Source: Alphaproteobacteria bacterium | GTDB lineage: Bacteria > Pseudomonadota > Alphaproteobacteria > Bin95 | DNA length: 64,000 nucleotides | Assembly (NCBI GenBank): GCA_964291285.2 | Contig: OZ219786.1 | Coordinates: forward strand, 192,001 to 256,000 | Direction: 5' to 3' | In this document: positions 1 to 64,000 of the stretch, one piece after another | Numbering within the stretch: position 1 is the stretch's first letter | Layout of the letters: the number at the start of each line of letters is the position of its first letter | Made by a program: the position numbers and the translations under genes | The notes under the pieces: generated by a model | Seen by the model: only the letters and a program-made list of their open reading frames with translations | What the model was told of the DNA's origin: nothing | Database searches by the model: none

Positions 1-868
1 CTGAACTCACCATGGCGAACAGCGCATCGGCCGACGCCTGCACCTCCGGCTGCGTCAGCGTATAGTGCACGAGGGACGGGCGGGTCAGGTAAAGCGAACC
101 CTTGGCCCCGAGAATGCCTGGCGCAAAGGACGGAGCCGGGCCGGATGCATTGCCGAACGACACCATCACCCCGCGCGGCGCAAGGCAGTCCAGCGATTCC
201 TCCCAGGTCGCCTTGCCGACGCTGTCATAGACGACCGGAACGCCGGCCCCGCCGGTCAATTCGCGCACCTGCCGCGCAATGCCGCCTTGCTTGTAGTCGA
301 TCATGTGGTCGTAGCCGTAACCCTTGGCGAGTGCGCATTTCTCGGGGCCGCCTGCCGTGCCGATCACGGTCGCGCCGAGCGCCTTGGCCCACTGCCCGGC
401 GATCAGGCCGACGCCGCCGGCCGCAGCGTGGAACAGGATGGTCTGGCCCGCCGACACCTTGAAGGTGCGGTTGAGCAGGTATTCGACGGTCATGCCCTTC
501 AGCATCATTGCAGCGGCCTGCCTGTCGTCGATTTCGTCCGGCAACTTCACCAGCCGGTCGGCGGGCATCACGCGCGCTTCCGAATAGGAACCGGGGGCGC
601 CGCCCGCATAGGCCGCCCTGTCGCCCGGCCGGACATGCCCGACACCTTCCCCGACCGCTTCGACGACGCCCGCCCCCTCGCTGCCGAGCCCGCTCGGCAT
701 GGGCAGGTCGTAGAGGCCGGACCGGTGGTAGGTGTCGATATAGTTCAGCCCGATTGCGGTATGGCGGATCAGCGCTTCGCCGGGGCCGGGCTCGCCGACC
801 GTCACCGTACGCAACTCCATCGCCGACGGGGGACCGGGCCTGTCGATCTGTATGGCTTTGACCTGCAT
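1..868 (-). CDS. qor: NADPH:quinone oxidoreductase (zeta-crystallin/MDR family), 3' end runs off the window
   Basis: Manual translation from the ATG at 868 gives MQVKAIQIDRPGPPSAM...AIGLNYIDTYHRSGLY...GSEGAGVVEAVG...HAAAGGVGL, the typical Qor motifs. It is absent from the ORF track because no stop falls inside the window. Confidence 0.88.
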   Translation of the reverse strand, partial: MQVKAIQIDRPGPPSAMELRTVTVGEPGPGEALIRHTAIGLNYIDTYHRSGLYDLPMPSGLGSEGAGVVEAVGEGVGHVRPGDRAAYAGGAPGSYSEARVMPADRLVKLPDEIDDRQAAAMMLKGMTVEYLLNRTFKVSAGQTILFHAAAGGVGLIAGQWAKALGATVIGTAGGPEKCALAKGYGYDHMIDYKQGGIARQVRELTGGAGVPVVYDSVGKATWEESLDCLAPRGVMVSFGNASGPAPSFAPGILGAKGSLYLTRPSLVHYTLTQPEVQASADALFAMVSS

Positions 869-936
869 CCTGCCTCACTTTATGTAGCGTCGTCCCGTTG
901 TTTCGCGCATCGCTGCAGATTCCGCAAGGAGCATCC

Positions 937-2148
937 ATGACCCGTTACGCCGACATGCCGGAAGGTATGGCCAGGCATCTGGCCCGCCTGCCGCTGCCCG
1001 AAATCGAGGGCGGCGCCTTCGTTTCCGGGCCGACGCTTTCCGAACGCCGGGTCGCCGTGGTTTCCTCCGCAGGCCTCGGCAGGCGCGGAGACCGTCCGTT
1101 CGGTCCCGGAGCTGTCGATTACCGGGTGCTGCCGACGGATACCGACGCCAATGACATCCTGATGAGCCACATTTCGGTCAATTACGACCGGACCGGCTTC
1201 CAGCAGGACCTCAACATCGTCTATCCCGTGGAGCGGCTCGAAGAAATGGCCGCCCGCGGCGAGATCGGCGGCGTTGCGGCCCACCATTATTCCTTCATGG
1301 GCGCGAGCGACCCCGCGCCGATGCAGCCCTTCGCCGAGGATGTCGCGGCCGCCATGCAGGCCGAAGGCGTCGATACGGCGCTGCTGGTGCCCGTCTGACC
1401 AAACTGCACGCGCGCCGTGTGCGCGCTTGCCCACTATCTGGAGCGCAAGGGCATCGCGACGGTGGTTATCGCCCTCGTCCACGAACATGCCGAGGCGATT
1501 GCCAATCCGCGCACGCTTTCCGTGCCGTTCGAGCTCGGCAGGCCGCTCGGTGCGCCTGACAATCCGGAGTTCCAGCTCCGTGTGTTGCGCGCCGCCCTTG
1601 CGCTGCTCGACCGGCCCGCCGGCCCGGTGCTGGACGAGTTTCCCGATCCCGCGCCGGAGCCCGCCGATTACGAGGGCTGGGCCTGTCCCGTGTCCCTTCC
1701 CCGGCCCGAGACCGCCCTGGACGGCAAACACGAGCGGCTTGTTGTCGATGAAATTGCCCGCCTTCGGCCGTGGTGGGACCTTGCTAAGGAACGGCGCGGG
1801 AGGACCACGGTCGGCGCCAGCGGCTACGAGATCGAGGACGCCGCGAGGCTTGTCAGCCGTTATGCGGACGGCGCGGACCCGGACGACACGGACCCTGCGC
1901 GCAAGCTTTCCCGCTCCCTGAAGCTCGCCTGCGACGACCTGATGGCCTTCTACACCGAAGCCGCTACGGCACAGCCCGGCGCGGTTGCCTCGCAGGATCT
2001 GTCGGACTGGTTCTGGGGTGAAACGGCGGGCGGCAAGGCACTGCTCGCGGTCCGCGAGCGCGCGGCCGGCGAGGACGACAGGGGCATGCAACTTCTCGGC
2101 AGCCTGCTCATCCTGCCCAGAAGCCAGGTTCACCGCGCCGGGGCCTAG
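937..2148 (+). CDS. Glycine/sarcosine/betaine/D-proline reductase selenoprotein B-like protein (GrdB/PrdB family), UGA at 1396-1398 probably read as selenocysteine
   Basis: ORFs 898-1398 and 1417-2148 share a frame, and the join reads LLVPV-UGA-PNCTRAV (UxxC). The N-terminal part has the GrdB/PrdB-like motifs VAVVSSAG, DLNIVYPVERL and YSFMG. An AAGGAG RBS precedes ATG 937. Confidence 0.8.
1406..1422 (+). promoter_or_regulatory. Candidate bacterial SECIS hairpin just downstream of the UGA
   Basis: GCACGCG-CGC-CGTGTGC forms a 7-bp stem with one G-U pair, starting 7 nt after the UGA. Confidence 0.5.
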
Positions 2149-2179
2149 AAATAGCCTGATTCTTGGGCCTATATGACGC

Positions 2180-4237
2180 ATGGCGCGCCAGGGCGACAAA
2201 AGAGGCAGGGGAAACGCCGGGCAGCGGCGCCGGGGCGGTCCGAGCCTGCGCAAAGGGCCGGGGGGAAAGTCCGGGCCGGCCCCGGAATCGCCACATTCAC
2301 CGGGCAGAACGCTCGGGAACAAACGGCCCGGAAAAGTGGCGCCCAAACGGAAATCACCCAGCCGGACCGGACGCCGGACAAGAAGGGCGGGCGGCGCGCG
2401 CCGGTCCCTGCTGCGGCGTCTCGTCTCCGGGATGACGGTCGCCTTCGTCTGGGGCCTTGTCGCACTGATCGCGGTGCTCGCCTATTTCTCCTACACGCTG
2501 CCCGATGTCGAGCGGATGGCGGAAAGCGGTCGGCGGCCGGGCATTTTCCTGAACGATGTGGACGGCAACCCCGTTCTGGCGAAGGGGGACCTCTACGGCG
2601 ACCCGGTCGATGCGTCGCGGCTTCCGCCCTATCTGCCGCGCGCCGTCATTGCCATCGAGGACCGGCGCTTCTACGAGCATGGCGGCATCGACCCGATCGG
2701 CCTGGCGCGGGCGCTCTGGGTCAACATCGTCGAGGGAGGCGTGCGCCAGGGCGGCAGCACGATCACCCAGCAGCTTGCGAAGAACGTCTTCCTGACGCCG
2801 GAGCGGTCGATCGAGCGAAAGATCCGCGAGGCGCTGCTCGCCTTCTGGCTGGAGTGGCGCTACGACAAGAACCACATCATTTCGCTTTATCTCAACCGGG
2901 CCTATTTCGGGTCTGGAGCCTATGGCGTCGATGCCGCCGCGCGGCGCTTCTTCTCCAAGCCGGCGGCCGAAGTCGATCTCTGGGAAGCCGCCGTGCTGGC
3001 CGGGCTGCTGAAGGCGCCGAGCCGGTTGTCGCCCGTCGCCAATCCGGGCGGCGCGGCAGAGCGGGGGCGGCTTGTGCTGAAGGCGATGGCAAGCGCCGGC
3101 TTCATTTCCGGTGAGCAGGCCGCGCAGGCGGCCGCCTCCACCTTGCGGACGACGACGGAACCGGACGGCCGGGGCTATTTCGCGGACTGGGTGCTGGCGC
3201 AGGTGAACCGGCGTCTGGGAATGGTGGACCGCGACCTCCGGATTGCCACGACCTTCGATCCCGGCCTGCAGCGCCTCGCGGCGGAAACGGTCGCCGCGGC
3301 GCTGGCGGACAGGACAAACCCGTCCCAGGTCGCCCTTGTGGCCATGTCGCCCGACGGCGCGGTGCGGGCCATGGTGGGCGGCAGGAACTACGGCGCGAGC
3401 CAATTCAACCGCGCGACGCAGGCGCTTCGCCAGCCGGGCTCCGCCTTCAAGCTGTTCGTCTATATGGCGGCGCTGGAGCGGGGCCTGCGTCCGGACGACA
3501 CCGTGACCGACGCCCGTGTCAACGTCGGAGGATGGGCGCCCGGGAACTTCGACGGCCGGTTCCGCGGCTCGGTCGCCATGCGGGAGGCCTTCGCCCAGTC
3601 GCTGAACGCCGCCGCCGTCCGCCTCGCCGACCGTGCCGGGCGCGCCCGCGTCGCCGAGGCGGCGCGCCGCCTCGGCATCACATCGGACCTTGCGCCCGAT
3701 CTCACCATTGCGCTCGGGTCCAGCAGCGTGAGGCTGATCGAGCTGACCGGCGCCTACGCTACCTTCGCCAATGGCGGCGCAGGCGTGATCCCGTACGGCG
3801 TTCGGGAGATCGAGGGCGTGTTCGAGCGGTCCGGCACCGGCGCGGGCGAGGCGGTGGCGCCCGGCGTGGTGGCGTCCATGAACGACCTGCTTGCCGCCGT
3901 CGTTTCCCAGGGTACCGGCAAAGCCGCGCGGCTGGCCGGCCGCCCGGCCGCCGGCAAGACGGGCACCAGCCAGTCCTTCCGAGACGCCTTCTTCGTCGGT
4001 TTCACCGGCAATCTGGTCGCCGGTGTGTGGGTCGGCAACGATGACGGCGCGCCGATGGACGAGGTGACGGGCGGCGGCCTGCCGGCGCGTATCTGGCACG
4101 ATTTCATGGCGGCGGCGCATGAAGGCGCGCCCGTGCGGCCGATCCCCGGCCTCGGTTCCGGCAGGGCGCCCTCCCCCTTCCGGCCGAAGATCACCGGCGG
4201 CGCCTCCGCCACACCTGACCCGTCCAACGACCCTTAA
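2180..4237 (+). CDS. Class A penicillin-binding protein (PBP1A family transglycosylase/transpeptidase)
   Basis: One TM helix; transglycosylase motifs EDRRFYEHGG and GGSTITQQLAKN; transpeptidase motifs SAFK, SLN and KTGT. Confidence 0.93.
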   Translation: MARQGDKRGRGNAGQRRRGGPSLRKGPGGKSGPAPESPHSPGRTLGNKRPGKVAPKRKSPSRTGRRTRRAGGARRSLLRRLVSGMTVAFVWGLVALIAVLAYFSYTLPDVERMAESGRRPGIFLNDVDGNPVLAKGDLYGDPVDASRLPPYLPRAVIAIEDRRFYEHGGIDPIGLARALWVNIVEGGVRQGGSTITQQLAKNVFLTPERSIERKIREALLAFWLEWRYDKNHIISLYLNRAYFGSGAYGVDAAARRFFSKPAAEVDLWEAAVLAGLLKAPSRLSPVANPGGAAERGRLVLKAMASAGFISGEQAAQAAASTLRTTTEPDGRGYFADWVLAQVNRRLGMVDRDLRIATTFDPGLQRLAAETVAAALADRTNPSQVALVAMSPDGAVRAMVGGRNYGASQFNRATQALRQPGSAFKLFVYMAALERGLRPDDTVTDARVNVGGWAPGNFDGRFRGSVAMREAFAQSLNAAAVRLADRAGRARVAEAARRLGITSDLAPDLTIALGSSSVRLIELTGAYATFANGGAGVIPYGVREIEGVFERSGTGAGEAVAPGVVASMNDLLAAVVSQGTGKAARLAGRPAAGKTGTSQSFRDAFFVGFTGNLVAGVWVGNDDGAPMDEVTGGGLPARIWHDFMAAAHEGAPVRPIPGLGSGRAPSPFRPKITGGASATPDPSNDP

Positions 4238-4249
4238 GCCCGCCCGGCT

Positions 4250-4876
4250 CTACCCCGCCGGGAGCGTTGCCGCGCGGAAACGGTCCTTGGAGAGCGCGGC
4301 GTCTAGGGAACGCCTAATGACGGGCGGCGGCGCGTCCGGGGTAATCCTGAGCAGTACGAACGAGGTGCCGTTGGCTTCGCGCAGCAGCCGGCCGGCCTCT
4401 TCGATCCCGTCTGCTTCAGACACCGAGCGGACCGCCGGGATTCCCGCCCCGGACGCCATCGCGGCGAGGTCCACGCCGAGCGAGGTGTGGCTCTTCTGGT
4501 AGCCGGTCTCGCCGTAGTGGCCGTTATCGACGCAGACGATGGAGAGGTTGGGCGGGTTCAGGATCGCCACGGTCGCAAGCGAACCCACATTCATCAAGAG
4601 CTCGCCATCGCCCGTCAGCACCAGCACGCTGCGGTCGGGCCGCGCAAGCGCAAGTCCGAGCCCCATGGCGACCGCGCCGCCCATGACGCCCGCACAGGCG
4701 AAATAGTTGGCCTCGGGCTCGCACATGGCCGCCGTGTCCCTTGCCGTGCCGGCCAGGCCCGCGACGATCAGCCAGTCCTGCGGATTGCCCACCAGCGCGG
4801 GCACGGCTTCGCGCCTGTCGAGCGTGCCGACGGGGCTCATTTCTACCGCGGTTCCGGCCCGGAACGCCTCGTTCAT
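4250..4876 (-). CDS. TPP-dependent decarboxylase beta subunit (sulfopyruvate/phosphonopyruvate decarboxylase-like)
   Basis: TPP-binding motif GDGELLMN...DNGHYGETG. The start is either 4876 or 4840. Confidence 0.8.
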   Translation of the reverse strand: MNEAFRAGTAVEMSPVGTLDRREAVPALVGNPQDWLIVAGLAGTARDTAAMCEPEANYFACAGVMGGAVAMGLGLALARPDRSVLVLTGDGELLMNVGSLATVAILNPPNLSIVCVDNGHYGETGYQKSHTSLGVDLAAMASGAGIPAVRSVSEADGIEEAGRLLREANGTSFVLLRITPDAPPPVIRRSLDAALSKDRFRAATLPAG

Positions 4877-4892
4877 CGCTTCCACTCCCCCG

Positions 4893-5399
4893 TCAAAACG
4901 CCTTGGCGCCAATCAATTTCTGCGTGAGCAGAACGCCCACCGCCTGCCCCGACCGGAACACCATGGTGCAGGCCGCGCGCATCGCGCCTTCGACATCCTC
5001 GGGCCGATCGATCCGCATGGTGACGAAACCCATCGCCTCCATCACCGGCTCGACCGCCTGCCCCATCGGCATCTGCCACGGATTGCCCTCGCCGAAATCG
5101 CCGCGCATCGACACCAGCACCAGCATCGGAAAGAGGCCGTTCTTCACCAGCGAGAACATGTTGACGCAGTTGCCGATGCCCGAGGACTGCATGGCCGCAA
5201 CGCCGCGCGCCCCGCCCAGATGGGCGCCGGCCAGCATGGCGATGCCCTCCTCCTCCGTGGTTAGCGGCACGGAATGCATCTCCGGGTCTTCGAGAGACTT
5301 GTCGATCAGCACCCGGTGGCCCGCGTCCGGCACATAGCTCACCTGGCTGACATCGAACTCCTTGAGGACCCGGTAGAGGTCCTCCTGCCAATCCGTCAT
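4893..5399 (-). CDS. TPP-dependent decarboxylase alpha subunit (ComD/Ppd-alpha-like)
   Basis: Motifs YVPDAGH, TTEEEGIA, MQSSGIGN and SMRGDFGEGNPWQ; adjacent to the beta subunit. Confidence 0.8.
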   Translation of the reverse strand: MTDWQEDLYRVLKEFDVSQVSYVPDAGHRVLIDKSLEDPEMHSVPLTTEEEGIAMLAGAHLGGARGVAAMQSSGIGNCVNMFSLVKNGLFPMLVLVSMRGDFGEGNPWQMPMGQAVEPVMEAMGFVTMRIDRPEDVEGAMRAACTMVFRSGQAVGVLLTQKLIGAKAF

Positions 5400-5427
5400 C
5401 GCTTCAAGTCCTCTTGGAAAAAAGGGT

Positions 5428-6396
5428 TCACAACTGCGCGCGAACCGCCGCTGCAATGGCGTCCGGGCCCACGCGCAGCATGTCCTCAAGCGGCTTTGCG
5501 TAGGGGATCGGCACGCGCGGCGCGCCGAGGCGCTTTACCGGCGCCTTCAGGCTGCCGAACAGGGATTCCGAGACGGTTGCAGCAACCTCGGCCCCGAAGC
5601 CGCCGACCGAGACCGCTTCATGCGCCACCACCAGCCGCCCGGTCCTGCGCACCGAGGCCAGCACCGCCTCGCGGTCCCACGGCCAGAGCGTGCGCAGGTC
5701 GATGACCTCCACCGACACGCCTTCCTCCGCCAGCATCTCCGCCGCAGCAACGGCATTGCGGACCGCGGCGGACCAGGAGACCACGGTTGCGTCGCCGCCC
5801 TCGCGCACGACCCGCGCGCTGCCGAGCGTATCGGGCGGCTCGTCCTCGCCGAGCTCCTCCTCGATCCCCCACAGGTCCTTGTGTTCCATATAGACCACGG
5901 GGTCGTCGCTGCGGATCGCCGCCTTCAGCAGGCGCAGATTGTCGCCCGGCGTCGAGGGCGCAACGACCGTCAGGCCCGGAATATGCACATACCAGGCCTC
6001 CAGCGATTGCGAATGCTGGGCGGCGGAGGAGCGCCACATGCCCATCGGCTCGCGCACGACCAGCGGCACGCCGCCCTGCCCGCCGAACATGTAGCGGGCC
6101 TTGGCCGCCTGGTTCACAAGCTCGTCCACGGCGCAGAGGGCGAAATCGGCGAAGCGCATCTCCACCACCGGCCGCGTGCCCGCCAGCGCCGCACCGACTG
6201 CGGAGCCGAGGATCGCCGCCTCGGAAATCGGCGCGTCCGAAATCCTGAGCGGTCCGAACTCCTCCGCCATGCCGGCATACTGCCCGAAGACGCCGCCGCG
6301 CCCGAGGTCCTCGCCGAGCGCCCACACGGTCGGGTCGCGACGCATTTCCTCGGCCAGCGCCCGCCGGCCGGCCTCCATATAGGTGGTCGTCACCAT
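5428..6396 (-). CDS. 2-oxoacid/acetoin dehydrogenase E1 beta subunit
   Basis: Motifs GEDLG, DAPISEAAI, AQHSQ and EVIDLRTL. Confidence 0.9.
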   Translation of the reverse strand: MVTTTYMEAGRRALAEEMRRDPTVWALGEDLGRGGVFGQYAGMAEEFGPLRISDAPISEAAILGSAVGAALAGTRPVVEMRFADFALCAVDELVNQAAKARYMFGGQGGVPLVVREPMGMWRSSAAQHSQSLEAWYVHIPGLTVVAPSTPGDNLRLLKAAIRSDDPVVYMEHKDLWGIEEELGEDEPPDTLGSARVVREGGDATVVSWSAAVRNAVAAAEMLAEEGVSVEVIDLRTLWPWDREAVLASVRRTGRLVVAHEAVSVGGFGAEVAATVSESLFGSLKAPVKRLGAPRVPIPYAKPLEDMLRVGPDAIAAAVRAQL

Positions 6397-7388
6397 CGGA
6401 ACGCCGCCTCGCGCGGGTCGCCGACATCCTGCACGTCCGCATAGAGCGCCGCCGTCTCCGGCCAGGGCGCCGCCTTCGCCTCCTCATAAGCCGCCTGCAT
6501 CTCCGCGACGGCAGCTTCGCGGTGGCCCGATAGCGTTTCCCCGGCGACGCCATGCGCGCGCAGCGTGTCGGCGGCGCGGGCGATGGGGTCGTCCTTCCAG
6601 CGCTCCTCGACTTCCCCGGCATCGCGGTAGGCGGCCTTGTCCACGGCCGTGTGGCCCGTCAATCGCCAGGTCTTCGCCCAGAGGAACTGCGGGCCGCCGC
6701 CGTCGAGGATTCGCTCGCGCAGTTCCGCCGTCACCTCCGCCATCCGGTCCACATCGTTGCCGTCCGCGGCATGGGAGGGGATGCCGAGCGCCTCGGCGCG
6801 CGCCGCCGGTCCGGGGCCGCCGGTCATCGCCTCGGTCCGCGTCGTGGCGGCGAAGGCGTTGTCCTCGCAGACGAACAGCACCGGCAGGTCGAAGACCCGC
6901 GCCCAGTTCAACCCTTCCAGGAACGGCCCGCGATTGACCGCGCCGTCGCCGAAGATGCAGCAGACGATGCGCCGCTCGCCCTTGAGCCGCACGGCATGGG
7001 CCGCACCCGCGGCAATGTTGATGTTCGCGCCGACGACCCCGTTCGCGCCCAGCATCCCGACCGAGAAGTCGGCAATGTGCATGGAGCCGCCCTTGCCGCC
7101 GCAATTGCCGCCTTCGCGCCCGAAGAGCTCGCGCATCATGGCGGCGGCCGACGCGCCCTTCTCCAGCGTGTGGCCGTGGCCGCGGTGGGTGGAGAGCAAC
7201 AGGTCCTCGCGCGCGAGGCTGCCGACCGCGCCCACCGCGCAGGCCTCCTGGCCGATGGACGGGTGGATGGCGCCCAGCACCAGCCCTTCCTCCAGCGCGG
7301 CGACGGCCCGCTCCTCGAAGGCGCGGATGCGGTGCATCCGCCGATGCCGGTCCGCCAGCCGTTCGAGGTCGAGATTAGGCCGGTTCAA
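6390..7388 (-). CDS. 2-oxoacid/acetoin dehydrogenase E1 alpha subunit
   Basis: Motifs GQEA, STHRGHGH, GKGGSMH and the TPP motif FGDGA...N. Confidence 0.9.
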   Translation of the reverse strand: MNRPNLDLERLADRHRRMHRIRAFEERAVAALEEGLVLGAIHPSIGQEACAVGAVGSLAREDLLLSTHRGHGHTLEKGASAAAMMRELFGREGGNCGGKGGSMHIADFSVGMLGANGVVGANINIAAGAAHAVRLKGERRIVCCIFGDGAVNRGPFLEGLNWARVFDLPVLFVCEDNAFAATTRTEAMTGGPGPAARAEALGIPSHAADGNDVDRMAEVTAELRERILDGGGPQFLWAKTWRLTGHTAVDKAAYRDAGEVEERWKDDPIARAADTLRAHGVAGETLSGHREAAVAEMQAAYEEAKAAPWPETAALYADVQDVGDPREAAFRW

Positions 7389-8566
7389 AGACCGAGCACC
7401 CGCTTCGCGATGATGTTGCGCTGGATCTCGTTGGAGCCGGCGAAGATCGTATGCTTGCGGTCGTTGAAATATTTCGCGGCGAGCGCGTTGGCGTAGTCGG
7501 GCCCGACCGGCTCCTCGTTCCAGCCGTGCTCCATAGCCTCAAGCTGGTAGGGGCCCGCGTCGTAGGCCGCCGCCTCCATCTTGAGCTCCGAAAGGCGCTG
7601 CTGGATTTCGGTGCGGCGGATCTTGATCATCGACGACTCGGCGCCGATCTCCCTGTCGGCCGAAACCGCGGCCAGCATGCGGAGCATCTGCATCTCCAGC
7701 GTCTGGAGCTCGATCTCGACCTCCGCCACCTTGCGCATGAAGGTGCCGTCGCGGTCCAGCCCCTGGTCGGCCGCGATCTCCTTGAGCGAGCGCAGCCCGT
7801 TCTTCTGGCTGCCGAGCGCGCCGCCGCCCATGCGCTCGTGGCCGAGCAGGTATTTGGCGATCGTCCAGCCCTGGTCCACCTCGCCCACAAGGTTCTCGCG
7901 CGGCACCACGACATCGGTGAAGAACACCTCGTTCACCTCGTGCAGCCCCTCGATGGTGATGAGCGGCTTCACCTCGATTCCGGGCGTGGCCATGTCGATC
8001 AGGACGAAGGAGATGCCCTCCTGCCGCTTGCCGGCGCTGGACGTGCGCACGAGGCAGAAGATCCAGTTCGCCCAGTGCGCGGCGGTGGTCCAGATCTTCT
8101 GGCCGTTGATGACGAGGCGGTCGTCATGCACCTCGCAGCGGGTCTTGAGCGCGGCGAGGTCGGAGCCGGCGCCGGGTTCGGAATAGCCCTGGCAGTAGAT
8201 GCGCTCGCCGGAAAGGATGCGCGGCAGGTTCTCCCGCTTCTGCTCCTCGGTGCCGAAGGCCATCAGCACCGGCCCGCACATGGAGAGGCCGAAGGGGATC
8301 GGGCGCGGCGCGTTGGCGAGCGCCTGCTCCTCGTCCCAGATATATTTCTGCGTCACCGTCCAGCCGGGGCCGCCCCATTCCTCGGGCCAGTTGGGTGCAA
8401 TCCAGCCCTTTTCGTGCAGCGCCCTGTGCCAGGCCATCGTCTCGTCCAGCGTCGGCTGGATGCCGAGCCCGACCTTGCGCGCCACATCGCCCGGCAGCTT
8501 TTCGGCCAGGAAAGCGCGGCACTCGTCGCGAAAGGCTTCGTCTTGGGGGGCGAAATTGAGGTCCAT
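7385..8566 (-). CDS. Acyl-CoA dehydrogenase
   Basis: Motifs CQGYSEPGAGSDLA, INGQKIWT and IFAGSNEIQRNII. Confidence 0.93.
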   Translation of the reverse strand: MDLNFAPQDEAFRDECRAFLAEKLPGDVARKVGLGIQPTLDETMAWHRALHEKGWIAPNWPEEWGGPGWTVTQKYIWDEEQALANAPRPIPFGLSMCGPVLMAFGTEEQKRENLPRILSGERIYCQGYSEPGAGSDLAALKTRCEVHDDRLVINGQKIWTTAAHWANWIFCLVRTSSAGKRQEGISFVLIDMATPGIEVKPLITIEGLHEVNEVFFTDVVVPRENLVGEVDQGWTIAKYLLGHERMGGGALGSQKNGLRSLKEIAADQGLDRDGTFMRKVAEVEIELQTLEMQMLRMLAAVSADREIGAESSMIKIRRTEIQQRLSELKMEAAAYDAGPYQLEAMEHGWNEEPVGPDYANALAAKYFNDRKHTIFAGSNEIQRNIIAKRVLGL

Positions 8567-8656
8567 CAGGCAGCGTCCCGGCTCGCGTCAAACTCCCCCG
8601 GACGCTATGGCCCCCCGCCCCGGATTGCAAGACGGCGGGGCGGCAGGCGGCGCATT

Positions 8657-9601
8657 CTACTCCTCCTTGCGCGAGAAGCGGCCGCGGGAGGCTTCGTAGG
8701 CGCCGAAGAGGGCGAGGGCGAGGGCCAGCGGCATGAGGAAGTAGATGACGCGGTAGGTGATGATGCCCGCGGCCACGACGTGGGTCGGGACGGTCTCCGG
8801 CATCAGCACCAGCAGTACCGTCTCGAACACGCCGAGCCCGCCCGGCACGTGGCTGATATAGCCGGCCATGTAGGCCAGCACGTAGACGGCCACGAAATGC
8901 CAGTAGGGCATGCCGAAATCCGGCGGCAGCACCAGGTAGAGCACCGCGCTGGTGAACACCCATTCGAGGATGCCGACGCAGAACTGGACCAGCCCGTGCC
9001 TGATCTTCGGCGGCGTCACCTCGCGCTCGCCGACGCGGACGACCGGCCTGCCGCAGAGGCACCACAGGACATAGAGCGCGCCGGACAGCACCCAGACGGC
9101 CGCAACGGCGCGGACGAGGCCGGTGTCGAGTTCCAGCGCATCGGCCAGCACCGCCGCATTGGGAAGCGTCAGCAGGCCGCCCACGGAGAGCGCGCAGAGG
9201 TAATAGACGATGCCGGCGTAGAGGACGACGCGGGCGACGTCGCCGGGGGGTACGCCCCAGTCCGTGTAGAACCGGAAGCGGACCGCGCCCCCGGTGAGCG
9301 CGCCGAAGCCCAGATTGTGGCTGAAGGCGTAGGAAATGGAGGAGACGAACGCGACCCGGCCGAAGGGCATGCGCCGCCCGATATAGCGGAAGGCCGTGTG
9401 GTCGTAGGCCGCCAGCACCAGATATGCGGCAAAGGTTGCGCCTACCGCAGCAAGGGTGCGGTGGAACGGGATGGCTTCCAACTGGTGGAACAGGTCGTCC
9501 CAGCGCAGGTCCCGCAATTGCCAGGTCAGCGCCCAGACGGCGGCGGCGAAGACGGCGACCGCGGCGACGATGCCGAAATAATTCCAGAAGCGTTTCGGCA
9601 C
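8657..9601 (-). CDS. Lysylphosphatidylglycerol synthase TM-domain / YbhN-like flippase membrane protein
   Basis: Multiple TM segments with motifs HNLGFGALTGGAVRFR, VPGGLGVFE and YRVIYF. Confidence 0.82.
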   Translation of the reverse strand: MPKRFWNYFGIVAAVAVFAAAVWALTWQLRDLRWDDLFHQLEAIPFHRTLAAVGATFAAYLVLAAYDHTAFRYIGRRMPFGRVAFVSSISYAFSHNLGFGALTGGAVRFRFYTDWGVPPGDVARVVLYAGIVYYLCALSVGGLLTLPNAAVLADALELDTGLVRAVAAVWVLSGALYVLWCLCGRPVVRVGEREVTPPKIRHGLVQFCVGILEWVFTSAVLYLVLPPDFGMPYWHFVAVYVLAYMAGYISHVPGGLGVFETVLLVLMPETVPTHVVAAGIITYRVIYFLMPLALALALFGAYEASRGRFSRKEE

Positions 9602-9608
9602 CGCGCGT

Positions 9609-10016
9609 TCAGCCCGCCGGGCGGAACTTCGGGACCGTCAGCTCTTCGGAAACCTTGTCGAAGAACGCCTCGACCCGCTGGCCGATACGGACCGCCTCGA
9701 TATCGTCGGTCACGAGGTTGCTCACGATGCGCGCGCCTTCGTCCAGTTCAACGCAGGCGACGACATAGGGCGTCTCGTCCCGGAAGGCCGGCCCGGCCGG
9801 CGCGTGGCAGACGGTGAAGGAATAGACCACCCCGGTTCCGTTCGCCTCGATCCACCGGATATCGGCTTCATCCGCGCCCGGCGCAAGGCGGCGCGAATAG
9901 AGGAAGCAGCGCCCGGTCCTGCCGCAGCGCTGGATCATCAGACGGCCCTCGCGCGCGCCGGTCCAGTAGGGCTCCGATTCGGCGTCGATGGCGGGCACCG
10001 GCTTGTCGTAGGCCAT
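9609..10016 (-). CDS. DUF35 Zn-ribbon/OB-fold protein (thiolase partner)
   Basis: Motifs PYWTGAREGRL, GVVYSFT and VELDEGARI; lies directly downstream of the thiolase. Confidence 0.85.
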   Translation of the reverse strand: MAYDKPVPAIDAESEPYWTGAREGRLMIQRCGRTGRCFLYSRRLAPGADEADIRWIEANGTGVVYSFTVCHAPAGPAFRDETPYVVACVELDEGARIVSNLVTDDIEAVRIGQRVEAFFDKVSEELTVPKFRPAG

Positions 10017-10026
10017 GAGCCGGACT

Positions 10027-11205
10027 CTAGCCTGTTTCCGTCGAGAGGATGAGCGTCGCGCTGGAGGAGAGCACGCCGCCCGTGCCGTGGCATACCGCCG
10101 TGCGCACGCCTTCCACCTGCCTGTCGCCCGCAATGCCCCAGAGCTGGCGGGACGCCTCGATGATGGTGAACAGCCCGTACATGCCCGGATGGCAGTAGGA
10201 CAGCCCGCCGCCGTTGGTGTTGACCGGGAAGGCGCCGCCGGGCCCGGTCCGTCCGCCCCGGACGAAGTCCCTGCCCTCGCCGTAGCCGCAAAGGCCGAGC
10301 GCCTCCAGTGTCATCAGAACGGTGATGGTGAAGCTGTCGTAGAGCATCGCAAGGTCGATCTCGGCCGGGCGGCGGCCCGCCATGGCGTAGGCCCGGCGCG
10401 AGGATTGCTCGGCCACCTCCAGCTTCGCCATGTCCGGCATGTGCGCGATGCTGGTATGCGAGGCTGACGCGCCGTGCCCCAGCACGTGGACCGGCGGCAG
10501 CCGCAGGTCGCGCGCGCGCTCTTCCGAGGTCATCACCACGGCCCCGCCGCCGTCGGTGACGAGGCAGCAATCGTAGCGGCCGAGCGGCGAGGCGATCATG
10601 CGGGCGTCCAGCACGTCATCCACCGTCATCGGCTCGCGGAAGGCGGCGGCGGGGTTGAGCGCGGCCCAGGCGCGGGTGGCCACGGCGATGTCGGCCAGCG
10701 TCTCGCGGGTGGAGCCATAGACATGGGCATGCCTCTGCGCTGCCATCGCATAGGCGCCGACCGGGAGCGGCAGCCCGGCGGGAATGTCCCACTGGTTCGA
10801 GAACATGGCCGGGCGCCCGCCCAGAGCCCGCGCCGCCTGGCTCTTCTGGAGCGAGCCGTAAACGATCAGCACCGTTTCCGCCTGGCCGGAACGGATCGCC
10901 TCCGCCGCCCGCCCGGCATGCAGTACGAAGGCCGCGCCGCCGATATTCGTGCCGTCGAGATAGCGCGGCCATTCGAGCCCGAGATACTCCGTCAGCAGCA
11001 CGGGCTGCATGGCGCCCGGCCCCGGCATGCCCCACATGCCGGCGACGGCGAGGCCGTCCACGTCCCGGATCGTCAGACCCGCCTGGGCCAAGGCCTCATT
11101 GGCTGCATCACGCTGTATGGAAAGCACCGTCGCGCCCGGCAATGCGCGGCCCCGGTCATGGGTCGGCGCGTCGGCAACGCCCACAATGACCGGACGGCGG
11201 CTCAT
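10027..11205 (-). CDS. SCP2-type thiolase / lipid-transfer-like protein
   Basis: Motifs DCCLVTDGGGA, YDSFTI and NTNGGGLS...HPG. Confidence 0.88.
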   Translation of the reverse strand: MSRRPVIVGVADAPTHDRGRALPGATVLSIQRDAANEALAQAGLTIRDVDGLAVAGMWGMPGPGAMQPVLLTEYLGLEWPRYLDGTNIGGAAFVLHAGRAAEAIRSGQAETVLIVYGSLQKSQAARALGGRPAMFSNQWDIPAGLPLPVGAYAMAAQRHAHVYGSTRETLADIAVATRAWAALNPAAAFREPMTVDDVLDARMIASPLGRYDCCLVTDGGGAVVMTSEERARDLRLPPVHVLGHGASASHTSIAHMPDMAKLEVAEQSSRRAYAMAGRRPAEIDLAMLYDSFTITVLMTLEALGLCGYGEGRDFVRGGRTGPGGAFPVNTNGGGLSYCHPGMYGLFTIIEASRQLWGIAGDRQVEGVRTAVCHGTGGVLSSSATLILSTETG

Positions 11206-12941
11206 CCGTCGGCGTTGTCCCGGACGGCGATCAGCGCATCCACGGCGACCGCGCCCTCCCCCTTCGGCAACACGATGAACGGGTTGACGTCGATGGTTTC
11301 CAGCACATCGGCATTGGCGGCCGCGAACGCCGAGAGCCGGGCCAGCGCCTCTGCCAGCGCTTCCTCGTCCGAAGGCGGCGCCCCGCGCACACCCTGCAGC
11401 ATCGGGTAGCCGCGCACCTCGCGGACCATCCGGCGCGCCTCGTCGATGCCGAACGGCGCGATGCGGAAGGTCACGTCCTTCAGCACCTCGACGAAGATGC
11501 CGCCGAGCCCGAACATCACCACCGGGCCGAACACCGGGTCGCGGACAACGCCGAGGATGGTCTCGACGCCGCCGGAGACCATGGGTGCAACCAGCACGCC
11601 GTCGATGCGCGCGTCCGGCGCATGCGCTTCGGCACGCGCAAGCAGGTCGCGGTAAGCCGTTTTGGCCGCCTCCCGCGACGCGACATTGAGGATGACGCCG
11701 CCGATCTCCGATTTGTGCAGGATGTCGGGCGACACGATCTTCATGACGACCGGGAAGCCCGCCGCCTTAGCAGCCTTGGCAGCTTCCGACGACGAACCTG
11801 CGATTCGCTCCGGGACGGCCGGCACGCCGGCGGCCGCCAGAATGCGCTTGCCTTCGACCTCGTTGACGGCCGTTCCGGCGCTGAGCTTCGGCGCATCGGC
11901 CGGCAGGTCCGGGGGCGGCGCGGACGGACCCCGTTTCAGCGCTTCGGAATACCGCGCCAGAACCCCGAGCGCGTGGATCGCCCGGCTGGGGTCCTCGTAG
12001 CAGAGATAGCCCATCTCCTGGATTCTCGCGCGGCGCTCGGGCGTGGTCAGGATGGCGAGCATGTGCAACTGGTCGGGGAAACGCCGCCTTACCGCCTCCA
12101 GGCTCGGCTCCAGCTCCTTCATCATCAGCGGGTTCAGGCCGACGCCCGCCAGGAAGCAGACCGCGCTTGCATAGTCGCCCTCTTCCAGCAGGGCGCCGTA
12201 CATGGTCTCCATCAGGGTCGCGTCGTTGATGAACTGCGCGGTCACATCCAGCGGGTTGCGGGTGCCGGCAAAGGGCACCAGCGTCTTCATCCGCTCCTGC
12301 GTCGCCTCGGGCAGCGGCGGCAGTTCGAGGCCGGCGTCCTCCGCCGCATCGGCCATGATGACGCCGACCCCACCGGAGACCGTGATGATGCCCGTCCTGG
12401 CGCTCTCCGGCAGCCGGCCTCCGGCGAAGGCGTAGCCGACATCGAACATCTCGTCGATGCTGTGGGGTCGAAAGACGTTGTACTGGCGCAGAAGCGCATC
12501 GAAAACGGCGTCGGACCCGGTCAGCGAAGCCGTATGCGAGGCAGCCGCGGCGGTGCCGACCTCGGAGCGCCCGACCTTCATCAGCACGACCGGCTTCTCG
12601 GCGGCGCGGGCGGTTTCAAGCGCTTCGATCAGCTTGTCGGCGTCCTGCACGCCCTCCATGTAGCCGAGCACGACGCTGGTGCCGGGATCCTGCGCCATAT
12701 AGGCGAGGCAGTCGGAGAACTCGACATCGCACTGGTTGCCCATCGTCGCCCAGAGGTTCAGGCCGAGGCCCCGTTCGCGGGCGAGCGTGAAGCAATGGCC
12801 GCCGAAAGCGCCCGACTGCGCCGCGACGGAAATCGTGCCCCTCTCGGGCCCCGTATCGCCGATAGCCGAGATGAAGGTGGCGATCATGCCGGTGCCGGTG
12901 TTCATCACGCCCATGCAATTGGGGTCCAGTAAATAACTCAT
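11202..12941 (-). pseudogene. NDP-forming acyl-CoA synthetase (acetate-CoA ligase family), 5'-truncated at the island boundary
   Basis: The protein starts at DPNCMG, a motif (normally GPNCxG) that follows the N-terminal CoA-binding domain. It retains QSGA, the phospho-His motif SHTASL and the ATP-grasp motifs HKSEIGGV and DVNP. Sequence composition changes at about 12930. Confidence 0.75.
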
Positions 12942-13351
12942 CGGGACGCACCCACCTCGGCATTCTTGCCAAGCCCTTCCATTCGAGGCATATGTGACAT
13001 AAGCGGTTGCGTGGACACGATTATTTTAGTCCGCTAGATTGCGGCCATGGAACCCACAGTCGCCAAACGAGACAAGAGAGCGAGTGCTTACGATCCGTTT
13101 CGCACGCTCGCATTCCCGCTGCGCTTACGAGAAAATCGACCCGTTCCACCACAGGACGCCATCCGTCGAATGTAATGCTTCCGTTATCGGGTGATGGATT
13201 GAGATTTCAGCGATTGAGGGTTTGTTTCCAGTCTCGTTTCAGCGGGCGCAGCCAGATGTCCTTTCTGGGTTCGGCGCGCCTCATGAGGGTGTCGTAGCGG
13301 CCGTGCAAAGGCTTCTGGTAACGCCTTTGACGATTCGCTATTGTCGCGCGC

Positions 13352-15868
13352 ATGGCGATGCGCGACGGGGATTTCGGGACAGCGCTGGCGCTGCCGGAGG
13401 GGGAGGAGGCGATCTGGTCGCCTCCGATGTCGGCGGTGCCGAGCGAGCTGCGCGACTGGCGGGCGCGGGCGGAAGCGGCGGAAGCGCGTATCAAGGAGTT
13501 GCTCCGGACGGAGAGGGCCGCGCGTTCCCGGGCGGGTTCTCTGAAGTGGCAGCTCGACAGGAGCCGGACCAGGCTGAAGGCGGCCGTCGAGGAGACGGCG
13601 CGTATTCGCCGTGCGGCGAAGGATGCACTGTTCCATCAGGCGGAGGTGGCGCGGCTGGAGAAGCTGCTTGCGGAAGCCGGCGTCGATTCGAGAAAGGGCG
13701 CGAACGGACGACTGCGGAGGGAGAACGCCCGGCTGCACAAGGCGCTGGAGCGAGCGCAGGAGCAGAAGGACAAGATCGCGTCCTTGCGCGGGGAGATATC
13801 GGCGCTGCGGAAGTCGGAACGGGCGGCGCAGGCGTCCCTGTCGAGGGAAGGCGCCAGGTTGAGCAAAGCCCTGGAGCGGACGGACCGGCAGGAGGACATG
13901 ATCGAGGCGCTGCGCACGGAACTGCGCGAGGCGCACAAGGCAACAGCACGACTGGACAAGGAAGTCGCGCGGCTCGGCATGGAGGTCGCGGCGCTCGGCG
14001 AGGAGGCGTCGGCGTCGACGGTCCTGGCGGACGCGATCAAGGCGTTGCGCGCGGAGAATGCCGCCCTGCAGAAGACGGCGAGGGCCTTGGAGAGCCGGTG
14101 CAAATGGCTCGACAGCGAGAACGCCGATCTTCACTGGTCGATCGGAAAATCCCTGGAATATCGGCAGCGGCTCGAAGCCCGGCATCGCGACGAGACCGAC
14201 CGTCTGCACCGGGAGATTGCGCGGGAGCGTTCGTATCGTGCGCGGTCGTGGGAACGCCAACAGGCCGTCGTCGGGCCCCTGAGCAAGCGGCTTGTCCAGC
14301 ATCGCAAGGCGACCGTGCGGGCGAAGGACGTCATCGAATCGGTGCGCCGGCGCAACGCCCGACTGCGCACCGAGGTGCGGGAGTTGCGGGCCGAGAGGAC
14401 AGCGCTGGCCTCGCGCGCCGAGACGCTGGAAGCCCAGGTCGAGAAGCTGCGCTCGACCCGCAGCGTTCTGTCGAAGGCGCTGTTCGGCAGCAGGAGCGAG
14501 AAGCAGAAGAAAGCCGGCACGGGGCGCAAGCGCGGCCAGCAGCCCGGCGCGCCGGGCCACGGCCGTACCAGGCGGCCCGGTCTCCGGGAGAAGAAGGAAC
14601 GGCGCAACCCGCCCAAGGATGCGCGCCTCTGTTCCTGCTGCGGCAAGCCCTATGTCGCCAACGGCGAGCGTTCCACGAGCCTCATCGAGATCGAGGTCAA
14701 GGCTCACATCCGCAGGATCGAGCGGCCGCGCTGGCGCCGGGGTTGCGAGTGTGTGTCGTCGCCGCTGGAGGCGACCGCGCCGCCGGTGGCGCGGCTGTTC
14801 CCCGGAACGCTCTACGGAACCGGCTTCTGGGCACGGTTCCTGTTCGAGCACTGTGCGTGCCTGCGCCCGCTGAGCCGGGTCGCAGCGTGGTATGCCGACC
14901 AGGGCCTGCCGGTCTCGGCGGGCACGCTGGCCAACAGCCTGAAGCGCTTCGTGCCGCTGTTCGACCCGATCCACAAGGCGATCCTCGCGCATCAGAACCG
15001 GACAACGGTGCGCCATGCCGACGAGACCGGCTGGCGGGTGCAGGAGTTCCGCCGCAACGGCCGGTCGAGCCGCGCCTGGCTGTGGACTTCGGTCAGCAAG
15101 GACGCGGTCTACTTCCTTATCGATCCCTCGCGCAGCGCCGAGGTCGCGAAGACCCTGTTCGGCGACACCGATTGCACCGTGTTCGTGGTCTGCGACCGCT
15201 ACAGCGCCTACAGGAAGCTGGCGCGCGAACTCGACGGCAAGGCGATCCTCTGCTTCTGTTGGGCGCATCAGAGGCGCGACTTCGTCGAGGGCGCCGCCGG
15301 CCATGCGCGGCTGGCCCGCTGGTGCGAGGGATGGATCGAGCGGATCGGGGAGATCTACCGCCTGAACGACGAAAGGCTGAAGCATTACGACCCCGCTCGC
15401 GCTCTCGAACGCCAGACGCCGGCCTTCGACGCGGCGCAGGACAAGTTGAAGAAGGTGGTCGAGCGCCTGTTCGCGGACGCCGTGGCGGAGTTGGCCGGCC
15501 TGCCGGAAAAAGCGCGCAAGGCAAAGGCCCTGCGCTCGCTGCTCAAGCATCGCGAAGGGTTGTGCGTCTTCGTCGACAATCCCCAGGTTCCGATGGACAA
15601 CAATCTCGCCGAACGCGTGCTCCGCGGGCCGGTCATCGGACGCCGGGCGAGCTTCGGTTCCAACAGCGAGGACGGCGCGAAGTTCACCGCGATCATGTAC
15701 TCGGTCGTGGGTACGCTCTCGATCAACGGCATCAATGTCCTGCGCTGGCTGGAGGCATGGCTCGAAGCCTGCGCGAAGGACGGCGGCAAACCGCCGGAAG
15801 ACCTGTCCCCGTGGCTGCCCTGGACGATGAGCGAGGCGCGCAGGCGCAAGTTCACGGCGCAGGAATGA
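13352..15868 (+). CDS. tnpC: IS66 transposase TnpC with a long N-terminal coiled-coil extension
   Basis: Motifs LFGSRSEK, CSCCG Zn ribbon, HADETGW, CDRYSAY, CWAHQRR and DNNLAER. Confidence 0.9.
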   Translation: MAMRDGDFGTALALPEGEEAIWSPPMSAVPSELRDWRARAEAAEARIKELLRTERAARSRAGSLKWQLDRSRTRLKAAVEETARIRRAAKDALFHQAEVARLEKLLAEAGVDSRKGANGRLRRENARLHKALERAQEQKDKIASLRGEISALRKSERAAQASLSREGARLSKALERTDRQEDMIEALRTELREAHKATARLDKEVARLGMEVAALGEEASASTVLADAIKALRAENAALQKTARALESRCKWLDSENADLHWSIGKSLEYRQRLEARHRDETDRLHREIARERSYRARSWERQQAVVGPLSKRLVQHRKATVRAKDVIESVRRRNARLRTEVRELRAERTALASRAETLEAQVEKLRSTRSVLSKALFGSRSEKQKKAGTGRKRGQQPGAPGHGRTRRPGLREKKERRNPPKDARLCSCCGKPYVANGERSTSLIEIEVKAHIRRIERPRWRRGCECVSSPLEATAPPVARLFPGTLYGTGFWARFLFEHCACLRPLSRVAAWYADQGLPVSAGTLANSLKRFVPLFDPIHKAILAHQNRTTVRHADETGWRVQEFRRNGRSSRAWLWTSVSKDAVYFLIDPSRSAEVAKTLFGDTDCTVFVVCDRYSAYRKLARELDGKAILCFCWAHQRRDFVEGAAGHARLARWCEGWIERIGEIYRLNDERLKHYDPARALERQTPAFDAAQDKLKKVVERLFADAVAELAGLPEKARKAKALRSLLKHREGLCVFVDNPQVPMDNNLAERVLRGPVIGRRASFGSNSEDGAKFTAIMYSVVGTLSINGINVLRWLEAWLEACAKDGGKPPEDLSPWLPWTMSEARRRKFTAQE

Positions 15869-16746
15869 CCGGCGCCGTCGAGTGCCGCTACTACGGGCGC
15901 GACTTCACCGCCGACGAGATGGCGTTGCTGCGCGCCCTGATCGCCGCCAACCCGCAGCCGACCCGCGCCGCCCTGTCCAGAGAGTTCTGCCGGCGTATCG
16001 AGTGGTTCAAGCCCGACGGCGGCCTCAAGGACATGATGGCCAAGGTGACCATGCTCGCCATGCACCGCGACGGCGTGATCGTCCTGCCGCCGCCGAGGGG
16101 AAAACAGGGCCGGCCCAGGCCCATCGTCTTCGGGCCCGACACCGAGCCGCCGCTGTTCCCGGCGCCGACGACCCTCGACGAGGTTCGCCCCCTCGACTTC
16201 CGCACGGTCGTGCGCGACACCCGCGATGGCAAGCTCTGGAACGAGTTCGTCGCCCGCTACCACTATCTCGGATACAAGCCCCTGGTCGGCGCCCAGATGC
16301 GCTACGCCGTCCATGACCGGAACGGCTGGCCGCTGGCCATGCTCGGCTTCTCCACCGCCGCATGGAAGCTCGCCTCGCGCGACAGCTTCATCGGATGGTC
16401 GCCCGAGATGCGCGAAAAGAACCTGCCGCTGGTGGTCGACAACCCGCGCTTCCTGATATTGCCGTGGGTCGAGATCCCCAATCTCGGCTCGCACATCCTC
16501 GCCATCGTGCGACGGCGCCTGCCCACCGACTGGACCGAGCGCTACAACATCACGCCCGTGCTCATCGAGACCTTCGTCGAAACGCCCCGCTACTCCGGCG
16601 CCGTCTACAAGGCGTCGGGCTGGACCCGCGTCGGGACCACTCAGGGACGCGGCCGCTACGACACCCTCATGAGGCGCGCCGAACCCAGAAAGGACATCTG
16701 GCTGCGCCCGCTGAAACGAGACTGGAAACAAACCCTCAATCGCTGA
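15865..16746 (+). CDS. DUF4338 (Druantia DruA-like) domain protein
   Basis: ATGA overlap with the tnpC stop; motifs YHYLGY, RDSFIGW, NPRFLILPWV..NLGSHIL, ETFVE and YKASGW..VG.TQGRG. Confidence 0.82.
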   Translation: MTGAVECRYYGRDFTADEMALLRALIAANPQPTRAALSREFCRRIEWFKPDGGLKDMMAKVTMLAMHRDGVIVLPPPRGKQGRPRPIVFGPDTEPPLFPAPTTLDEVRPLDFRTVVRDTRDGKLWNEFVARYHYLGYKPLVGAQMRYAVHDRNGWPLAMLGFSTAAWKLASRDSFIGWSPEMREKNLPLVVDNPRFLILPWVEIPNLGSHILAIVRRRLPTDWTERYNITPVLIETFVETPRYSGAVYKASGWTRVGTTQGRGRYDTLMRRAEPRKDIWLRPLKRDWKQTLNR

Positions 16747-16924
16747 AATCTACATCCATCACCCGAGAACGGAAGCATTACCGTCGAATCCGGTTCGGCG
16801 AGGCCGTGACGGAGGGAGCGATGGCGCAGACCGAATTCGGACCGGACCTGCCGGAACGCGGAGCCGGCATCGTCGTTTTCGTCGTCGCCATGACCGAACG
16901 CCCTCGTCTCCGGAGCAGGACGCC

Positions 16925-18106
16925 ATGACGCAACGCCAGTACCGCACCCTCTCCAAGCGTATCGTCGACAGTCTCCCCGTCGATGGCAGGGACACCGTCT
17001 ACTGGGACCGCGAGCTGCCCGGTTTCGGCCTGCGCGTCTACGCGAGCGGCAAAAAGGTCTTCGTCGTCCAGACGCGAGCCTTCGGCCGTTCCAGGCGCGT
17101 GACCCTCGGCGAGCACGGCAACCCGTTCTCCGCCGACCGGGCCCGCAAGGAGGCCGCTGAGGTCATCGTCCGCATCAAGACGGGGCAGCCGCCGATACCG
17201 AAGGACCCGGCCAACGATCCCACCGTCGCCGACCTCGCGGACCGCTACTTCAGAGAACATGTCGAGATGCACTGCAAGCCGGCCACCGTCTCCCACTACC
17301 GGATCATGCTGCGCAAGCACATCGTGCCCGCCCTCGGCGGGCGTCTCGTCGCGGAGGTCGAGCACAAGGACATCCTGCGCTTCCACGACGCGCTGCATCA
17401 CAGCCCCAGTGTCGCCAACCGGGCGGCCGACATTCTGGTCAAGATGTTCAATCTGGCCGACGAGTGGGGCTGGTGTCCCTCGGGGCGCAACCCGGCCCGG
17501 AGCGTGCCCCGTTTCAGGGTCGAGAAGCACGAGCGCTTCCTCACCCGCGAGGAACTCTCCCGGCTCGGCGAGGCGCTCAGGGCCGCGCCCGCCGGGCGCC
17601 GGGCGTCCCCCCATGCGGCGGCCGCCATCTACCTTCTCGTGCTGACCGGATGCCGGCGCAACGAGATCCTCGGCCTGCGGTGGGACGACCTCAACTTCGA
17701 CACTGGCGAGATGCGGCTGCGCGACTCCAAGACCGGCGCGCGGATGACGCCGATGCCGGCAAGGGTGGCCGCAGTGTTCGCCGGCCTTCCCCGCACGCCC
17801 GGCAATCCCTGGGTCTTCCCCGGCAGGAAGAAGGGCGCGCACCTGGTCAACCTCAACGACTCCTGGGAGCGCATCCGCAAGGACGCCGGTCTCGACGGCG
17901 TCCGCCTGCACGACTTGCGCCACACCTTCGCTTCCAGGGCGCTCGCGCTGGGCGAGGGCCTGGCGATGATCGGCGACCTGCTCGGCCACCGCAAGGTGAG
18001 CACCACCGCGCGTTACGCCCACCTCGCGCGGGACTCGGTGCGGGTGTCCTCGGCCCGGGTCGCCGCCGACATCGGCGCCAGGATCATGGCGCCGGACGGC
18101 CGCTAG
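16925..18106 (+). CDS. Tyrosine recombinase/integrase with arm-DNA-binding domain (pair 1, gene A)
   Basis: Arm domain WDRELPGFGLRV; catalytic motifs TGCRRNEI, DSKTG, HDLRH, LLGH and TARYAH. Confidence 0.92.
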   Translation: MTQRQYRTLSKRIVDSLPVDGRDTVYWDRELPGFGLRVYASGKKVFVVQTRAFGRSRRVTLGEHGNPFSADRARKEAAEVIVRIKTGQPPIPKDPANDPTVADLADRYFREHVEMHCKPATVSHYRIMLRKHIVPALGGRLVAEVEHKDILRFHDALHHSPSVANRAADILVKMFNLADEWGWCPSGRNPARSVPRFRVEKHERFLTREELSRLGEALRAAPAGRRASPHAAAAIYLLVLTGCRRNEILGLRWDDLNFDTGEMRLRDSKTGARMTPMPARVAAVFAGLPRTPGNPWVFPGRKKGAHLVNLNDSWERIRKDAGLDGVRLHDLRHTFASRALALGEGLAMIGDLLGHRKVSTTARYAHLARDSVRVSSARVAADIGARIMAPDGR

Positions 18107-18143
18107 AGCGCCCGCGTCAAGGCGTACTCCGGAAGGACACTCC

Positions 18144-19346
18144 ATGCACAGCACCAACAAGCTCACCCTGTCCAGACAGTCCGTCGACCGGCTTCCCGTC
18201 GCCGACCGGGAGATCGTCTACTGGGATCGCCACCTGCCCGGCTTCGGCGTGCGCGTCTATGCGACCGGGTCGAAGGTCTACATCGCGCACGCGCGTTCCG
18301 GCGGGAAGACCCGGCGCGTCACCATCGGCCGTCATGGCGCATGGTCGACCGAGCGCGCCCGGCGCGAGGCCGGAGCGCTGATCGCGGATATCAAGGCGGG
18401 CAGGACGCCGGGCCGTCCCGGCGCGGACTCCGCGTCCGCCACCGGACCGACGATCGCCGGGCTGGCGGACGACTACATGACCCGGCACGTGGCCCTGCGC
18501 TGCAAGCCGTCCACGCAGCGATCCTGCCGCCATATCCTCGACAGATTCCTCCTCCCCCGGTTCGGGGCGCTGCGCGTCGGCGAGATCACGCCCGATCACG
18601 TTGCCGCGCTGCACTACCGGCTCCGCGAGACGCCCATCATGGCGAACCAGACGGTCTCCCTGCTGTCGCGGCTCTTCCTGAGGGCCGCGGCCTCGGGCAA
18701 CGCGCCGCCCGGCGGCAACCCCTGCCGGTTCATCAGGAAGTATCCGGCGCGAAGCCGCGAGCGCTTCCTGTCCGAGCAGGAATACGACCGGTTGGGCGCC
18801 GCGCTCGACGAACTCGAAGGCGCCGGCCGGGTTCTTGCCAGCGCCGCCGCGGCGATCCGCCTGCTGATGCTGACCGGCTGCCGGCGCAACGAAATCCTCA
18901 CCCTCAAATGGGAGGATGTCGACCTCGAACATGACGAGCTCCGGTTGCGCGACGCGAAGACCGGAGCGCGCGCGGTTCCGCTGTCGCCGACGGCGAGAGG
19001 AGTGCTCACCGCCATCCCCCGGCAGCCCGGCAATCCCTGGGTCATCTTCGGGCGCGAACCCGGAACGCACCTCGCCAATCTCAACTCGTCGTGGCAGGTG
19101 GCCCGCCGCGAGGCCGGACTCGAGGACATGCGGCTTCACGACCTTCGCCACAGCTTTGCCAGCAGGGCGCTCGCGCTCGGCGAGAGCCTGCCGACGATTG
19201 CCCGGCTCCTCGGCCACAGCCAGATCCAGACCACCGCCCGCTACGCCCACCTTGCACGGCAACCGGTGAAGACCGCCGCCGCCACCGTCGCGGACAGCCT
19301 CGCGGACGACATGGGGCCGGCGCCCGGCGCTCCCTCCATCACCTGA
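18144..19346 (+). CDS. Tyrosine recombinase/integrase with arm-DNA-binding domain (pair 1, gene B)
   Basis: Same complete R-K-HxxR-H-Y motif set; diverged paralogue of the upstream gene. Confidence 0.92.
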   Translation: MHSTNKLTLSRQSVDRLPVADREIVYWDRHLPGFGVRVYATGSKVYIAHARSGGKTRRVTIGRHGAWSTERARREAGALIADIKAGRTPGRPGADSASATGPTIAGLADDYMTRHVALRCKPSTQRSCRHILDRFLLPRFGALRVGEITPDHVAALHYRLRETPIMANQTVSLLSRLFLRAAASGNAPPGGNPCRFIRKYPARSRERFLSEQEYDRLGAALDELEGAGRVLASAAAAIRLLMLTGCRRNEILTLKWEDVDLEHDELRLRDAKTGARAVPLSPTARGVLTAIPRQPGNPWVIFGREPGTHLANLNSSWQVARREAGLEDMRLHDLRHSFASRALALGESLPTIARLLGHSQIQTTARYAHLARQPVKTAAATVADSLADDMGPAPGAPSIT

Positions 19347-19398
19347 CCGGCAGCCCCGTGCGCACTGCCGCTGAGAGTCTGTTCCTGGAGTAGCGGTT

Positions 19399-19435
19399 GG
19401 CCTCAAGACATGGTCGCTCAACGGGTCTTGAGGCC
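19399..19435. repeat. Perfect 11-bp inverted repeat (terminator or recombinase/IS-end site)
   Basis: GGCCTCAAGAC-N15-GTCTTGAGGCC, about 50 bp after the integrase stop. Confidence 0.4.
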
Positions 19436-20016
19436 GATATGACAAGATTCCCGTTGATGAGGACGTCCGGGCTGTCGGGAAGGAGCGCAGGACAGGGAAA
19501 GGGGACATTCCCGAACGCGTCCCGGTCCGGGAATCCCGAAAGAGGCTGACGGGACTCGACTTCCCGTTCCGTTCCGTGACAAATTCTCCTCGTCAACATT
19601 GCACGCACCCGCTCTGTCGGGTCGCCCGCTCAATAGAACAGCCGAACCCGGCGAGGGAGTAGCTACTCGCTGGCCAACAGGCCCGCCAATGACGACCCGC
19701 GCTGCGTCGAACCGGTTTCGCTCCGCTGATCGCCGACAACTGTTCCCGACCTTGCCGACCGGTCCGGATGAAGCGGGGCCTGACGGCAGTGGGACGGGCC
19801 GCGAAACAGCAAACAGGCATATCCCGCTAAGGCGACAACCGGAAGATCATGCAAGAGGGGGGCTGGCAGACTGCTCAATGTCTGGGATACACTTGAACAC
19901 AATCGCTCCGCTGTCCAAAAGGTGAGCCACTCGGAGAGACGCCAAGTCCAAAGTCCATGGTGCTCGTACCCCCGACATCGCTCCCCTTGGCCGTGACACG
20001 AAGAAAACCAGCATCA

Positions 20017-21698
20017 GGGTGCAGGTCCCGTATGGCGATTGCAACCATTTGATTTATTGAGATTTTATGTTCTTTTCGGATGGCCTTTGGGGTCGATCGG
20101 TGACAATCGGGGTTTCGGGGTCGGGATTTTGTCACGGCCGCTCGGTGGCAGGGCCGGAAGCGGGACCGCTCCGCCCGCCGGAGGCGGGTAGGATGTCGTT
20201 CTGAAGCAACCGCAACCACAGGAGCGGCCCCATGGCAGTTTCGCAGTCTGCATCCTGCTCGTCCATCGATCTTGCCGGCTTGCCGGCTCGGATACTGGAG
20301 GCGCTGTCGGGGCTGGTTGCGGTTTGTCGTGAGCCGCCTGCTTCCGCGCCATGCGCGGTTGCATTCGAGGAAGCGGAGCTTCGTGTTCGGGAGAGCGTGA
20401 ACGCGCTGGGTTGCGAGGTTCCGGGAGCTTGGGTGGAAGGTCTGGACGACGGGGCGTTGCGGGTCGAGCAGGCCGGGCAACGCCGGTTCCGTGTGGCGGC
20501 GACGCCGAAGACGATCATGAGCACGCTCGGCCCGGTGACCTACAGGCGGGCGCGCTATCGCCACGGCGTGGGCGGCCCCTCGCTCGTGCCGGTGGACGAG
20601 AGCCTGGGGCTGGTGAACGACTGGCTGACGCGCCCGGCCGCCCGGATCGGGCTGATGATGATGGGTCACGGCACGGCGCGGGAAGCGGAGGGGTTCTTCT
20701 CGGAGATGGGCGCCATGAGGCCGTCGGCGAGCACCTTGCAGCGGCTCGCCTGCAGCCTGCATGAGCGCTGGGAGAGCCTGGGGCCGCAGGCGCTGGACAG
20801 TATCCGCAGCACGGAAGACATCCCATCCGGGGCGGTCAGCGCCTCGGTCTCGCTCGACGGCGTCATGGTGGCGCTGCGCGCCGGCGAGGACGGGCGCGAC
20901 GAGGCCTGCTGGCGCGAGGCCGCCTGCGGCACGGTCTCCTTCCACGACGCCCAAGGCGAACGGCTCAAGACCCTCTACTTCGCCCGCATGCCGGAGAGCG
21001 GCAAGCCCACGCTGAAGGCCCAACTCGCAAGCGAGGTCGCGCATATCCGCCGCGCGCGCCCCGATATCGCGGTCGTTGCGCTCGCCAGAGCCTGCCCCTG
21101 CGAAGGCGGGGGGCGCCCCCGACAACTGGACCTTCCTGGAGAGCCTCTCGCCCGAGGCCGAGGCCGTCGACTTCTGGCACGCCTGCGAGCATCTCCGCAC
21201 AGCCTCCGACCATGCCGTCGATCCCCGCTGGTTCGAGACTTACCGCCATACCCTGCGTCATGACCCGTGCGGCGTCGCCAAGGTGACCCGGGCGCTGCGC
21301 TATCTGCGCGACAAGGCAGGCAGCAACCGCACCGCGCGCAACGCCATCGAGCGCGAACTCGCCTTCTTCTGCAAGCACCGCAAGCGCATGCGATACCGCA
21401 ACCTCAGCGACCGGGGCATCACCATCGGCTCCGGCGTTGTCGAGGCCGCAAACAAAACCCTCGTCACACAGAGGATGAAGCGCTCCGGCATGCGATGGCG
21501 CATCGCCGGCGGCCAGGCCGTCCTCACCGTCCGCGCCCTCATCAAATCCGGACGCTTCGACCGCGCATGGAATGCCCTCATGAGCGATGACGATATCCCC
21601 GCAAACGAAAACAACCGCACCGGAAACCAACAAAGCCGCGCCGCATGAACCCTGACCCTCAGCCCAGCGCCATCATCGCCATACGAGATTCACGCCCC
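20017..21698 (+). mobile_element. ISKra4/ISLre2-like insertion sequence
   Basis: Imperfect terminal IRs GGGTGCAGGTCCCGTATGGCGAT and GGGCGTGAATCTCGTATGGCGAT (reverse complement) flank a DDE transposase. Confidence 0.65.
20232..21648 (+). pseudogene. ISKra4-like transposase, frameshifted by a small palindromic insertion at about 21087-21111
   Basis: ORF 20232-21263 has SLDGVMV and WREA. ORF 21076-21648 has DFWHACEHL, IGSGVVEAANK and RMKRSGMRW, and is shifted +1. Confidence 0.75.
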
Positions 21699-21809
21699 GC
21701 ACGGACCGTCGAGACAATCGCAACCACGACCTTCCGGGGCCTCAGTTCCCTGATCTCATTGAAAGCAAGCGGGAACTCAACTCAGGACCCGTCGGGCGAG
21801 GAGAACAAG

Positions 21810-22397
21810 ATGAAGAATCTCAGGCGAATAGCGCGTCTGAAGGTCATTGACGAAGGAGACGCATATAAAATCACCGCAAGGATGTTGAGGCTGGCGACAA
21901 GCCTCCGCCGCGCGGCGGAGATACTTGACCAAGCGCACAACGAAGCAAGGGAAGGCAGAAACCGGGAGGATTTCTCCGCCGCGTTCTACGGGACACCGAT
22001 TCTGCGGGCACAGTCAGCAGAAATTGCACTGAAGGCGCTATGGCGCATCGGACACAACGAGGAACGTGGCGCGCCCCCGCATCACCACAATCTGACAAAG
22101 CTGCATGATGCTCTGACCGAACCGATCCAGAAGCTGCTGGCAGAGGAATTTCCCGAGATACGAGACCCGTCGTGTCCACACTTCCCAATACCGGTCCGCC
22201 AAGGACTGCGGACAATCCTCAACGAACACGAAACCGCCCTCGAAGATTGGCGCTACGCCTACGAACTCGGCAGTCTCAGGTTCGAGCACGTGTTCGACGA
22301 GGTGCTGGACACGCTTATCAGCGTAGGCTGGCAGCTGCACAACCTGTGGCTCAGAAGGCTGCTGGAAGAAGACGCACAGGCTCCGAGCCAGCCGTGA
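21810..22397 (+). CDS. HEPN-domain-like protein
   Basis: AEIALKAL...HNLTKL...WRYAYE pattern; GAGGAG RBS; lower GC than the flanks. Confidence 0.6.
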   Translation: MKNLRRIARLKVIDEGDAYKITARMLRLATSLRRAAEILDQAHNEAREGRNREDFSAAFYGTPILRAQSAEIALKALWRIGHNEERGAPPHHHNLTKLHDALTEPIQKLLAEEFPEIRDPSCPHFPIPVRQGLRTILNEHETALEDWRYAYELGSLRFEHVFDEVLDTLISVGWQLHNLWLRRLLEEDAQAPSQP

Positions 22398-22410
22398 ATC
22401 GCTCGAGGAG

Positions 22411-23535
22411 TAATACCAGCGGGCATAGTTCAGAACCCATTGGCCCATTTTCGGGTTCCGATGGAGGCGATGCGTTCTGGTTGTGAGACGAGATTGTTCC
22501 AGGCCTGGCAGCAGTGATCGAGTATGTCGTCGTAGTTCTGGAAGACGCGGTTCGAGAGCCAATTTTCGCGCATGAACTGCCAGACATTCTCGACGGGATT
22601 GAGCTCGGGGGACCGGGGCGGGAGCGGCATCAGGGTTATGTTGTCGGGGACTTTGAGGGCCGGGGATGTGTGCCATCCGGCCCGGTCGAGCATGACGAGG
22701 GCATGGGCTCCGGGTTCAACGGTGAGGGCGACCTCGGCGAGGTGGGCGTTGAGTGCCTCCGTGTTGGCGTGGGGCATGACGAGGCCGGCGGCCTTGCCCT
22801 TCTGCGGGCATATGGCGCCGAAGATGTAGGCCGAGATGGTTCTCTGGTCCTTGGGCGCTGACGGTCGGGTGCCGCGTTTAGCCCATCGCCGGGTGATCTT
22901 GTTCTTCTGCCCGACGCGCGCCTCGTCCTGCCACCAGACTTCGACCTCGACGCCGTCGCCGAGTGCAGCGCGGATCTCCTTCAGGCGGTCGGGGAAGTTT
23001 TTTTGAACCCTGCCAGCGCGGCTTCGTCCCGGGCATGGTGGCGCGGGCGCGCAGACAGCCTGGCGTAGCCCATCCGGCGCAACTCCCGCCCGACCGTCGT
23101 CTCCGCCAACGAGATGCCGAACTGCTCGCTGAGCCATGCCGCCAGGTCGCAGCGCCGCCACCGCACCACGCCGTGGATCGCCGGGTCCGGACCGCTCTCC
23201 ACAACCGCCGCCAGCGCCGCGCGCTGCTCCCCGTTCAACTTGCGCGGCGGACCTGAGGCCTTGCGATCCTTCAATCCCTCCGGGCCTTCCGCGTTGAAGC
23301 GAAGAACCCAGTCCCGGATGATCTGCAAGCCCACCCCCGCAAAACGCGCCGCATCCGAACGACGGTAACCGTCGTAAATCACCGCAAGCGCAAGAAGGCG
23401 ACGGTTCTGCGAACCATCCCGGCTCCGCTGCGCAAGCCGCGCAACTGCGCCGCATCAAAATCCTCCCTCAAGGGGATTGCTGCCCTCATAACGACCCTCC
23501 AATCGCAGAATCGCTATTGAGTCAGAACTCGATAA
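22411..23535 (-). mobile_element. IS630-family element (CDS 23489-22430) with a programmed -1 frameshift; an extra 5' frameshift and a truncated left end make it probably inactive
   Basis: HTH orfA (IRDWVLRFNAEG) plus DDE orfB (WQDEAR, LDRAGWH, SPELNPVENVW). An A7C slippery site lies at about 22997-23004. A 1-nt frameshift lies near 23440. Confidence 0.82.
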
Positions 23536-26047
23536 CCTCAGACTTCCTGACCTCGTGACGATGTTTGTTGCGGGCGGCGTTCTGGGAACTTTTTGAGTTC
23601 GGTTCATTTTTCGTCTGTTTCGGCTGATTTTCGCTGGCTGCCGTGTCCAGGTTCGGGTATTTTAATTTGACACTGGATACGAGATTTCAACCATGTCGAT
23701 TACCCTTCCCCTGAGCCCTCCGGAGGCGGTTCCGATCGGCAGCAGTTGTTTCGCCATTCTGATTTCGGACGACAGCTTCACCTACTTCTCCAACCTCGTT
23801 CCCTTTGACAGCCACGCCGCCGATGACCGCGCGGCCATGCTGTTGCGGATCGGCCGCCTGGCTGCGATCAGCGCGGTCTCGCGGCAGGATCTGGCCGACG
23901 CTTTCGGTGTCTCGCGTGCAACGGTCCAGCGCGCACGACGGCGCTACCTGGCCGAGGGCGAAGCGGAGTTTCTGAAGCCCCGGCGCGGTCGGGGACCTTC
24001 GGTGTTCACGCCGGAGCTGGCGGAGAAAGCGACGGCGTTGCTGGAAGGGGGCCTGAGCGGCTCTGCGGTGGCCCGAGTTCTCGGCGTGTCAGCGCCGTCG
24101 GTCAACAAGTGGCGGCGGCAGGGGGTGATCGGCAACGCGGAGGCGTGTCGGGAGCGCGGCAGCGCGGCAGTGGCGGTGCCGCCTGACGCGGGTGGGGCGC
24201 CCGAGGGCAGTGTCGATGACGAGAGTGCCGGTGCCGCCGGGCCGGCGACGGCAGCGGGGCTGGAGGCGCAGACGGATCGCAGCGCGCGCGACCGGCGGGA
24301 CCGGCAGGCGCCGATGGGGCGCGCGACTTGCGATGTCCGGGCTCGGGTGTTGGCCAGCTGCGGGCAGGCGGGACCGGTCGAACCGCAGTTCACCGCCGCC
24401 GCCCGCGGCGTGCGCTTTGGCGGCGTTCTCGCCGCCCTGCCGGCCCTGCTGAAGGAAGGCCTGCTCTGCGAGACCGGCCTCCTGCCGTTGCTGTCGAAGG
24501 GCTACTACGGCCTGCCCACGATCCTGCTCTTCCTGGCCTTCATGACCCTGGCGCGGGTGCGCAACCCCGAGAGCCTGCGCTACCAGGCACCGGGCGAATG
24601 GGGTGCGGTTCTCGGTCTCGACCGCTGCCCCGAGGTCAAGACGCTACGGCGCAAGATCGGGCTCATGGCCAACGACGAAGCCAGCGTGCAGGCGTGGCAG
24701 CTCGCTCTTGCGAGACGCTGGCAGGAGGAGGAGCCCGAGCTCTGGGCGACGCTGGCCGTTGACGGGCACGTCAAGGTCTACGCCGGCCGCAAGGGGCGCC
24801 TGCCCAAACACTTCGTCTCGCGCGAGAAGCTGTGCCTGCCGGCGAGCACCAGCTACTGGATCAACGCCTTGGGCGGCAAGCCCCTGCTGTGCCTGCACAA
24901 GCCGCTGGACCCGAAGATGGTCGCCGCGATCGAATCCGACGTGGTGCCGGCGTTGCAGGCGCTCGGGATCGTCGACGCCGGGGCAGCGGACCTGACCGCC
25001 GGGCAGCCCGGCCAGCCCGTGCTCACACTGGTCTTCGACCGCGAGGGCTGGAGCCCGGAGCTGTTTCGCCGGCTGGCCAGGCGCGGCATTGCCTGCCTGA
25101 CCTGGCACAAGAACTTCAGGGGCGGGGACTGGCCGGCCGAGGACTTCAGTGCGATGATCGTTCCCATTCACGGACCCGCGGCGAACGCCAGCGCCACCAT
25201 GCTGCTGGCCGAGAAGCCGGTGACGTTGAAGAACGGCTTCAGGGTGCGCCAGATCCGCCGCCTGCTCGACAACGGCCGTCAGGTTCCGCTGGTCACCACC
25301 GATCCGCACAAGCCGGTGGCGGAGGCCGCAGGCGCCTTGTTCTCGCGCTGGTCGCAGGAAAACTTCTTCAAATACATGCGCGACGAGTTCAATCTCGACG
25401 CCCTGCCGACCCACGAGATCGAGCCTCTCGCTGCCGATACCATGGTCGTCAGCCCGCTGCGGCGGGCCTACGACAAGGCAATCCGCCGCCTCGACCACCA
25501 GCTTGGCCGCCTGCGCAACCGCATCGCCGACGCCGCCCACAGGAAGCAGCCGACGGGCGAACTCAAGAGGGAACTCAGGGACCTCGAGGGCGGCCGTGAG
25601 ATTGTCAGATCCAGCCGCAGGGAGGTGCCCACGCACTGCCGGGCCGGCGACCTCGACGAAGCCGGACAGCTCAATGCCTTGCCCTCACGCGAGCGCCTCC
25701 TACTCGACATCATCCGCATGATCGCCTACCGCGCTGAAACCCGCTTGATGCTTCCCGTCATGCAGGCGCAGGGCCACAAGCCCCACCCACGGAAACTGCT
25801 TCAGGCACTCTTCACCGCCGATGCCGACATCCTGCCGGACCCTGCCAACGGCGTCCTGCGGGTCCGCATTCTCGGCCTCGCAAATGACGCCTGCGACCGC
25901 CAGATCAAGCCTCTTCTGGCCGAACTCAACGCCACCGAAACGCACTTCCCCGGCAACCGTATGCGCATGGTCTACGAGGTCGGCATAACCCCAAAATCCG
26001 CGCGCACCGGTGCCAAACAAAATTAGCAGAGGTCAGGAAGTCTGAGG
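23536..26047 (+). mobile_element. Insertion sequence of unclassified family with 19-bp perfect terminal IRs
   Basis: CCTCAGACTTCCTGACCTC at 23536-23554 and its reverse complement at 26029-26047; no target duplication visible. Confidence 0.8.
23693..26026 (+). CDS. Putative DDE transposase with two N-terminal HTH motifs
   Basis: Fills the space between the IRs; motifs VDGH, VFDREG and RWSQENFFKY resemble IS4-clan D-D-E motifs. Confidence 0.75.
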   Translation: MSITLPLSPPEAVPIGSSCFAILISDDSFTYFSNLVPFDSHAADDRAAMLLRIGRLAAISAVSRQDLADAFGVSRATVQRARRRYLAEGEAEFLKPRRGRGPSVFTPELAEKATALLEGGLSGSAVARVLGVSAPSVNKWRRQGVIGNAEACRERGSAAVAVPPDAGGAPEGSVDDESAGAAGPATAAGLEAQTDRSARDRRDRQAPMGRATCDVRARVLASCGQAGPVEPQFTAAARGVRFGGVLAALPALLKEGLLCETGLLPLLSKGYYGLPTILLFLAFMTLARVRNPESLRYQAPGEWGAVLGLDRCPEVKTLRRKIGLMANDEASVQAWQLALARRWQEEEPELWATLAVDGHVKVYAGRKGRLPKHFVSREKLCLPASTSYWINALGGKPLLCLHKPLDPKMVAAIESDVVPALQALGIVDAGAADLTAGQPGQPVLTLVFDREGWSPELFRRLARRGIACLTWHKNFRGGDWPAEDFSAMIVPIHGPAANASATMLLAEKPVTLKNGFRVRQIRRLLDNGRQVPLVTTDPHKPVAEAAGALFSRWSQENFFKYMRDEFNLDALPTHEIEPLAADTMVVSPLRRAYDKAIRRLDHQLGRLRNRIADAAHRKQPTGELKRELRDLEGGREIVRSSRREVPTHCRAGDLDEAGQLNALPSRERLLLDIIRMIAYRAETRLMLPVMQAQGHKPHPRKLLQALFTADADILPDPANGVLRVRILGLANDACDRQIKPLLAELNATETHFPGNRMRMVYEVGITPKSARTGAKQN

Positions 26048-26060
26048 ATACGCATGGGCC

Positions 26061-26477
26061 TCACTCCCCGAACGGCATGATGCCGTATTCTTCATGGGTC
26101 AGGTTGACGACGCCGCCGTCCTCGGCGACCTGGGTCACGATCAGGTAGTTGACGCCGTCGCGCCTGTAGAGGTCGCCGTCCACCGTGACCTGGTGGGACT
26201 GGATGTCGATGACGCGCGGATTGTCCACCGGGTCCTCGTCCTCGATGCGGAGCACCATATAGACCGTCCCGTCATCGCCCTTGATGGAGACGGGAATGCC
26301 GCCGACCGCGCACCAGACCGCGCATTGATGGTGCGCCGTGCCCTCGGCGAACATGATCTCGGTGACATAGCACCAGGTGTCGATGACCTCGCCCGCGACG
26401 CGGACGCGCTCCGGCGCCGCGGCCTGCGCCCCGGAGACGCAGGCGAGCGCCAGAATTCCCGCCAGCAATGCCCTCAT
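26061..26477 (-). CDS. Exported hypothetical protein with DxxCY and HxxCAxxC motifs (possible metal/heme ligand set)
   Basis: Signal peptide ending AQA, GAGGAG RBS, host-like codon usage. Confidence 0.65.
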   Translation of the reverse strand: MRALLAGILALACVSGAQAAAPERVRVAGEVIDTWCYVTEIMFAEGTAHHQCAVWCAVGGIPVSIKGDDGTVYMVLRIEDEDPVDNPRVIDIQSHQVTVDGDLYRRDGVNYLIVTQVAEDGGVVNLTHEEYGIMPFGE

Positions 26478-26615
26478 TCAACCGCACTCCTCAGAGCGCA
26501 CCGGTGGGTGCTAACTATCTGACGCAGCGTCGTTTTTTCTCCCGAAATGCAGCGGTCGGGGAAGCGGGTCGCAAGGGCCCGTTCCCCGCCTGCAACCGGA
26601 GCCGGGAGAAACGCA

Positions 26616-27740
26616 ATGGCGAAGACTACCCTCACCGAAACGCGCGTGAAGGCGCTCAAGCCCCGCAAGTCGGTCCGCGAGGTCCGCGACGGCAGGCTGA
26701 GGGGCTTCGGCGTCCGTGTGTCGCCCTCGGGCCGCAAGCAGTTCTTCATCCACTGCCAGCATCGCGGCGCGCGCATCTGGAAGATCGTCGGCGACGCCGC
26801 GTCCATGAGCGTCACGGACGCGCGGGCGGCGGCTGCGGAGATGCTGGCCGCCATCAGGCGCGGCGGGGAGGCGCCGCTCACGCCGGACGAAACGCTCTTC
26901 GAGGCCGTCGCCGGGATCGCGTTCCGCCGTCACGAGGGCGTCTGGAAGCCCGGAACGATGATCGTGAACCGCAACTATCTGTGCAACCAGCTTCTGCCGC
27001 ATTTCGCCGGGCGGCAGATCGCGGCCATCGACCGGCAGGAGGTGAGGAACTGGTTCGCCCGCCTGCGCGCGACGCCGGTGGCGGCGGACCGGTCGATGCC
27101 GGTGCTGTCCGTCATCATGAGGGAGGCGGAAGCCATGGGCCTGCGCCCGGAAGGGTCCAACCCCTGCCGGGGGATCAGGCGCTACCGCCGCAAGGGCCGC
27201 GAGCGGTTCCTCTGCGCCGACGAACTGCGCCGCCTGTCCGCGCGGCTCAAGGCGCATGAGGCCCGCTGGCCGCAGCATGTCGCCGTCATCCGCCTGCTGC
27301 TGCTGACCGGATGCCGCAAGGGCGAGATCCTCACCCTGCAATGGTCCGACTACCGGGAAGGCCGCCTGTTCCTCCGCGACTCCAAGACGGGCCCCCGGAC
27401 GGTCTGGCTCTCCGAACCGGCCCGGACGGTGCTTGATCGTCTCGAGCGGAAGGGGCGGTGGATATTCCCGGCATCGAGGGGCGACCGGCCCCGGAGCGGG
27501 TGCTGGCTGTTCCACTTCTGGAACCGGGTCCGCGCCGAGGCGGACCTGGAGGACGCCCGCCTTCACGACCTGCGCCATACGCATGCGAGCCTTGCCCTGA
27601 GACAGGGCGAGACGGTGCTCGCCATCGGCCGGCTGCTGGGCCACCGCAGGCCGGAAACCACGCTGAAATATACCCATGTCGCCGACGCCATGGTGCAGGA
27701 CGCAGCCGAGACGGTCGGCGCCGTGCTGGAGGCAGACTGA
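26616..27740 (+). CDS. Tyrosine recombinase/integrase (pair 2, gene A)
   Basis: Arm domain GFGVRV; motifs TGCRKGEI, DSKTG, HDLRH and TLKYTH. Confidence 0.92.
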   Translation: MAKTTLTETRVKALKPRKSVREVRDGRLRGFGVRVSPSGRKQFFIHCQHRGARIWKIVGDAASMSVTDARAAAAEMLAAIRRGGEAPLTPDETLFEAVAGIAFRRHEGVWKPGTMIVNRNYLCNQLLPHFAGRQIAAIDRQEVRNWFARLRATPVAADRSMPVLSVIMREAEAMGLRPEGSNPCRGIRRYRRKGRERFLCADELRRLSARLKAHEARWPQHVAVIRLLLLTGCRKGEILTLQWSDYREGRLFLRDSKTGPRTVWLSEPARTVLDRLERKGRWIFPASRGDRPRSGCWLFHFWNRVRAEADLEDARLHDLRHTHASLALRQGETVLAIGRLLGHRRPETTLKYTHVADAMVQDAAETVGAVLEAD

Positions 27741-28885
27741 TGGCGGGCCGGGAACGGATGAAACTCACCGACGCCGCCGTCGCCCGTCTCCGCCCCCGCG
27801 AGCGGGAATATACGGTCCGGGACACGCGCATCGCCGGCCTTGGCGTCCGGGTGCGGCCCACCGGCGGGCGCAGCTGGGTGCTGCTGCTCGACAGCGGCGG
27901 GCGCACGAAGCGCATCTCGCTCGGCCCGGTCGGCGTGAAGAGCCTGGAGGAGGTGCGCAGGGAATGCCATGCCCGCAAGGCGAACCCCGAGCCGGAGAAA
28001 GAGGCCCGGCCGGCGCGGCCGGTCCCGCTGTTCCGGGATTTCGTCACCGGTCCATGGAAGGAGGCGCATTTCGACGGCTACAAGCCCTCGACGCAGAGGA
28101 CCGCCCGCTATCAGCTTGCGGGCCAGCTCCTGCCGGCATTCGGATCGAAGCCGCTGGACCGCATCGGCGAGGCCGCCATCCGGCGCTGGTTCGAGCGATA
28201 CAGCCGCACCGCGCCGGGCAACGCCAATCACTGCCTTGCCCGTCTGCGGCAGATACTCAACTTCGCCCTCGCCTGCGGCCACATCGAGGTCAATCCCGTC
28301 GGGCGCATCGCCCCGAACCGCCGCACGGCGCTCACGCGGTTCCTGTCCCGGGAGGAACTCGCACGCCTCCATGCCGCCCTGGACGCGCAGACCCGGAAGA
28401 GCGCGCGGCAACAGGCCGACATCGTCCGCCTCCTGCTGCTGACCGGCTGCCGCAGAAGCGAGATCACGGGCCTCGGCTGGTCGGAAGTCCGCGAGGACGG
28501 GCTGGCGCTCACCGATGCCAAGACCGGACCGAGGACGGTTCCACTCAACAGACAGGCCCGCGCCATTCTCGACCGGCAGACGCGCGCGGGCAGCGCGTTC
28601 GTGTTTCCCTCGCCGTGCGACCCCGCCCGCCCGCGCAGCCCGGACCTGCCGCTCTGGTACCGCGTCAGACGCGAAGCCGGCATCGGGGATGTCCGCCTTC
28701 ATGACCTGCGCCATACCATGGCCAGCCATGCGGTGATGAACGGCGTGCCCGTCCCGGTGGTCTCCCGCCTGCTCGGCCATTCCAGTGTGCGCATGACGCT
28801 GCGCTACGCCCATCTTGCCGACCGCGACATCGAGGCCGCCGCGGAACGCGTCGGGCAGGCCATGAGCGCCATCATGGAGACATGA
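27740..28885 (+). CDS. Tyrosine recombinase/integrase (pair 2, gene B)
   Basis: TGATG coupling to gene A; motifs TGCRRSEI, DAKTG, HDLRH and TLRYAH. Confidence 0.92.
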   Translation: MAGRERMKLTDAAVARLRPREREYTVRDTRIAGLGVRVRPTGGRSWVLLLDSGGRTKRISLGPVGVKSLEEVRRECHARKANPEPEKEARPARPVPLFRDFVTGPWKEAHFDGYKPSTQRTARYQLAGQLLPAFGSKPLDRIGEAAIRRWFERYSRTAPGNANHCLARLRQILNFALACGHIEVNPVGRIAPNRRTALTRFLSREELARLHAALDAQTRKSARQQADIVRLLLLTGCRRSEITGLGWSEVREDGLALTDAKTGPRTVPLNRQARAILDRQTRAGSAFVFPSPCDPARPRSPDLPLWYRVRREAGIGDVRLHDLRHTMASHAVMNGVPVPVVSRLLGHSSVRMTLRYAHLADRDIEAAAERVGQAMSAIMET

Positions 28886-28990
28886 CCGGGGCGGCCGCGA
28901 CCGGCCCGCTTCTTCATGAGCGAATGGCGCCGGTCTTCTTCCTGCGCCGCACCCGGTGACGGTGAGGTTCCCTGCTATCGGCGTGTCCGG

Positions 28991-30248
28991 TCAGAACTGT
29001 CGCACGAAGGAGAGTTCGGCGCGGTTTCGTTTGTAGTCGAGGGCCTGGGCGTTGGTATCGCGCTCCTCGCGGATGAGCGAGAGGCGGGGGCTGAAGCCGA
29101 GCACGGTGACGGCGCGGTTGTGCACGGAGAGCGAGAGGGTGCGCGTCTCGTCCCGGCGCGGCCTGCGGTCGATGGTATTGTGGGCGAAGCCCTGTCCCCG
29201 GTATGCGGCGCGCTGCAGGGAGGCGCGCAGGCCGAGGGTGAAGCCGGCCGGCAGCGCGAGCGTCGCGCCGAGGCCGGCCCAGGGTCCGCGGTTGCGCCAG
29301 TGTCCGGCATTGGCGCGGGTCCGGTTGTATCCGGCATGGCCGCCGAGGCGCAGGACGGGCAGGGCGGCCCAGCTTGCGCCGAGCATCGCATCGCCCGCCG
29401 GGCCGTCGAGATGGTTGCAGCCGCGGCAGTTGCGCCGGGTGGCGCTGGCGCGGGCGAACAGGGCGAGGCGCGGCGTCAGGCGGTGCGCGCCTTCCAGCCG
29501 GACGCCGAAGCGGTCGGTCCCGGGCCGCCCGGCGGTCCATTGCCGGTCCACCACCGCCAGCAGGCTCGCCTCCGTGCTCCCGTCGATCAGCCGGCGCGGG
29601 CCGATATGGGCCGAGAGCGAATGGCGGTCGAACGCCCCTCCCTTGTATTCGCGCGCGCTGGCGTCCGCCCCGGCGCGCAGCCGCAGGGCCGGCGAAAGCG
29701 GAACCTGGTATTCGCCGCCGCCCCACAGCGAGACGCCGATGCCCGACTTGCGCGACACGTCGCCGTCGAGGGTGAAGGGCAGGCGCCCGAAGGGCGTGTC
29801 GAGGAAGACCGTGCGCTCCCCCGACGCGGCGTTGAGGTTGCTGTCGGGCGCCACCGCCAGGCCGAAATGCGCCTCCCAGCGCCGCCGCGCGCGCATGATG
29901 TCGAGAAAGCGCCGGATGTTGGCGGCCACCGCCGGCGGCGGCGTCCCCGCCAGAACCTGTTCGAAATGCCGCCGCGCCAGGCTGTCCTCCTCCTTCAGGA
30001 AGAAGGCGTGCGCGAGTTCCAGACGCACACACACGCACCAGGTCCGGGCGGTCCACCAGGATGGCCCGGAACGCCGCAATCGCCTCGTCGAGCTTCCCGT
30101 CGCGGGCGTCCCGGTCCGGGGCGGCCTGCGCGGCGGCAAGCGCCTCCATGCCCGCCCGGAACCGCGGGCCGGTCGCGTCCTGGCCGTGGGCGGCCACGAC
30201 AGCGAACAGATACAGCCCGGCCGCAATGACGAGAGCGGGTATGCGCAT
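28991..30248 (-). pseudogene. Slam / DUF560 outer-membrane surface-lipoprotein translocon, frameshifted in a (CA)n tract at 30026-30034
   Basis: The signal peptide and TPR-like start (LDEAIAAFRAIL) are in one frame. RLELAHAFF...APDSNLN and a beta-barrel ending ELSFVRQF are in another. Confidence 0.8.
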
Positions 30249-30307
30249 GGGAACCCCTGTCCGTGCAAGGGGAACCTCCGGCCGCCCGGAGAGCGACGGA
30301 GGAAAGA

Positions 30308-30338
30308 AGGCCCCGGCCGCGCGAAGCGGCCGGGGCCC
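30308..30338 (-). terminator. Hairpin between the substrate gene and the Slam gene
   Basis: GGCCCCGGCCGC-GCGAA-GCGGCCGGGGCC, followed on the minus strand by TTCTTT. Confidence 0.6.
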
Positions 30339-30364
30339 GGGAACGCGGATGTTCCGGGAGCAGT

Positions 30365-30571
30365 CTACTCCGTCGTCTCCGTCTGCATCCTCGTCGAGAA
30401 TGCGCCGGCAGCGTGCCCGTTCGAGAAGTGGCTGTTGAAGTTACCGAGGTACCCGGCCGGGCGCCCCACGCCGTCCTGGCTGAAGGGATAAGCCTGCCAC
30501 TGGCCGGGCTTGTCGCTGGCGGAACCGCCGGCGGAACCCGTGGCAAGGCCGTAGAGGACGTCACCGACAGT
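30365..30571 (-). pseudogene. 3' remnant of a TbpB-like beta-barrel protein (probable Slam substrate)
   Basis: Manual translation ...GQWQAYPF...PAGYLGNFNSHFSNGHAAGAFSTRMQTETTE*. It lies directly upstream of Slam and is cut by the IS630. Confidence 0.6.
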
Positions 30572-31806
30572 ACTGATACCAACCGCAAGTCATATAGACC
30601 GATGCATTGGGTCGTGGGGATCGTCACGATGGTGCGACGGCCCAGCTTCGCCGGGTTGTTTTGGTGATGATGTCGGGTTGCTCGATGAGCCATTGCCATG
30701 CCGTCCGGCAGGCTTCTCTCAGGGCGGCGACATCCTTGAACACACGGTTGGCGAAGCGGTTCGATTTCAGGACCAGTATGATCTGCTCCATGGGATTGAG
30801 TTCCGGACTGTATGGCGGCAGATGCAGGAGCGTCAGATTGGGGGGGACGAGAAGGTCGCCCGAGCGATGCCAGCCTGCCCCGTCCAGTATGACCACGCCG
30901 TGCGCACCCGGCGCCACGGCCGCGCCGATCGCCGCCAGATGCTCGTTCATCGCCGCCGTGTTCGCCCTGTCCGCCACATGGGCGATGCCGACGCCGCGCT
31001 GTGCGCAGGTGGCGCCGAACAGATAGACATAGCCATAGCGATGGTCGCGCACGATGCGCGGACGTTGCCTCCCGCGCGCCCAGACGCGCGTCGTCATCCC
31101 TTTCTGGCCGATGCGCGCCTCGTCCTGGAACCAGATTTCGATCGGGCCCGCCAGCGCCTCGGAACTGAGCATCGACGTCACCCTTGCCTCGAAGTCCGCC
31201 ACGAACGCCCCCTGCCGCTCCGCGTCGGCCCTGGGGTGGACCGGCCGTCCCGAGACAAAACGAAACCCGGCCCTTCGGAGCATCATACGGGCGCCGCTCT
31301 CCGTATAAATGACCCCGAAGGCCTCCTCGATTTTCCGTATGATGTCCTGAACCCGCCAGCGCGTGACACCGTCCCGCTCAAGATCGGGACCCGCCTCGAC
31401 CCACAACCCGATCTCGGCAATCCGAGCCTCCGTCAACCGACCATCGCTGCCCCCGCGAGGACGATCCGCAAGCCCCTCGAACCCCTCCGCATTGTAGCGC
31501 AGCACCCAGTCGCGCAGAACTTGAAGCTCCATGCCCTGCGCCCGCGCCGCCTCCGTGCGCGACGCCCCATCCATGATCATCGCGATCGCACGAGCCCGAC
31601 AGGCTTGCTTCGCCTCACCGCAGCGCTTCGCCAGATCATGGAGATCGTCCGATCCATGCTCCGTCCAGGTTATCGGCGTCGCCGCACCCATCATCATCCT
31701 CCAACCCCAAGACTGCCTGACATCACTCTATCAACGTTGTCCGGCACCTCACCTCAACACAACATGTTGGAACAATGAGTCAATTCGAACCGCGCTTGGT
31801 ATCAGT
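30572..31806 (-). mobile_element. IS630-family element, single ORF 30624-31697
   Basis: IRs ACTGATACCAAnCGC at both ends; motifs WFQDEAR, LDGAGWH and YSPELNPME. Confidence 0.88.
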
Positions 31807-31952
31807 CCCGGAACCCGGTCTTCCCGGTCCCCGGAAACGACCGGGTCGAGGAGGAAGCGCGAGACCATCTTTCCCGCCGCCGCAGCCCTCTCGCGGATCG
31901 CCTCGCGCTCCGCCTTGCTGCAATGCAGGTTCCTCGGCTGCTTTCGCCTCAT
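31807..31952 (-). pseudogene. 5' remnant of a MobC/ribbon-helix-helix-like gene
   Basis: MRRKQPRNLHCSKAEREAIRERAAAAGKMVSRFLL resembles the protein at 54961-55407; truncated by the IS630. Confidence 0.5.
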
Positions 31953-32601
31953 TACCGCAAAGCTCCCTCCGATCCGGTATCCCGCCCCGTGCTCTCCGGC
32001 CACCAGGATACCCCGCCAGGTCTTGTGTCACGCATATGCTGCGACCGGGCGTGACACTGAACCTGCTTTACCGGCCGGTGACCGCCGCAGGCATATATTT
32101 GACACAAATCACTCCGCAATGCAGACATCCCCGAAACACAAATTAAACATAAGATATCAAGACGATCTGCGCATCATCAGACATAATTCAGGCGTAATTT
32201 TGCACTAAATATGACATAACCATCGTCGCCGGGTTCCACCGCCCGACCCTGCCATCGCCGGCCGCCCTCACGACCCGCGCAACACAAGGCAACCACATAG
32301 CTTTTGATATGAAACACATGTTCGATACATCAACGCAGCATCGATGCTCATATAGCGCTTTTTGCTCCAGACGCCTCTATATCCCCTGATATATGGCCAA
32401 CATCCTGTATTACAATAAAATCCCCAATTCGTTACTGAAATGCCGCATTCGTCCCAATATCCTACAAGCAGGATCATGACACAAGGTGCTTGCATTTACC
32501 TTCATGATCCCCTATCATGAGCCACTTTTCGAGGAAAGCAGCGCTTCGTTCAACAGGGTGTTCCTATAGCCAGGAATTCGGCTGTCCTTGGCACACCATC
32601 G

Positions 32602-32777
32602 GCAGGCCGCGCCGGGACGAGACGCGCACCCTCTCGCTCTCCGTGCACAACCGCGCCGTCACCGTGCTCGGCTTCAGCCCCCGCCTCTCGCTCATCCGCG
32701 AGGAGCGCGATACCAACGCCCAGGCCCTCGACTACAAACGAAACCGCGCCGAACTCTCCTTCGTGCGACAGTTCTGA
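32602..32777 (+). pseudogene. Second copy of the 3' end of the Slam gene
   Basis: Identical C-terminal peptide RPRRDETRTLSL...ELSFVRQF. Confidence 0.85.
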
Positions 32778-32882
32778 CCGGACACGCCGATAGCAGGGAA
32801 CCTCACCGTCACCGGGTGCGGCGCAGGAAGAAGACCGGCGCCATTCGCTCATGAAGAAGCGGGCCGGTCGCGGCCGCCCCGG

Positions 32883-34028
32883 TCATGTCTCCATGATGGC
32901 GCTCATGGCCTGCCCGACGCGTTCCGCGGCGGCCTCGATGTCGCGGTCGGCAAGATGGGCGTAGCGCAGCGTCATGCGCACACTGGAATGGCCGAGCAGG
33001 CGGGAGACCACCGGGACGGGCACGCCGTTCATCACCGCATGGCTGGCCATGGTATGGCGCAGGTCATGAAGGCGGACATCCCCGATGCCGGCTTCGCGTC
33101 TGACGCGGTACCAGAGCGGCAGGTCCGGGCTGCGCGGGCGGGCGGGGTCGCACGGCGAGGGAAACACGAACGCGCTGCCCGCGCGCGTCTGCCGGTCGAG
33201 AATGGCGCGGGCCTGTCTGTTGAGTGGAACCGTCCTCGGTCCGGTCTTGGCATCGGTGAGCGCCAGCCCGTCCTCGCGGACTTCCGACCAGCCGAGGCCC
33301 GTGATCTCGCTTCTGCGGCAGCCGGTCAGCAGCAGGAGGCGGACGATGTCGGCCTGTTGCCGCGCGCTCTTCCGGGTCTGCGCGTCCAGGGCGGCATGGA
33401 GGCGTGCGAGTTCCTCCCGGGACAGGAACCGCGTGAGCGCCGTGCGGCGGTTCGGGGCGATGCGCCCGACGGGATTGACCTCGATGTGGCCGCAGGCGAG
33501 GGCGAAGTTGAGTATCTGCCGCAGACGGGCAAGGCAGTGATTGGCGTTGCCCGGCGCGGTGCGGCTGTATCGCTCGAACCAGCGCCGGATGGCGGCCTCG
33601 CCGATGCGGTCCAGCGGCTTCGATCCGAATGCCGGCAGGAGCTGGCCCGCAAGCTGATAGCGGGCGGTCCTCTGCGTCGAGGGCTTGTAGCCGTCGAAAT
33701 GCGCCTCCTTCCACGGGCCCGCGACGAAATCCCGGAACAGCGGGACCGGCCCCGCGCGCACGGCCCTTGCGCCGGGCTCGGGGTTCGCCTTGCGGGCATG
33801 GCATTCCCTGCGCACCTCCTCCAGGCTCTTCACGCCGACCGGGCCGAGCGAGACGCGCTTCGTGCGCCCGCCGCTGTCGAGCAGCAGCACCCAGCTGCGC
33901 CCGCCGGTGGGCCGCACCCGGACGCCGAGACCGGCGATGCGCGTGTCCCGGACCGTATATTCCCGCTCGCGGGGGCGGAGACGGGCGACGGCGGCGTCGG
34001 TGAGTTTCATCCGTTCCCTGCCCGCCAT
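32883..34028 (-). CDS. Tyrosine recombinase/integrase (pair 3, gene B; near-identical to 27740-28885)
   Basis: Same protein except for a few residues in the first ~105 aa. Confidence 0.92.
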   Translation of the reverse strand: MAGRERMKLTDAAVARLRPREREYTVRDTRIAGLGVRVRPTGGRSWVLLLDSGGRTKRVSLGPVGVKSLEEVRRECHARKANPEPGARAVRAGPVPLFRDFVAGPWKEAHFDGYKPSTQRTARYQLAGQLLPAFGSKPLDRIGEAAIRRWFERYSRTAPGNANHCLARLRQILNFALACGHIEVNPVGRIAPNRRTALTRFLSREELARLHAALDAQTRKSARQQADIVRLLLLTGCRRSEITGLGWSEVREDGLALTDAKTGPRTVPLNRQARAILDRQTRAGSAFVFPSPCDPARPRSPDLPLWYRVRREAGIGDVRLHDLRHTMASHAVMNGVPVPVVSRLLGHSSVRMTLRYAHLADRDIEAAAERVGQAMSAIMET

Positions 34029-35032
34029 CAGCCTGCCTCCAGCACGGCGCCGACCGTCTCGGCGGCGTCCTGCATCATGGCGTCGGCGACATGGGTGTAT
34101 TTCAGCGTGGTCTCCGGCCTGCGGTGGCCCAGCAACCGGCCGATGGCGAGCACCGTCTCGCCCTGCCTGAGGGCAAGGCTCGCATGCGTATGGCGCAAGT
34201 CGTGAAGGCGGGCGTCTTCGAGTTCCGCCCCGGCGCGGACCCTGTGCCAGAAGTGGTCCAGCCAGCTTCCGCCCCGGGGTCGCCCGCTATCCGGGGCCGG
34301 GAACACATGGCGGCCTTTCCGCTCAAGGCCGTCGAGAACCGTCCGGGCCGGTTCGGAGAGCCAGACCGTCCGGGGGCCCGTTTTGGAGTCGCGGAGAAAC
34401 AGGCGGCCTTCGCGGTAGTCGGACCATTGCAGGGTGAGGATCTCGCCCTTGCGGCAGCCGGTCAGCAGCAGCAGGCGGATGATGGCGACCTGCTGCGGCC
34501 AGCAATTCTCATGCGCCCTGAGCCTCGCGGACAGGCGGCGGATTTCCTCGTCCGGGAGGAACCGCTCGCGGCCCTTGCGGCGGTAGCGCCTGATCCCCCG
34601 GCAGGGGTTGGACCCTTCCGGGCGCAGGCCCATGGCCTCCGCCTCCCTCATGATGACGGACAGCACCGGCATGGAGCGGTCCGCTGCCACCGGCACCGCG
34701 CGCAGGCGGGCGAACCAGTTCCTTACCTCCCACGCGATCGCCGCCGGCCTGAGGCCGGCCTCGAAGGCGGCAAGGATCGGCTTTTCCTGCCCCTGCGTCA
34801 CCGGCGCGGGCCTGGCGTGCACCCTTCCTCCGGATGTCTTGCCGGCCTGCCGCCCGCGCCTGCGGGCTTCGGCTGTTGCCGTTTCGCCCTGCCGGTCGAG
34901 GTCCGCGTCGTCGAGATGGCGGAGCAAACGGTCGAGGCTCCCGCCGCGCTTTCCCGTTCCGCCGCCCGGGCGCGCCGTCCTTCCTGCGCGTTGCCCCACC
35001 TTCGCGGCCCTTCCTGTCACCGGTGAGCGCAT
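34028..35032 (-). pseudogene. Integrase (pair 3, gene A) lacking its N-terminal arm domain, fused in frame to a small HTH-like ORF
   Basis: Similarity to 26616-27740 starts at EVRNWF (about 34730). The upstream segment ILAAFEAGLRPAAIA looks like an HTH. Confidence 0.7.
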
Positions 35033-35264
35033 CGCGTGTGCGCTGGTCGATTGCAGCCCGAACGTGCCGGTGTGGCCATGGCCGGGGTGCTCTCCAGCTA
35101 CCGGTCACCCGTGCCGCCGGCCCGCCGCCCGCCGTCGGGAACACCGCCTCCCCCGCTCCGCGCCGGCAGGAGGGAAGGTCTGGCCGTGAGCGGGGCGGCG
35201 GTCGGCGCACCGGAGGGCGGGGCGCTGCCGCCGGGTTCCACCACGACACGATGGAGACGGCAGC

Positions 35265-35597
35265 ATGACGACAGCAAGGATGGCGATGCCCGGCAATACG
35301 GCGAGCACGTTCCTGGTCCACTATTTCGGCGGCGGCCTCGACGGCGACGACCGCTTCGTGGTCGAGCGGTTCCGCGCCCTGGCCTGCGGCGACATTCGTC
35401 CGGTCCGGGACGGCGAGGAGAACGCGAAGGGGCGGCGCAAGGTCAGGCGCACCGTGGTCTCGCGCAAGGAGGCCGAGGCGATGCGCCCGGAGCGCACCGA
35501 GATCATCATCTGCACCGGCCTTCGCACCCGCGGGGGGAAACAGGCCTGGGGTTCGGTTGCGGCGGGCCTCCTGTGCGACCGCAAGCAGCGCGGCTGA
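35265..35597 (+). CDS. Conserved small hypothetical protein (zinc-finger module partner, copy 1)
   Basis: Homologous to 56251-56565 (FLVH.FG.GL..D...VVER.R...GDIR...RP.R.EI.IC.G...Q.WGS); GGAG RBS. Confidence 0.75.
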   Translation: MTTARMAMPGNTASTFLVHYFGGGLDGDDRFVVERFRALACGDIRPVRDGEENAKGRRKVRRTVVSRKEAEAMRPERTEIIICTGLRTRGGKQAWGSVAAGLLCDRKQRG

Positions 35598-35684
35598 GCG
35601 CTTTCCCGAGGGACGTCCCGCCGGCCCGGCCGGGTCGGCGGGACGATCCTCTTCCGTTTTCCCCACGGCAAGGAGAACGCTCCC

Positions 35685-36743
35685 ATGTGCGAGCAGCAGG
35701 ACATCGGGGCCCGGCGCGCGCGGAACCTGGAGCGCTGGCATCGTCGGGTTGCCGACCGGCGTGCGCGCGGCAAGTGCATCGGGTGCGGCAAGCGCGAACC
35801 CGAGCCCGCGCGGACCCTGTGCGGCAAGCGCGAACCCGAGCCCGCGCGGACCCTGTGCGCGCCCTGCGGCGAGAAGCGGAACCGGGCGAGCCGGGCCAGG
35901 GACGCAAGGCTGCGCACCGCCGGCCTCCCCCGGAGAGACCCCGACAAGGCCCGCGCCCAGGAGCGCGACCGGTCCCGCCGCGAGGCTGAAATGCGCCGCA
36001 ACGCCGGGCTCTGCATCCGGTGCGGCAAGCAGCCGGCCGCCGATGGCCGCGCGTCCTGCGAGCCGTGCCTGGAGAAGCGCCGGGCAGCCGACCGCGCGAA
36101 ATACGCCGCCGGGAAAGCCGCCGGCCTCAAGTATGGCGGGGCCGATGCCGAAGCCAAAAGGCGCGCCGCCCGGGCGAAGAGCAAGCGCCGCCAGAAAGCC
36201 CGGATCGAGACGGGACTCTGTATCCGCTGCGGCAGGCAGCCCCCTGCCGGGGGCGGAACCACCTGCCAGCCCTGCCGCGACAGGAGGCAGGCGGCGGAAC
36301 GGCGGCAATACCGGGACCGGCGCCGGGCCGGGCTCTGCACCCGGTGCGGCGCCGCCGTCCATGACGGTCTGTCGCGCTGCGCTGCGTGTGCCGCCATCGA
36401 GGAGGCCAGCCACGACCCGGAGCGCAAGAACGCGCGCTCGCGGCAGTTGTACGCCCGGCGCCGGGCCGCCGGCCTGTGCACGGCCTGCGGGGCGCCGTCA
36501 CAGGGGGCGGCGCGCTGTGCGCCCTGTGCCGGGAGGTCGTATCACGGCTCGGCGCATTTCAGGGGCATCCCGGTCCACGATCCGGTCTGGACCGTGATCG
36601 AACTGGAGACCGGCCGCGAGCACGGTCCGTTCGACGATCCGGCCGATGTCGCCCTCTGCCTCGCCTTCGGGAAGCTCGACCGCAACCGCGTCGAGATCGT
36701 CGCCGACGCCCCCGTCACCGCCTCCTTCACCGCCTGGACCTGA
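35685..36743 (+). CDS. Tandem C4 zinc-finger-array protein (5 fingers) with a conserved C-terminal domain
   Basis: Repeats of RR..GLCxxCG-x8-10-CxxC with Arg-rich linkers; AAGGAG RBS; paralogue at 56701-57996. Confidence 0.8.
   Translation: MCEQQDIGARRARNLERWHRRVADRRARGKCIGCGKREPEPARTLCGKREPEPARTLCAPCGEKRNRASRARDARLRTAGLPRRDPDKARAQERDRSRREAEMRRNAGLCIRCGKQPAADGRASCEPCLEKRRAADRAKYAAGKAAGLKYGGADAEAKRRAARAKSKRRQKARIETGLCIRCGRQPPAGGGTTCQPCRDRRQAAERRQYRDRRRAGLCTRCGAAVHDGLSRCAACAAIEEASHDPERKNARSRQLYARRRAAGLCTACGAPSQGAARCAPCAGRSYHGSAHFRGIPVHDPVWTVIELETGREHGPFDDPADVALCLAFGKLDRNRVEIVADAPVTASFTAWT
35784..35859 (+). repeat. Exact 36-bp in-frame tandem duplication within finger 1
   Basis: TGCGGCAAGCGCGAACCCGAGCCCGCGCGGACCCTG occurs twice in tandem. 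Confidence 0.9.
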
Positions 36744-36937
36744 CATGCTGTCCCGGGCGGCGATGGCGGCGCTCGCCTGGCCGCGATCCGCCGCACCGTC
36801 CCTGTGTCGTGGAGAGGAGTGAAGCACCTGCCGGGCGAGTGTCCGGCAGGGCGGAGGAGAGGAACTCCCCGCGCCGATGCCGGACCGGTGTCCGGCACAG
36901 GTCGCCGGGCAGGGCAACGGCAAAGGAGACCCCGCCC

Positions 36938-37183
36938 ATGTTCCATCCCGATACATCCCTCGACCTCCCGCTCGGCTGCGACCTGCTCGCCGAACTCGGC
37001 GTCGACCGCCGCACCGTCCGCGAGATCGCCGGGGACGAGCGCGCCATCCGCTGCCCCGACAGGGGCGCGGCCTGTCCGGTGCACGGCTTCGCGAGCCTCT
37101 TCCCGGAACCGGCGTTCGGGATGTCCCTCCAGGACCCGGCGGCGTCGCTCCCTCCGGCGAACCGGAGGTGGAGGAGGGCCTGA
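36938..37183 (+). CDS. Small hypothetical protein
   Basis: AAAGGAG RBS and ATG, co-oriented within the module. Confidence 0.5.
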   Translation: MFHPDTSLDLPLGCDLLAELGVDRRTVREIAGDERAIRCPDRGAACPVHGFASLFPEPAFGMSLQDPAASLPPANRRWRRA

Positions 37184-37275
37184 AGAGATTGAACGGGCGG
37201 GGGTTCGGGGGAGTGACCCCGGCCCCGTCCGTTCGCAACCCATCGTCATCAACACGAACCTGAAGGAGTATCGCA

Positions 37276-37725
37276 ATGAGCTTCGGATTGAACAAGGTGC
37301 AGATCATCGGCCGCCTCGGCGCGGACGTCACCGTCAACCACCTCACCTCGGGCGGGCGCGTCGCCAACCTGAGCATCGCGACCGACGAGTCGTTCATCAA
37401 CAAGCAGACCGGCGAGAAGGTCGACAGGACCGAGTGGCACCGGGTCGTGACCTTCCAGGACGGGCTGATCGACATGCTCGCCAGGCACGCCATGAAGGGC
37501 CGGCTGGTCTACATCGACGGCAAGCTCCAGACCCGGCGCTGGTCCAGGCCGGGCGAGGACGGCGACCGTTTCTCCACCGAGATCCTGCTGGTCCCGGGTG
37601 GGCGCGTGCAGTTCCTCGACAAGGCGAACGGCAACGCCGCGCAGCCCGGCCCGGACGCGACGAGCGACGCCGGCCCCGTGCCGGCCGGCGGCGACCCGAT
37701 GGACGGGGACCATATCCCGTTCCAG
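37276..37725 (+). CDS. ssb: Single-stranded DNA-binding protein; the expected stop codon reads CAG, so the ORF runs on to 38352
   Basis: Motifs NKVQIIGRLGAD, TEWHRVV and GKLQTRRW, with tail DGDHIPF followed by CAG. Confidence 0.88.
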
Positions 37726-37749
37726 AGCTTCCCGTTCTTCCTTCCCCAC

Positions 37750-37782
37750 AGGGCCGGCGCCTCGCGCGTCGGCCCTTTCTTC
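37750..37782 (+). terminator. Rho-independent terminator-like hairpin after ssb
   Basis: AGGGCCGGCGC-CTCGC-GCGTCGGCCCT followed by TTCTT. Confidence 0.55.
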
Positions 37783-37906
37783 ATGCAGGCAGGTTCGAGT
37801 CTCGCCGCGGCGCATACGGAGTGGGAGCGAGGCTGGAAAGCGGGTGAACCGCGCGAGGAGGAGAGGGAGCCCGCTCGCGCACCCGTCACGCGACCCGGAG
37901 AACCCG

Positions 37907-38134
37907 ATGAGCACCATCTCCTTCCGCCGCATCGCCCCCGACGAATCCCGCATCTACCGGGACGGCGACCATGTCGGCGACATCCACGCCTTCGACGACA
38001 GCATCCGGCCGGGGCGCAGGGTGTTCGCCATACATCTCGACGAGGACCCGCGCGGCCCCGTCTATCTCCACGACCGCACCCGCATCCGCGAGACCGCCCG
38101 GCAGCGGGTCGACTCCCATCCCCTGTGGGGTTGA
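37907..38134 (+). CDS. Small hypothetical protein
   Basis: GGAG RBS, good codon usage, MSTISFRRIAPDESRIY... Confidence 0.6.
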   Translation: MSTISFRRIAPDESRIYRDGDHVGDIHAFDDSIRPGRRVFAIHLDEDPRGPVYLHDRTRIRETARQRVDSHPLWG

Positions 38135-38548
38135 CGCAAGGGCGGGCAACGGCGCCTCCCGCTCCGGCGCCGTGCCGGCCGAACCGACGATGGGGTCCGT
38201 GCAGGGCCAGAGAAATACGCCACCCCGCTGTACTGTCCCATTGTGCCACACGTGCTCTCTCCAGCAACCCCTTCGGGGTCCTCCGGTCGCTGCGCTCCCT
38301 GCGGCCCGGGCAAGAAGCTCCAGGGGCGGACCGTGAAAGCCGGCGACCGTGAAGATCGCGTGTCAGAGGCCGAGCACGCCTGGCATCGGCGGTGCGAACG
38401 CGATCTTCCGCACCACTCGCCGACTTTCCGCACCACTCCGCCCCAAGAGCTTCCAGGCCCGGGTGCTTCCGTTGCGCGCGCGTGACCCAACAGGACATCA
38501 CGTCGGGGATCGGCCCCGAACCTGCAACCCGATCGCAAGGAGATCGTC

Positions 38549-39475
38549 ATGACCTTCCATACCGACACCGTCGAGACCGCCGGACAGTCCGCAACCGCGA
38601 CCGTCTGCGAACACGCCGCCCTCTACGGCGCCACCCCCGAGCGCGACGAGCTCGACCCCCGCGAGGTCTGGGACGAGGACGATGCGCTGACCGCAATCGG
38701 CGAGGCCTTCCGCATCCTCGCCGAAGGCGCCTGCCCCGACGGCACCCAGCTCGCCGACGAACGCGAGAGCCTGCTGTGGGGCTTCGTCAACATGCTCCAC
38801 GCCCAGAGCCGCCGCCTCGACCGCAGCGTCGACCGGCTCAGCCCGGACCTGCGCGACCTCCAGCGCGAGCAGGACGGCTCCGAGATCAAGTCCCGCGACC
38901 TGGAGCTCGTCACCGACCGCGCGCAGAACCTCGGAGACCGGCGCGACGCCTTCGAGAAGATGCGCAACACCGCCGCGCACGCCTACCGCGAAGAGACCGG
39001 CGACATGTGGCGGCCCCGGCACGGCAGCCACGCCAGCCAGACCGGACATCTGACCTCCGCCGCCATCGACGCCCGCGACTTCGTCCGCGCCCGAAAGGAC
39101 CGCAAGACACAGGCTCATCTGCCCCAGGGAACCCTCGTCGCCATCGCCGGCGGCAAGGACATCGCAAACCCGGCGGCCGTCATCGAGCGCCTCGACAAGG
39201 TCCGCGCCAGGTATGCCGACCTCGTCCTCGTCCACGGCGGCGGCCCCGGCGTCGAGAAGATCGCCGCAAGCTGGGCAGAGCGCAACGGCGTCCACCAGGT
39301 CGTCTGCAAACCGGACTGGGACAGGCACGGACGCGCCGCTCCGTTCCGCCGCAACGACGAACTGCTCAACCTCCTGCCCAAGGGCGTCATCGCCTTCCCC
39401 GGCTCCGGCATCACCGACAACCTCGTGGACAAGGCCCGCAGCCTCGGCATCCCGGTCATGCGCTGCCCCGCCTGA
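38549..39475 (+). CDS. DUF2493 / YspA-like SLOG-family protein typical of alphaproteobacterial mobile elements
   Basis: Motifs LVHGGGPG.EKIA..WA, PDW.RHGRAAPFRRND and AFPGSGIT.NL. Confidence 0.8.
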   Translation: MTFHTDTVETAGQSATATVCEHAALYGATPERDELDPREVWDEDDALTAIGEAFRILAEGACPDGTQLADERESLLWGFVNMLHAQSRRLDRSVDRLSPDLRDLQREQDGSEIKSRDLELVTDRAQNLGDRRDAFEKMRNTAAHAYREETGDMWRPRHGSHASQTGHLTSAAIDARDFVRARKDRKTQAHLPQGTLVAIAGGKDIANPAAVIERLDKVRARYADLVLVHGGGPGVEKIAASWAERNGVHQVVCKPDWDRHGRAAPFRRNDELLNLLPKGVIAFPGSGITDNLVDKARSLGIPVMRCPA

Positions 39476-40818
39476 CACGCAGCACCCACGGGCCGCGTCG
39501 TCTCCGCTCCGGCGGCGGCGCGGTCCGTTTCCGTATGCGCACACCCGTCGCGCGACAGCTACGCCTCGCGCGCGCTTCGCGCCGCGCCCGTGCGGCGCCT
39601 GCCCCGGACTGCGGTCCGGGGCTGCCGCATCACGCGCCGCTGCACCATGCTTCGCATGGGTGCATCGCGGGCTGCGCCGAGCCCGGCGCAGGGCCGCCGG
39701 CACTGCTGACCCGCCCACTGCCGGCGCTGCTGCCGGACCGGCACGACACCGTGCTTCGCACCGCTGCCCGCAGTCCTGCAGGCGCCGCCGTCGGCGCCTC
39801 CGATCGCAACGGCTATCGCAACCGTCACCGCACCCGCGCGGCTGACGCCGCGGTAACGGGTGCGCCATCCCCGTCTGCGTCTGCGGCAATGTGTGAGCAG
39901 CACGCGATCACCCTGAACAGCCCCGCTTTCGTCCAGCACGCCTGTATCGCGGTAACATGTGCGCGGCGCCCTTCGGCTCCGCGGAACATGTGCGGCGGCG
40001 CCCGTGTCGCCGAGGTAACGCCGCCGGCTCCGGTGCGCCATGTGTGAAGACTGCCCTCCGCCGTTTGCACGCCGCGCCGCGTTCTGTTACCTCTGCGACC
40101 GGACGACAACGCGGAACGCGCCCGAAGATCGTGGACCGGTCGTCTCGCTCAATCGCCGCGACGGCTCCTGTCCCTTGTGACGCCGGCGTTTCAGGCGATG
40201 GTGGTGTGCAGGGCAACCTCGCCCGATCTCGACTCCGTTCGGAGTTTTACCGTCACACCCGACGCATCCTTGATGCAGGCGTTGCCATGGCTGCCCGTGT
40301 CCGCTGCTGGCCGCCCATGCCGCGGGCGAGCGCAGGTCTGTCCGCTCCTGTCACGCCGGGAAAGGTCGCACCGGATTGGTAGCTCCCGTGTTTGCCGCAA
40401 ACACATGCGCGATATCAGGAGGTTGGGCGCCGCCTCGCCGGACTCCACCGGACATGGCGGCCCCTTCCGCCCCCGCTGGATATGGACTTGCTCCTGCGAA
40501 ACTACCAGTCTGGTATCGCCCTCGCATACGCTGCACCATGACAGCTACCGGTCCGGCAGCTGTCCGGAGGCCGCGTTCGTCCGCGAGTTCGGCCCGCCAC
40601 GCCAAACGACCGGGGGCGGCGCGGCCCCGGGGATCTGAAAGAACCGGAACTCTCCCGAATCGTAAGCGTTCGGTCACGAGGTGATTGGGGCGATGACAGC
40701 ACTGAGCGAATGCAGACGAGCCCCGGGGCAATGCGTCGTTGCCACTGTCACCCTCATCATCGTCACCCTTTGACCGAACGCTTACTCCGAATCCATACGC
40801 AAGAACGGGCAAAATCGC

Positions 40819-41205
40819 ATGACATCGTCACTCCAGAAGAACATCCGGGTCACCGCAGACCAATGGAAGCGTATCGAAACGGCGGCCAGGGAGCGGCAGG
40901 TTTCGCCCAATCGGCTCGTCGTCGAGCTCGCCATCGAGGCCCTCGACCGGCGCGAATGGCCCGGCACAGGGGCCGAAATCAAGGGGCGGGCCTCCTTCTT
41001 CGCCGCTCAGGCCATCGCCCGGGACCTCATTGCCGACGGACGAGAGAATGAAATCGAGGAGATTCTACAGTTCGCCTCGGCGCTGGTGTCCGAGACCACC
41101 AAGCATATCGGTGAACAGGACCGGCGTACCCGGTTTGCTTCTTTGCCGTCGCCGGGCAGAGAAAATTCCCTTCGACAGCCTGGCCTCGTGCAGAGCCTTG
41201 CATGA
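40819..41205 (+). CDS. Ribbon-helix-helix-like small DNA-binding protein
   Basis: KNIRVTADQWKRIETAARERQVSPNRLVVELA has a beta-alpha-alpha pattern. Confidence 0.5.
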   Translation: MTSSLQKNIRVTADQWKRIETAARERQVSPNRLVVELAIEALDRREWPGTGAEIKGRASFFAAQAIARDLIADGRENEIEEILQFASALVSETTKHIGEQDRRTRFASLPSPGRENSLRQPGLVQSLA

Positions 41206-41249
41206 TGTGATGTGGCGCGCCGCCGACGCTTTCGCGGGTTAAACCGGTG

Positions 41250-43328
41250 CAGGGCGAATTAATTGTCTGCCTGTGGGCCATGTTGAGGTGGGGTCCGGGG
41301 TGGCCATTTTTTTCTTGATATGTCAGTGTGCCGGTCATGGCGAGGTTTCTGTTTGCGGGTGTTTGGGTTGATCTTCGCGCGGTCACGGTGCGCCCGACCT
41401 GGGGGGCACGGGAGCACCGGCGCTGGGACGATTTGGTAGCGGCGCACCACTATCTGCGGTTCCACGGCATCATCGGCAAGGGTCTGCGCCATGTCGCGGT
41501 TCATGGCGAGGCCTGGCTTGCCCTGGTTGGCTGGCAGCCTGGAGCGTTCAAGGTGGGAGCGCGGGACCGCTGGATCGGGTGGTCGGCGGAGCAGCAGTTC
41601 CGTCGCCTGCATCTGGTTGCCAACAACTCGCGCTTTGTCATCCTGACGCCTGAGCGGGTTCCCAACCTTGCCTCGCGGGTGCTGGGGCTGAGCGTGCGGC
41701 GGCTGTCGCAGGACCTGCGGGCGGCGCATGGCTATCCGGCTGTTGTGGCGGAGACGTTTGTGGACGTCTCGCGCTTCGCCGGCACCTGCTACCGCGCGGC
41801 CAACTGGCGCTCTCTGGGTCTGACGCGCGGCTTTGCCCGCGAGCCCGGAGGGGTGGCGCGCTGGCGTCACCACGGCCAGCCCAAGGAGGTCTTCGTGTTC
41901 GAACTGACACACGGCGCCCCCGAGGCGCTGAGCCATCCCGAGATACCGGCAGACTGGAACGCTGAGCAGCACACCGAGCCGATGGCGGCGCCCCGGCTGC
42001 GCAGCCTGTTCGAGTGTTTGGGCGAGGTGCCCGAATACCGCCATGCCCGGGGCAAGCGCTATGCGCTCACCACCATTCTGACGCTGGCCGTTGCCGCCCG
42101 GCTTGCCGGATACCGGGGTGTGAACGCCTTCGCCCAGTTCGCCGCCCTGCTCTCCCAGAAGCAACTCAAGGCGGTGGGCGCCTTCTGGAGCCCATCCAGG
42201 CAGTGCTACACGCCGCCGGCGGTCACCACCTTCCACAACATCCTCGCCGCCCTGCCGCCACAGACCCTGGACAATGCCATCGGCCAGTGGGCCGGACAGC
42301 ACAGCAGTGCGCACGCGCCTGTGGCCATGGACGGAAAGGATTTGCGCGGTGCCTCGAAGCAGAGCGAAGACCGGCGCAGGAGGATGGTCGCTGCGGTGGC
42401 GCATGACACCGGCGTGGTCCTCGGGCAGGTCGAAGTCAGCTCCAAAAGCAACGAAATCCCGGCCGTGCGCGAACTTTCCAGCGGTCTCGACCTCACAGGC
42501 CGGATCGTCACCATCGATGCGATGCACGCCCAGCACGAGACCGCGCGTTGCCTGCTCGAACGCCGTGCCGACTACGTGGTCAGCGCGGTGAAGGGCAACC
42601 AGCAGACCATCCTCGAAGACCTCAAGGCGATCGACTTCAGCGATGCGCCCTGGCACGAAACCGTCGACAAGGGCCATGGTCGCATTGAGCGCCGACGCTG
42701 CGCCGTCGTCGACCTCTGCGCTGCCGAGTGGGACGGCTACGCCCACCTTCACGGGCGCCGCCAGGCAATGCGCATGGAACGCGAGCGCAAGATGCTCAAA
42801 ACCGGCAAGCGCAGCATCGAGGTCACCTGGAGCCTGACGTCGCTTGGCGCAGAGCGAGCCGGCCCCAAGGAGCTTCTCGATCTGGTGCGCAACCACTGGC
42901 ACATCGAGAACCGTGTGCACTATGTGCGTGACTTCACCTATGACGAAGACCGTTGCCGGGCATATGTGCGCCACCTGCCCGGAAATCTGGCCTGCTTGAG
43001 CAACGCGGCCATCGCTATCGTGCGCTGCGACGGACGCTTCCGATATGTACCCGAGGCCAACCGGCACTACGCCGCCCGCGCCCAAGAGGCCCTCGACGCG
43101 ATTATGATCGCGCCCAGCGGCTGATACCCCACCCCCCACCGCAATACAGGCTCGGGCCGAAGAACGGCGCAGCAAAACAACTGCGCCCGTCGAGGACGAA
43201 AACACTGGACCGCGGCATCAAGAAACCACCATGACGGCGGCCAGAAACGTCTGGGGTTCCCCAAAACACCGGCAGCCAGACCGAAATCACTCAGACAAAG
43301 CCCGCGGTTCGACTAAAAATTTTCCCTG
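41250..43328 (+). mobile_element. ISAs1-family element
   Basis: Ends CAGGGCGAATT and CAGGGAAAATT (reverse complement); 10-bp target duplication TAAACCGGTG at 41240-41249 and 43329-43338. Confidence 0.9.
41328..43124 (+). CDS. DUF4338 (DruA-like) domain fused to an ISAs1 transposase
   Basis: N-terminal HHYL, RDRWIGW, NNSRFVIL..NLASR, ETFVD and YRAANW. C-terminal DGKDLRG, KSNEIPA, TIDAMH, VKGNQ, HGRIE and HWHIENRVH. Confidence 0.88.
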   Translation: MPVMARFLFAGVWVDLRAVTVRPTWGAREHRRWDDLVAAHHYLRFHGIIGKGLRHVAVHGEAWLALVGWQPGAFKVGARDRWIGWSAEQQFRRLHLVANNSRFVILTPERVPNLASRVLGLSVRRLSQDLRAAHGYPAVVAETFVDVSRFAGTCYRAANWRSLGLTRGFAREPGGVARWRHHGQPKEVFVFELTHGAPEALSHPEIPADWNAEQHTEPMAAPRLRSLFECLGEVPEYRHARGKRYALTTILTLAVAARLAGYRGVNAFAQFAALLSQKQLKAVGAFWSPSRQCYTPPAVTTFHNILAALPPQTLDNAIGQWAGQHSSAHAPVAMDGKDLRGASKQSEDRRRRMVAAVAHDTGVVLGQVEVSSKSNEIPAVRELSSGLDLTGRIVTIDAMHAQHETARCLLERRADYVVSAVKGNQQTILEDLKAIDFSDAPWHETVDKGHGRIERRRCAVVDLCAAEWDGYAHLHGRRQAMRMERERKMLKTGKRSIEVTWSLTSLGAERAGPKELLDLVRNHWHIENRVHYVRDFTYDEDRCRAYVRHLPGNLACLSNAAIAIVRCDGRFRYVPEANRHYAARAQEALDAIMIAPSG

Positions 43329-43331
43329 TAA

Positions 43332-43637
<306 letters not shown>

Positions 43638-43655
43638 GATCGGCGGTCGGCTCCA

Positions 43656-44105
43656 ATGCGCTATTTCGACACCAGTTTCCTCGTTCCCCTCATCCTCCCC
43701 GAGGCTGCCAGCGAATCGGTCGCGGCGTTCTTCGCGGTTTTGCCGCAGGACGAACTGGCGGTGAGCCATTGGACGCGGGTCGAGTTCGCCTCGCTGCTTG
43801 CCCGTGAGGCGCGCATGGGCCATCTGAACGCCGCGAGCGTACGGAAGGCGGGGACGCGATTCGAGGCGTTGGTCGAAGAGTCCTTCATCGTCGTGCTGCC
43901 GAACCGTGACGACTTCGATCGGGCCAGGGACTGGCTCGGCCGTTTCGAGACCGGGCTGAGGGCCGGAGATGCACTGCACCTTGCCGTTGCGGGCAACCGC
44001 GGGGCGGCAGCAATCCACAGCCTGGACAAGCGCATGGTCGCGGCGGGGAAGGCGCTGGGTCTGCCGACGAGCGCCGCAATCCATCTTCCGGGTCATGGCG
44101 ATTGA
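43656..44105 (+). CDS. vapC: PIN-domain toxin
   Basis: YFDTSFLV...E...LRAGDALHLAVA...SLDKRM. Confidence 0.9.
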   Translation: MRYFDTSFLVPLILPEAASESVAAFFAVLPQDELAVSHWTRVEFASLLAREARMGHLNAASVRKAGTRFEALVEESFIVVLPNRDDFDRARDWLGRFETGLRAGDALHLAVAGNRGAAAIHSLDKRMVAAGKALGLPTSAAIHLPGHGD

Positions 44106-47100
44106 CAGTCTCGATGAGCGACCCGCCCCCCATTCGCGACGGACAGATTCTGACCGGCGCCCTGTTCAGCGAACCGATGCGGGTCGAGACCGTGCGTGCG
44201 AACGGCGCCGGTTCCTGGGTTGCGGGCCTGGTCGGAACGCGGACGGAGCGCTTCCGCAGTGTCGCTCTCACCACCGACGATATCGCCAGCCTCACAATTT
44301 CGGGCTCTGCGATGTCCTACGATGGCGACGGCCGCCTGCTCCGGCTCGGTCTGAAGGCCCACGCGCTCGGCATTGCCCACGAGTTCGATCCGTATTTCGG
44401 CCTTTCGATCTCCCGCGTGGACCCGCTGCCGCACCAGCTCGAAGCCGTCTACGAGCACCTGCTCAAGCTGTCGACCGTCCGGTTCCTGCTCGCCGACGAC
44501 GCCGGCGCAGGCAAGACGATCATGGCCGGCCTGCTGGTGCGCGAGCTCAAGCTGCGCGGTCTGGCGGAGCGCATTCTCGTCGTCTGCCCGGCAAACCTGA
44601 CCTTCCAGTGGCAGCGGGAACTGCGGGAGAAGTTCGACGAGAAGTTCCTGGTGCTCAAGGGCGGCGATATCCGCGACCAGTTCGGCGTCAACCAGTGGCT
44701 GGAGCAGCCACAGGTCCTCACCTCCCTCGACCTTGCGAAACGGAACGACATCCTGCCCGGTTTGCGCCAGGTGCATTGGGATCTGGTGATCGTCGACGAG
44801 GCGCACCGCATGTCCTGGTCGCCGCCGGCCGGGAAGACCGCACGCTACGCCCTCGGTGAACTGCTCCGCGACCGTGCCGACCACATCCTCCTGCTGACCG
44901 CGACGCCGCACAAGGGCGACCCGCAGAACTTCACCCGGTTCCTGCAACTTCTCGACCGCGACGCCTATGCCGACGTCAAGTCCATTCGCGAGGCGATGGC
45001 CCGGCGCCGGGCGCCCTTCTACCTGCGGCGCACCAAGGAGGCGATGGTCTATTTTCCGGAGCGCCAGTCGAACGGCGAATGGCAGGCGCGGCCGGTGTTC
45101 ACCCGGCGCATTCCCCGCACGGTCGGGTTCGCGATCGACGATGCCGAACTGGAATTGTACAAGGAGATCACCCGCTTCGTGAAGCGGCAGAGCAGGAAGG
45201 CGGCGGACCATGGGGATGATCCGCGGGCCCGTGCCGTCGGCTTCCTGATGGCGCTCTACCAGAGGCGCCTCGCCTCCAGCACCTGCGCGATGCGCCGCTC
45301 GCTCGAGAATCGGGCGAGACGCCTGGAAGAAGGGTTGAAGCGGGCGCAGACCATGGCGCAATCGGCGCCGCCCGGCCTCCCTGACCCGGAAGAGATCGAG
45401 GAAATGGAGGAGGCGGAGCGCGAGCGCCTCGAAGCCCTGCTCGACGCGGTCACCCTGGCCGGCAACGCCGAACAGGTGCGCGCCGAGATCGCCGAGCTGA
45501 AACAGTTTGCGGAAAGCGCGCGAGCGGTCGAGCAGGCCGGCAACGAGGCCAAGTTGGCCCGGCTCAAGGACATCCTGCTGAAGGAGGGGTTCTTCGACCG
45601 CCCGGACCAGCGCCTGCTCCTGTTCACGGAGTTCAGGGACACGCTCGACTACCTCATGGACCGCCTCACGGCCTGGGGCTTCCGGGTCGGCTGCATCCAT
45701 GGCGGCATGAAGCCCGGTTCCCGGGACGAGCCGAACAGCCGCCTGCACACCGAACAGCAGTTCCGGGAAGGCAACATCCAGATCCTCGTCGCCACCGAGG
45801 CGGCGGGCGAGGGCATCAACCTCCAGTGCTGCCACATCCTGTTCAACTACGACATCCCCTGGAACCCCAACCGCCTCGAACAGCGCATGGGCCGCATCCA
45901 CCGCTACGGCCAGCGCGAAGACTGCCTGATCTTCAACTTCGTCGCGACGAACACCATCGAAGGGCGTGTGCTCGAACGGCTGATGACCAAGCTGCAGGAG
46001 ATCCGCGACGCGCTGGACGACGACGCCGTGTTCAACGTGGTCGGAGAAGTCCTGCCGGCCGCACAGGTCGAGCGCGTGCTGCGGGACTATTACGCCGGCA
46101 GGCTGGGGTACGCCGATCTCGAAGATCGCATATTGAGGGATGTGGACGAGGGCCGGTTCCGGGCGATCTGCCAGACGGCTCTCGAAGGCCTCGCCACGAG
46201 GAAGCTCAACCTCGACATGCTGGTCGAGCGCCAGGCGAAAGCGCAGGAACAGCGTGTCGTGCCGGAGGACATTGCGCGTTTCATGCAGGAATGCGCCAGG
46301 GACGCTGCCCTGACGCTGAAGCCTGTGGGAGGTCTGGCCCATGCGTTCGATCCGGGACGGACGCCGCCGGCCCTGAGGAAATACGAGCGCGCCGCCGACT
46401 GGAAGCTCCCGCAACTCACGGCGCGCTACCCGCGCCTGTCAACGGACAGGGAGACGGCCGATGCGAACAACCTCGAATGGGTCACGCCCGGTCATCCGCT
46501 GTTCGAGGCGCTGCGCCGGCGCGGCCTCGAAGCCGCAGAAGGCGTCTTTGCCCGAGGCGCTTGTTTCCATTCCCTGAACCACGAGGCGCCGGCACGGTTC
46601 GATGTCTACCGGGCGAAAGCCGTGGACGGCCTGGGCCGTAGCGTACATGAGCGGCTGTTCGCGGTCGAACTGGCGGCTGACGGCGAGGCGCGGCTGCGGG
46701 AGCCGCAGTTCCTCGGCGACCTGACCCCCGCTGCCGTTCCGCAGGCACTTCCCGCCGCGGCATCTCTGCCGGAGGCCAGAGATTGGCTTTACGAAGCCGC
46801 GCTTGTGCCGTTTCTCGAAGAGGTCCGGTCGGAACGCGCGGCCGAGGTCACGCGCGTCGCCGAGCATGTCGAGCTGTCCCTCACCGAGGTACTGCTCCGC
46901 GCCGACGAAGAGATCGGCCGTGCCGCCGAAGACGCAAAGGAAGGCGTTGCCGGCGCCGAAGGGCGCCTTGCCCAAGCCGAAGCGCGCCATGCCGAGGCGC
47001 TGGAACGCCGTGACCGGCGCCGCGACGAGCTCGAGCGGGAACGCGCCGTGACATTGCAGGGTGTTGAACGGCTGGCAAGCGCCCTGATCCTGCCCCACCC

Positions 47101-47551
47101 CGAGCGCGAGTCGGCGGAAGTCCGGCGGCTGCGCCCCGATCCGGAAACCGAGATGACCGCGATGCGCGCGGTCATGGAGTTCGAAACGGCGCGGGGATGT
47201 CGGGTCGACGATGTGCATGAGCAGAATCTCGGCTACGACATCACCAGCCTCGACCTGCAATCCGGCGAGCTTCGCCTGATCGAGATCAAGGGGCTCGCCG
47301 GAACGACCGGCAGCATCCTGCTGACCCCGAACGAGCGCCGGGTCGCCGAAGACCGGCGCGACTGCTACTGGCTCTATGTGGTCACCGATTGCGCCGGAGA
47401 ACCCCGGCTTCAGGAGCCGATCCCGGACCCGGCCCGGTTCCCGTGGCGCAAGGTCACCGAGGTGCAGCACTACTGGCTTGACGTGGATGCGATGACCGAA
47501 CCCATGACGCTGCGGGAGGAAGCAGCGCCGTATGGGGGATCGGGCGGATGA
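44102..47551 (+). CDS. SNF2-family helicase with a C-terminal DUF3883-like nuclease domain
   Basis: Motifs LADDAGAGKT, DEAH, TATP, EGINLQ and QRMGRIHRYG; C-terminal GYDI...IEIKG. Start is TTG 44102 or ATG 44114. Confidence 0.9.
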   Translation: MTVSMSDPPPIRDGQILTGALFSEPMRVETVRANGAGSWVAGLVGTRTERFRSVALTTDDIASLTISGSAMSYDGDGRLLRLGLKAHALGIAHEFDPYFGLSISRVDPLPHQLEAVYEHLLKLSTVRFLLADDAGAGKTIMAGLLVRELKLRGLAERILVVCPANLTFQWQRELREKFDEKFLVLKGGDIRDQFGVNQWLEQPQVLTSLDLAKRNDILPGLRQVHWDLVIVDEAHRMSWSPPAGKTARYALGELLRDRADHILLLTATPHKGDPQNFTRFLQLLDRDAYADVKSIREAMARRRAPFYLRRTKEAMVYFPERQSNGEWQARPVFTRRIPRTVGFAIDDAELELYKEITRFVKRQSRKAADHGDDPRARAVGFLMALYQRRLASSTCAMRRSLENRARRLEEGLKRAQTMAQSAPPGLPDPEEIEEMEEAERERLEALLDAVTLAGNAEQVRAEIAELKQFAESARAVEQAGNEAKLARLKDILLKEGFFDRPDQRLLLFTEFRDTLDYLMDRLTAWGFRVGCIHGGMKPGSRDEPNSRLHTEQQFREGNIQILVATEAAGEGINLQCCHILFNYDIPWNPNRLEQRMGRIHRYGQREDCLIFNFVATNTIEGRVLERLMTKLQEIRDALDDDAVFNVVGEVLPAAQVERVLRDYYAGRLGYADLEDRILRDVDEGRFRAICQTALEGLATRKLNLDMLVERQAKAQEQRVVPEDIARFMQECARDAALTLKPVGGLAHAFDPGRTPPALRKYERAADWKLPQLTARYPRLSTDRETADANNLEWVTPGHPLFEALRRRGLEAAEGVFARGACFHSLNHEAPARFDVYRAKAVDGLGRSVHERLFAVELAADGEARLREPQFLGDLTPAAVPQALPAAASLPEARDWLYEAALVPFLEEVRSERAAEVTRVAEHVELSLTEVLLRADEEIGRAAEDAKEGVAGAEGRLAQAEARHAEALERRDRRRDELERERAVTLQGVERLASALILPHPERESAEVRRLRPDPETEMTAMRAVMEFETARGCRVDDVHEQNLGYDITSLDLQSGELRLIEIKGLAGTTGSILLTPNERRVAEDRRDCYWLYVVTDCAGEPRLQEPIPDPARFPWRKVTEVQHYWLDVDAMTEPMTLREEAAPYGGSGG

Positions 47552-50514
47552 TCCCCCGGGGATGCAAGCGTCTGGCTGAGGTGGATTTTCCGATCGCGGC
47601 GGTGTCGCGCCATGCGGTGCGCGAGAAGTCGATCCGCCACGGCCATCCCTCGACGCTGCATCTGTGGTGGGCGCGGCGGCCTCTGGCCTCCTCGCGGGCC
47701 ATGCTCCTGGCGCTCCTGTTCCCGGACCCCTGCGATCCCGAATGTCCGGACGACTTCAAGGAAGCGGCGCGCAAGGCTCTGCCGGCGGTCGGTTGCGGGC
47801 ACGGCGAAACCGACACGGATATCCGGCGCGGCCTGCTGAAGTTCATCGCAGACTTTGCCAACTGGGACCTCAGCACAAAGCTACCTTGGCTGGAGGCGGG
47901 CCGAGCGCTCGTCAGGGCCGCCCATGGAGAAGAACCGCCCCTGGTGGTGGATCCGTTTGCCGGCGGCGGGTCAATCCCGCTGGAGGCGCTGCGGCTCGGC
48001 TGCGAGGCGTTCGCGAGCGATCTCAACCCCGTGGCCTGCCTCATCCTCAAGGCGATGCTGGAGGACATTCCGCGCCACGGCCCGGGACTGGCCGACGAGT
48101 TACGCGAGGCTGGCGCGGAAATCAGGCGGCAGGCCGAACGGGAACTGTCCGACCTGTATCCGGCCGACCCCGACGGCGCGACGCCCATCGCCTATCTGTG
48201 GGCGCGCACGGTGCGCTGCGAGGCGCCGGACTGCGGCGCCGAAATCCCGCTCATGCGTTCCTTCTGGCTGTGCCGGAAGGCGAAGCGCAAGCGCGCCTTG
48301 CGCCATGCCGTCGAACGGGTCGAGGGAGCGCCGCCGCGGGTGGCGTTCGAAGTGTTCGAACCCGTGGCCGAAAGCGAGGTACGCGGCGGCACGGTGACGC
48401 GCGCCAGGGCGACCTGCCTGTGCTGCGGCGCGGTCCTGCCGCCGGAGCGCGTGCGCGCGCAACTCGCCGCCCGGCGCGGCGGCGCGGATGTGGTTTTCGA
48501 CGAGGGGGGCAACCGGGTCGGCGGGGCGCGGATGACGGCGGTGGTGACCCTCCGGCCGGACGAAGCGGGCCGGCACTATCGTCTGCCGACGGAGGCCGAC
48601 TACGCCGCGGTGCGGGCAGCGCAGGCGCGGGTCGTCGGAATCCTGGAAGACTGGGAGCGCGGCGGCAAGCAGGGGTTGTGTCCCATACCGGATGAACCCC
48701 TGCCGCCCATAGGCACGTTGGGCTTCCGCGTCCAGCGCTACGGGATGCTCCAGTGGGGCGACCTGTTCACCGCACGGCAGAAGGCGGCGCTGGTGGAGTT
48801 GGCACGCCTTGCGTGCATTCATAACAAAGTGAATGTCAAACGAGGCCTCGCATTGGCAATATCGAAACTGTCTGAACTATCCAATTCACTCTGCACATGG
48901 GAGCCACTAGCTGAATGCCCAAGGCATGTGTTTGGACGGCAAGCACTCCCTATAGCTTGGGATTTCGCGGAGGGTGTTTCCAGCTCTGAGTCCAGTGGCA
49001 GTTATACTATTTCTGTGAGGCACGTCGCTTCGGGATCTGATTCTCTGGGTCCAGTTTCTAAGTCTATATCCCTTCAACTTGCCGACGCCAACGAGCATCC
49101 ACTCCCGGACCAGTCCGCTAGCGTCTGGTTCACCGATCCACCCTATTACGACGCGGTTCCATATGCTGATCTCTCCGACTTTTTCCTTGTCTGGCTGAAA
49201 CGCAGTCTACCCGATCACTTTCTTCTTCGGGACCCCTTCGATCCTGAAAATCTCCTCTCACCCAAGACACGCGAGGCGGTGCAGGACGAAACGAAGGAGA
49301 GCGACGGCCGCTCCAAGGACCGCGAATGGTTCGAAGACACGATGGGGAAGGCCTTCGCCGAGGGGCGGCGCGTTCTCGCCGAGGACGGCATCGGATCGGT
49401 CGTGTTCGCCCACAAGACCACCGAAGGCTGGGAAGCCCTGCTCTCCGGCATGATCCGGGGCGGCTGGACCATCACGGGTTCCTGGCCGATCGCAACGGAA
49501 ATGGGGTCTCGCCTCCGCGCCCGGGACTCCGCTGCCCTCGCTACCAGCGTCCATCTCGTCTGCCGCCCGCGCCCGGCGGATGCCCCGGTTGGCGAGTGGG
49601 CCGAGGTGCTCAAGGAACTGCCCTTGCGGGTTGCCGACTGGATGGCGCGCCTGCAGGGCGAGGGTGTGCGCGGCGCCGATCTCGTATTCGCCTGCATCGG
49701 CCCCGCCCTGGAGATCTTCAGCCGCTGCCGCACCGTCGAGACGGCGGAGGGCCAAACGGTCAGCCTGTCGACATATCTGGAGAAGGTCTGGGAAGTGGTA
49801 GGCCGCGCCGCCCTCGAACAGGTGCTCGGCACGGCGGAAGCCGCCGCCCGCAACGGCATGGCCGGCGCGCTGGAGGAAGACGCCCGCCTGTCCGCCCTCT
49901 TCCTGTGGGCTTTTCAGGGCACGAACGAATTGCGGGACAGCGGCCCGGACGATGCCGCGGCCTCCGAAGCGGACGACGCCCTCGAAGAAGAGGTCGCCAA
50001 GGCGACCGCCGGGGGATTCCGCTTGCCGTTCGATGTCGTGCGGCGCTTCTCCCAGCCCATGGGCATCGACCTCGACCGTTGGACAGGGCGGGTGATTGCC
50101 CAGGAGAAAGGCATCGTCCGCCTGCTTCCGGTTGCGGAACGCGCGAAGACGCTGCTCGGCGCCGACGGTGCCCGCAGCGTCCCCGAATGGATCGAGGCCG
50201 GCGCAAGTGCGGACGCGCAGCCAACGCTGTTCTCCGAGCTTGACCCGGTGCCGGACGCCTCGCGGCCCGAGCGCAACGGTTTCGACCCGGATTCCGACCT
50301 GCAATCGCCGGATTCGACCGTCCTGGACCGGGTTCATACGGCGATGCTGCTCCAGACGGGCGGGCATTCGAACGCCTTGCGTCGATTGATCGTTTCCGAA
50401 CAGGAGCGCGGACCGGACTTCCTGCGCCTCGCCAACGCGCTTTCCGCCCTCTACCCGCGCGGCAGCCGCGAGAAGCGGGTTCTGGACGCCATGCTGCTTG
50501 CGGCGCCGAGGTGA
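47548..50514 (+). CDS. DUF1156 amino-DNA methyltransferase
   Basis: LHLWWARRPLA, motif I DPFAGGG, motif IV DPPYY and a Zn-binding insert. Confidence 0.9.
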   Translation: MIPRGCKRLAEVDFPIAAVSRHAVREKSIRHGHPSTLHLWWARRPLASSRAMLLALLFPDPCDPECPDDFKEAARKALPAVGCGHGETDTDIRRGLLKFIADFANWDLSTKLPWLEAGRALVRAAHGEEPPLVVDPFAGGGSIPLEALRLGCEAFASDLNPVACLILKAMLEDIPRHGPGLADELREAGAEIRRQAERELSDLYPADPDGATPIAYLWARTVRCEAPDCGAEIPLMRSFWLCRKAKRKRALRHAVERVEGAPPRVAFEVFEPVAESEVRGGTVTRARATCLCCGAVLPPERVRAQLAARRGGADVVFDEGGNRVGGARMTAVVTLRPDEAGRHYRLPTEADYAAVRAAQARVVGILEDWERGGKQGLCPIPDEPLPPIGTLGFRVQRYGMLQWGDLFTARQKAALVELARLACIHNKVNVKRGLALAISKLSELSNSLCTWEPLAECPRHVFGRQALPIAWDFAEGVSSSESSGSYTISVRHVASGSDSLGPVSKSISLQLADANEHPLPDQSASVWFTDPPYYDAVPYADLSDFFLVWLKRSLPDHFLLRDPFDPENLLSPKTREAVQDETKESDGRSKDREWFEDTMGKAFAEGRRVLAEDGIGSVVFAHKTTEGWEALLSGMIRGGWTITGSWPIATEMGSRLRARDSAALATSVHLVCRPRPADAPVGEWAEVLKELPLRVADWMARLQGEGVRGADLVFACIGPALEIFSRCRTVETAEGQTVSLSTYLEKVWEVVGRAALEQVLGTAEAAARNGMAGALEEDARLSALFLWAFQGTNELRDSGPDDAAASEADDALEEEVAKATAGGFRLPFDVVRRFSQPMGIDLDRWTGRVIAQEKGIVRLLPVAERAKTLLGADGARSVPEWIEAGASADAQPTLFSELDPVPDASRPERNGFDPDSDLQSPDSTVLDRVHTAMLLQTGGHSNALRRLIVSEQERGPDFLRLANALSALYPRGSREKRVLDAMLLAAPR

Positions 50515-50640
50515 CGCCATGAAGCCCCGGATCGCCGAACGACAATCCCCGGGCCTGTCGGCGCCCCGAGACCGGGCCGGCGGCGGGCTTCATCCGGCGG
50601 GGACAGGAACCGGAGAACGTGATCGAAGGAGGACAGGATC

Positions 50641-50898
50641 ATGACGGAAGAAACCGAACTGCTGGACCGTATCACCGTGCGGGCCGATATCTTCGGCGGC
50701 AAGCCGATAATCCGCGACATGCGCATCGCGGTGGAGCATGTTCTGGGCAAGCTGGCGGCGGGAGACAGTGCGGAAACCATCCTCGGCGAGTATCCGTTTC
50801 TCGAGCCCGAGGATATCCGGGCCTGCCTGGTCTTCGCCCATCGTTCCCTGGCCGGCGAGCGTGTCCATGACCGCATTTCCCTGCGACAGGCTTCGTGA
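50641..50898 (+). CDS. DUF433 antitoxin-like protein
   Basis: IFGGKPIIRDMRIAV...ILGEYPFL..EDIRACL. Confidence 0.88.
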   Translation: MTEETELLDRITVRADIFGGKPIIRDMRIAVEHVLGKLAAGDSAETILGEYPFLEPEDIRACLVFAHRSLAGERVHDRISLRQAS

Positions 50899-51269
50899 AG
50901 TTTCTTCTCGATGTCTGCGTGGCGTCGCGCATCCTGCACCGGACCCTGATCGATCTCGGGCACGATGTGCTGTCCGCCCGCGACGGACATGCGAACGCTT
51001 CGGACGAGGCGCTGCTCGCCATCGCCTGCCGCGAAGACCGGGTGCTGGTCACCGAGGACAAGGACTTCGGCGAGCTTGTCTTTCTGCGCGGCCTGCCGCA
51101 TCCGTGTATCGTTCGTCTCGACGGGTTGACGGCCATGGAGGAAGCGGCAGTCATGCGGGACCTGATCGAGCGCCAGGGCGCTGCAATGCGCAAGGGTGCC
51201 ATTATCGTGGTCACCGGAAGGCGCGTGCGGATACGGCCGGCGGGAAATGTCGAAGGCGGCAATGACTAG
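50895..51269 (+). CDS. DUF5615 PIN-like toxin
   Basis: MKFLLD...GHDV...DEALL...RVLVTEDKDFGEL. Confidence 0.85.
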   Translation: MKFLLDVCVASRILHRTLIDLGHDVLSARDGHANASDEALLAIACREDRVLVTEDKDFGELVFLRGLPHPCIVRLDGLTAMEEAAVMRDLIERQGAAMRKGAIIVVTGRRVRIRPAGNVEGGND

Positions 51270-54042
51270 GCATCCCTGGCACAAGGTCGTCACGCCCCGG
51301 CAGGAGGTGCGGGAAGGTCGCTCCTTCAGCCCGGACGAATTCGCCATCGCGCTGGAACAGGTGGTCGCCGGCACGGCGCCGCCCGACTACCGCGACCCGG
51401 CGCAGTTCTTCTCGCGCACCTGCTTCACCCGTGCGCTGACAGACCATGCCGGCATGGTGCTGCGCCGCCTCGCCGGCGAAACGCAGAACACTTCGCCGGT
51501 GCTCACCCTCGTCACCCAGTTCGGCGGCGGCAAGACCCATACCTTGACGGCGCTCTACCATCTCGCCAACGCCGGCGACGGGGTTGCAAGCCTGCCGGGC
51601 GTGTCCGGTCTGCTGGCGGCGGCAGGCGTTTCAAGCCTTCCCGAAGCGCGGGTCGGGGTGTTCGTGGGCAATGCCTGGGATCCCTCCGAAGGCCGCGAGA
51701 CCCCGTGGATCGACTTGGCCCGCCAGCTTGCCGGAGACCGGGGCGTCGCCGCCCTCGGAACGGCGGCGAAGACCACGCCGCCCGGGACCGAGGCTCTCGC
51801 CCGGGTGTTCGCCGTCGCAGAGGCGCCCGTGCTGCTGCTATTCGACGAGGTCCTGAACTTCGTCAACCGCCATCGCGACCGGGCCGAGAGCTTCCACGCC
51901 TTCATCCAGAATCTGACGGTCGCCGTCACCGGGGCCGCCGGGGCGGCGGCGGTCATCAGCCTGCCGCGCAGCCAGGTGGAAATGACGGACTGGGACCGCC
52001 AATGGCAGGACCGCATCACCAAGGTGGTGCGCCGCGTCGCCCGCGACCTGATCGCCAATGACGAAGCCGAGATCGGCGACGTGGTGCGCCGGCGGCTGTT
52101 CGAGGACCTCGGCGACGAGCGGATACGCAAGCGAGTTTCGAAGACCTGCGCGGACTGGTGTTTCGAGAGAACCGCCCGCCTGCCTTCAGAATGGATGTCC
52201 GTGGACAGCGCGACCACAGAGACCAGGGCGCGCGAGTTTCTCAGGCGCCGGTTCGAGGCCTGCTATCCCTTCCACCCTTCGACGCTCTCCGTCTTCCGGA
52301 GGAAATGGAGCGCGCTTCCCCAGTTCCAGCAGACCCGCGGTACGCTTGCCATGCTGGCCCAGTGGATCTCCTGGGCGGCGCGCCAGCACTTCCGGCAGGC
52401 GCGGACGGAGCCGTTGATCACGCTCGGTTCGGCGCCGCTGCATGTGCCGGAGTTCCGCGCGGTCGTGCTCGGCCAGTTGGGCGAACAGCGGCTCGATGTG
52501 GCGATAGCCGCCGATCTCGTGGGCGACACGGCCCATGCCCGCGCGCTGGATGCCGACACGAGGGGAGCGCTGCGCGACATTCACCGCCGGGTCGGCGCGG
52601 CCATCCTGTTCGAGTCTTCCGGCGGGCAGGTGGAGAAGGTGGCGCACCTTCCCGAATTGCGCTTCGCCCTGGGTGAACCCGAAGTCGACACCACGTCCGT
52701 CGACAATGCGGCCGGGGCGCTGGAAACAGCGGGGTTCTTCATCCGCAAGATCGGTACGGACGGTTTCCGCATCCATCACCAGGCGACCCTGAAGAAGGTC
52801 GTCAGCGACCGCCGCGCCGCGCTCGACGAAGAAACGGAAATCCGGCCGGCGATCCGCAAGCTGGTGAAGGAAGAATTCGACCGGGGCGCCAGCCTGCCGG
52901 TCGTCCCCTTTCCGGAAGACGGCGCCGCTGTTCCAGACACGCCGCGCCTTGCGCTGGTCGTCGTCGATCCGGAGGCGGAATGGCAGCCCGGACAGCGGAC
53001 AGCGGAGCGGATTGCGCTATGGACAAGGCAGCGGGGCGCTTCGCCGCGGCTTTATCCCGCCTCCCTGGTCTGGTGCGTCAGGAAGCCGGGGCGCGAACTC
53101 AGGGAGCGCGCGGAGCTGTGGCTCGCCTGGCAGCGGGTCTCCCGCGAGGTGGCCGAAGGCGTGCTCGGCACGGAGTTCGACCGGGCGGATCGGGACGAGG
53201 TGCAGGCCAAGGTCAGGGACGCGGAAAACGCGGCGCGGGACGAGGTGTGGGGCGGCTACCGCTTCGTGGCGCTCGCCGACGCCAGGGCCGAGACAGGACT
53301 CAAGACAATCGATCTCGGCGCGGGGCACAGCAGCGCCAGCGAGACGCTCTGCGGCCGCGTGATCACGGCGCTCAGGACCGAAGCACTGCTCAACGAATCC
53401 GTAGGCGCGGGCTATCTCGACCGCCACTGGCCGCCGGCCTTGAGGGAAAGCGGGGCCTGGCCGCTTACCGGCCTGCGCCAGAGCTTTCTCGACGGGTCGC
53501 TGACCCGGCTCGTCGATCCGGATGCCGTCCTGCGCCGCAAGATCGTCGAATTTGTTGCGAACGGCGACTTCGGCCTCGCATCGGGCACGATGGCGGACGG
53601 CGGGTACGGACGGATCTGGCACGCCGAGCCGGTCGGGGCGGAGGAAGTTGCGTTCGAACCGGACGTGTTCCTGTTGACCAGGGCCCGCAGCGAGGAGATT
53701 CGGGCGGTGGAAGCGCCCGGGCTGCAAACGGCGCCAGACGCCGATACACCGACGCCTCCCAAACCCGGCCCCGACGCCGTGCAGGAGCTCGGGACTGAAA
53801 ACGAACCGCGCGGAAACACCGCACCGGTCCGATTGCGCCTGGCTGGAGTCGTACCGCCGGAAGTCTGGAACCGTCTCGGCACGAAGGTCGTTCCCAGGCT
53901 GCGGGCCGGCAAGGGGCTTGTCGTGGAGGTGAAGTTCGAAGCCGAGATTCCAGCAAACGCTCTCGCCGCCATGGAAGACGACCTCCGGCGAACACTGGAA
54001 GACCTGGACCTGGGGGATACAGTCCGTATCGAACGGCTATAG
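51262..54042 (+). CDS. DUF499 AAA+ ATPase
   Basis: Walker A TQFGGGKTH, Walker B LLLFDE, VVRRRLFE and YPFHP. Confidence 0.88.
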   Translation: MTRHPWHKVVTPRQEVREGRSFSPDEFAIALEQVVAGTAPPDYRDPAQFFSRTCFTRALTDHAGMVLRRLAGETQNTSPVLTLVTQFGGGKTHTLTALYHLANAGDGVASLPGVSGLLAAAGVSSLPEARVGVFVGNAWDPSEGRETPWIDLARQLAGDRGVAALGTAAKTTPPGTEALARVFAVAEAPVLLLFDEVLNFVNRHRDRAESFHAFIQNLTVAVTGAAGAAAVISLPRSQVEMTDWDRQWQDRITKVVRRVARDLIANDEAEIGDVVRRRLFEDLGDERIRKRVSKTCADWCFERTARLPSEWMSVDSATTETRAREFLRRRFEACYPFHPSTLSVFRRKWSALPQFQQTRGTLAMLAQWISWAARQHFRQARTEPLITLGSAPLHVPEFRAVVLGQLGEQRLDVAIAADLVGDTAHARALDADTRGALRDIHRRVGAAILFESSGGQVEKVAHLPELRFALGEPEVDTTSVDNAAGALETAGFFIRKIGTDGFRIHHQATLKKVVSDRRAALDEETEIRPAIRKLVKEEFDRGASLPVVPFPEDGAAVPDTPRLALVVVDPEAEWQPGQRTAERIALWTRQRGASPRLYPASLVWCVRKPGRELRERAELWLAWQRVSREVAEGVLGTEFDRADRDEVQAKVRDAENAARDEVWGGYRFVALADARAETGLKTIDLGAGHSSASETLCGRVITALRTEALLNESVGAGYLDRHWPPALRESGAWPLTGLRQSFLDGSLTRLVDPDAVLRRKIVEFVANGDFGLASGTMADGGYGRIWHAEPVGAEEVAFEPDVFLLTRARSEEIRAVEAPGLQTAPDADTPTPPKPGPDAVQELGTENEPRGNTAPVRLRLAGVVPPEVWNRLGTKVVPRLRAGKGLVVEVKFEAEIPANALAAMEDDLRRTLEDLDLGDTVRIERL

Positions 54043-54111
54043 GCGCTGGCGGGTGGAAACGGTCGCTCGGGGAATATCGCCGTCCTGCAAGCTCTCCGGC
54101 GAGGAAACAGT

Positions 54112-54882
54112 TCAACCCGCAACACCGGAAACATAGGATGGCTTTCTGGCATCCACGATTCGCATAAGGTGGTTCGCCAGCATGATGACTTCCATGGCCT
54201 CCTGCGGATCGTTCATGTGAACGTCGCGATGGGAATTCGGGTTCTTGTATGCGCCGATCGCCCCAGAGAAAAGCTGCATTCGTGCTGCCTTTTCATCCTT
54301 TCCCATATCCATGTCGGTCAGAACCCCTCCCTCGGGTTTGAATGCTTCCTGCATGAGAACGCGGCCGATACAAGTATCAGGGAGGCGGGTGGCTTCCCGG
54401 ACGAAAACTTCGACGCCCTTCATGGCTTGAAATACGGCGACATCGAAGTCACCACGGACGAATGCACACCACACCTTGTCCGCAATCCGGGGATGGAGAA
54501 CCTCTTTTGGGAGAATTCGCGCAACTCTGGAGTTTGCAAATTCCGTTTCATCTTCGTATTGATGTGCCCGTCGACTCAGGATGCGGAAACCGTGTTGACC
54601 ATTCCTGTCAGGGCTCGGGATGAGCATCCCCTGCGCCTCCAGCCATGCCCAAGCCTCACAAATGGCGACCTTTATCTCTTCTTCGTGTTCCTCGACAGAC
54701 CAAAAATCGGATACGCGGTTTCCAGTTACTGTCATGCCGTTCAAGAAATTGCCAAGATGCACCGACTTGTCGCCTTTCTTGATCCGTTGACGCAGCACAA
54801 ACAACAGCTTCGCGCCGAGTTCCTCCGGTTCCAGGGCCAGAAACTGTTCAGTATCTGGTATTCTTTCCGCGAGTTCCCGCAT
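54112..54882 (-). CDS. TIGR02391-family protein (HEPN-like KNPxSH motif)
   Basis: LHPRI...AVFQAMK.VEV.VR...LM..AF...LFSGAIG.YKNPNSHR; low GC. Confidence 0.78.
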   Translation of the reverse strand: MRELAERIPDTEQFLALEPEELGAKLLFVLRQRIKKGDKSVHLGNFLNGMTVTGNRVSDFWSVEEHEEEIKVAICEAWAWLEAQGMLIPSPDRNGQHGFRILSRRAHQYEDETEFANSRVARILPKEVLHPRIADKVWCAFVRGDFDVAVFQAMKGVEVFVREATRLPDTCIGRVLMQEAFKPEGGVLTDMDMGKDEKAARMQLFSGAIGAYKNPNSHRDVHMNDPQEAMEVIMLANHLMRIVDARKPSYVSGVAG

Positions 54883-54960
54883 TGCTCTTCCTTTTTTCAA
54901 CGAAGAGGCGGTTGCGTTGCTCTGCCGGCTGTTCGCGCCCGAAGACTCGGGAGAGGCGCC

Positions 54961-55407
54961 GTGAGGCGCCCGCGCTCCGGGGTGAAGAAGATCGTGCGGT
55001 CCTTTTCCTGCACGGACCTGCAGCGCGACGAGATCGCCACGCGCGCGGCCGCGGCCGGCATGAACCTCTCGCCCTACGTGATCGAGTGCGGCCTGACGGT
55101 CGAACTCGACGCTGCCGAAGACGGGGCCGGCCCGTTGCCGTCGCTTGCCCTCGGCCGGGAGGAACAGCGCCGGCTGCACGACCGCGTCGCCGGGATCGCG
55201 GAACGCTGGCTGGGTCCGGCCGCGCCCGATCCGGCGGGCATGGCGGACCTGCCGGCGGTGCTCGGCGTGCTGCTCGAACGGCTCATGACCGACATGGTCG
55301 AGATGGGGCATGAAGAGCGGATGCGCCGCCTGCTGCTGGATGCCTTCGGCGAGGCCCGGGGCTCGGAGCTTGCCCGCCGGTATGCGGACAAGGCGCGCCG
55401 CCGCTGA
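54961..55407 (+). CDS. MobC/ribbon-helix-helix-like protein
   Basis: GTG start with RBS; RSFSCTDLQRDEIATRAAAAGMNLSPYVIECGL. Confidence 0.6.
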   Translation: MRRPRSGVKKIVRSFSCTDLQRDEIATRAAAAGMNLSPYVIECGLTVELDAAEDGAGPLPSLALGREEQRRLHDRVAGIAERWLGPAAPDPAGMADLPAVLGVLLERLMTDMVEMGHEERMRRLLLDAFGEARGSELARRYADKARRR

Positions 55408-55618
55408 GCCTCGCACGGACATGCGAAAGGAAGGCGGCGGACGGGAAACGGGACGGCGCCCCCGGTGGCGCCCGCGCGGATTTCCCCGCAATGAAGACAG
55501 GCGCGGGACCGGGTACAAGAATAAACGCCCCGGACCGGAGTCGGGGCGACGTGCTGAACGTACAAAGGAAAAGCCCCGGAACCCGCAGGCCCCGGGGCGT
55601 AGTGGCGATGACGATGCC

Positions 55619-56032
55619 TCAGGCGGCGAGGTCCATCTCGTATGCTTCCGGGGGCGGCGCCGGCGGCCGGTTGTCGGCCCGCTCCGGCCTGGGGTCGAGG
55701 AAGTTGATTGCGCCGCGCGGGCCGACCAGGATCTCGGTGGTATAGCGGTCGTTGCCGTCGCGGTCCTTCCACTTCCGGGTGCGCAGCTTGCCGGTGACGT
55801 GCGCCTGGCGGCCCTTGGCGGCGTGCTTGCGCAGCATGGCCACCAGGCCCTCCTGGAAGACGGTGACCCGGTGCCACTCGGTCTGCTGCCTGTATTCCCC
55901 GGACTGCCTGTCCCGGTAGCCTTCGTTGGTGGCGATGCTGAAATTGGCGACTTCGCCGCCGCCGGGGAGGCTGCGGAACTCGGGGTCCGCGCCCAGATTG
56001 CCGATGAGGTCGACGCGATTGAGACCGTTCAT
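55619..56032 (-). CDS. ssb: Single-stranded DNA-binding protein lacking the acidic DDIPF tip
   Basis: Motifs NRVDLIGNLGADPE, TEWHRV and GKLRTRKW; ends EMDLAA. Confidence 0.9.
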   Translation of the reverse strand: MNGLNRVDLIGNLGADPEFRSLPGGGEVANFSIATNEGYRDRQSGEYRQQTEWHRVTVFQEGLVAMLRKHAAKGRQAHVTGKLRTRKWKDRDGNDRYTTEILVGPRGAINFLDPRPERADNRPPAPPPEAYEMDLAA

Positions 56033-56250
56033 GATGCTTGCTCCTTGCAAGGGTTTGATTGCGAGCCGTTGCAACTCACCCCGAACAACCCTTTCCCGAC
56101 CTTCGCGGCGTCGATGCCAGCGCAGGCCGGGGCAGGGAAAGCGGGGAGCGGGATGCCGGGCGAAGGACGCTGCGGAACTCACCCGGCGGGCGGGGCGAAG
56201 GGGGCGCGGACGGAGCGATGCCGCCCGCACCCGGGTCCCCGCCATTGCCG

Positions 56251-56565
56251 TCAGCGGGGGAACCGGCTCCGCTCCAGCATATGGCCCCAGATTGCGGAAC
56301 TGCCCCAATATTGCACCCCCGAGTCGGCCCTCTTCTCGCCCTTGCAGATCAGGATCTCGTTGCGCGCGGGGCGCAGCTCGCGGACGGTCTCCAGCGACAG
56401 GGTCAGCGGACGGCCCTTGCCGCCCGGCAGCCGGCGGATGTCACCGTCGATGCCGGTGCGGTACCGCTCGACCACATAGTGGTCGTCCTGCAGGCCGCGT
56501 CCGAACACGTGGACCAGAAAGCTGTTCGCACCGGGGCGGAAGGCGGACGCATTGGTGGCGGGCAT
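56251..56565 (-). CDS. Conserved small hypothetical protein (zinc-finger module partner, copy 2)
   Basis: Homologous to 35265-35597; AGGAG RBS. Confidence 0.75.
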   Translation of the reverse strand: MPATNASAFRPGANSFLVHVFGRGLQDDHYVVERYRTGIDGDIRRLPGGKGRPLTLSLETVRELRPARNEILICKGEKRADSGVQYWGSSAIWGHMLERSRFPR

Positions 56566-56700
56566 GTCGATAGTCTCCTGTTGGAGGAAGGGGAGCGGGA
56601 GCCGGCCGCCCGGCCACCCGCAGGGATCGCATCGAAAACCCTTTCCCCACCTTCTTCCGGCGTCGATACCGCCAGGGTGGGGAAAGGGAAAACGAGAGCG

Positions 56701-57996
56701 TCAGCGGCCGGCGAATACGGCCGGGCCGGCGTCGGTGACGATCTCGACGTCGTCGAGCGAGAGCTTCGCAAAGGCGAGCGCGGCGGCTACCTCCATTGGA
56801 GTCTCCCAGGTGCCGTGATCAGAGTTGTCGGCAATCCCGATCACGGTGTATCGCGTCGGCAGGTCGGGCATGCCGCGATACGCGTAGCTGCGCTGCCGGT
56901 CGCGGCAGGGGCCGCACTCCCGCATGAGGGGCTCGGGCTCGCGGACGCCGCAGCGGGGACAGAGCCCGGCAGACTGGCGCTCGCGGGTTACCGCATGGTA
57001 GCGGCGGCGGTCGGTGGCAAGGCGCGCCTCGCGGCAGTCCGAGCAGGAATGGGACCCGGGGTCGGGAGGCCGCCTCGTGCAGTGGACACAGACGCCTCGC
57101 GCTTGGGCCTCGGCGATTCTGCGATGCCATCTCGCGCGCTCGGCGGCGCGGCGCTCGTTCCGGCAAGGCGCACATACGGTCGACCCCTCGGCGGGGGAGG
57201 TCTTGCCGCAGCGGATACAAAGCCCTTGGGAGATCCGGGCGAGGGTCCTGCGGTTGTACCGGTCCAGTTCGACGGCCAGACAGGCGTCGCAGGCCAGGCG
57301 CCCGGGCGCGGCGGGTTCCCGGCCGCAATCCACACACAATCCGACGGAGCGGCGGGCATCCCGGCGGCGTCTGGCGGCCTCCCGGTCGCGTTTGGCGGGC
57401 AGCGGCCCGCAGTCCGGGCAGCGGCGGCTGCCGGGAACCGGCGGGGCCTTGCCGCACTCGATGCAGAGCGAGCGGTCGGCCTGCCGGCGGCGGCGGTCGA
57501 TCCGGGCGCGGTAGGTCCGGCGGCGCGCGGCGAGGCAGTCGTCGCAGCACGCATTGCCTTCGGCGGGTGCCCTGTTTCCGCACTGTACGCAGAGGCCGGC
57601 CTGGCGCCGTTCCTCCTTGCGCTCCTGCAGGCGCCGGCGGCTGAGCGCGAGATGTTTCCCGTTGCAGGCGTCGCAAAGCCGTCGGCGGGGTTTCTCGGGC
57701 GTGACGCCGCATTCCTGGCAGAGGCCCCGGTTGCTTCGCAGCAGCCGGCGTTTGCGGGCGGCCTTCCGGTCGCTGGCGCGGCGGTGCTCCTGGCATTCCG
57801 GGCAGTATTTGGCCCCGTCGGGCGGGGAAACCTTGCCGCAGTTGAGGCAAAGGCCGCACGCGGCAAGCCGGTCCCGGGCGCGCGAGGCATTGGACCGCCG
57901 GGCGGGCGCGGCCCCGGTGGCGTTGCCGGAACTGGCCCTGAAGCAATGGAAGCCCGCTGCTTCGGGAGGCGGATGACGGGGGGCAGAAGCCGGCAT
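56701..57996 (-). CDS. Tandem C4 zinc-finger-array protein (8 fingers, ~43-aa period) with a conserved C-terminal domain
   Basis: Eight CxxC-x11-CxxC units. The C-terminus RG.P.....TVI.....HG......VA..LAF.KL....VEIV.DA is shared with 35685-36743. Confidence 0.8.
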   Translation of the reverse strand: MPASAPRHPPPEAAGFHCFRASSGNATGAAPARRSNASRARDRLAACGLCLNCGKVSPPDGAKYCPECQEHRRASDRKAARKRRLLRSNRGLCQECGVTPEKPRRRLCDACNGKHLALSRRRLQERKEERRQAGLCVQCGNRAPAEGNACCDDCLAARRRTYRARIDRRRRQADRSLCIECGKAPPVPGSRRCPDCGPLPAKRDREAARRRRDARRSVGLCVDCGREPAAPGRLACDACLAVELDRYNRRTLARISQGLCIRCGKTSPAEGSTVCAPCRNERRAAERARWHRRIAEAQARGVCVHCTRRPPDPGSHSCSDCREARLATDRRRYHAVTRERQSAGLCPRCGVREPEPLMRECGPCRDRQRSYAYRGMPDLPTRYTVIGIADNSDHGTWETPMEVAAALAFAKLSLDDVEIVTDAGPAVFAGR

Positions 57997-58532
57997 GGGC
58001 GACATCTCCTGCTGGCGGAACGGGCGCGGGGGCCGGTCGCACGGACGCCCCCCGCGAAAATCACCCCGACCAACCCTTTCCCCACCTTCGGACGGACAGG
58101 CCGGACGGCGGCGTTCGCCGGGAACGGCCGGCGGCGACGCCCGGCCGGCCGCGCGGGAGAGAACCGCTGCGGTCCGGATGGGGCGCGGATCGGGACGCCG
58201 GAAGTCGGCCCGCCGCCGTTTCGGCTGCCCCGGCGGCCGGCGCTCCGGGCCGCCGTACCGGGAACCGCCGGCGGGCCTTCCCCCGGAGTCGTGGACGGAG
58301 GGGCGGAAACGGCGTCGGCGGAGAACCGCCTCGGCGTCGTCGATCCGGTTACCGGGTTACCGCTCGGCCTGCCCTGTGCGGTCGCGCGGGCGGCGAAGCG
58401 GGGCCGGGGGCGGGCATGAACGCCTCGCCCTTCGTCATCGGATGCGGGCCGACGGCCGGCCCCGACCGGCCGGGAAGAGCGCGTGCGCCGTCTGCTGCCG
58501 GACGCTTTCGGCGAGCCCGCCGCCGCCGGGCC

Positions 58533-61500
58533 TCACACCGAGATGCCGCCGCCCGGGCCGATATCGCGGGAGAGGCCCTGCTGCCGGGCCGGGTCGCGGA
58601 CGCGGAGGTGGATCTCGAGCCTCCGGCGGGCGCCGGGGTCCAGTTCGGGACGGTCCAGCATCCGCTTTGCCTCCTCGACCACCTGCCTCAGCTCCGGGAC
58701 GTTCAGGCGGGAGTTCTCGAGCCGGGGCGCGAACGCGGTCCAGGCCGCGTCGGTCTCCAGCGCCCGGGCGAGCCTTCCGCTGTCCCGCCCGATGTCCCCG
58801 CGCGCGCCCTCGATACGGTCCAGGTGGGGCGCGTAGCGCGTCCCGGCGAGGACCCGGTCCGCCCTCCCGCAGAGCCGCGCGGCTTCGTCCGCCCAGGCCC
58901 TGTAGCCCGTCCCCTCTTCCGTCACGCTCCGGCGCTGCTCCGCGGCGAGGTCCGACAGCTGCCGGCGCAGGTCCAGCGAGAAGCGGAGTTCCACGACGAG
59001 GTTCTCCACCTCCGCCTTCGCCGCCGCCGCCGCGTCATGCTGCGCGACCAGCCGCTCCAGCAGGGCGCGGGCCTCGGCGTCGAGGTCCGGCTCGGCCGCG
59101 AGCAGCCGCATGCTCCAGACGACCTCCTCATTGCCCTCGCGGTAGAACAGCGGCGTGCCGGTATCCCGCGTCACGACCTTCCGCCTCTTCCGCAGGCAGG
59201 CGGCATGGCGCCGGTCGAGGGAGACCGCGCCTTGCAGCGACTTGCGGTCCCGGGCAATGCCGTCGCGCAGCTCGGGCAGGGCGCCGGCATGGGCGAACGA
59301 GCCGTCTTCGTCCGGAAGGCCCCGCGCCTCCTCCAGAAGCCCGCCGGCCTCCTCCCGCCAGGCCTCCAGTGCAGGAAGCACGGAATAGACCGCCCTGTTC
59401 TCTCCGGCCCCGTCGATCAGGCGCTCGCGCTTTTCCACGCACTCCCGCAGCTTCGCGGCGAGCGGTTCGGCCGCGGCCTTCGCGGCGGCGATGGCGTCGC
59501 GCTCAGCGATCAGGTCCGACAGCTTTCGGCGGAGCGCCGCGTCGAGATGCGCCAACTCCAGCACCCCGGCCATGCGCAGCAGGACCCCGTCGCGGTCTTC
59601 GGCATGGAACCAGTGCGTGCCGGCCTCGTCGGCGCGCGCCTCCAGCTCCTCCCACTCGTCCAGGACGGCGAACGCGGCATCGTCGGCGTCGAGGACGGCG
59701 TGCAGTTCCGCGCCCGCCCCGGCGATCCCGTCGCGGAGCGCGGGCGCGGCGTCCAGATGGGGACGGTAGCGCTCCTCCTCCGCCGCGATCCCGTCCGCCT
59801 CCCTGCGAAGCCGGGATGCATCGTCCCGCCAGATGCGGTAGTTGCCGGCTCCCTCGCCGGCCGGATCGAACTGGATGCGCCGCACCGCGAGCGCCGTGCG
59901 CATCCCGTCATCCAGCCCGTCGAGCGTGGCGCGCGCCTTTCCCGCCGCCTCATGCGCCTCCGCCGCGCGCTCCGCCTCGGCCGCGACGCCCGCCGCCACC
60001 CCGGGGGTCCGGCCCAGTTCCGCGAGCTGCTCGACCGCGTCCGCGCATCCCTCCACATAGAACGGGATCGTGTTCTGCCGCCGCGCCTCTTCCTCCAGCG
60101 CGCGCCAGGCCGAGAGGTCCGGCCACAGCGCCTCGCGCGCCGGGATCGGCAGGGGCGCCGGCGGGGCGATCTCCTCGCCCACCGCCTCCAGCGCCGTCAT
60201 GGCCGTGCCCGCATGCGCCTCCAGCGCCTCGACAAGGTCCTCGCGGTTGTCGGTCAGCACCACCGCATTGTCCCGCGCCCGGCTGATCCCGACATAGAAT
60301 GCCGCCCGGTCCACGGGCAGGCCATGGCCGGAGTCCAGCACCACGATCGCATTGTCGCGGGTCGTGCCCTGCGCCGCATGCAGGGTCGCGCTCCAGGCAT
60401 GGTCCACATGGCGCAGCTGCGGATCGTCCCTGCGCATGGACAGGGTGCGGCCGTCCTCGATACCGATCTTTACCAGCCGGGAGCCGATGGCGAGTACCGC
60501 CGCGTCGCCGCCATTGAAAAGGCCGCGCGCCCTGTCGTTGCGCGTCCAGCGGATGCGGTCGCCCGCCTGGAGGCGGATCGGGCGCGTCTCGTAGGCCTCG
60601 TAGCGGTAGCGGACCGGCTTCGACGGGTCGATCCGGCGCGGGCGCCCGTCGGGATGCTCCAGCAGCACTCGGCCGCCCTCGGCTCCCGTCACCGTGCAGG
60701 CGTCGTCCGCCTTCACCCGGAACCGGTAGAGGTCGTTGTGGAACACCAGCACGTCGCCGGGGCGGTAGTTGGCGACATCCGCCTTCTGCGCGCGCGTCAG
60801 CCCGAGGCCGACAAGCCGGTCGATCTCCAGCACCCGCCCGTGCAGCAGGCCTTCGTCGCGCAGCCCCTCGCGCACCGCCTCGTTGATGTCCTCCCGGAGC
60901 GCATGCGTCGGCGCCATTATCGCCGTCCGGGCGCGCGCCTCCGGGTGCAGCGAGAGCCAGAGCCGGGCGGCCGCCTCGCCGAGCTCGTCCGACTCAGCCT
61001 CGTGGACATTGCCGCCGAGCCGCTCCATGGCCTCGGCAGGCTCGCCCTCCCGGATGGCCGTTACCGCCTCGCGCAGGTCGAGGTCGCGCTGGCGCAACAC
61101 CTCGTCCATGCGCGCCGTCGCCATGCCCGCCTGCTGGAGCTGCCGGAACGGCTGCCCGGCCTCCACCGAACGCAGCTGCCCGGTGTCGCCGACCAGCGCC
61201 AGGCGCGCGATGCCGATCCGCTCGGCGATCCGCATCAGCTGGCGCATCTGCGCCGAACTCACCATCGAGGCCTCGTCCACCGCCAGCACCGCGCCGCCGA
61301 ACGCAAGCCGCGCCTCGGCCAGCCGTTCCGGCCCCGCAATCCGGTCGCCGATGTCCCGGTGGCGCGCGAGGAACCACTGCAGCGTCCGCGCCGGGATGCC
61401 CGCCTCCCGCTCCAGCGCCCGCACCGCCGCCATCGACGGCGCCAGCCCCACCACCTTGCGCTCTCCGGCAAGCCGGGCCGTCTCGCGCAGCATGACCGTC

Positions 61501-62870
61501 TTGCCCGTGCCCGCATGGCCCTGCACGCCCACCACCCTGTCCTGCGTGAGTAAAATCGTGCGCACCGCCTCGCGCTGGCCCTCCGTCAGCGGACCGGCGG
61601 CCAGCTCCCTCTCCACCGCCGCCCCGTCCGCCGCCGGCGCCCCCGCCCCGGCGCCGTCGCGCATCCAGGCGATATTGCCGCGCTCCGCCCGGAGCGCCCG
61701 CTCGGTGACGAACGCCCGCTCCGCGCCGCGCAGGGACGCCGCAACCAGATGCCCGTCGCGCCGCAACTCCTCCACCGCCGTCTCGACCTCGCGCAGCGAA
61801 TACCGCCCGGGCGCCTGGCCGAGCGCATGCGCCGCGATGTCGCCGGCCGCGAACACCGAAGACCGCTCCTCAAGATGCGCCACCGCCCGCCAGACCGCTT
61901 CATGGACCGGCAGGACGGGGCGCGCCTCCGCCTGCCTCTCCACGCGCCGTTCGCGCCGCGCCCGCGCCGCCGCCTCGCGGGACGGCAGGCCCGCCTCCCT
62001 GGCGCGGCGCCGCCATATCCGCCGCAGCTCGTCCATGGCCGGCTCTGCCTTGCGACGGCGCGTGTAGAGCGCCGCCTGCTGCGCCCGGGCCGCGCTGTAG
62101 GCCCCGCCCCGTCGCCTGATGTCCTCCAGGATGTCCCGCCGACGGGTCGAGAACGCCTCGCGTACCTCCCGGTCGTAGCCCTCCAGCTCGAAACCCGGCA
62201 CCGGCCCGATCATCACCGGCACGATCCCATAGCCGAGCGCCTCCAGCCGCCGCGCCAGCTCGTTGCGGTAATGCGCCCCGATCAGCTTCTTGTGGCGGCG
62301 GATCGCCGTCGCCTCGATGCTCCGCCACTCGCCCGCCCCGTTCCGGGTCATGTTCGCCACCACGCAGTGCGTGTGCAGCTGCGGGTCCAGATTGCGGCTC
62401 GCAAGGTGCCGGAAGGTCGCCGCCGCCATGCCGTGCGCCTTCACACGCGGGCGCCTGCGGGTCTCCGGGTCCCAGCCCCGCGTCTGCAGAAGCTCCGCCT
62501 CCACCCGGTCCAGCGCCGCGCGCACCGCCTCGTCATGCGCGCGGACCACCCGCCTGTCGCCGTGCAGCAGCGCCGCCAGCGATACCGACTTCGGCGCCGA
62601 AAGCGTGATGTCCACCCCCGGACGGTGCTGGTGCTCGCCGTCGCGCAGGCGGCCCAGCCGGATATCCGTGCCCGGCACGCAGCCCTGGAGGATCGCATGG
62701 AACTTCTTCGGCGAGACATGCCGGCCCAGGCCCAGCGCCCGCGCCGCCTCGCCGTGCCAGAAGCTCGCCCGGCGGTGCTCCGGGTCGCCCTTCGCGTAGT
62801 AGCCGTCCTGCTCGAAATAGTGGACCGTCGAACTCGCCGACCCCAGGGCAATCGCTTTTGGGCCTGTCAT
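58533..62870 (-). CDS. mobF: MobF (TrwC-type) relaxase-helicase; native first codons replaced by an IS end
   Basis: Motifs HYFEQDGYY, DITLSAPKSVS, HLASRNLDPQLHTH, Walker A GHAGTGKT, VDEASM and HAAQGTT. Confidence 0.9.
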   Translation of the reverse strand: MTGPKAIALGSASSTVHYFEQDGYYAKGDPEHRRASFWHGEAARALGLGRHVSPKKFHAILQGCVPGTDIRLGRLRDGEHQHRPGVDITLSAPKSVSLAALLHGDRRVVRAHDEAVRAALDRVEAELLQTRGWDPETRRRPRVKAHGMAAATFRHLASRNLDPQLHTHCVVANMTRNGAGEWRSIEATAIRRHKKLIGAHYRNELARRLEALGYGIVPVMIGPVPGFELEGYDREVREAFSTRRRDILEDIRRRGGAYSAARAQQAALYTRRRKAEPAMDELRRIWRRRAREAGLPSREAAARARRERRVERQAEARPVLPVHEAVWRAVAHLEERSSVFAAGDIAAHALGQAPGRYSLREVETAVEELRRDGHLVAASLRGAERAFVTERALRAERGNIAWMRDGAGAGAPAADGAAVERELAAGPLTEGQREAVRTILLTQDRVVGVQGHAGTGKTVMLRETARLAGERKVVGLAPSMAAVRALEREAGIPARTLQWFLARHRDIGDRIAGPERLAEARLAFGGAVLAVDEASMVSSAQMRQLMRIAERIGIARLALVGDTGQLRSVEAGQPFRQLQQAGMATARMDEVLRQRDLDLREAVTAIREGEPAEAMERLGGNVHEAESDELGEAAARLWLSLHPEARARTAIMAPTHALREDINEAVREGLRDEGLLHGRVLEIDRLVGLGLTRAQKADVANYRPGDVLVFHNDLYRFRVKADDACTVTGAEGGRVLLEHPDGRPRRIDPSKPVRYRYEAYETRPIRLQAGDRIRWTRNDRARGLFNGGDAAVLAIGSRLVKIGIEDGRTLSMRRDDPQLRHVDHAWSATLHAAQGTTRDNAIVVLDSGHGLPVDRAAFYVGISRARDNAVVLTDNREDLVEALEAHAGTAMTALEAVGEEIAPPAPLPIPAREALWPDLSAWRALEEEARRQNTIPFYVEGCADAVEQLAELGRTPGVAAGVAAEAERAAEAHEAAGKARATLDGLDDGMRTALAVRRIQFDPAGEGAGNYRIWRDDASRLRREADGIAAEEERYRPHLDAAPALRDGIAGAGAELHAVLDADDAAFAVLDEWEELEARADEAGTHWFHAEDRDGVLLRMAGVLELAHLDAALRRKLSDLIAERDAIAAAKAAAEPLAAKLRECVEKRERLIDGAGENRAVYSVLPALEAWREEAGGLLEEARGLPDEDGSFAHAGALPELRDGIARDRKSLQGAVSLDRRHAACLRKRRKVVTRDTGTPLFYREGNEEVVWSMRLLAAEPDLDAEARALLERLVAQHDAAAAAKAEVENLVVELRFSLDLRRQLSDLAAEQRRSVTEEGTGYRAWADEAARLCGRADRVLAGTRYAPHLDRIEGARGDIGRDSGRLARALETDAAWTAFAPRLENSRLNVPELRQVVEEAKRMLDRPELDPGARRRLEIHLRVRDPARQQGLSRDIGPGGGISV

Positions 62871-63108
62871 GCTGCGGCCCGGATCAAGTTGAGGAGCAAG
62901 TCGTCGTTCCAGGCGGCGCGCTTGAGTTTTCCGCGCATGGCGTCTTTTGTGGGTTCGCGGCGTGCGATGTTGAGGGCGAGGCGTCGGATCAGGGCGAGGT
63001 TTTCGGGTCCGTGGTCCTTGCGGTTTCGCTGTCGGTCCTCGTTCATGGTCACGTCGAGCACCCAGTGCAGGCAGTTTTCGATGGTCCAATGGGCGCGCGC
63101 GGCGTGCT
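62844..63108 (-). mobile_element. Right end and transposase C-terminus of a second ISAs1-family element, interrupted by another IS
   Basis: RAHWTIENCLHWVLDV.MNED motif; terminal GCGATTGCCCTG (CAGGG at 62844). Confidence 0.8.
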
Positions 63109-63362
63109 GAGGCGTGTGCGCTGTTTGGAAGTGCTTTCTGAGCAAGGCATTGCGGAGGGTCTGGATTTTTCTTACCCCGTCAGGATGGCTGATTTCCGGG
63201 GTTTTTGCGGTTTGAAGGGAAAGGTTTTGTGGATTTCCACCCCATGGCCGTGCGCGGGCTGGTTTTCGGGCGCGTCGCGTTGAGGCGCGGGACTGAGTAG
63301 AAGGTGTCGCCATCGGGCCTGCGGCCCTTGTTCCATCCACCGGCGCTGGTTGGGAGAACGTG

Positions 63363-64000
63363 ATGGCGACAGCGGAGAAGTTAGCCTTTTCGTGGTGGTC
63401 TGTGGAGGGCCTTGCGGACCTTGAGCGTCTGCGTGTGGTGCTCGACACGCTTCCCGACGAGAAGGTTGTGGCTGCGCTTGAGGCGGGTCGAGGCCGGGGT
63501 CGCAACGACTACCCGGTGCGGGCGATGTGGCGGGCTCTGATCGCGGGGATCGTGTTCCAGCATGCCTCGATGCAGTCGCTGCTGCGTGAGCTGGGCCGCA
63601 ACCCGGCATTGCTTGAGATTTGCGGGTTCGAGGCGCTGCCCTTGCAGGGTGCGCCGGTGGTGGCGCTTTGCGCAGGGCGCGCGGTGAGGCGTCCGGCGCC
63701 GTTGCGCTCGACGGTGCCGGGCGCCTGGAACTTCTCGCGGTTCCTGGGGCGCGTGGTGCGCCTTGAGGACGAGCGCGGCCTTGTGTCGGGGATGATCGGG
63801 CGTCTGCGCGCCTCGCTGTTCGAGGAGTTGCCGGACTTCGGTCGCCATCTCGGCTACGACGGCAAGGCGGTGGCGAGCCACTCGACGGGCCGGGTTGCCG
63901 GGGCCAGGGGGCAGACCTCGGACCCCGATGCGGACTGGGGCAGGCACGAGACGGGCGGGGTGAACGCGAAGACCGGCGCGGTGTGGAAGAAGGTGAAGTC
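63363..64000 (+). CDS. IS1182/IS5-like transposase, 5' part (element starts at about 63109 and runs off the window)
   Basis: Manual translation ...DLERLRVVLDTLPDE...GRGRNDYPVRAMWRAL...LLRELGRNPAL..ICGF...GYDGK. Confidence 0.72.
   Translation, partial: MATAEKLAFSWWSVEGLADLERLRVVLDTLPDEKVVAALEAGRGRGRNDYPVRAMWRALIAGIVFQHASMQSLLRELGRNPALLEICGFEALPLQGAPVVALCAGRAVRRPAPLRSTVPGAWNFSRFLGRVVRLEDERGLVSGMIGRLRASLFEELPDFGRHLGYDGKAVASHSTGRVAGARGQTSDPDADWGRHETGGVNAKTGAVWKKVK

Follow-up and report, generated by a model that had tools for sequence, protein, structure and literature searches.

Two homologous modules were present in the window, the entire 64,000-nt stretch of DNA analyzed here, each combining a tandem C4 zinc-finger array gene (ZF) with a small partner gene and an ssb. 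Module A adjoined twin tyrosine integrases (32883..35032, -), with the block junction near 34727. A partner-type variant of an upstream motif (GAGG..AAG..TGGCC-GTGAGCGG; 35170..35195, +), conserved in 55 non-redundant partner upstream regions, preceded partner A (35265..35597, +), a basic, beta-rich protein of 105-110 aa from an unnamed family. A GC-rich hairpin (35608..35651, +), kept in alignments of homologous loci, led from the partner to ZF-A (35685..36743, +; 352 aa), which comprised five C4 fingers with Arg-rich helices between them and an acidic beta-beta-alpha-beta C-terminal domain of ~55 aa. Between ZF-A and the ssb (37276..37725, +; PF00436) was an acidic 81-aa ORF (36938..37183, +) of the o68/o49/c115 family (core LLxELGxD), the usual place of which was immediately upstream of ssb in A-type cassettes. 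Copies of the A-motif stood ahead of the 81-aa ORF (36811..36844, +; genome position C2:228811), upstream of the ssb (37165..37198, +; C2:229165), and, at 37819..37853 (+), ahead of the conserved 75-aa ORF o75 (37907..38134, +), which had no Pfam match. In this ssb, CAG replaced the stop codon of sister copies and the ORF continued to 38352. The cassette was closed by a DUF2493/YAcAr SLOG protein (38549..39475, +; PF10686, E 6e-23), upstream of which a ~160-nt stem-loop (38305..38462; -64.4 kcal/mol, z -4.29, with 0 of 200 shuffles equally stable) resembles, in size and position, a single-strand (Frpo-type) promoter.

Module B was encoded on the opposite strand and was bounded by a small NikA/MobC-like gene (54982..55407, +), labeled ribbon-helix-helix from reading of the sequence, a decayed duplicate of which was located at 58409-58546. 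Here, ZF-B (56701..57996, -), with eight C4 fingers and the same C-terminal domain as ZF-A, came before partner B (56251..56565, -; 104 aa) and the ssb (55619..56032, -; PF00436). The B-motif (AAGGT[CG]GGGAARGGGTT) was found ahead of all three genes, at 58072..58088 (-) for ZF-B, at 56637..56653 (-) for partner B, where it pairs with the upstream CCCTTTCCCCACC, and at 56087..56103 (-) for ssb; these three window matches compared with 0 in 100 shuffles. At higher coordinates was a TrwC/MobF relaxase-helicase (58533..62870, -), and a VirD4-like coupling protein lay beyond it, just past the window end. The relaxase is thus upstream of the module and shares its strand, an arrangement unlike that of a classical leading region. 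These features bore out the original prediction of two homologous array modules upstream of an ssb, with five and eight fingers and a homologous ~105-aa neighbor in swapped order, partners A and B being 43% identical (E 2e-18).

The fingers followed the unit GLCxxCG-x9-CxxC, and each of the 20 Cys positions was kept in 73-74 of the 74 aligned five-finger homologs, so the pattern is not due to chance. With the true first cysteine pair as the starting point, the periods in ZF-B were 43, 43, 42, 43, 39, 43, and 43 aa, such that 43 did prevail, as proposed, in five of seven. Finger 1 of ZF-A was lengthened by a perfect 36-nt tandem duplication (35783-35854) that was private to this gene (one of 25 genome copies) and that a contig of run X1 skipped. 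ZF-A and ZF-B aligned by BLASTP at 36% over 244 aa (E 6e-32), including the C-terminal ~60 aa, for which a common domain had been anticipated. An invariant CxxC...CxxC with a helix from the second pair, the hallmark of a C4 treble clef, was observed in the 74-row alignment and in the AlphaFold model of the array (pLDDT 87.7), in which the second CxxC formed the start of long helices. The array had a pI of 10.5 and 18% Arg, and its helices carried invariant Arg and Tyr residues. Finger number varied from 3 to 8 across the 120 array homologs among the matches listed, in line with the variability originally proposed, but the notion of freely expandable arrays fared less well: the variation came through a few inherited architectures only (periods 67-69-39-47 in 64 of 120), every finger position had its own conserved sequence, including position-specific helices, and median dN/dS resembled that of ssb and SLOG (ZF 0.39, partner 0.38, ssb 0.31, SLOG 0.41), with no arms-race signal for ZF or partner.

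As had been foreseen, neither ZF nor partner matched a named family in Pfam, PHROGs, NCBIfam, PADLOC, PDB sequences, or PDB folds. The sole NCBIfam match, LIC10235, was below cut-off; no PADLOC defense-system model matched either array or either partner; and ZF-A, queried as a whole model, had no significant fold match to solved structures. The window proteins fell below the Pfam cut-off for DZR_2 (PF18912), although 72 of 74 members matched it with E<=1, the best value being E 4.6e-6; this appears to be a generic CxxC match. No array was found in longer fused proteins, which is weak evidence. The C-terminal domain (pI 4.2) was modeled with a beta-beta-alpha-beta topology and a G-[PT]-[FY] turn ahead of the helix, both shared with GYF and GYF_2 (DUF4339) domains. 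Its top Foldseek match, weak and derived from the whole-protein model, was a GYF domain (prob 0.66, E 0.73), and hhalign against GYF_2 gave a likewise weak match (prob 36.6) that was above 60 of 60 column shuffles. The acidic surface, the low profile probability, and the lack of a Pfam GYF match in the 74 members are points of difference from these families, and the domain may be called weakly GYF-like. A NUMOD1-like identity was considered by eye only and dropped; the last element in the model is a strand.

The two modules proved to be part of a larger set, with 25 copies of the array plus C-terminal domain, in four arrangements, in this genome (G000); all 25 were beside a partner and nearly all beside an ssb. 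Linkage was also conserved in other genomes, the co-occurrence check put forward with the original prediction. The partner was detected in 14 of 41 related genomes, ZF in 15, and both in 14. Of 80 partner loci, 64 had a finger gene starting no more than 400 nt past the partner, three more had one after an insertion, four were at a contig end, and nine were without a finger gene; conversely, the partner was upstream in 13 of 15 finger-centered metagenome loci with room, and ssb was downstream in 39 of the 66 partner loci having at least 3 kb of room. The order was partner, ZF, o88, o68/o49, ssb, o75 or DUF4326, and SLOG, and the neighbors of the cassette were tyrosine integrases, either single or twin, or large serine recombinases. 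Its contents were small ORFs, ssb, DUF2493-SLOG, and Toprim, with MobF relaxases nearby, while C-type cassettes included Toprim and beta-clamp genes, and one element carried two divergent eight-finger paralogs. Sister cassettes lacking ZF had a strawberry-notch helicase in the same slot and RadC, Macro, NADAR, and AlkB genes in the vicinity. This gene content agreed with the establishment-type neighbors expected for ssb-linked genes, and the pair belongs to a cassette carried by integrative mobilizable or conjugative elements of uncultured marine bacteria. The orientation of nearby relaxases differed among loci, some being co-oriented and others convergent. No conserved nic site was present in 24 non-redundant SLOG-downstream regions, and one F-like candidate after SLOG was discarded as unconserved.

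Most cassette genes were preceded by a new conserved upstream motif of 25-35 bp, with type A (GAG-N3-GAG-N4-GC-N7/8-GGYRARCG) accompanying five-finger proteins and type B eight-finger (43-period) proteins. The original prediction had missed this shared motif, which is the key to both the genomic context and the order swap. A-motif scores of at least 12 were recorded before 14 genes of three held-out cassettes (G015 and G008), and before 6 of 1047 background genes. The B-motif stood ahead of 9-11 genes per C-type element, and its exact form occurred in 10 genus members, while G034 had one lone match. About half of 46 B sites lay within hairpins, several of them then followed by T runs; the others kept the sequence without the hairpin. 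Rfam gave no match, and no sigma-70 boxes were evident by eye. The swapped order of partner and ZF between modules probably arose because recombination between motif copies reshuffles genes.

The partner (pI 10.4) formed 196 clusters at 50% identity, and the partner B model (pLDDT 80.6) had no fold match. PLSDB held no partner match, and neither partner nor array was found in IMG/VR. The original view of a dedicated partner was sustained only by adjacency to ZF. True fusions were not found; apparent partner-ZF fusions among 33 longer matches look like frameshifted or read-through gene calls. Over 16 loci, the partner-ZF distance correlation (0.35) was below that of partner and SLOG (0.61), such that partner-ZF co-divergence was not above controls. 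Identity of the partner as a Toprim fragment was not supported, with no match to the cassette Toprim profile and none in fold searches.

Our leading interpretation, held tentatively and at somewhat less than an even chance, is that ZF is an early-expressed, multi-finger DNA-binding establishment or anti-defense factor with a weakly GYF-like docking domain. The shared motif would make the cassette a co-regulated unit that is switched on after transfer, as in the CUP/ArdK and EGeRS regulons. Each GLCxxCG-x9-CxxC unit would bind one zinc, and the second CxxC would begin a long Arg-rich helix reaching the next finger, in a treble-clef, GATA-like layout, producing a basic rod along DNA. The acidic C-terminal domain could then dock another protein, possibly the basic partner, and the complex may coat or mark the DNA of the element as it enters, or else a target in the host, allowing the element to escape restriction, silencing, or damage. 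It would act beside SSB, SLOG, Macro, NADAR, AlkB, and strawberry-notch genes, located either in its own cassette or in sister cassettes, and recombination at motif copies would shuffle the genes. We counted against this interpretation the mixed relaxase orientation, the relaxase position in module B, the failure to find an oriT/nic site, the dN/dS values, the weakness of the GYF match, the partner-ZF co-divergence result, the nine partner loci without a finger gene, and the position-specific helices, which suit a fixed target.

A fixed target would be expected if ZF and partner were instead a sequence-specific cassette regulator, the fingers reading the 25-35-bp A or B motif and either repressing (ArdK-like zygotic induction) or activating the genes behind it. 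This is the main competing view, although we consider it less likely than not. The pair heads the A cassette with its own motif variant, spacing and helix residues are fixed at each finger position, and, because three unrelated recombinase types accompany the cassette, the motif is the principal DNA feature in common. A-type arrays accompany the A-motif and 43-period arrays the B-motif, and in nine of the 10 genus members with the exact B-motif, a partner reached at least 70% identity to partner B; only G014, which is fragmented, departed from this. There is also precedent in ArdK, which represses ssb, ardC, and other R388 promoters, according to the passages of PMC3937220 covered here. However, shared descent also predicts such co-occurrence of motif and finger types, and three genomes broke the pattern: G015, a closed, 100% complete genome of one contig, had full A-motif cassettes but no partner or ZF match; G008 paired A-motif cassettes with B-type arrays only; and G004 had B-type partners but zero exact B-motif matches. 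Moreover, the o68/o49/c115-family ORF is an alternative candidate regulator, and a more universal one, the o68 family being present in the examined ZF-less cassettes.

Going further, the arrays could be polydactyl proteins by which bacteria read DNA through a modular code, in which every unit of finger plus helix would read a short DNA step, with units placed at whole helical turns (39, 43, 47 aa) and added or swapped by the elements for long sites. The two divergent eight-finger paralogs in one element would fit separate targets, which may be the elements' own new promoter class or host defense genes, yet we consider this code unlikely. Two other proposals we regard as still less probable, and about equally so. 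RNA rather than DNA might be bound, with the purine-rich motif and hairpins lying in leader RNAs and the array acting as an antiterminator or translational switch; RNA-binding antiterminators typically carry Arg-rich helices, as the arrays do, and hairpins with T runs at B sites fit, but the hairpin-free B sites, the null Rfam result, and persistence of the motif without ZF do not. Alternatively, the pair might assist ssDNA-to-dsDNA conversion with SSB and Toprim, the partner being a decayed primase fragment and the fingers akin to a primase zinc-binding domain. Atlas features placed the partner near DUF3854/Toprim clusters (0.93, 158 shared features), and the frequent downstream ssb and the Toprim and beta-clamp genes of C-type cassettes point the same way; DUF3854 itself had one weak match in 301 genomes, too few for a profile. 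Finally, many C4 treble-clef fingers bind proteins, and the GYF-like C-terminal domain would suit fingers that are repeats serving protein interaction or structure and have no function with nucleic acids, for example by inhibiting a host protein or acting as its decoy; the Arg content, pI, and invariant helix Arg and Tyr of the array count against this, and we consider it highly improbable.

To our knowledge, long tandem zinc-finger arrays have rarely been described in bacteria, and this family is large and conserved and has reached, by amplification, 25 copies within a single genome. A sharply defined motif marking the whole establishment-gene set provides a concrete candidate DNA target, and the motif-marked genes form a ready list of uncharacterized anti-defense candidates. 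If the arrays were modular readers, prokaryotes would have their own equivalent of C2H2 or TALE arrays, one that might serve as a programmable scaffold. No description of the ZF-partner pair was found in the titles or abstract openings of the papers listed, nor did the text of PMC5512222 mention 'zinc ribbon', 'treble', or 'GYF'.

The closest known arrays were in Clostridium perfringens phage proteins (phiCp-D, phiCP39-O), the only type matched by the array in PLSDB and phage searches, which have a similar GLCxxCG..CxxC plus basic-helix repeat in five units (34% over 121 aa) but are Lys-rich, hypothetical or unannotated, and, by inspection, without the C-terminal domain. GATA and nuclear-receptor treble-clef fingers have a C4 knuckle and then a basic helix, and polydactyl C2H2 proteins are tandem arrays with conserved spacing, both as in ZF; ZF differs in its Cys spacer of 11 residues and in the long helices that run unbroken between fingers, and no match to these fingers was found by sequence or with the whole-protein model in fold searches. 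Regarding the cassette, leading regions are enriched in SSB and anti-defense genes, and the Frpo islands in the available text of PMC11541004 likewise have SSB, uncharacterized small genes, DarB-like neighbors, and a long hairpin before one gene, while the word 'zinc' was absent from its main text. In the EGeRS regulons of pLS20-family plasmids, as covered in part of PMC8708921, conserved upstream sequences also mark a variable establishment-gene set, with two regulatory types within one element family, but EGeRS1 spans 400-600 bp and EGeRS2 is under a ribbon-helix-helix repressor in Bacillus, whereas our motif is 25-35 bp and the host is a proteobacterium. The CUP regulon of IncN plasmids and the ArdK regulon of R388 (passages of PMC5371602, PMC6289460, and PMC3937220, in which the finger protein and partner are unmentioned) consist of co-oriented small operons, each with a conserved repeat upstream, have ssb and anti-defense-type genes as members, and undergo repeat-driven rearrangement. 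Here, the elements are chromosomally integrated and multi-copy, and the repeat is another one. With a conserved repeat ahead of several co-oriented mobile-element genes, ssb in the cassette, and Macro, NADAR, AlkB, RadC, and strawberry-notch genes in sister cassettes, the cassette resembles the CUP/ArdK establishment regulons, by analogy with which the motif is a candidate promoter/operator.

Both modules were present in the window as the original prediction described. Module A carries a five-unit C4 zinc-finger array protein (ZF-A, 35685-36743, plus strand) adjoining a partner ORF of ~105 aa (35265-35597, plus strand), and module B an eight-unit array (ZF-B, 56701-57996, minus strand) with its own partner (56251-56565, minus strand). 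The partners shared 43% identity, the common C-terminal domains (C-domains, ~55-60 aa) of the two arrays aligned, ssb followed in each module, and, again as expected, neither arrays nor partners had a Pfam, PHROG, NCBIfam or PADLOC family name. ZF-B periods were 43 aa in 5 of 7, and ZF-A unit 1 was lengthened by a perfect 36-nt duplication present in one of 25 genome copies and skipped in one contig of run X1. Sister copies of the module A ssb stop at TAG; here that codon (37723-37725) is CAG, and the ORF overruns the next gene to 38352.

The 6.1 Mb source genome (five contigs) encoded 25 arrays with the C-domain. Seventeen were type A (partner, five-finger array, then mostly a small ORF, ssb, the small ORF o75 and a DUF2493-SLOG gene), four type B (eight-finger array, partner, ssb), three type C (partner, one-finger remnant, ssb, eight-finger array), and one type D. 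The 5.1 kb A block (34727-39795) recurred at ~90% identity and the 3.6 kb B block (54905-58503) at 93% without the relaxase. The cargo between the modules (44114-54042) comprises an Hma-type defence system (HmaA helicase, HmaB methylase, HmaC ATPase) accompanied by two toxin-antitoxin-like pairs, with a 100% identical copy on contig C5. Nearby, an ISAs1-like transposase joined to a DruA-like N-terminal domain (41337-43124) had many near-identical genome copies, and a 23-bp inverted repeat (40662-40785) lay upstream of a NikA-like gene at 40819, the stretch 40650-40788 being skipped in related copies and contigs.

Both partner and array were found in 14 of 41 genomes; a fifteenth, fragmented genome yielded the array but no partner. 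The partner family formed 196 clusters at 50% identity, and 80 of its 333 loci in GTDB genomes were kept for analysis. Every one came from a metagenome bin, in most cases alphaproteobacterial; three records were gammaproteobacterial and one was from Vicinamibacterales. Two records named the sponge Spongia in their titles; most other partner-bearing bins are probably sponge symbionts, judging by their accession series. The partner had no match in PLSDB, neither partner nor array was found in IMG/VR, and proteins of Clostridium phages carried repeats similar to the finger array.

A finger gene started within 400 nt of the partner at 64 of the 80 loci; three others had an insertion between them, four lay at a contig edge, and nine had no finger gene. 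Conversely, with 8 of 23 finger-centred loci set aside for want of upstream room, 13 of 15 had the partner. The prediction of a dedicated partner held for adjacency across genomes, but the partner-array distance correlation (0.35) was not above that of partner and SLOG (0.61; 16 loci), which leaves a dedicated physical partnership putative. Longer matches that appeared to be fusions looked like frameshifted calls. Related genome G030 had three minus-strand partner copies (L135, L136) with no intact array called alongside. Often, IS66-like elements, serine-recombinase units or triple-integrase units had inserted into the finger gene or just 3′ of it (L075, L076, L081-L086, L111, L044, L052, L108).

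Five fingers were the commonest number among 120 listed homologues (77), followed by four (16), six (11) and eight (10), with seven and three in 3 homologues each; the C-domain was kept in 114, and 64 had periods of exactly 67-69-39-47. Larger arrays gained a 43-aa unit N-terminally or 33+47 inside. Since each finger position had its own consensus and the cysteines were almost invariant, the array, foreseen as variable and expandable, is modular but conservative, without hypervariability. Its AlphaFold model (pLDDT 87.7, pTM 0.49) placed the second CxxC at the start of long helices, and the periods 39, 43 and 47 would be one helical turn apart. The modelled C-domain was beta-beta-alpha-beta, weakly resembling GYF, and acidic (pI 4.2), whereas array (10.5) and partner (10.4) were basic. 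Fold searches with the partner model, which was confident (pLDDT 80.6), gave no significant structural match, and profile comparison did not confirm an Atlas lead to Toprim.

The cassette runs partner, array, o88, o68/o49, ssb, o75 or DUF4326, and SLOG, with the pair at its head. Its neighbours are recombinase genes, either tyrosine integrases (one or a pair) or large serine recombinases, and farther out there is often a MobF relaxase or a small gene for a DNA-binding protein. In pair-less sister cassettes a strawberry-notch helicase occupied the pair's slot, and RadC, ParB-like, Macro, NADAR, AlkB and Toprim genes also occurred. The source genome encoded coupling proteins and a TraG/VirB4-like ATPase; its search with PF03135 gave no match. 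On contig C1 (153176-157329), an A cassette and a MobF relaxase flank a compact 949-aa gene followed by two cas1- and cas2-like genes, presumably type II CRISPR-like on our reading of the sequence. The small acidic family o68/o49/c115 (window 36938-37183, L002, L070, L149; core LLxELGxD..IRE.L), a candidate regulator or DNA mimic, directly preceded ssb in most A-type cassettes examined, finger pair present or absent, and stood elsewhere in C-type cassettes.

Motif discovery in upstream regions gave an A-motif, GAG-N3-GAG-N4-GC-N7/8-GGYRARCG, before ssb, o68/o49, o75 and DUF4326, with none before o88 or SLOG; scores of at least 12 were reached by 6 of 1047 background genes versus 14 genes in three held-out cassettes. 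In modules with 43-period arrays its place was taken by a B-motif, AAGGT[CG]GGGAAGGGGTT, with three copies in the window versus none in 100 shuffles. The motifs could be aligned by eye, the A model scored B sites higher than shuffled sequences (p 0.002), and hairpins enclosed about half of 46 B sites. C-type elements in other genomes (eight-finger array, partner, second eight-finger array, and further on ssb) had 9-11 B-motif copies each, before most genes. Four of them (L142, L143, L145, L152) had a serine recombinase, two Toprim genes, two eight-finger paralogues, many small ORFs mostly behind the B-motif, and a terminal MobF relaxase; one C-type element had a beta-clamp gene. Behind an A-motif, L149 (2847-4628) had a tandem insertion of AlkB-like, Macro and NADAR genes, which may shield transferred DNA from ADP-ribosylation or alkylation. 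A 160-nt stem-loop lay upstream of SLOG (z -4.29), and downstream of SLOG came a conserved terminator-like hairpin and then a conserved CCTCGCGCGCGCTTCGCGCC-type sequence (39480-39600; most of 24 loci). Recombination at the repeats, whether deleting or exchanging segments, may have produced the B, C and D gene orders; the portion of PMC5371602 consulted reports rearrangement through the CUP repeats.

We rank first, tentatively and at somewhat under an even chance, an effector of establishment or anti-defence that would act early by binding DNA. Against it, the array had no diversifying signal (median dN/dS 0.39, with ssb at 0.31 and SLOG at 0.41, by simple counting and probably inflated by high GC), no oriT was found in 24 SLOG-downstream regions, and relaxase orientation was mixed between loci. 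That the pair is instead an auxiliary regulator of the cassette is doubtful and ranks second, because two related genomes weaken the idea of the fingers as master regulator: the closed genome G015 has full A-motif cassettes with neither array nor partner, and G008 combines A-motif cassettes with arrays of type B only. An RNA antiterminator role for the array is improbable, as is a priming-helper role for the pair, and a protein decoy is more improbable still. The further idea that this bacterial array reads DNA by a modular, code-like scheme is unlikely, if slightly less so than antitermination.

The family libraries and literature searched turned up neither the finger family nor the partner nor the upstream motif. 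The kind of system is already known: as far as the consulted portions of these sources describe them, the cassette layout is like CUP/ArdK establishment regulons (PMC5371602, PMC6289460, PMC3937220), EGeRS establishment regulons (PMC8708921) and leading-region islands (PMC11541004).
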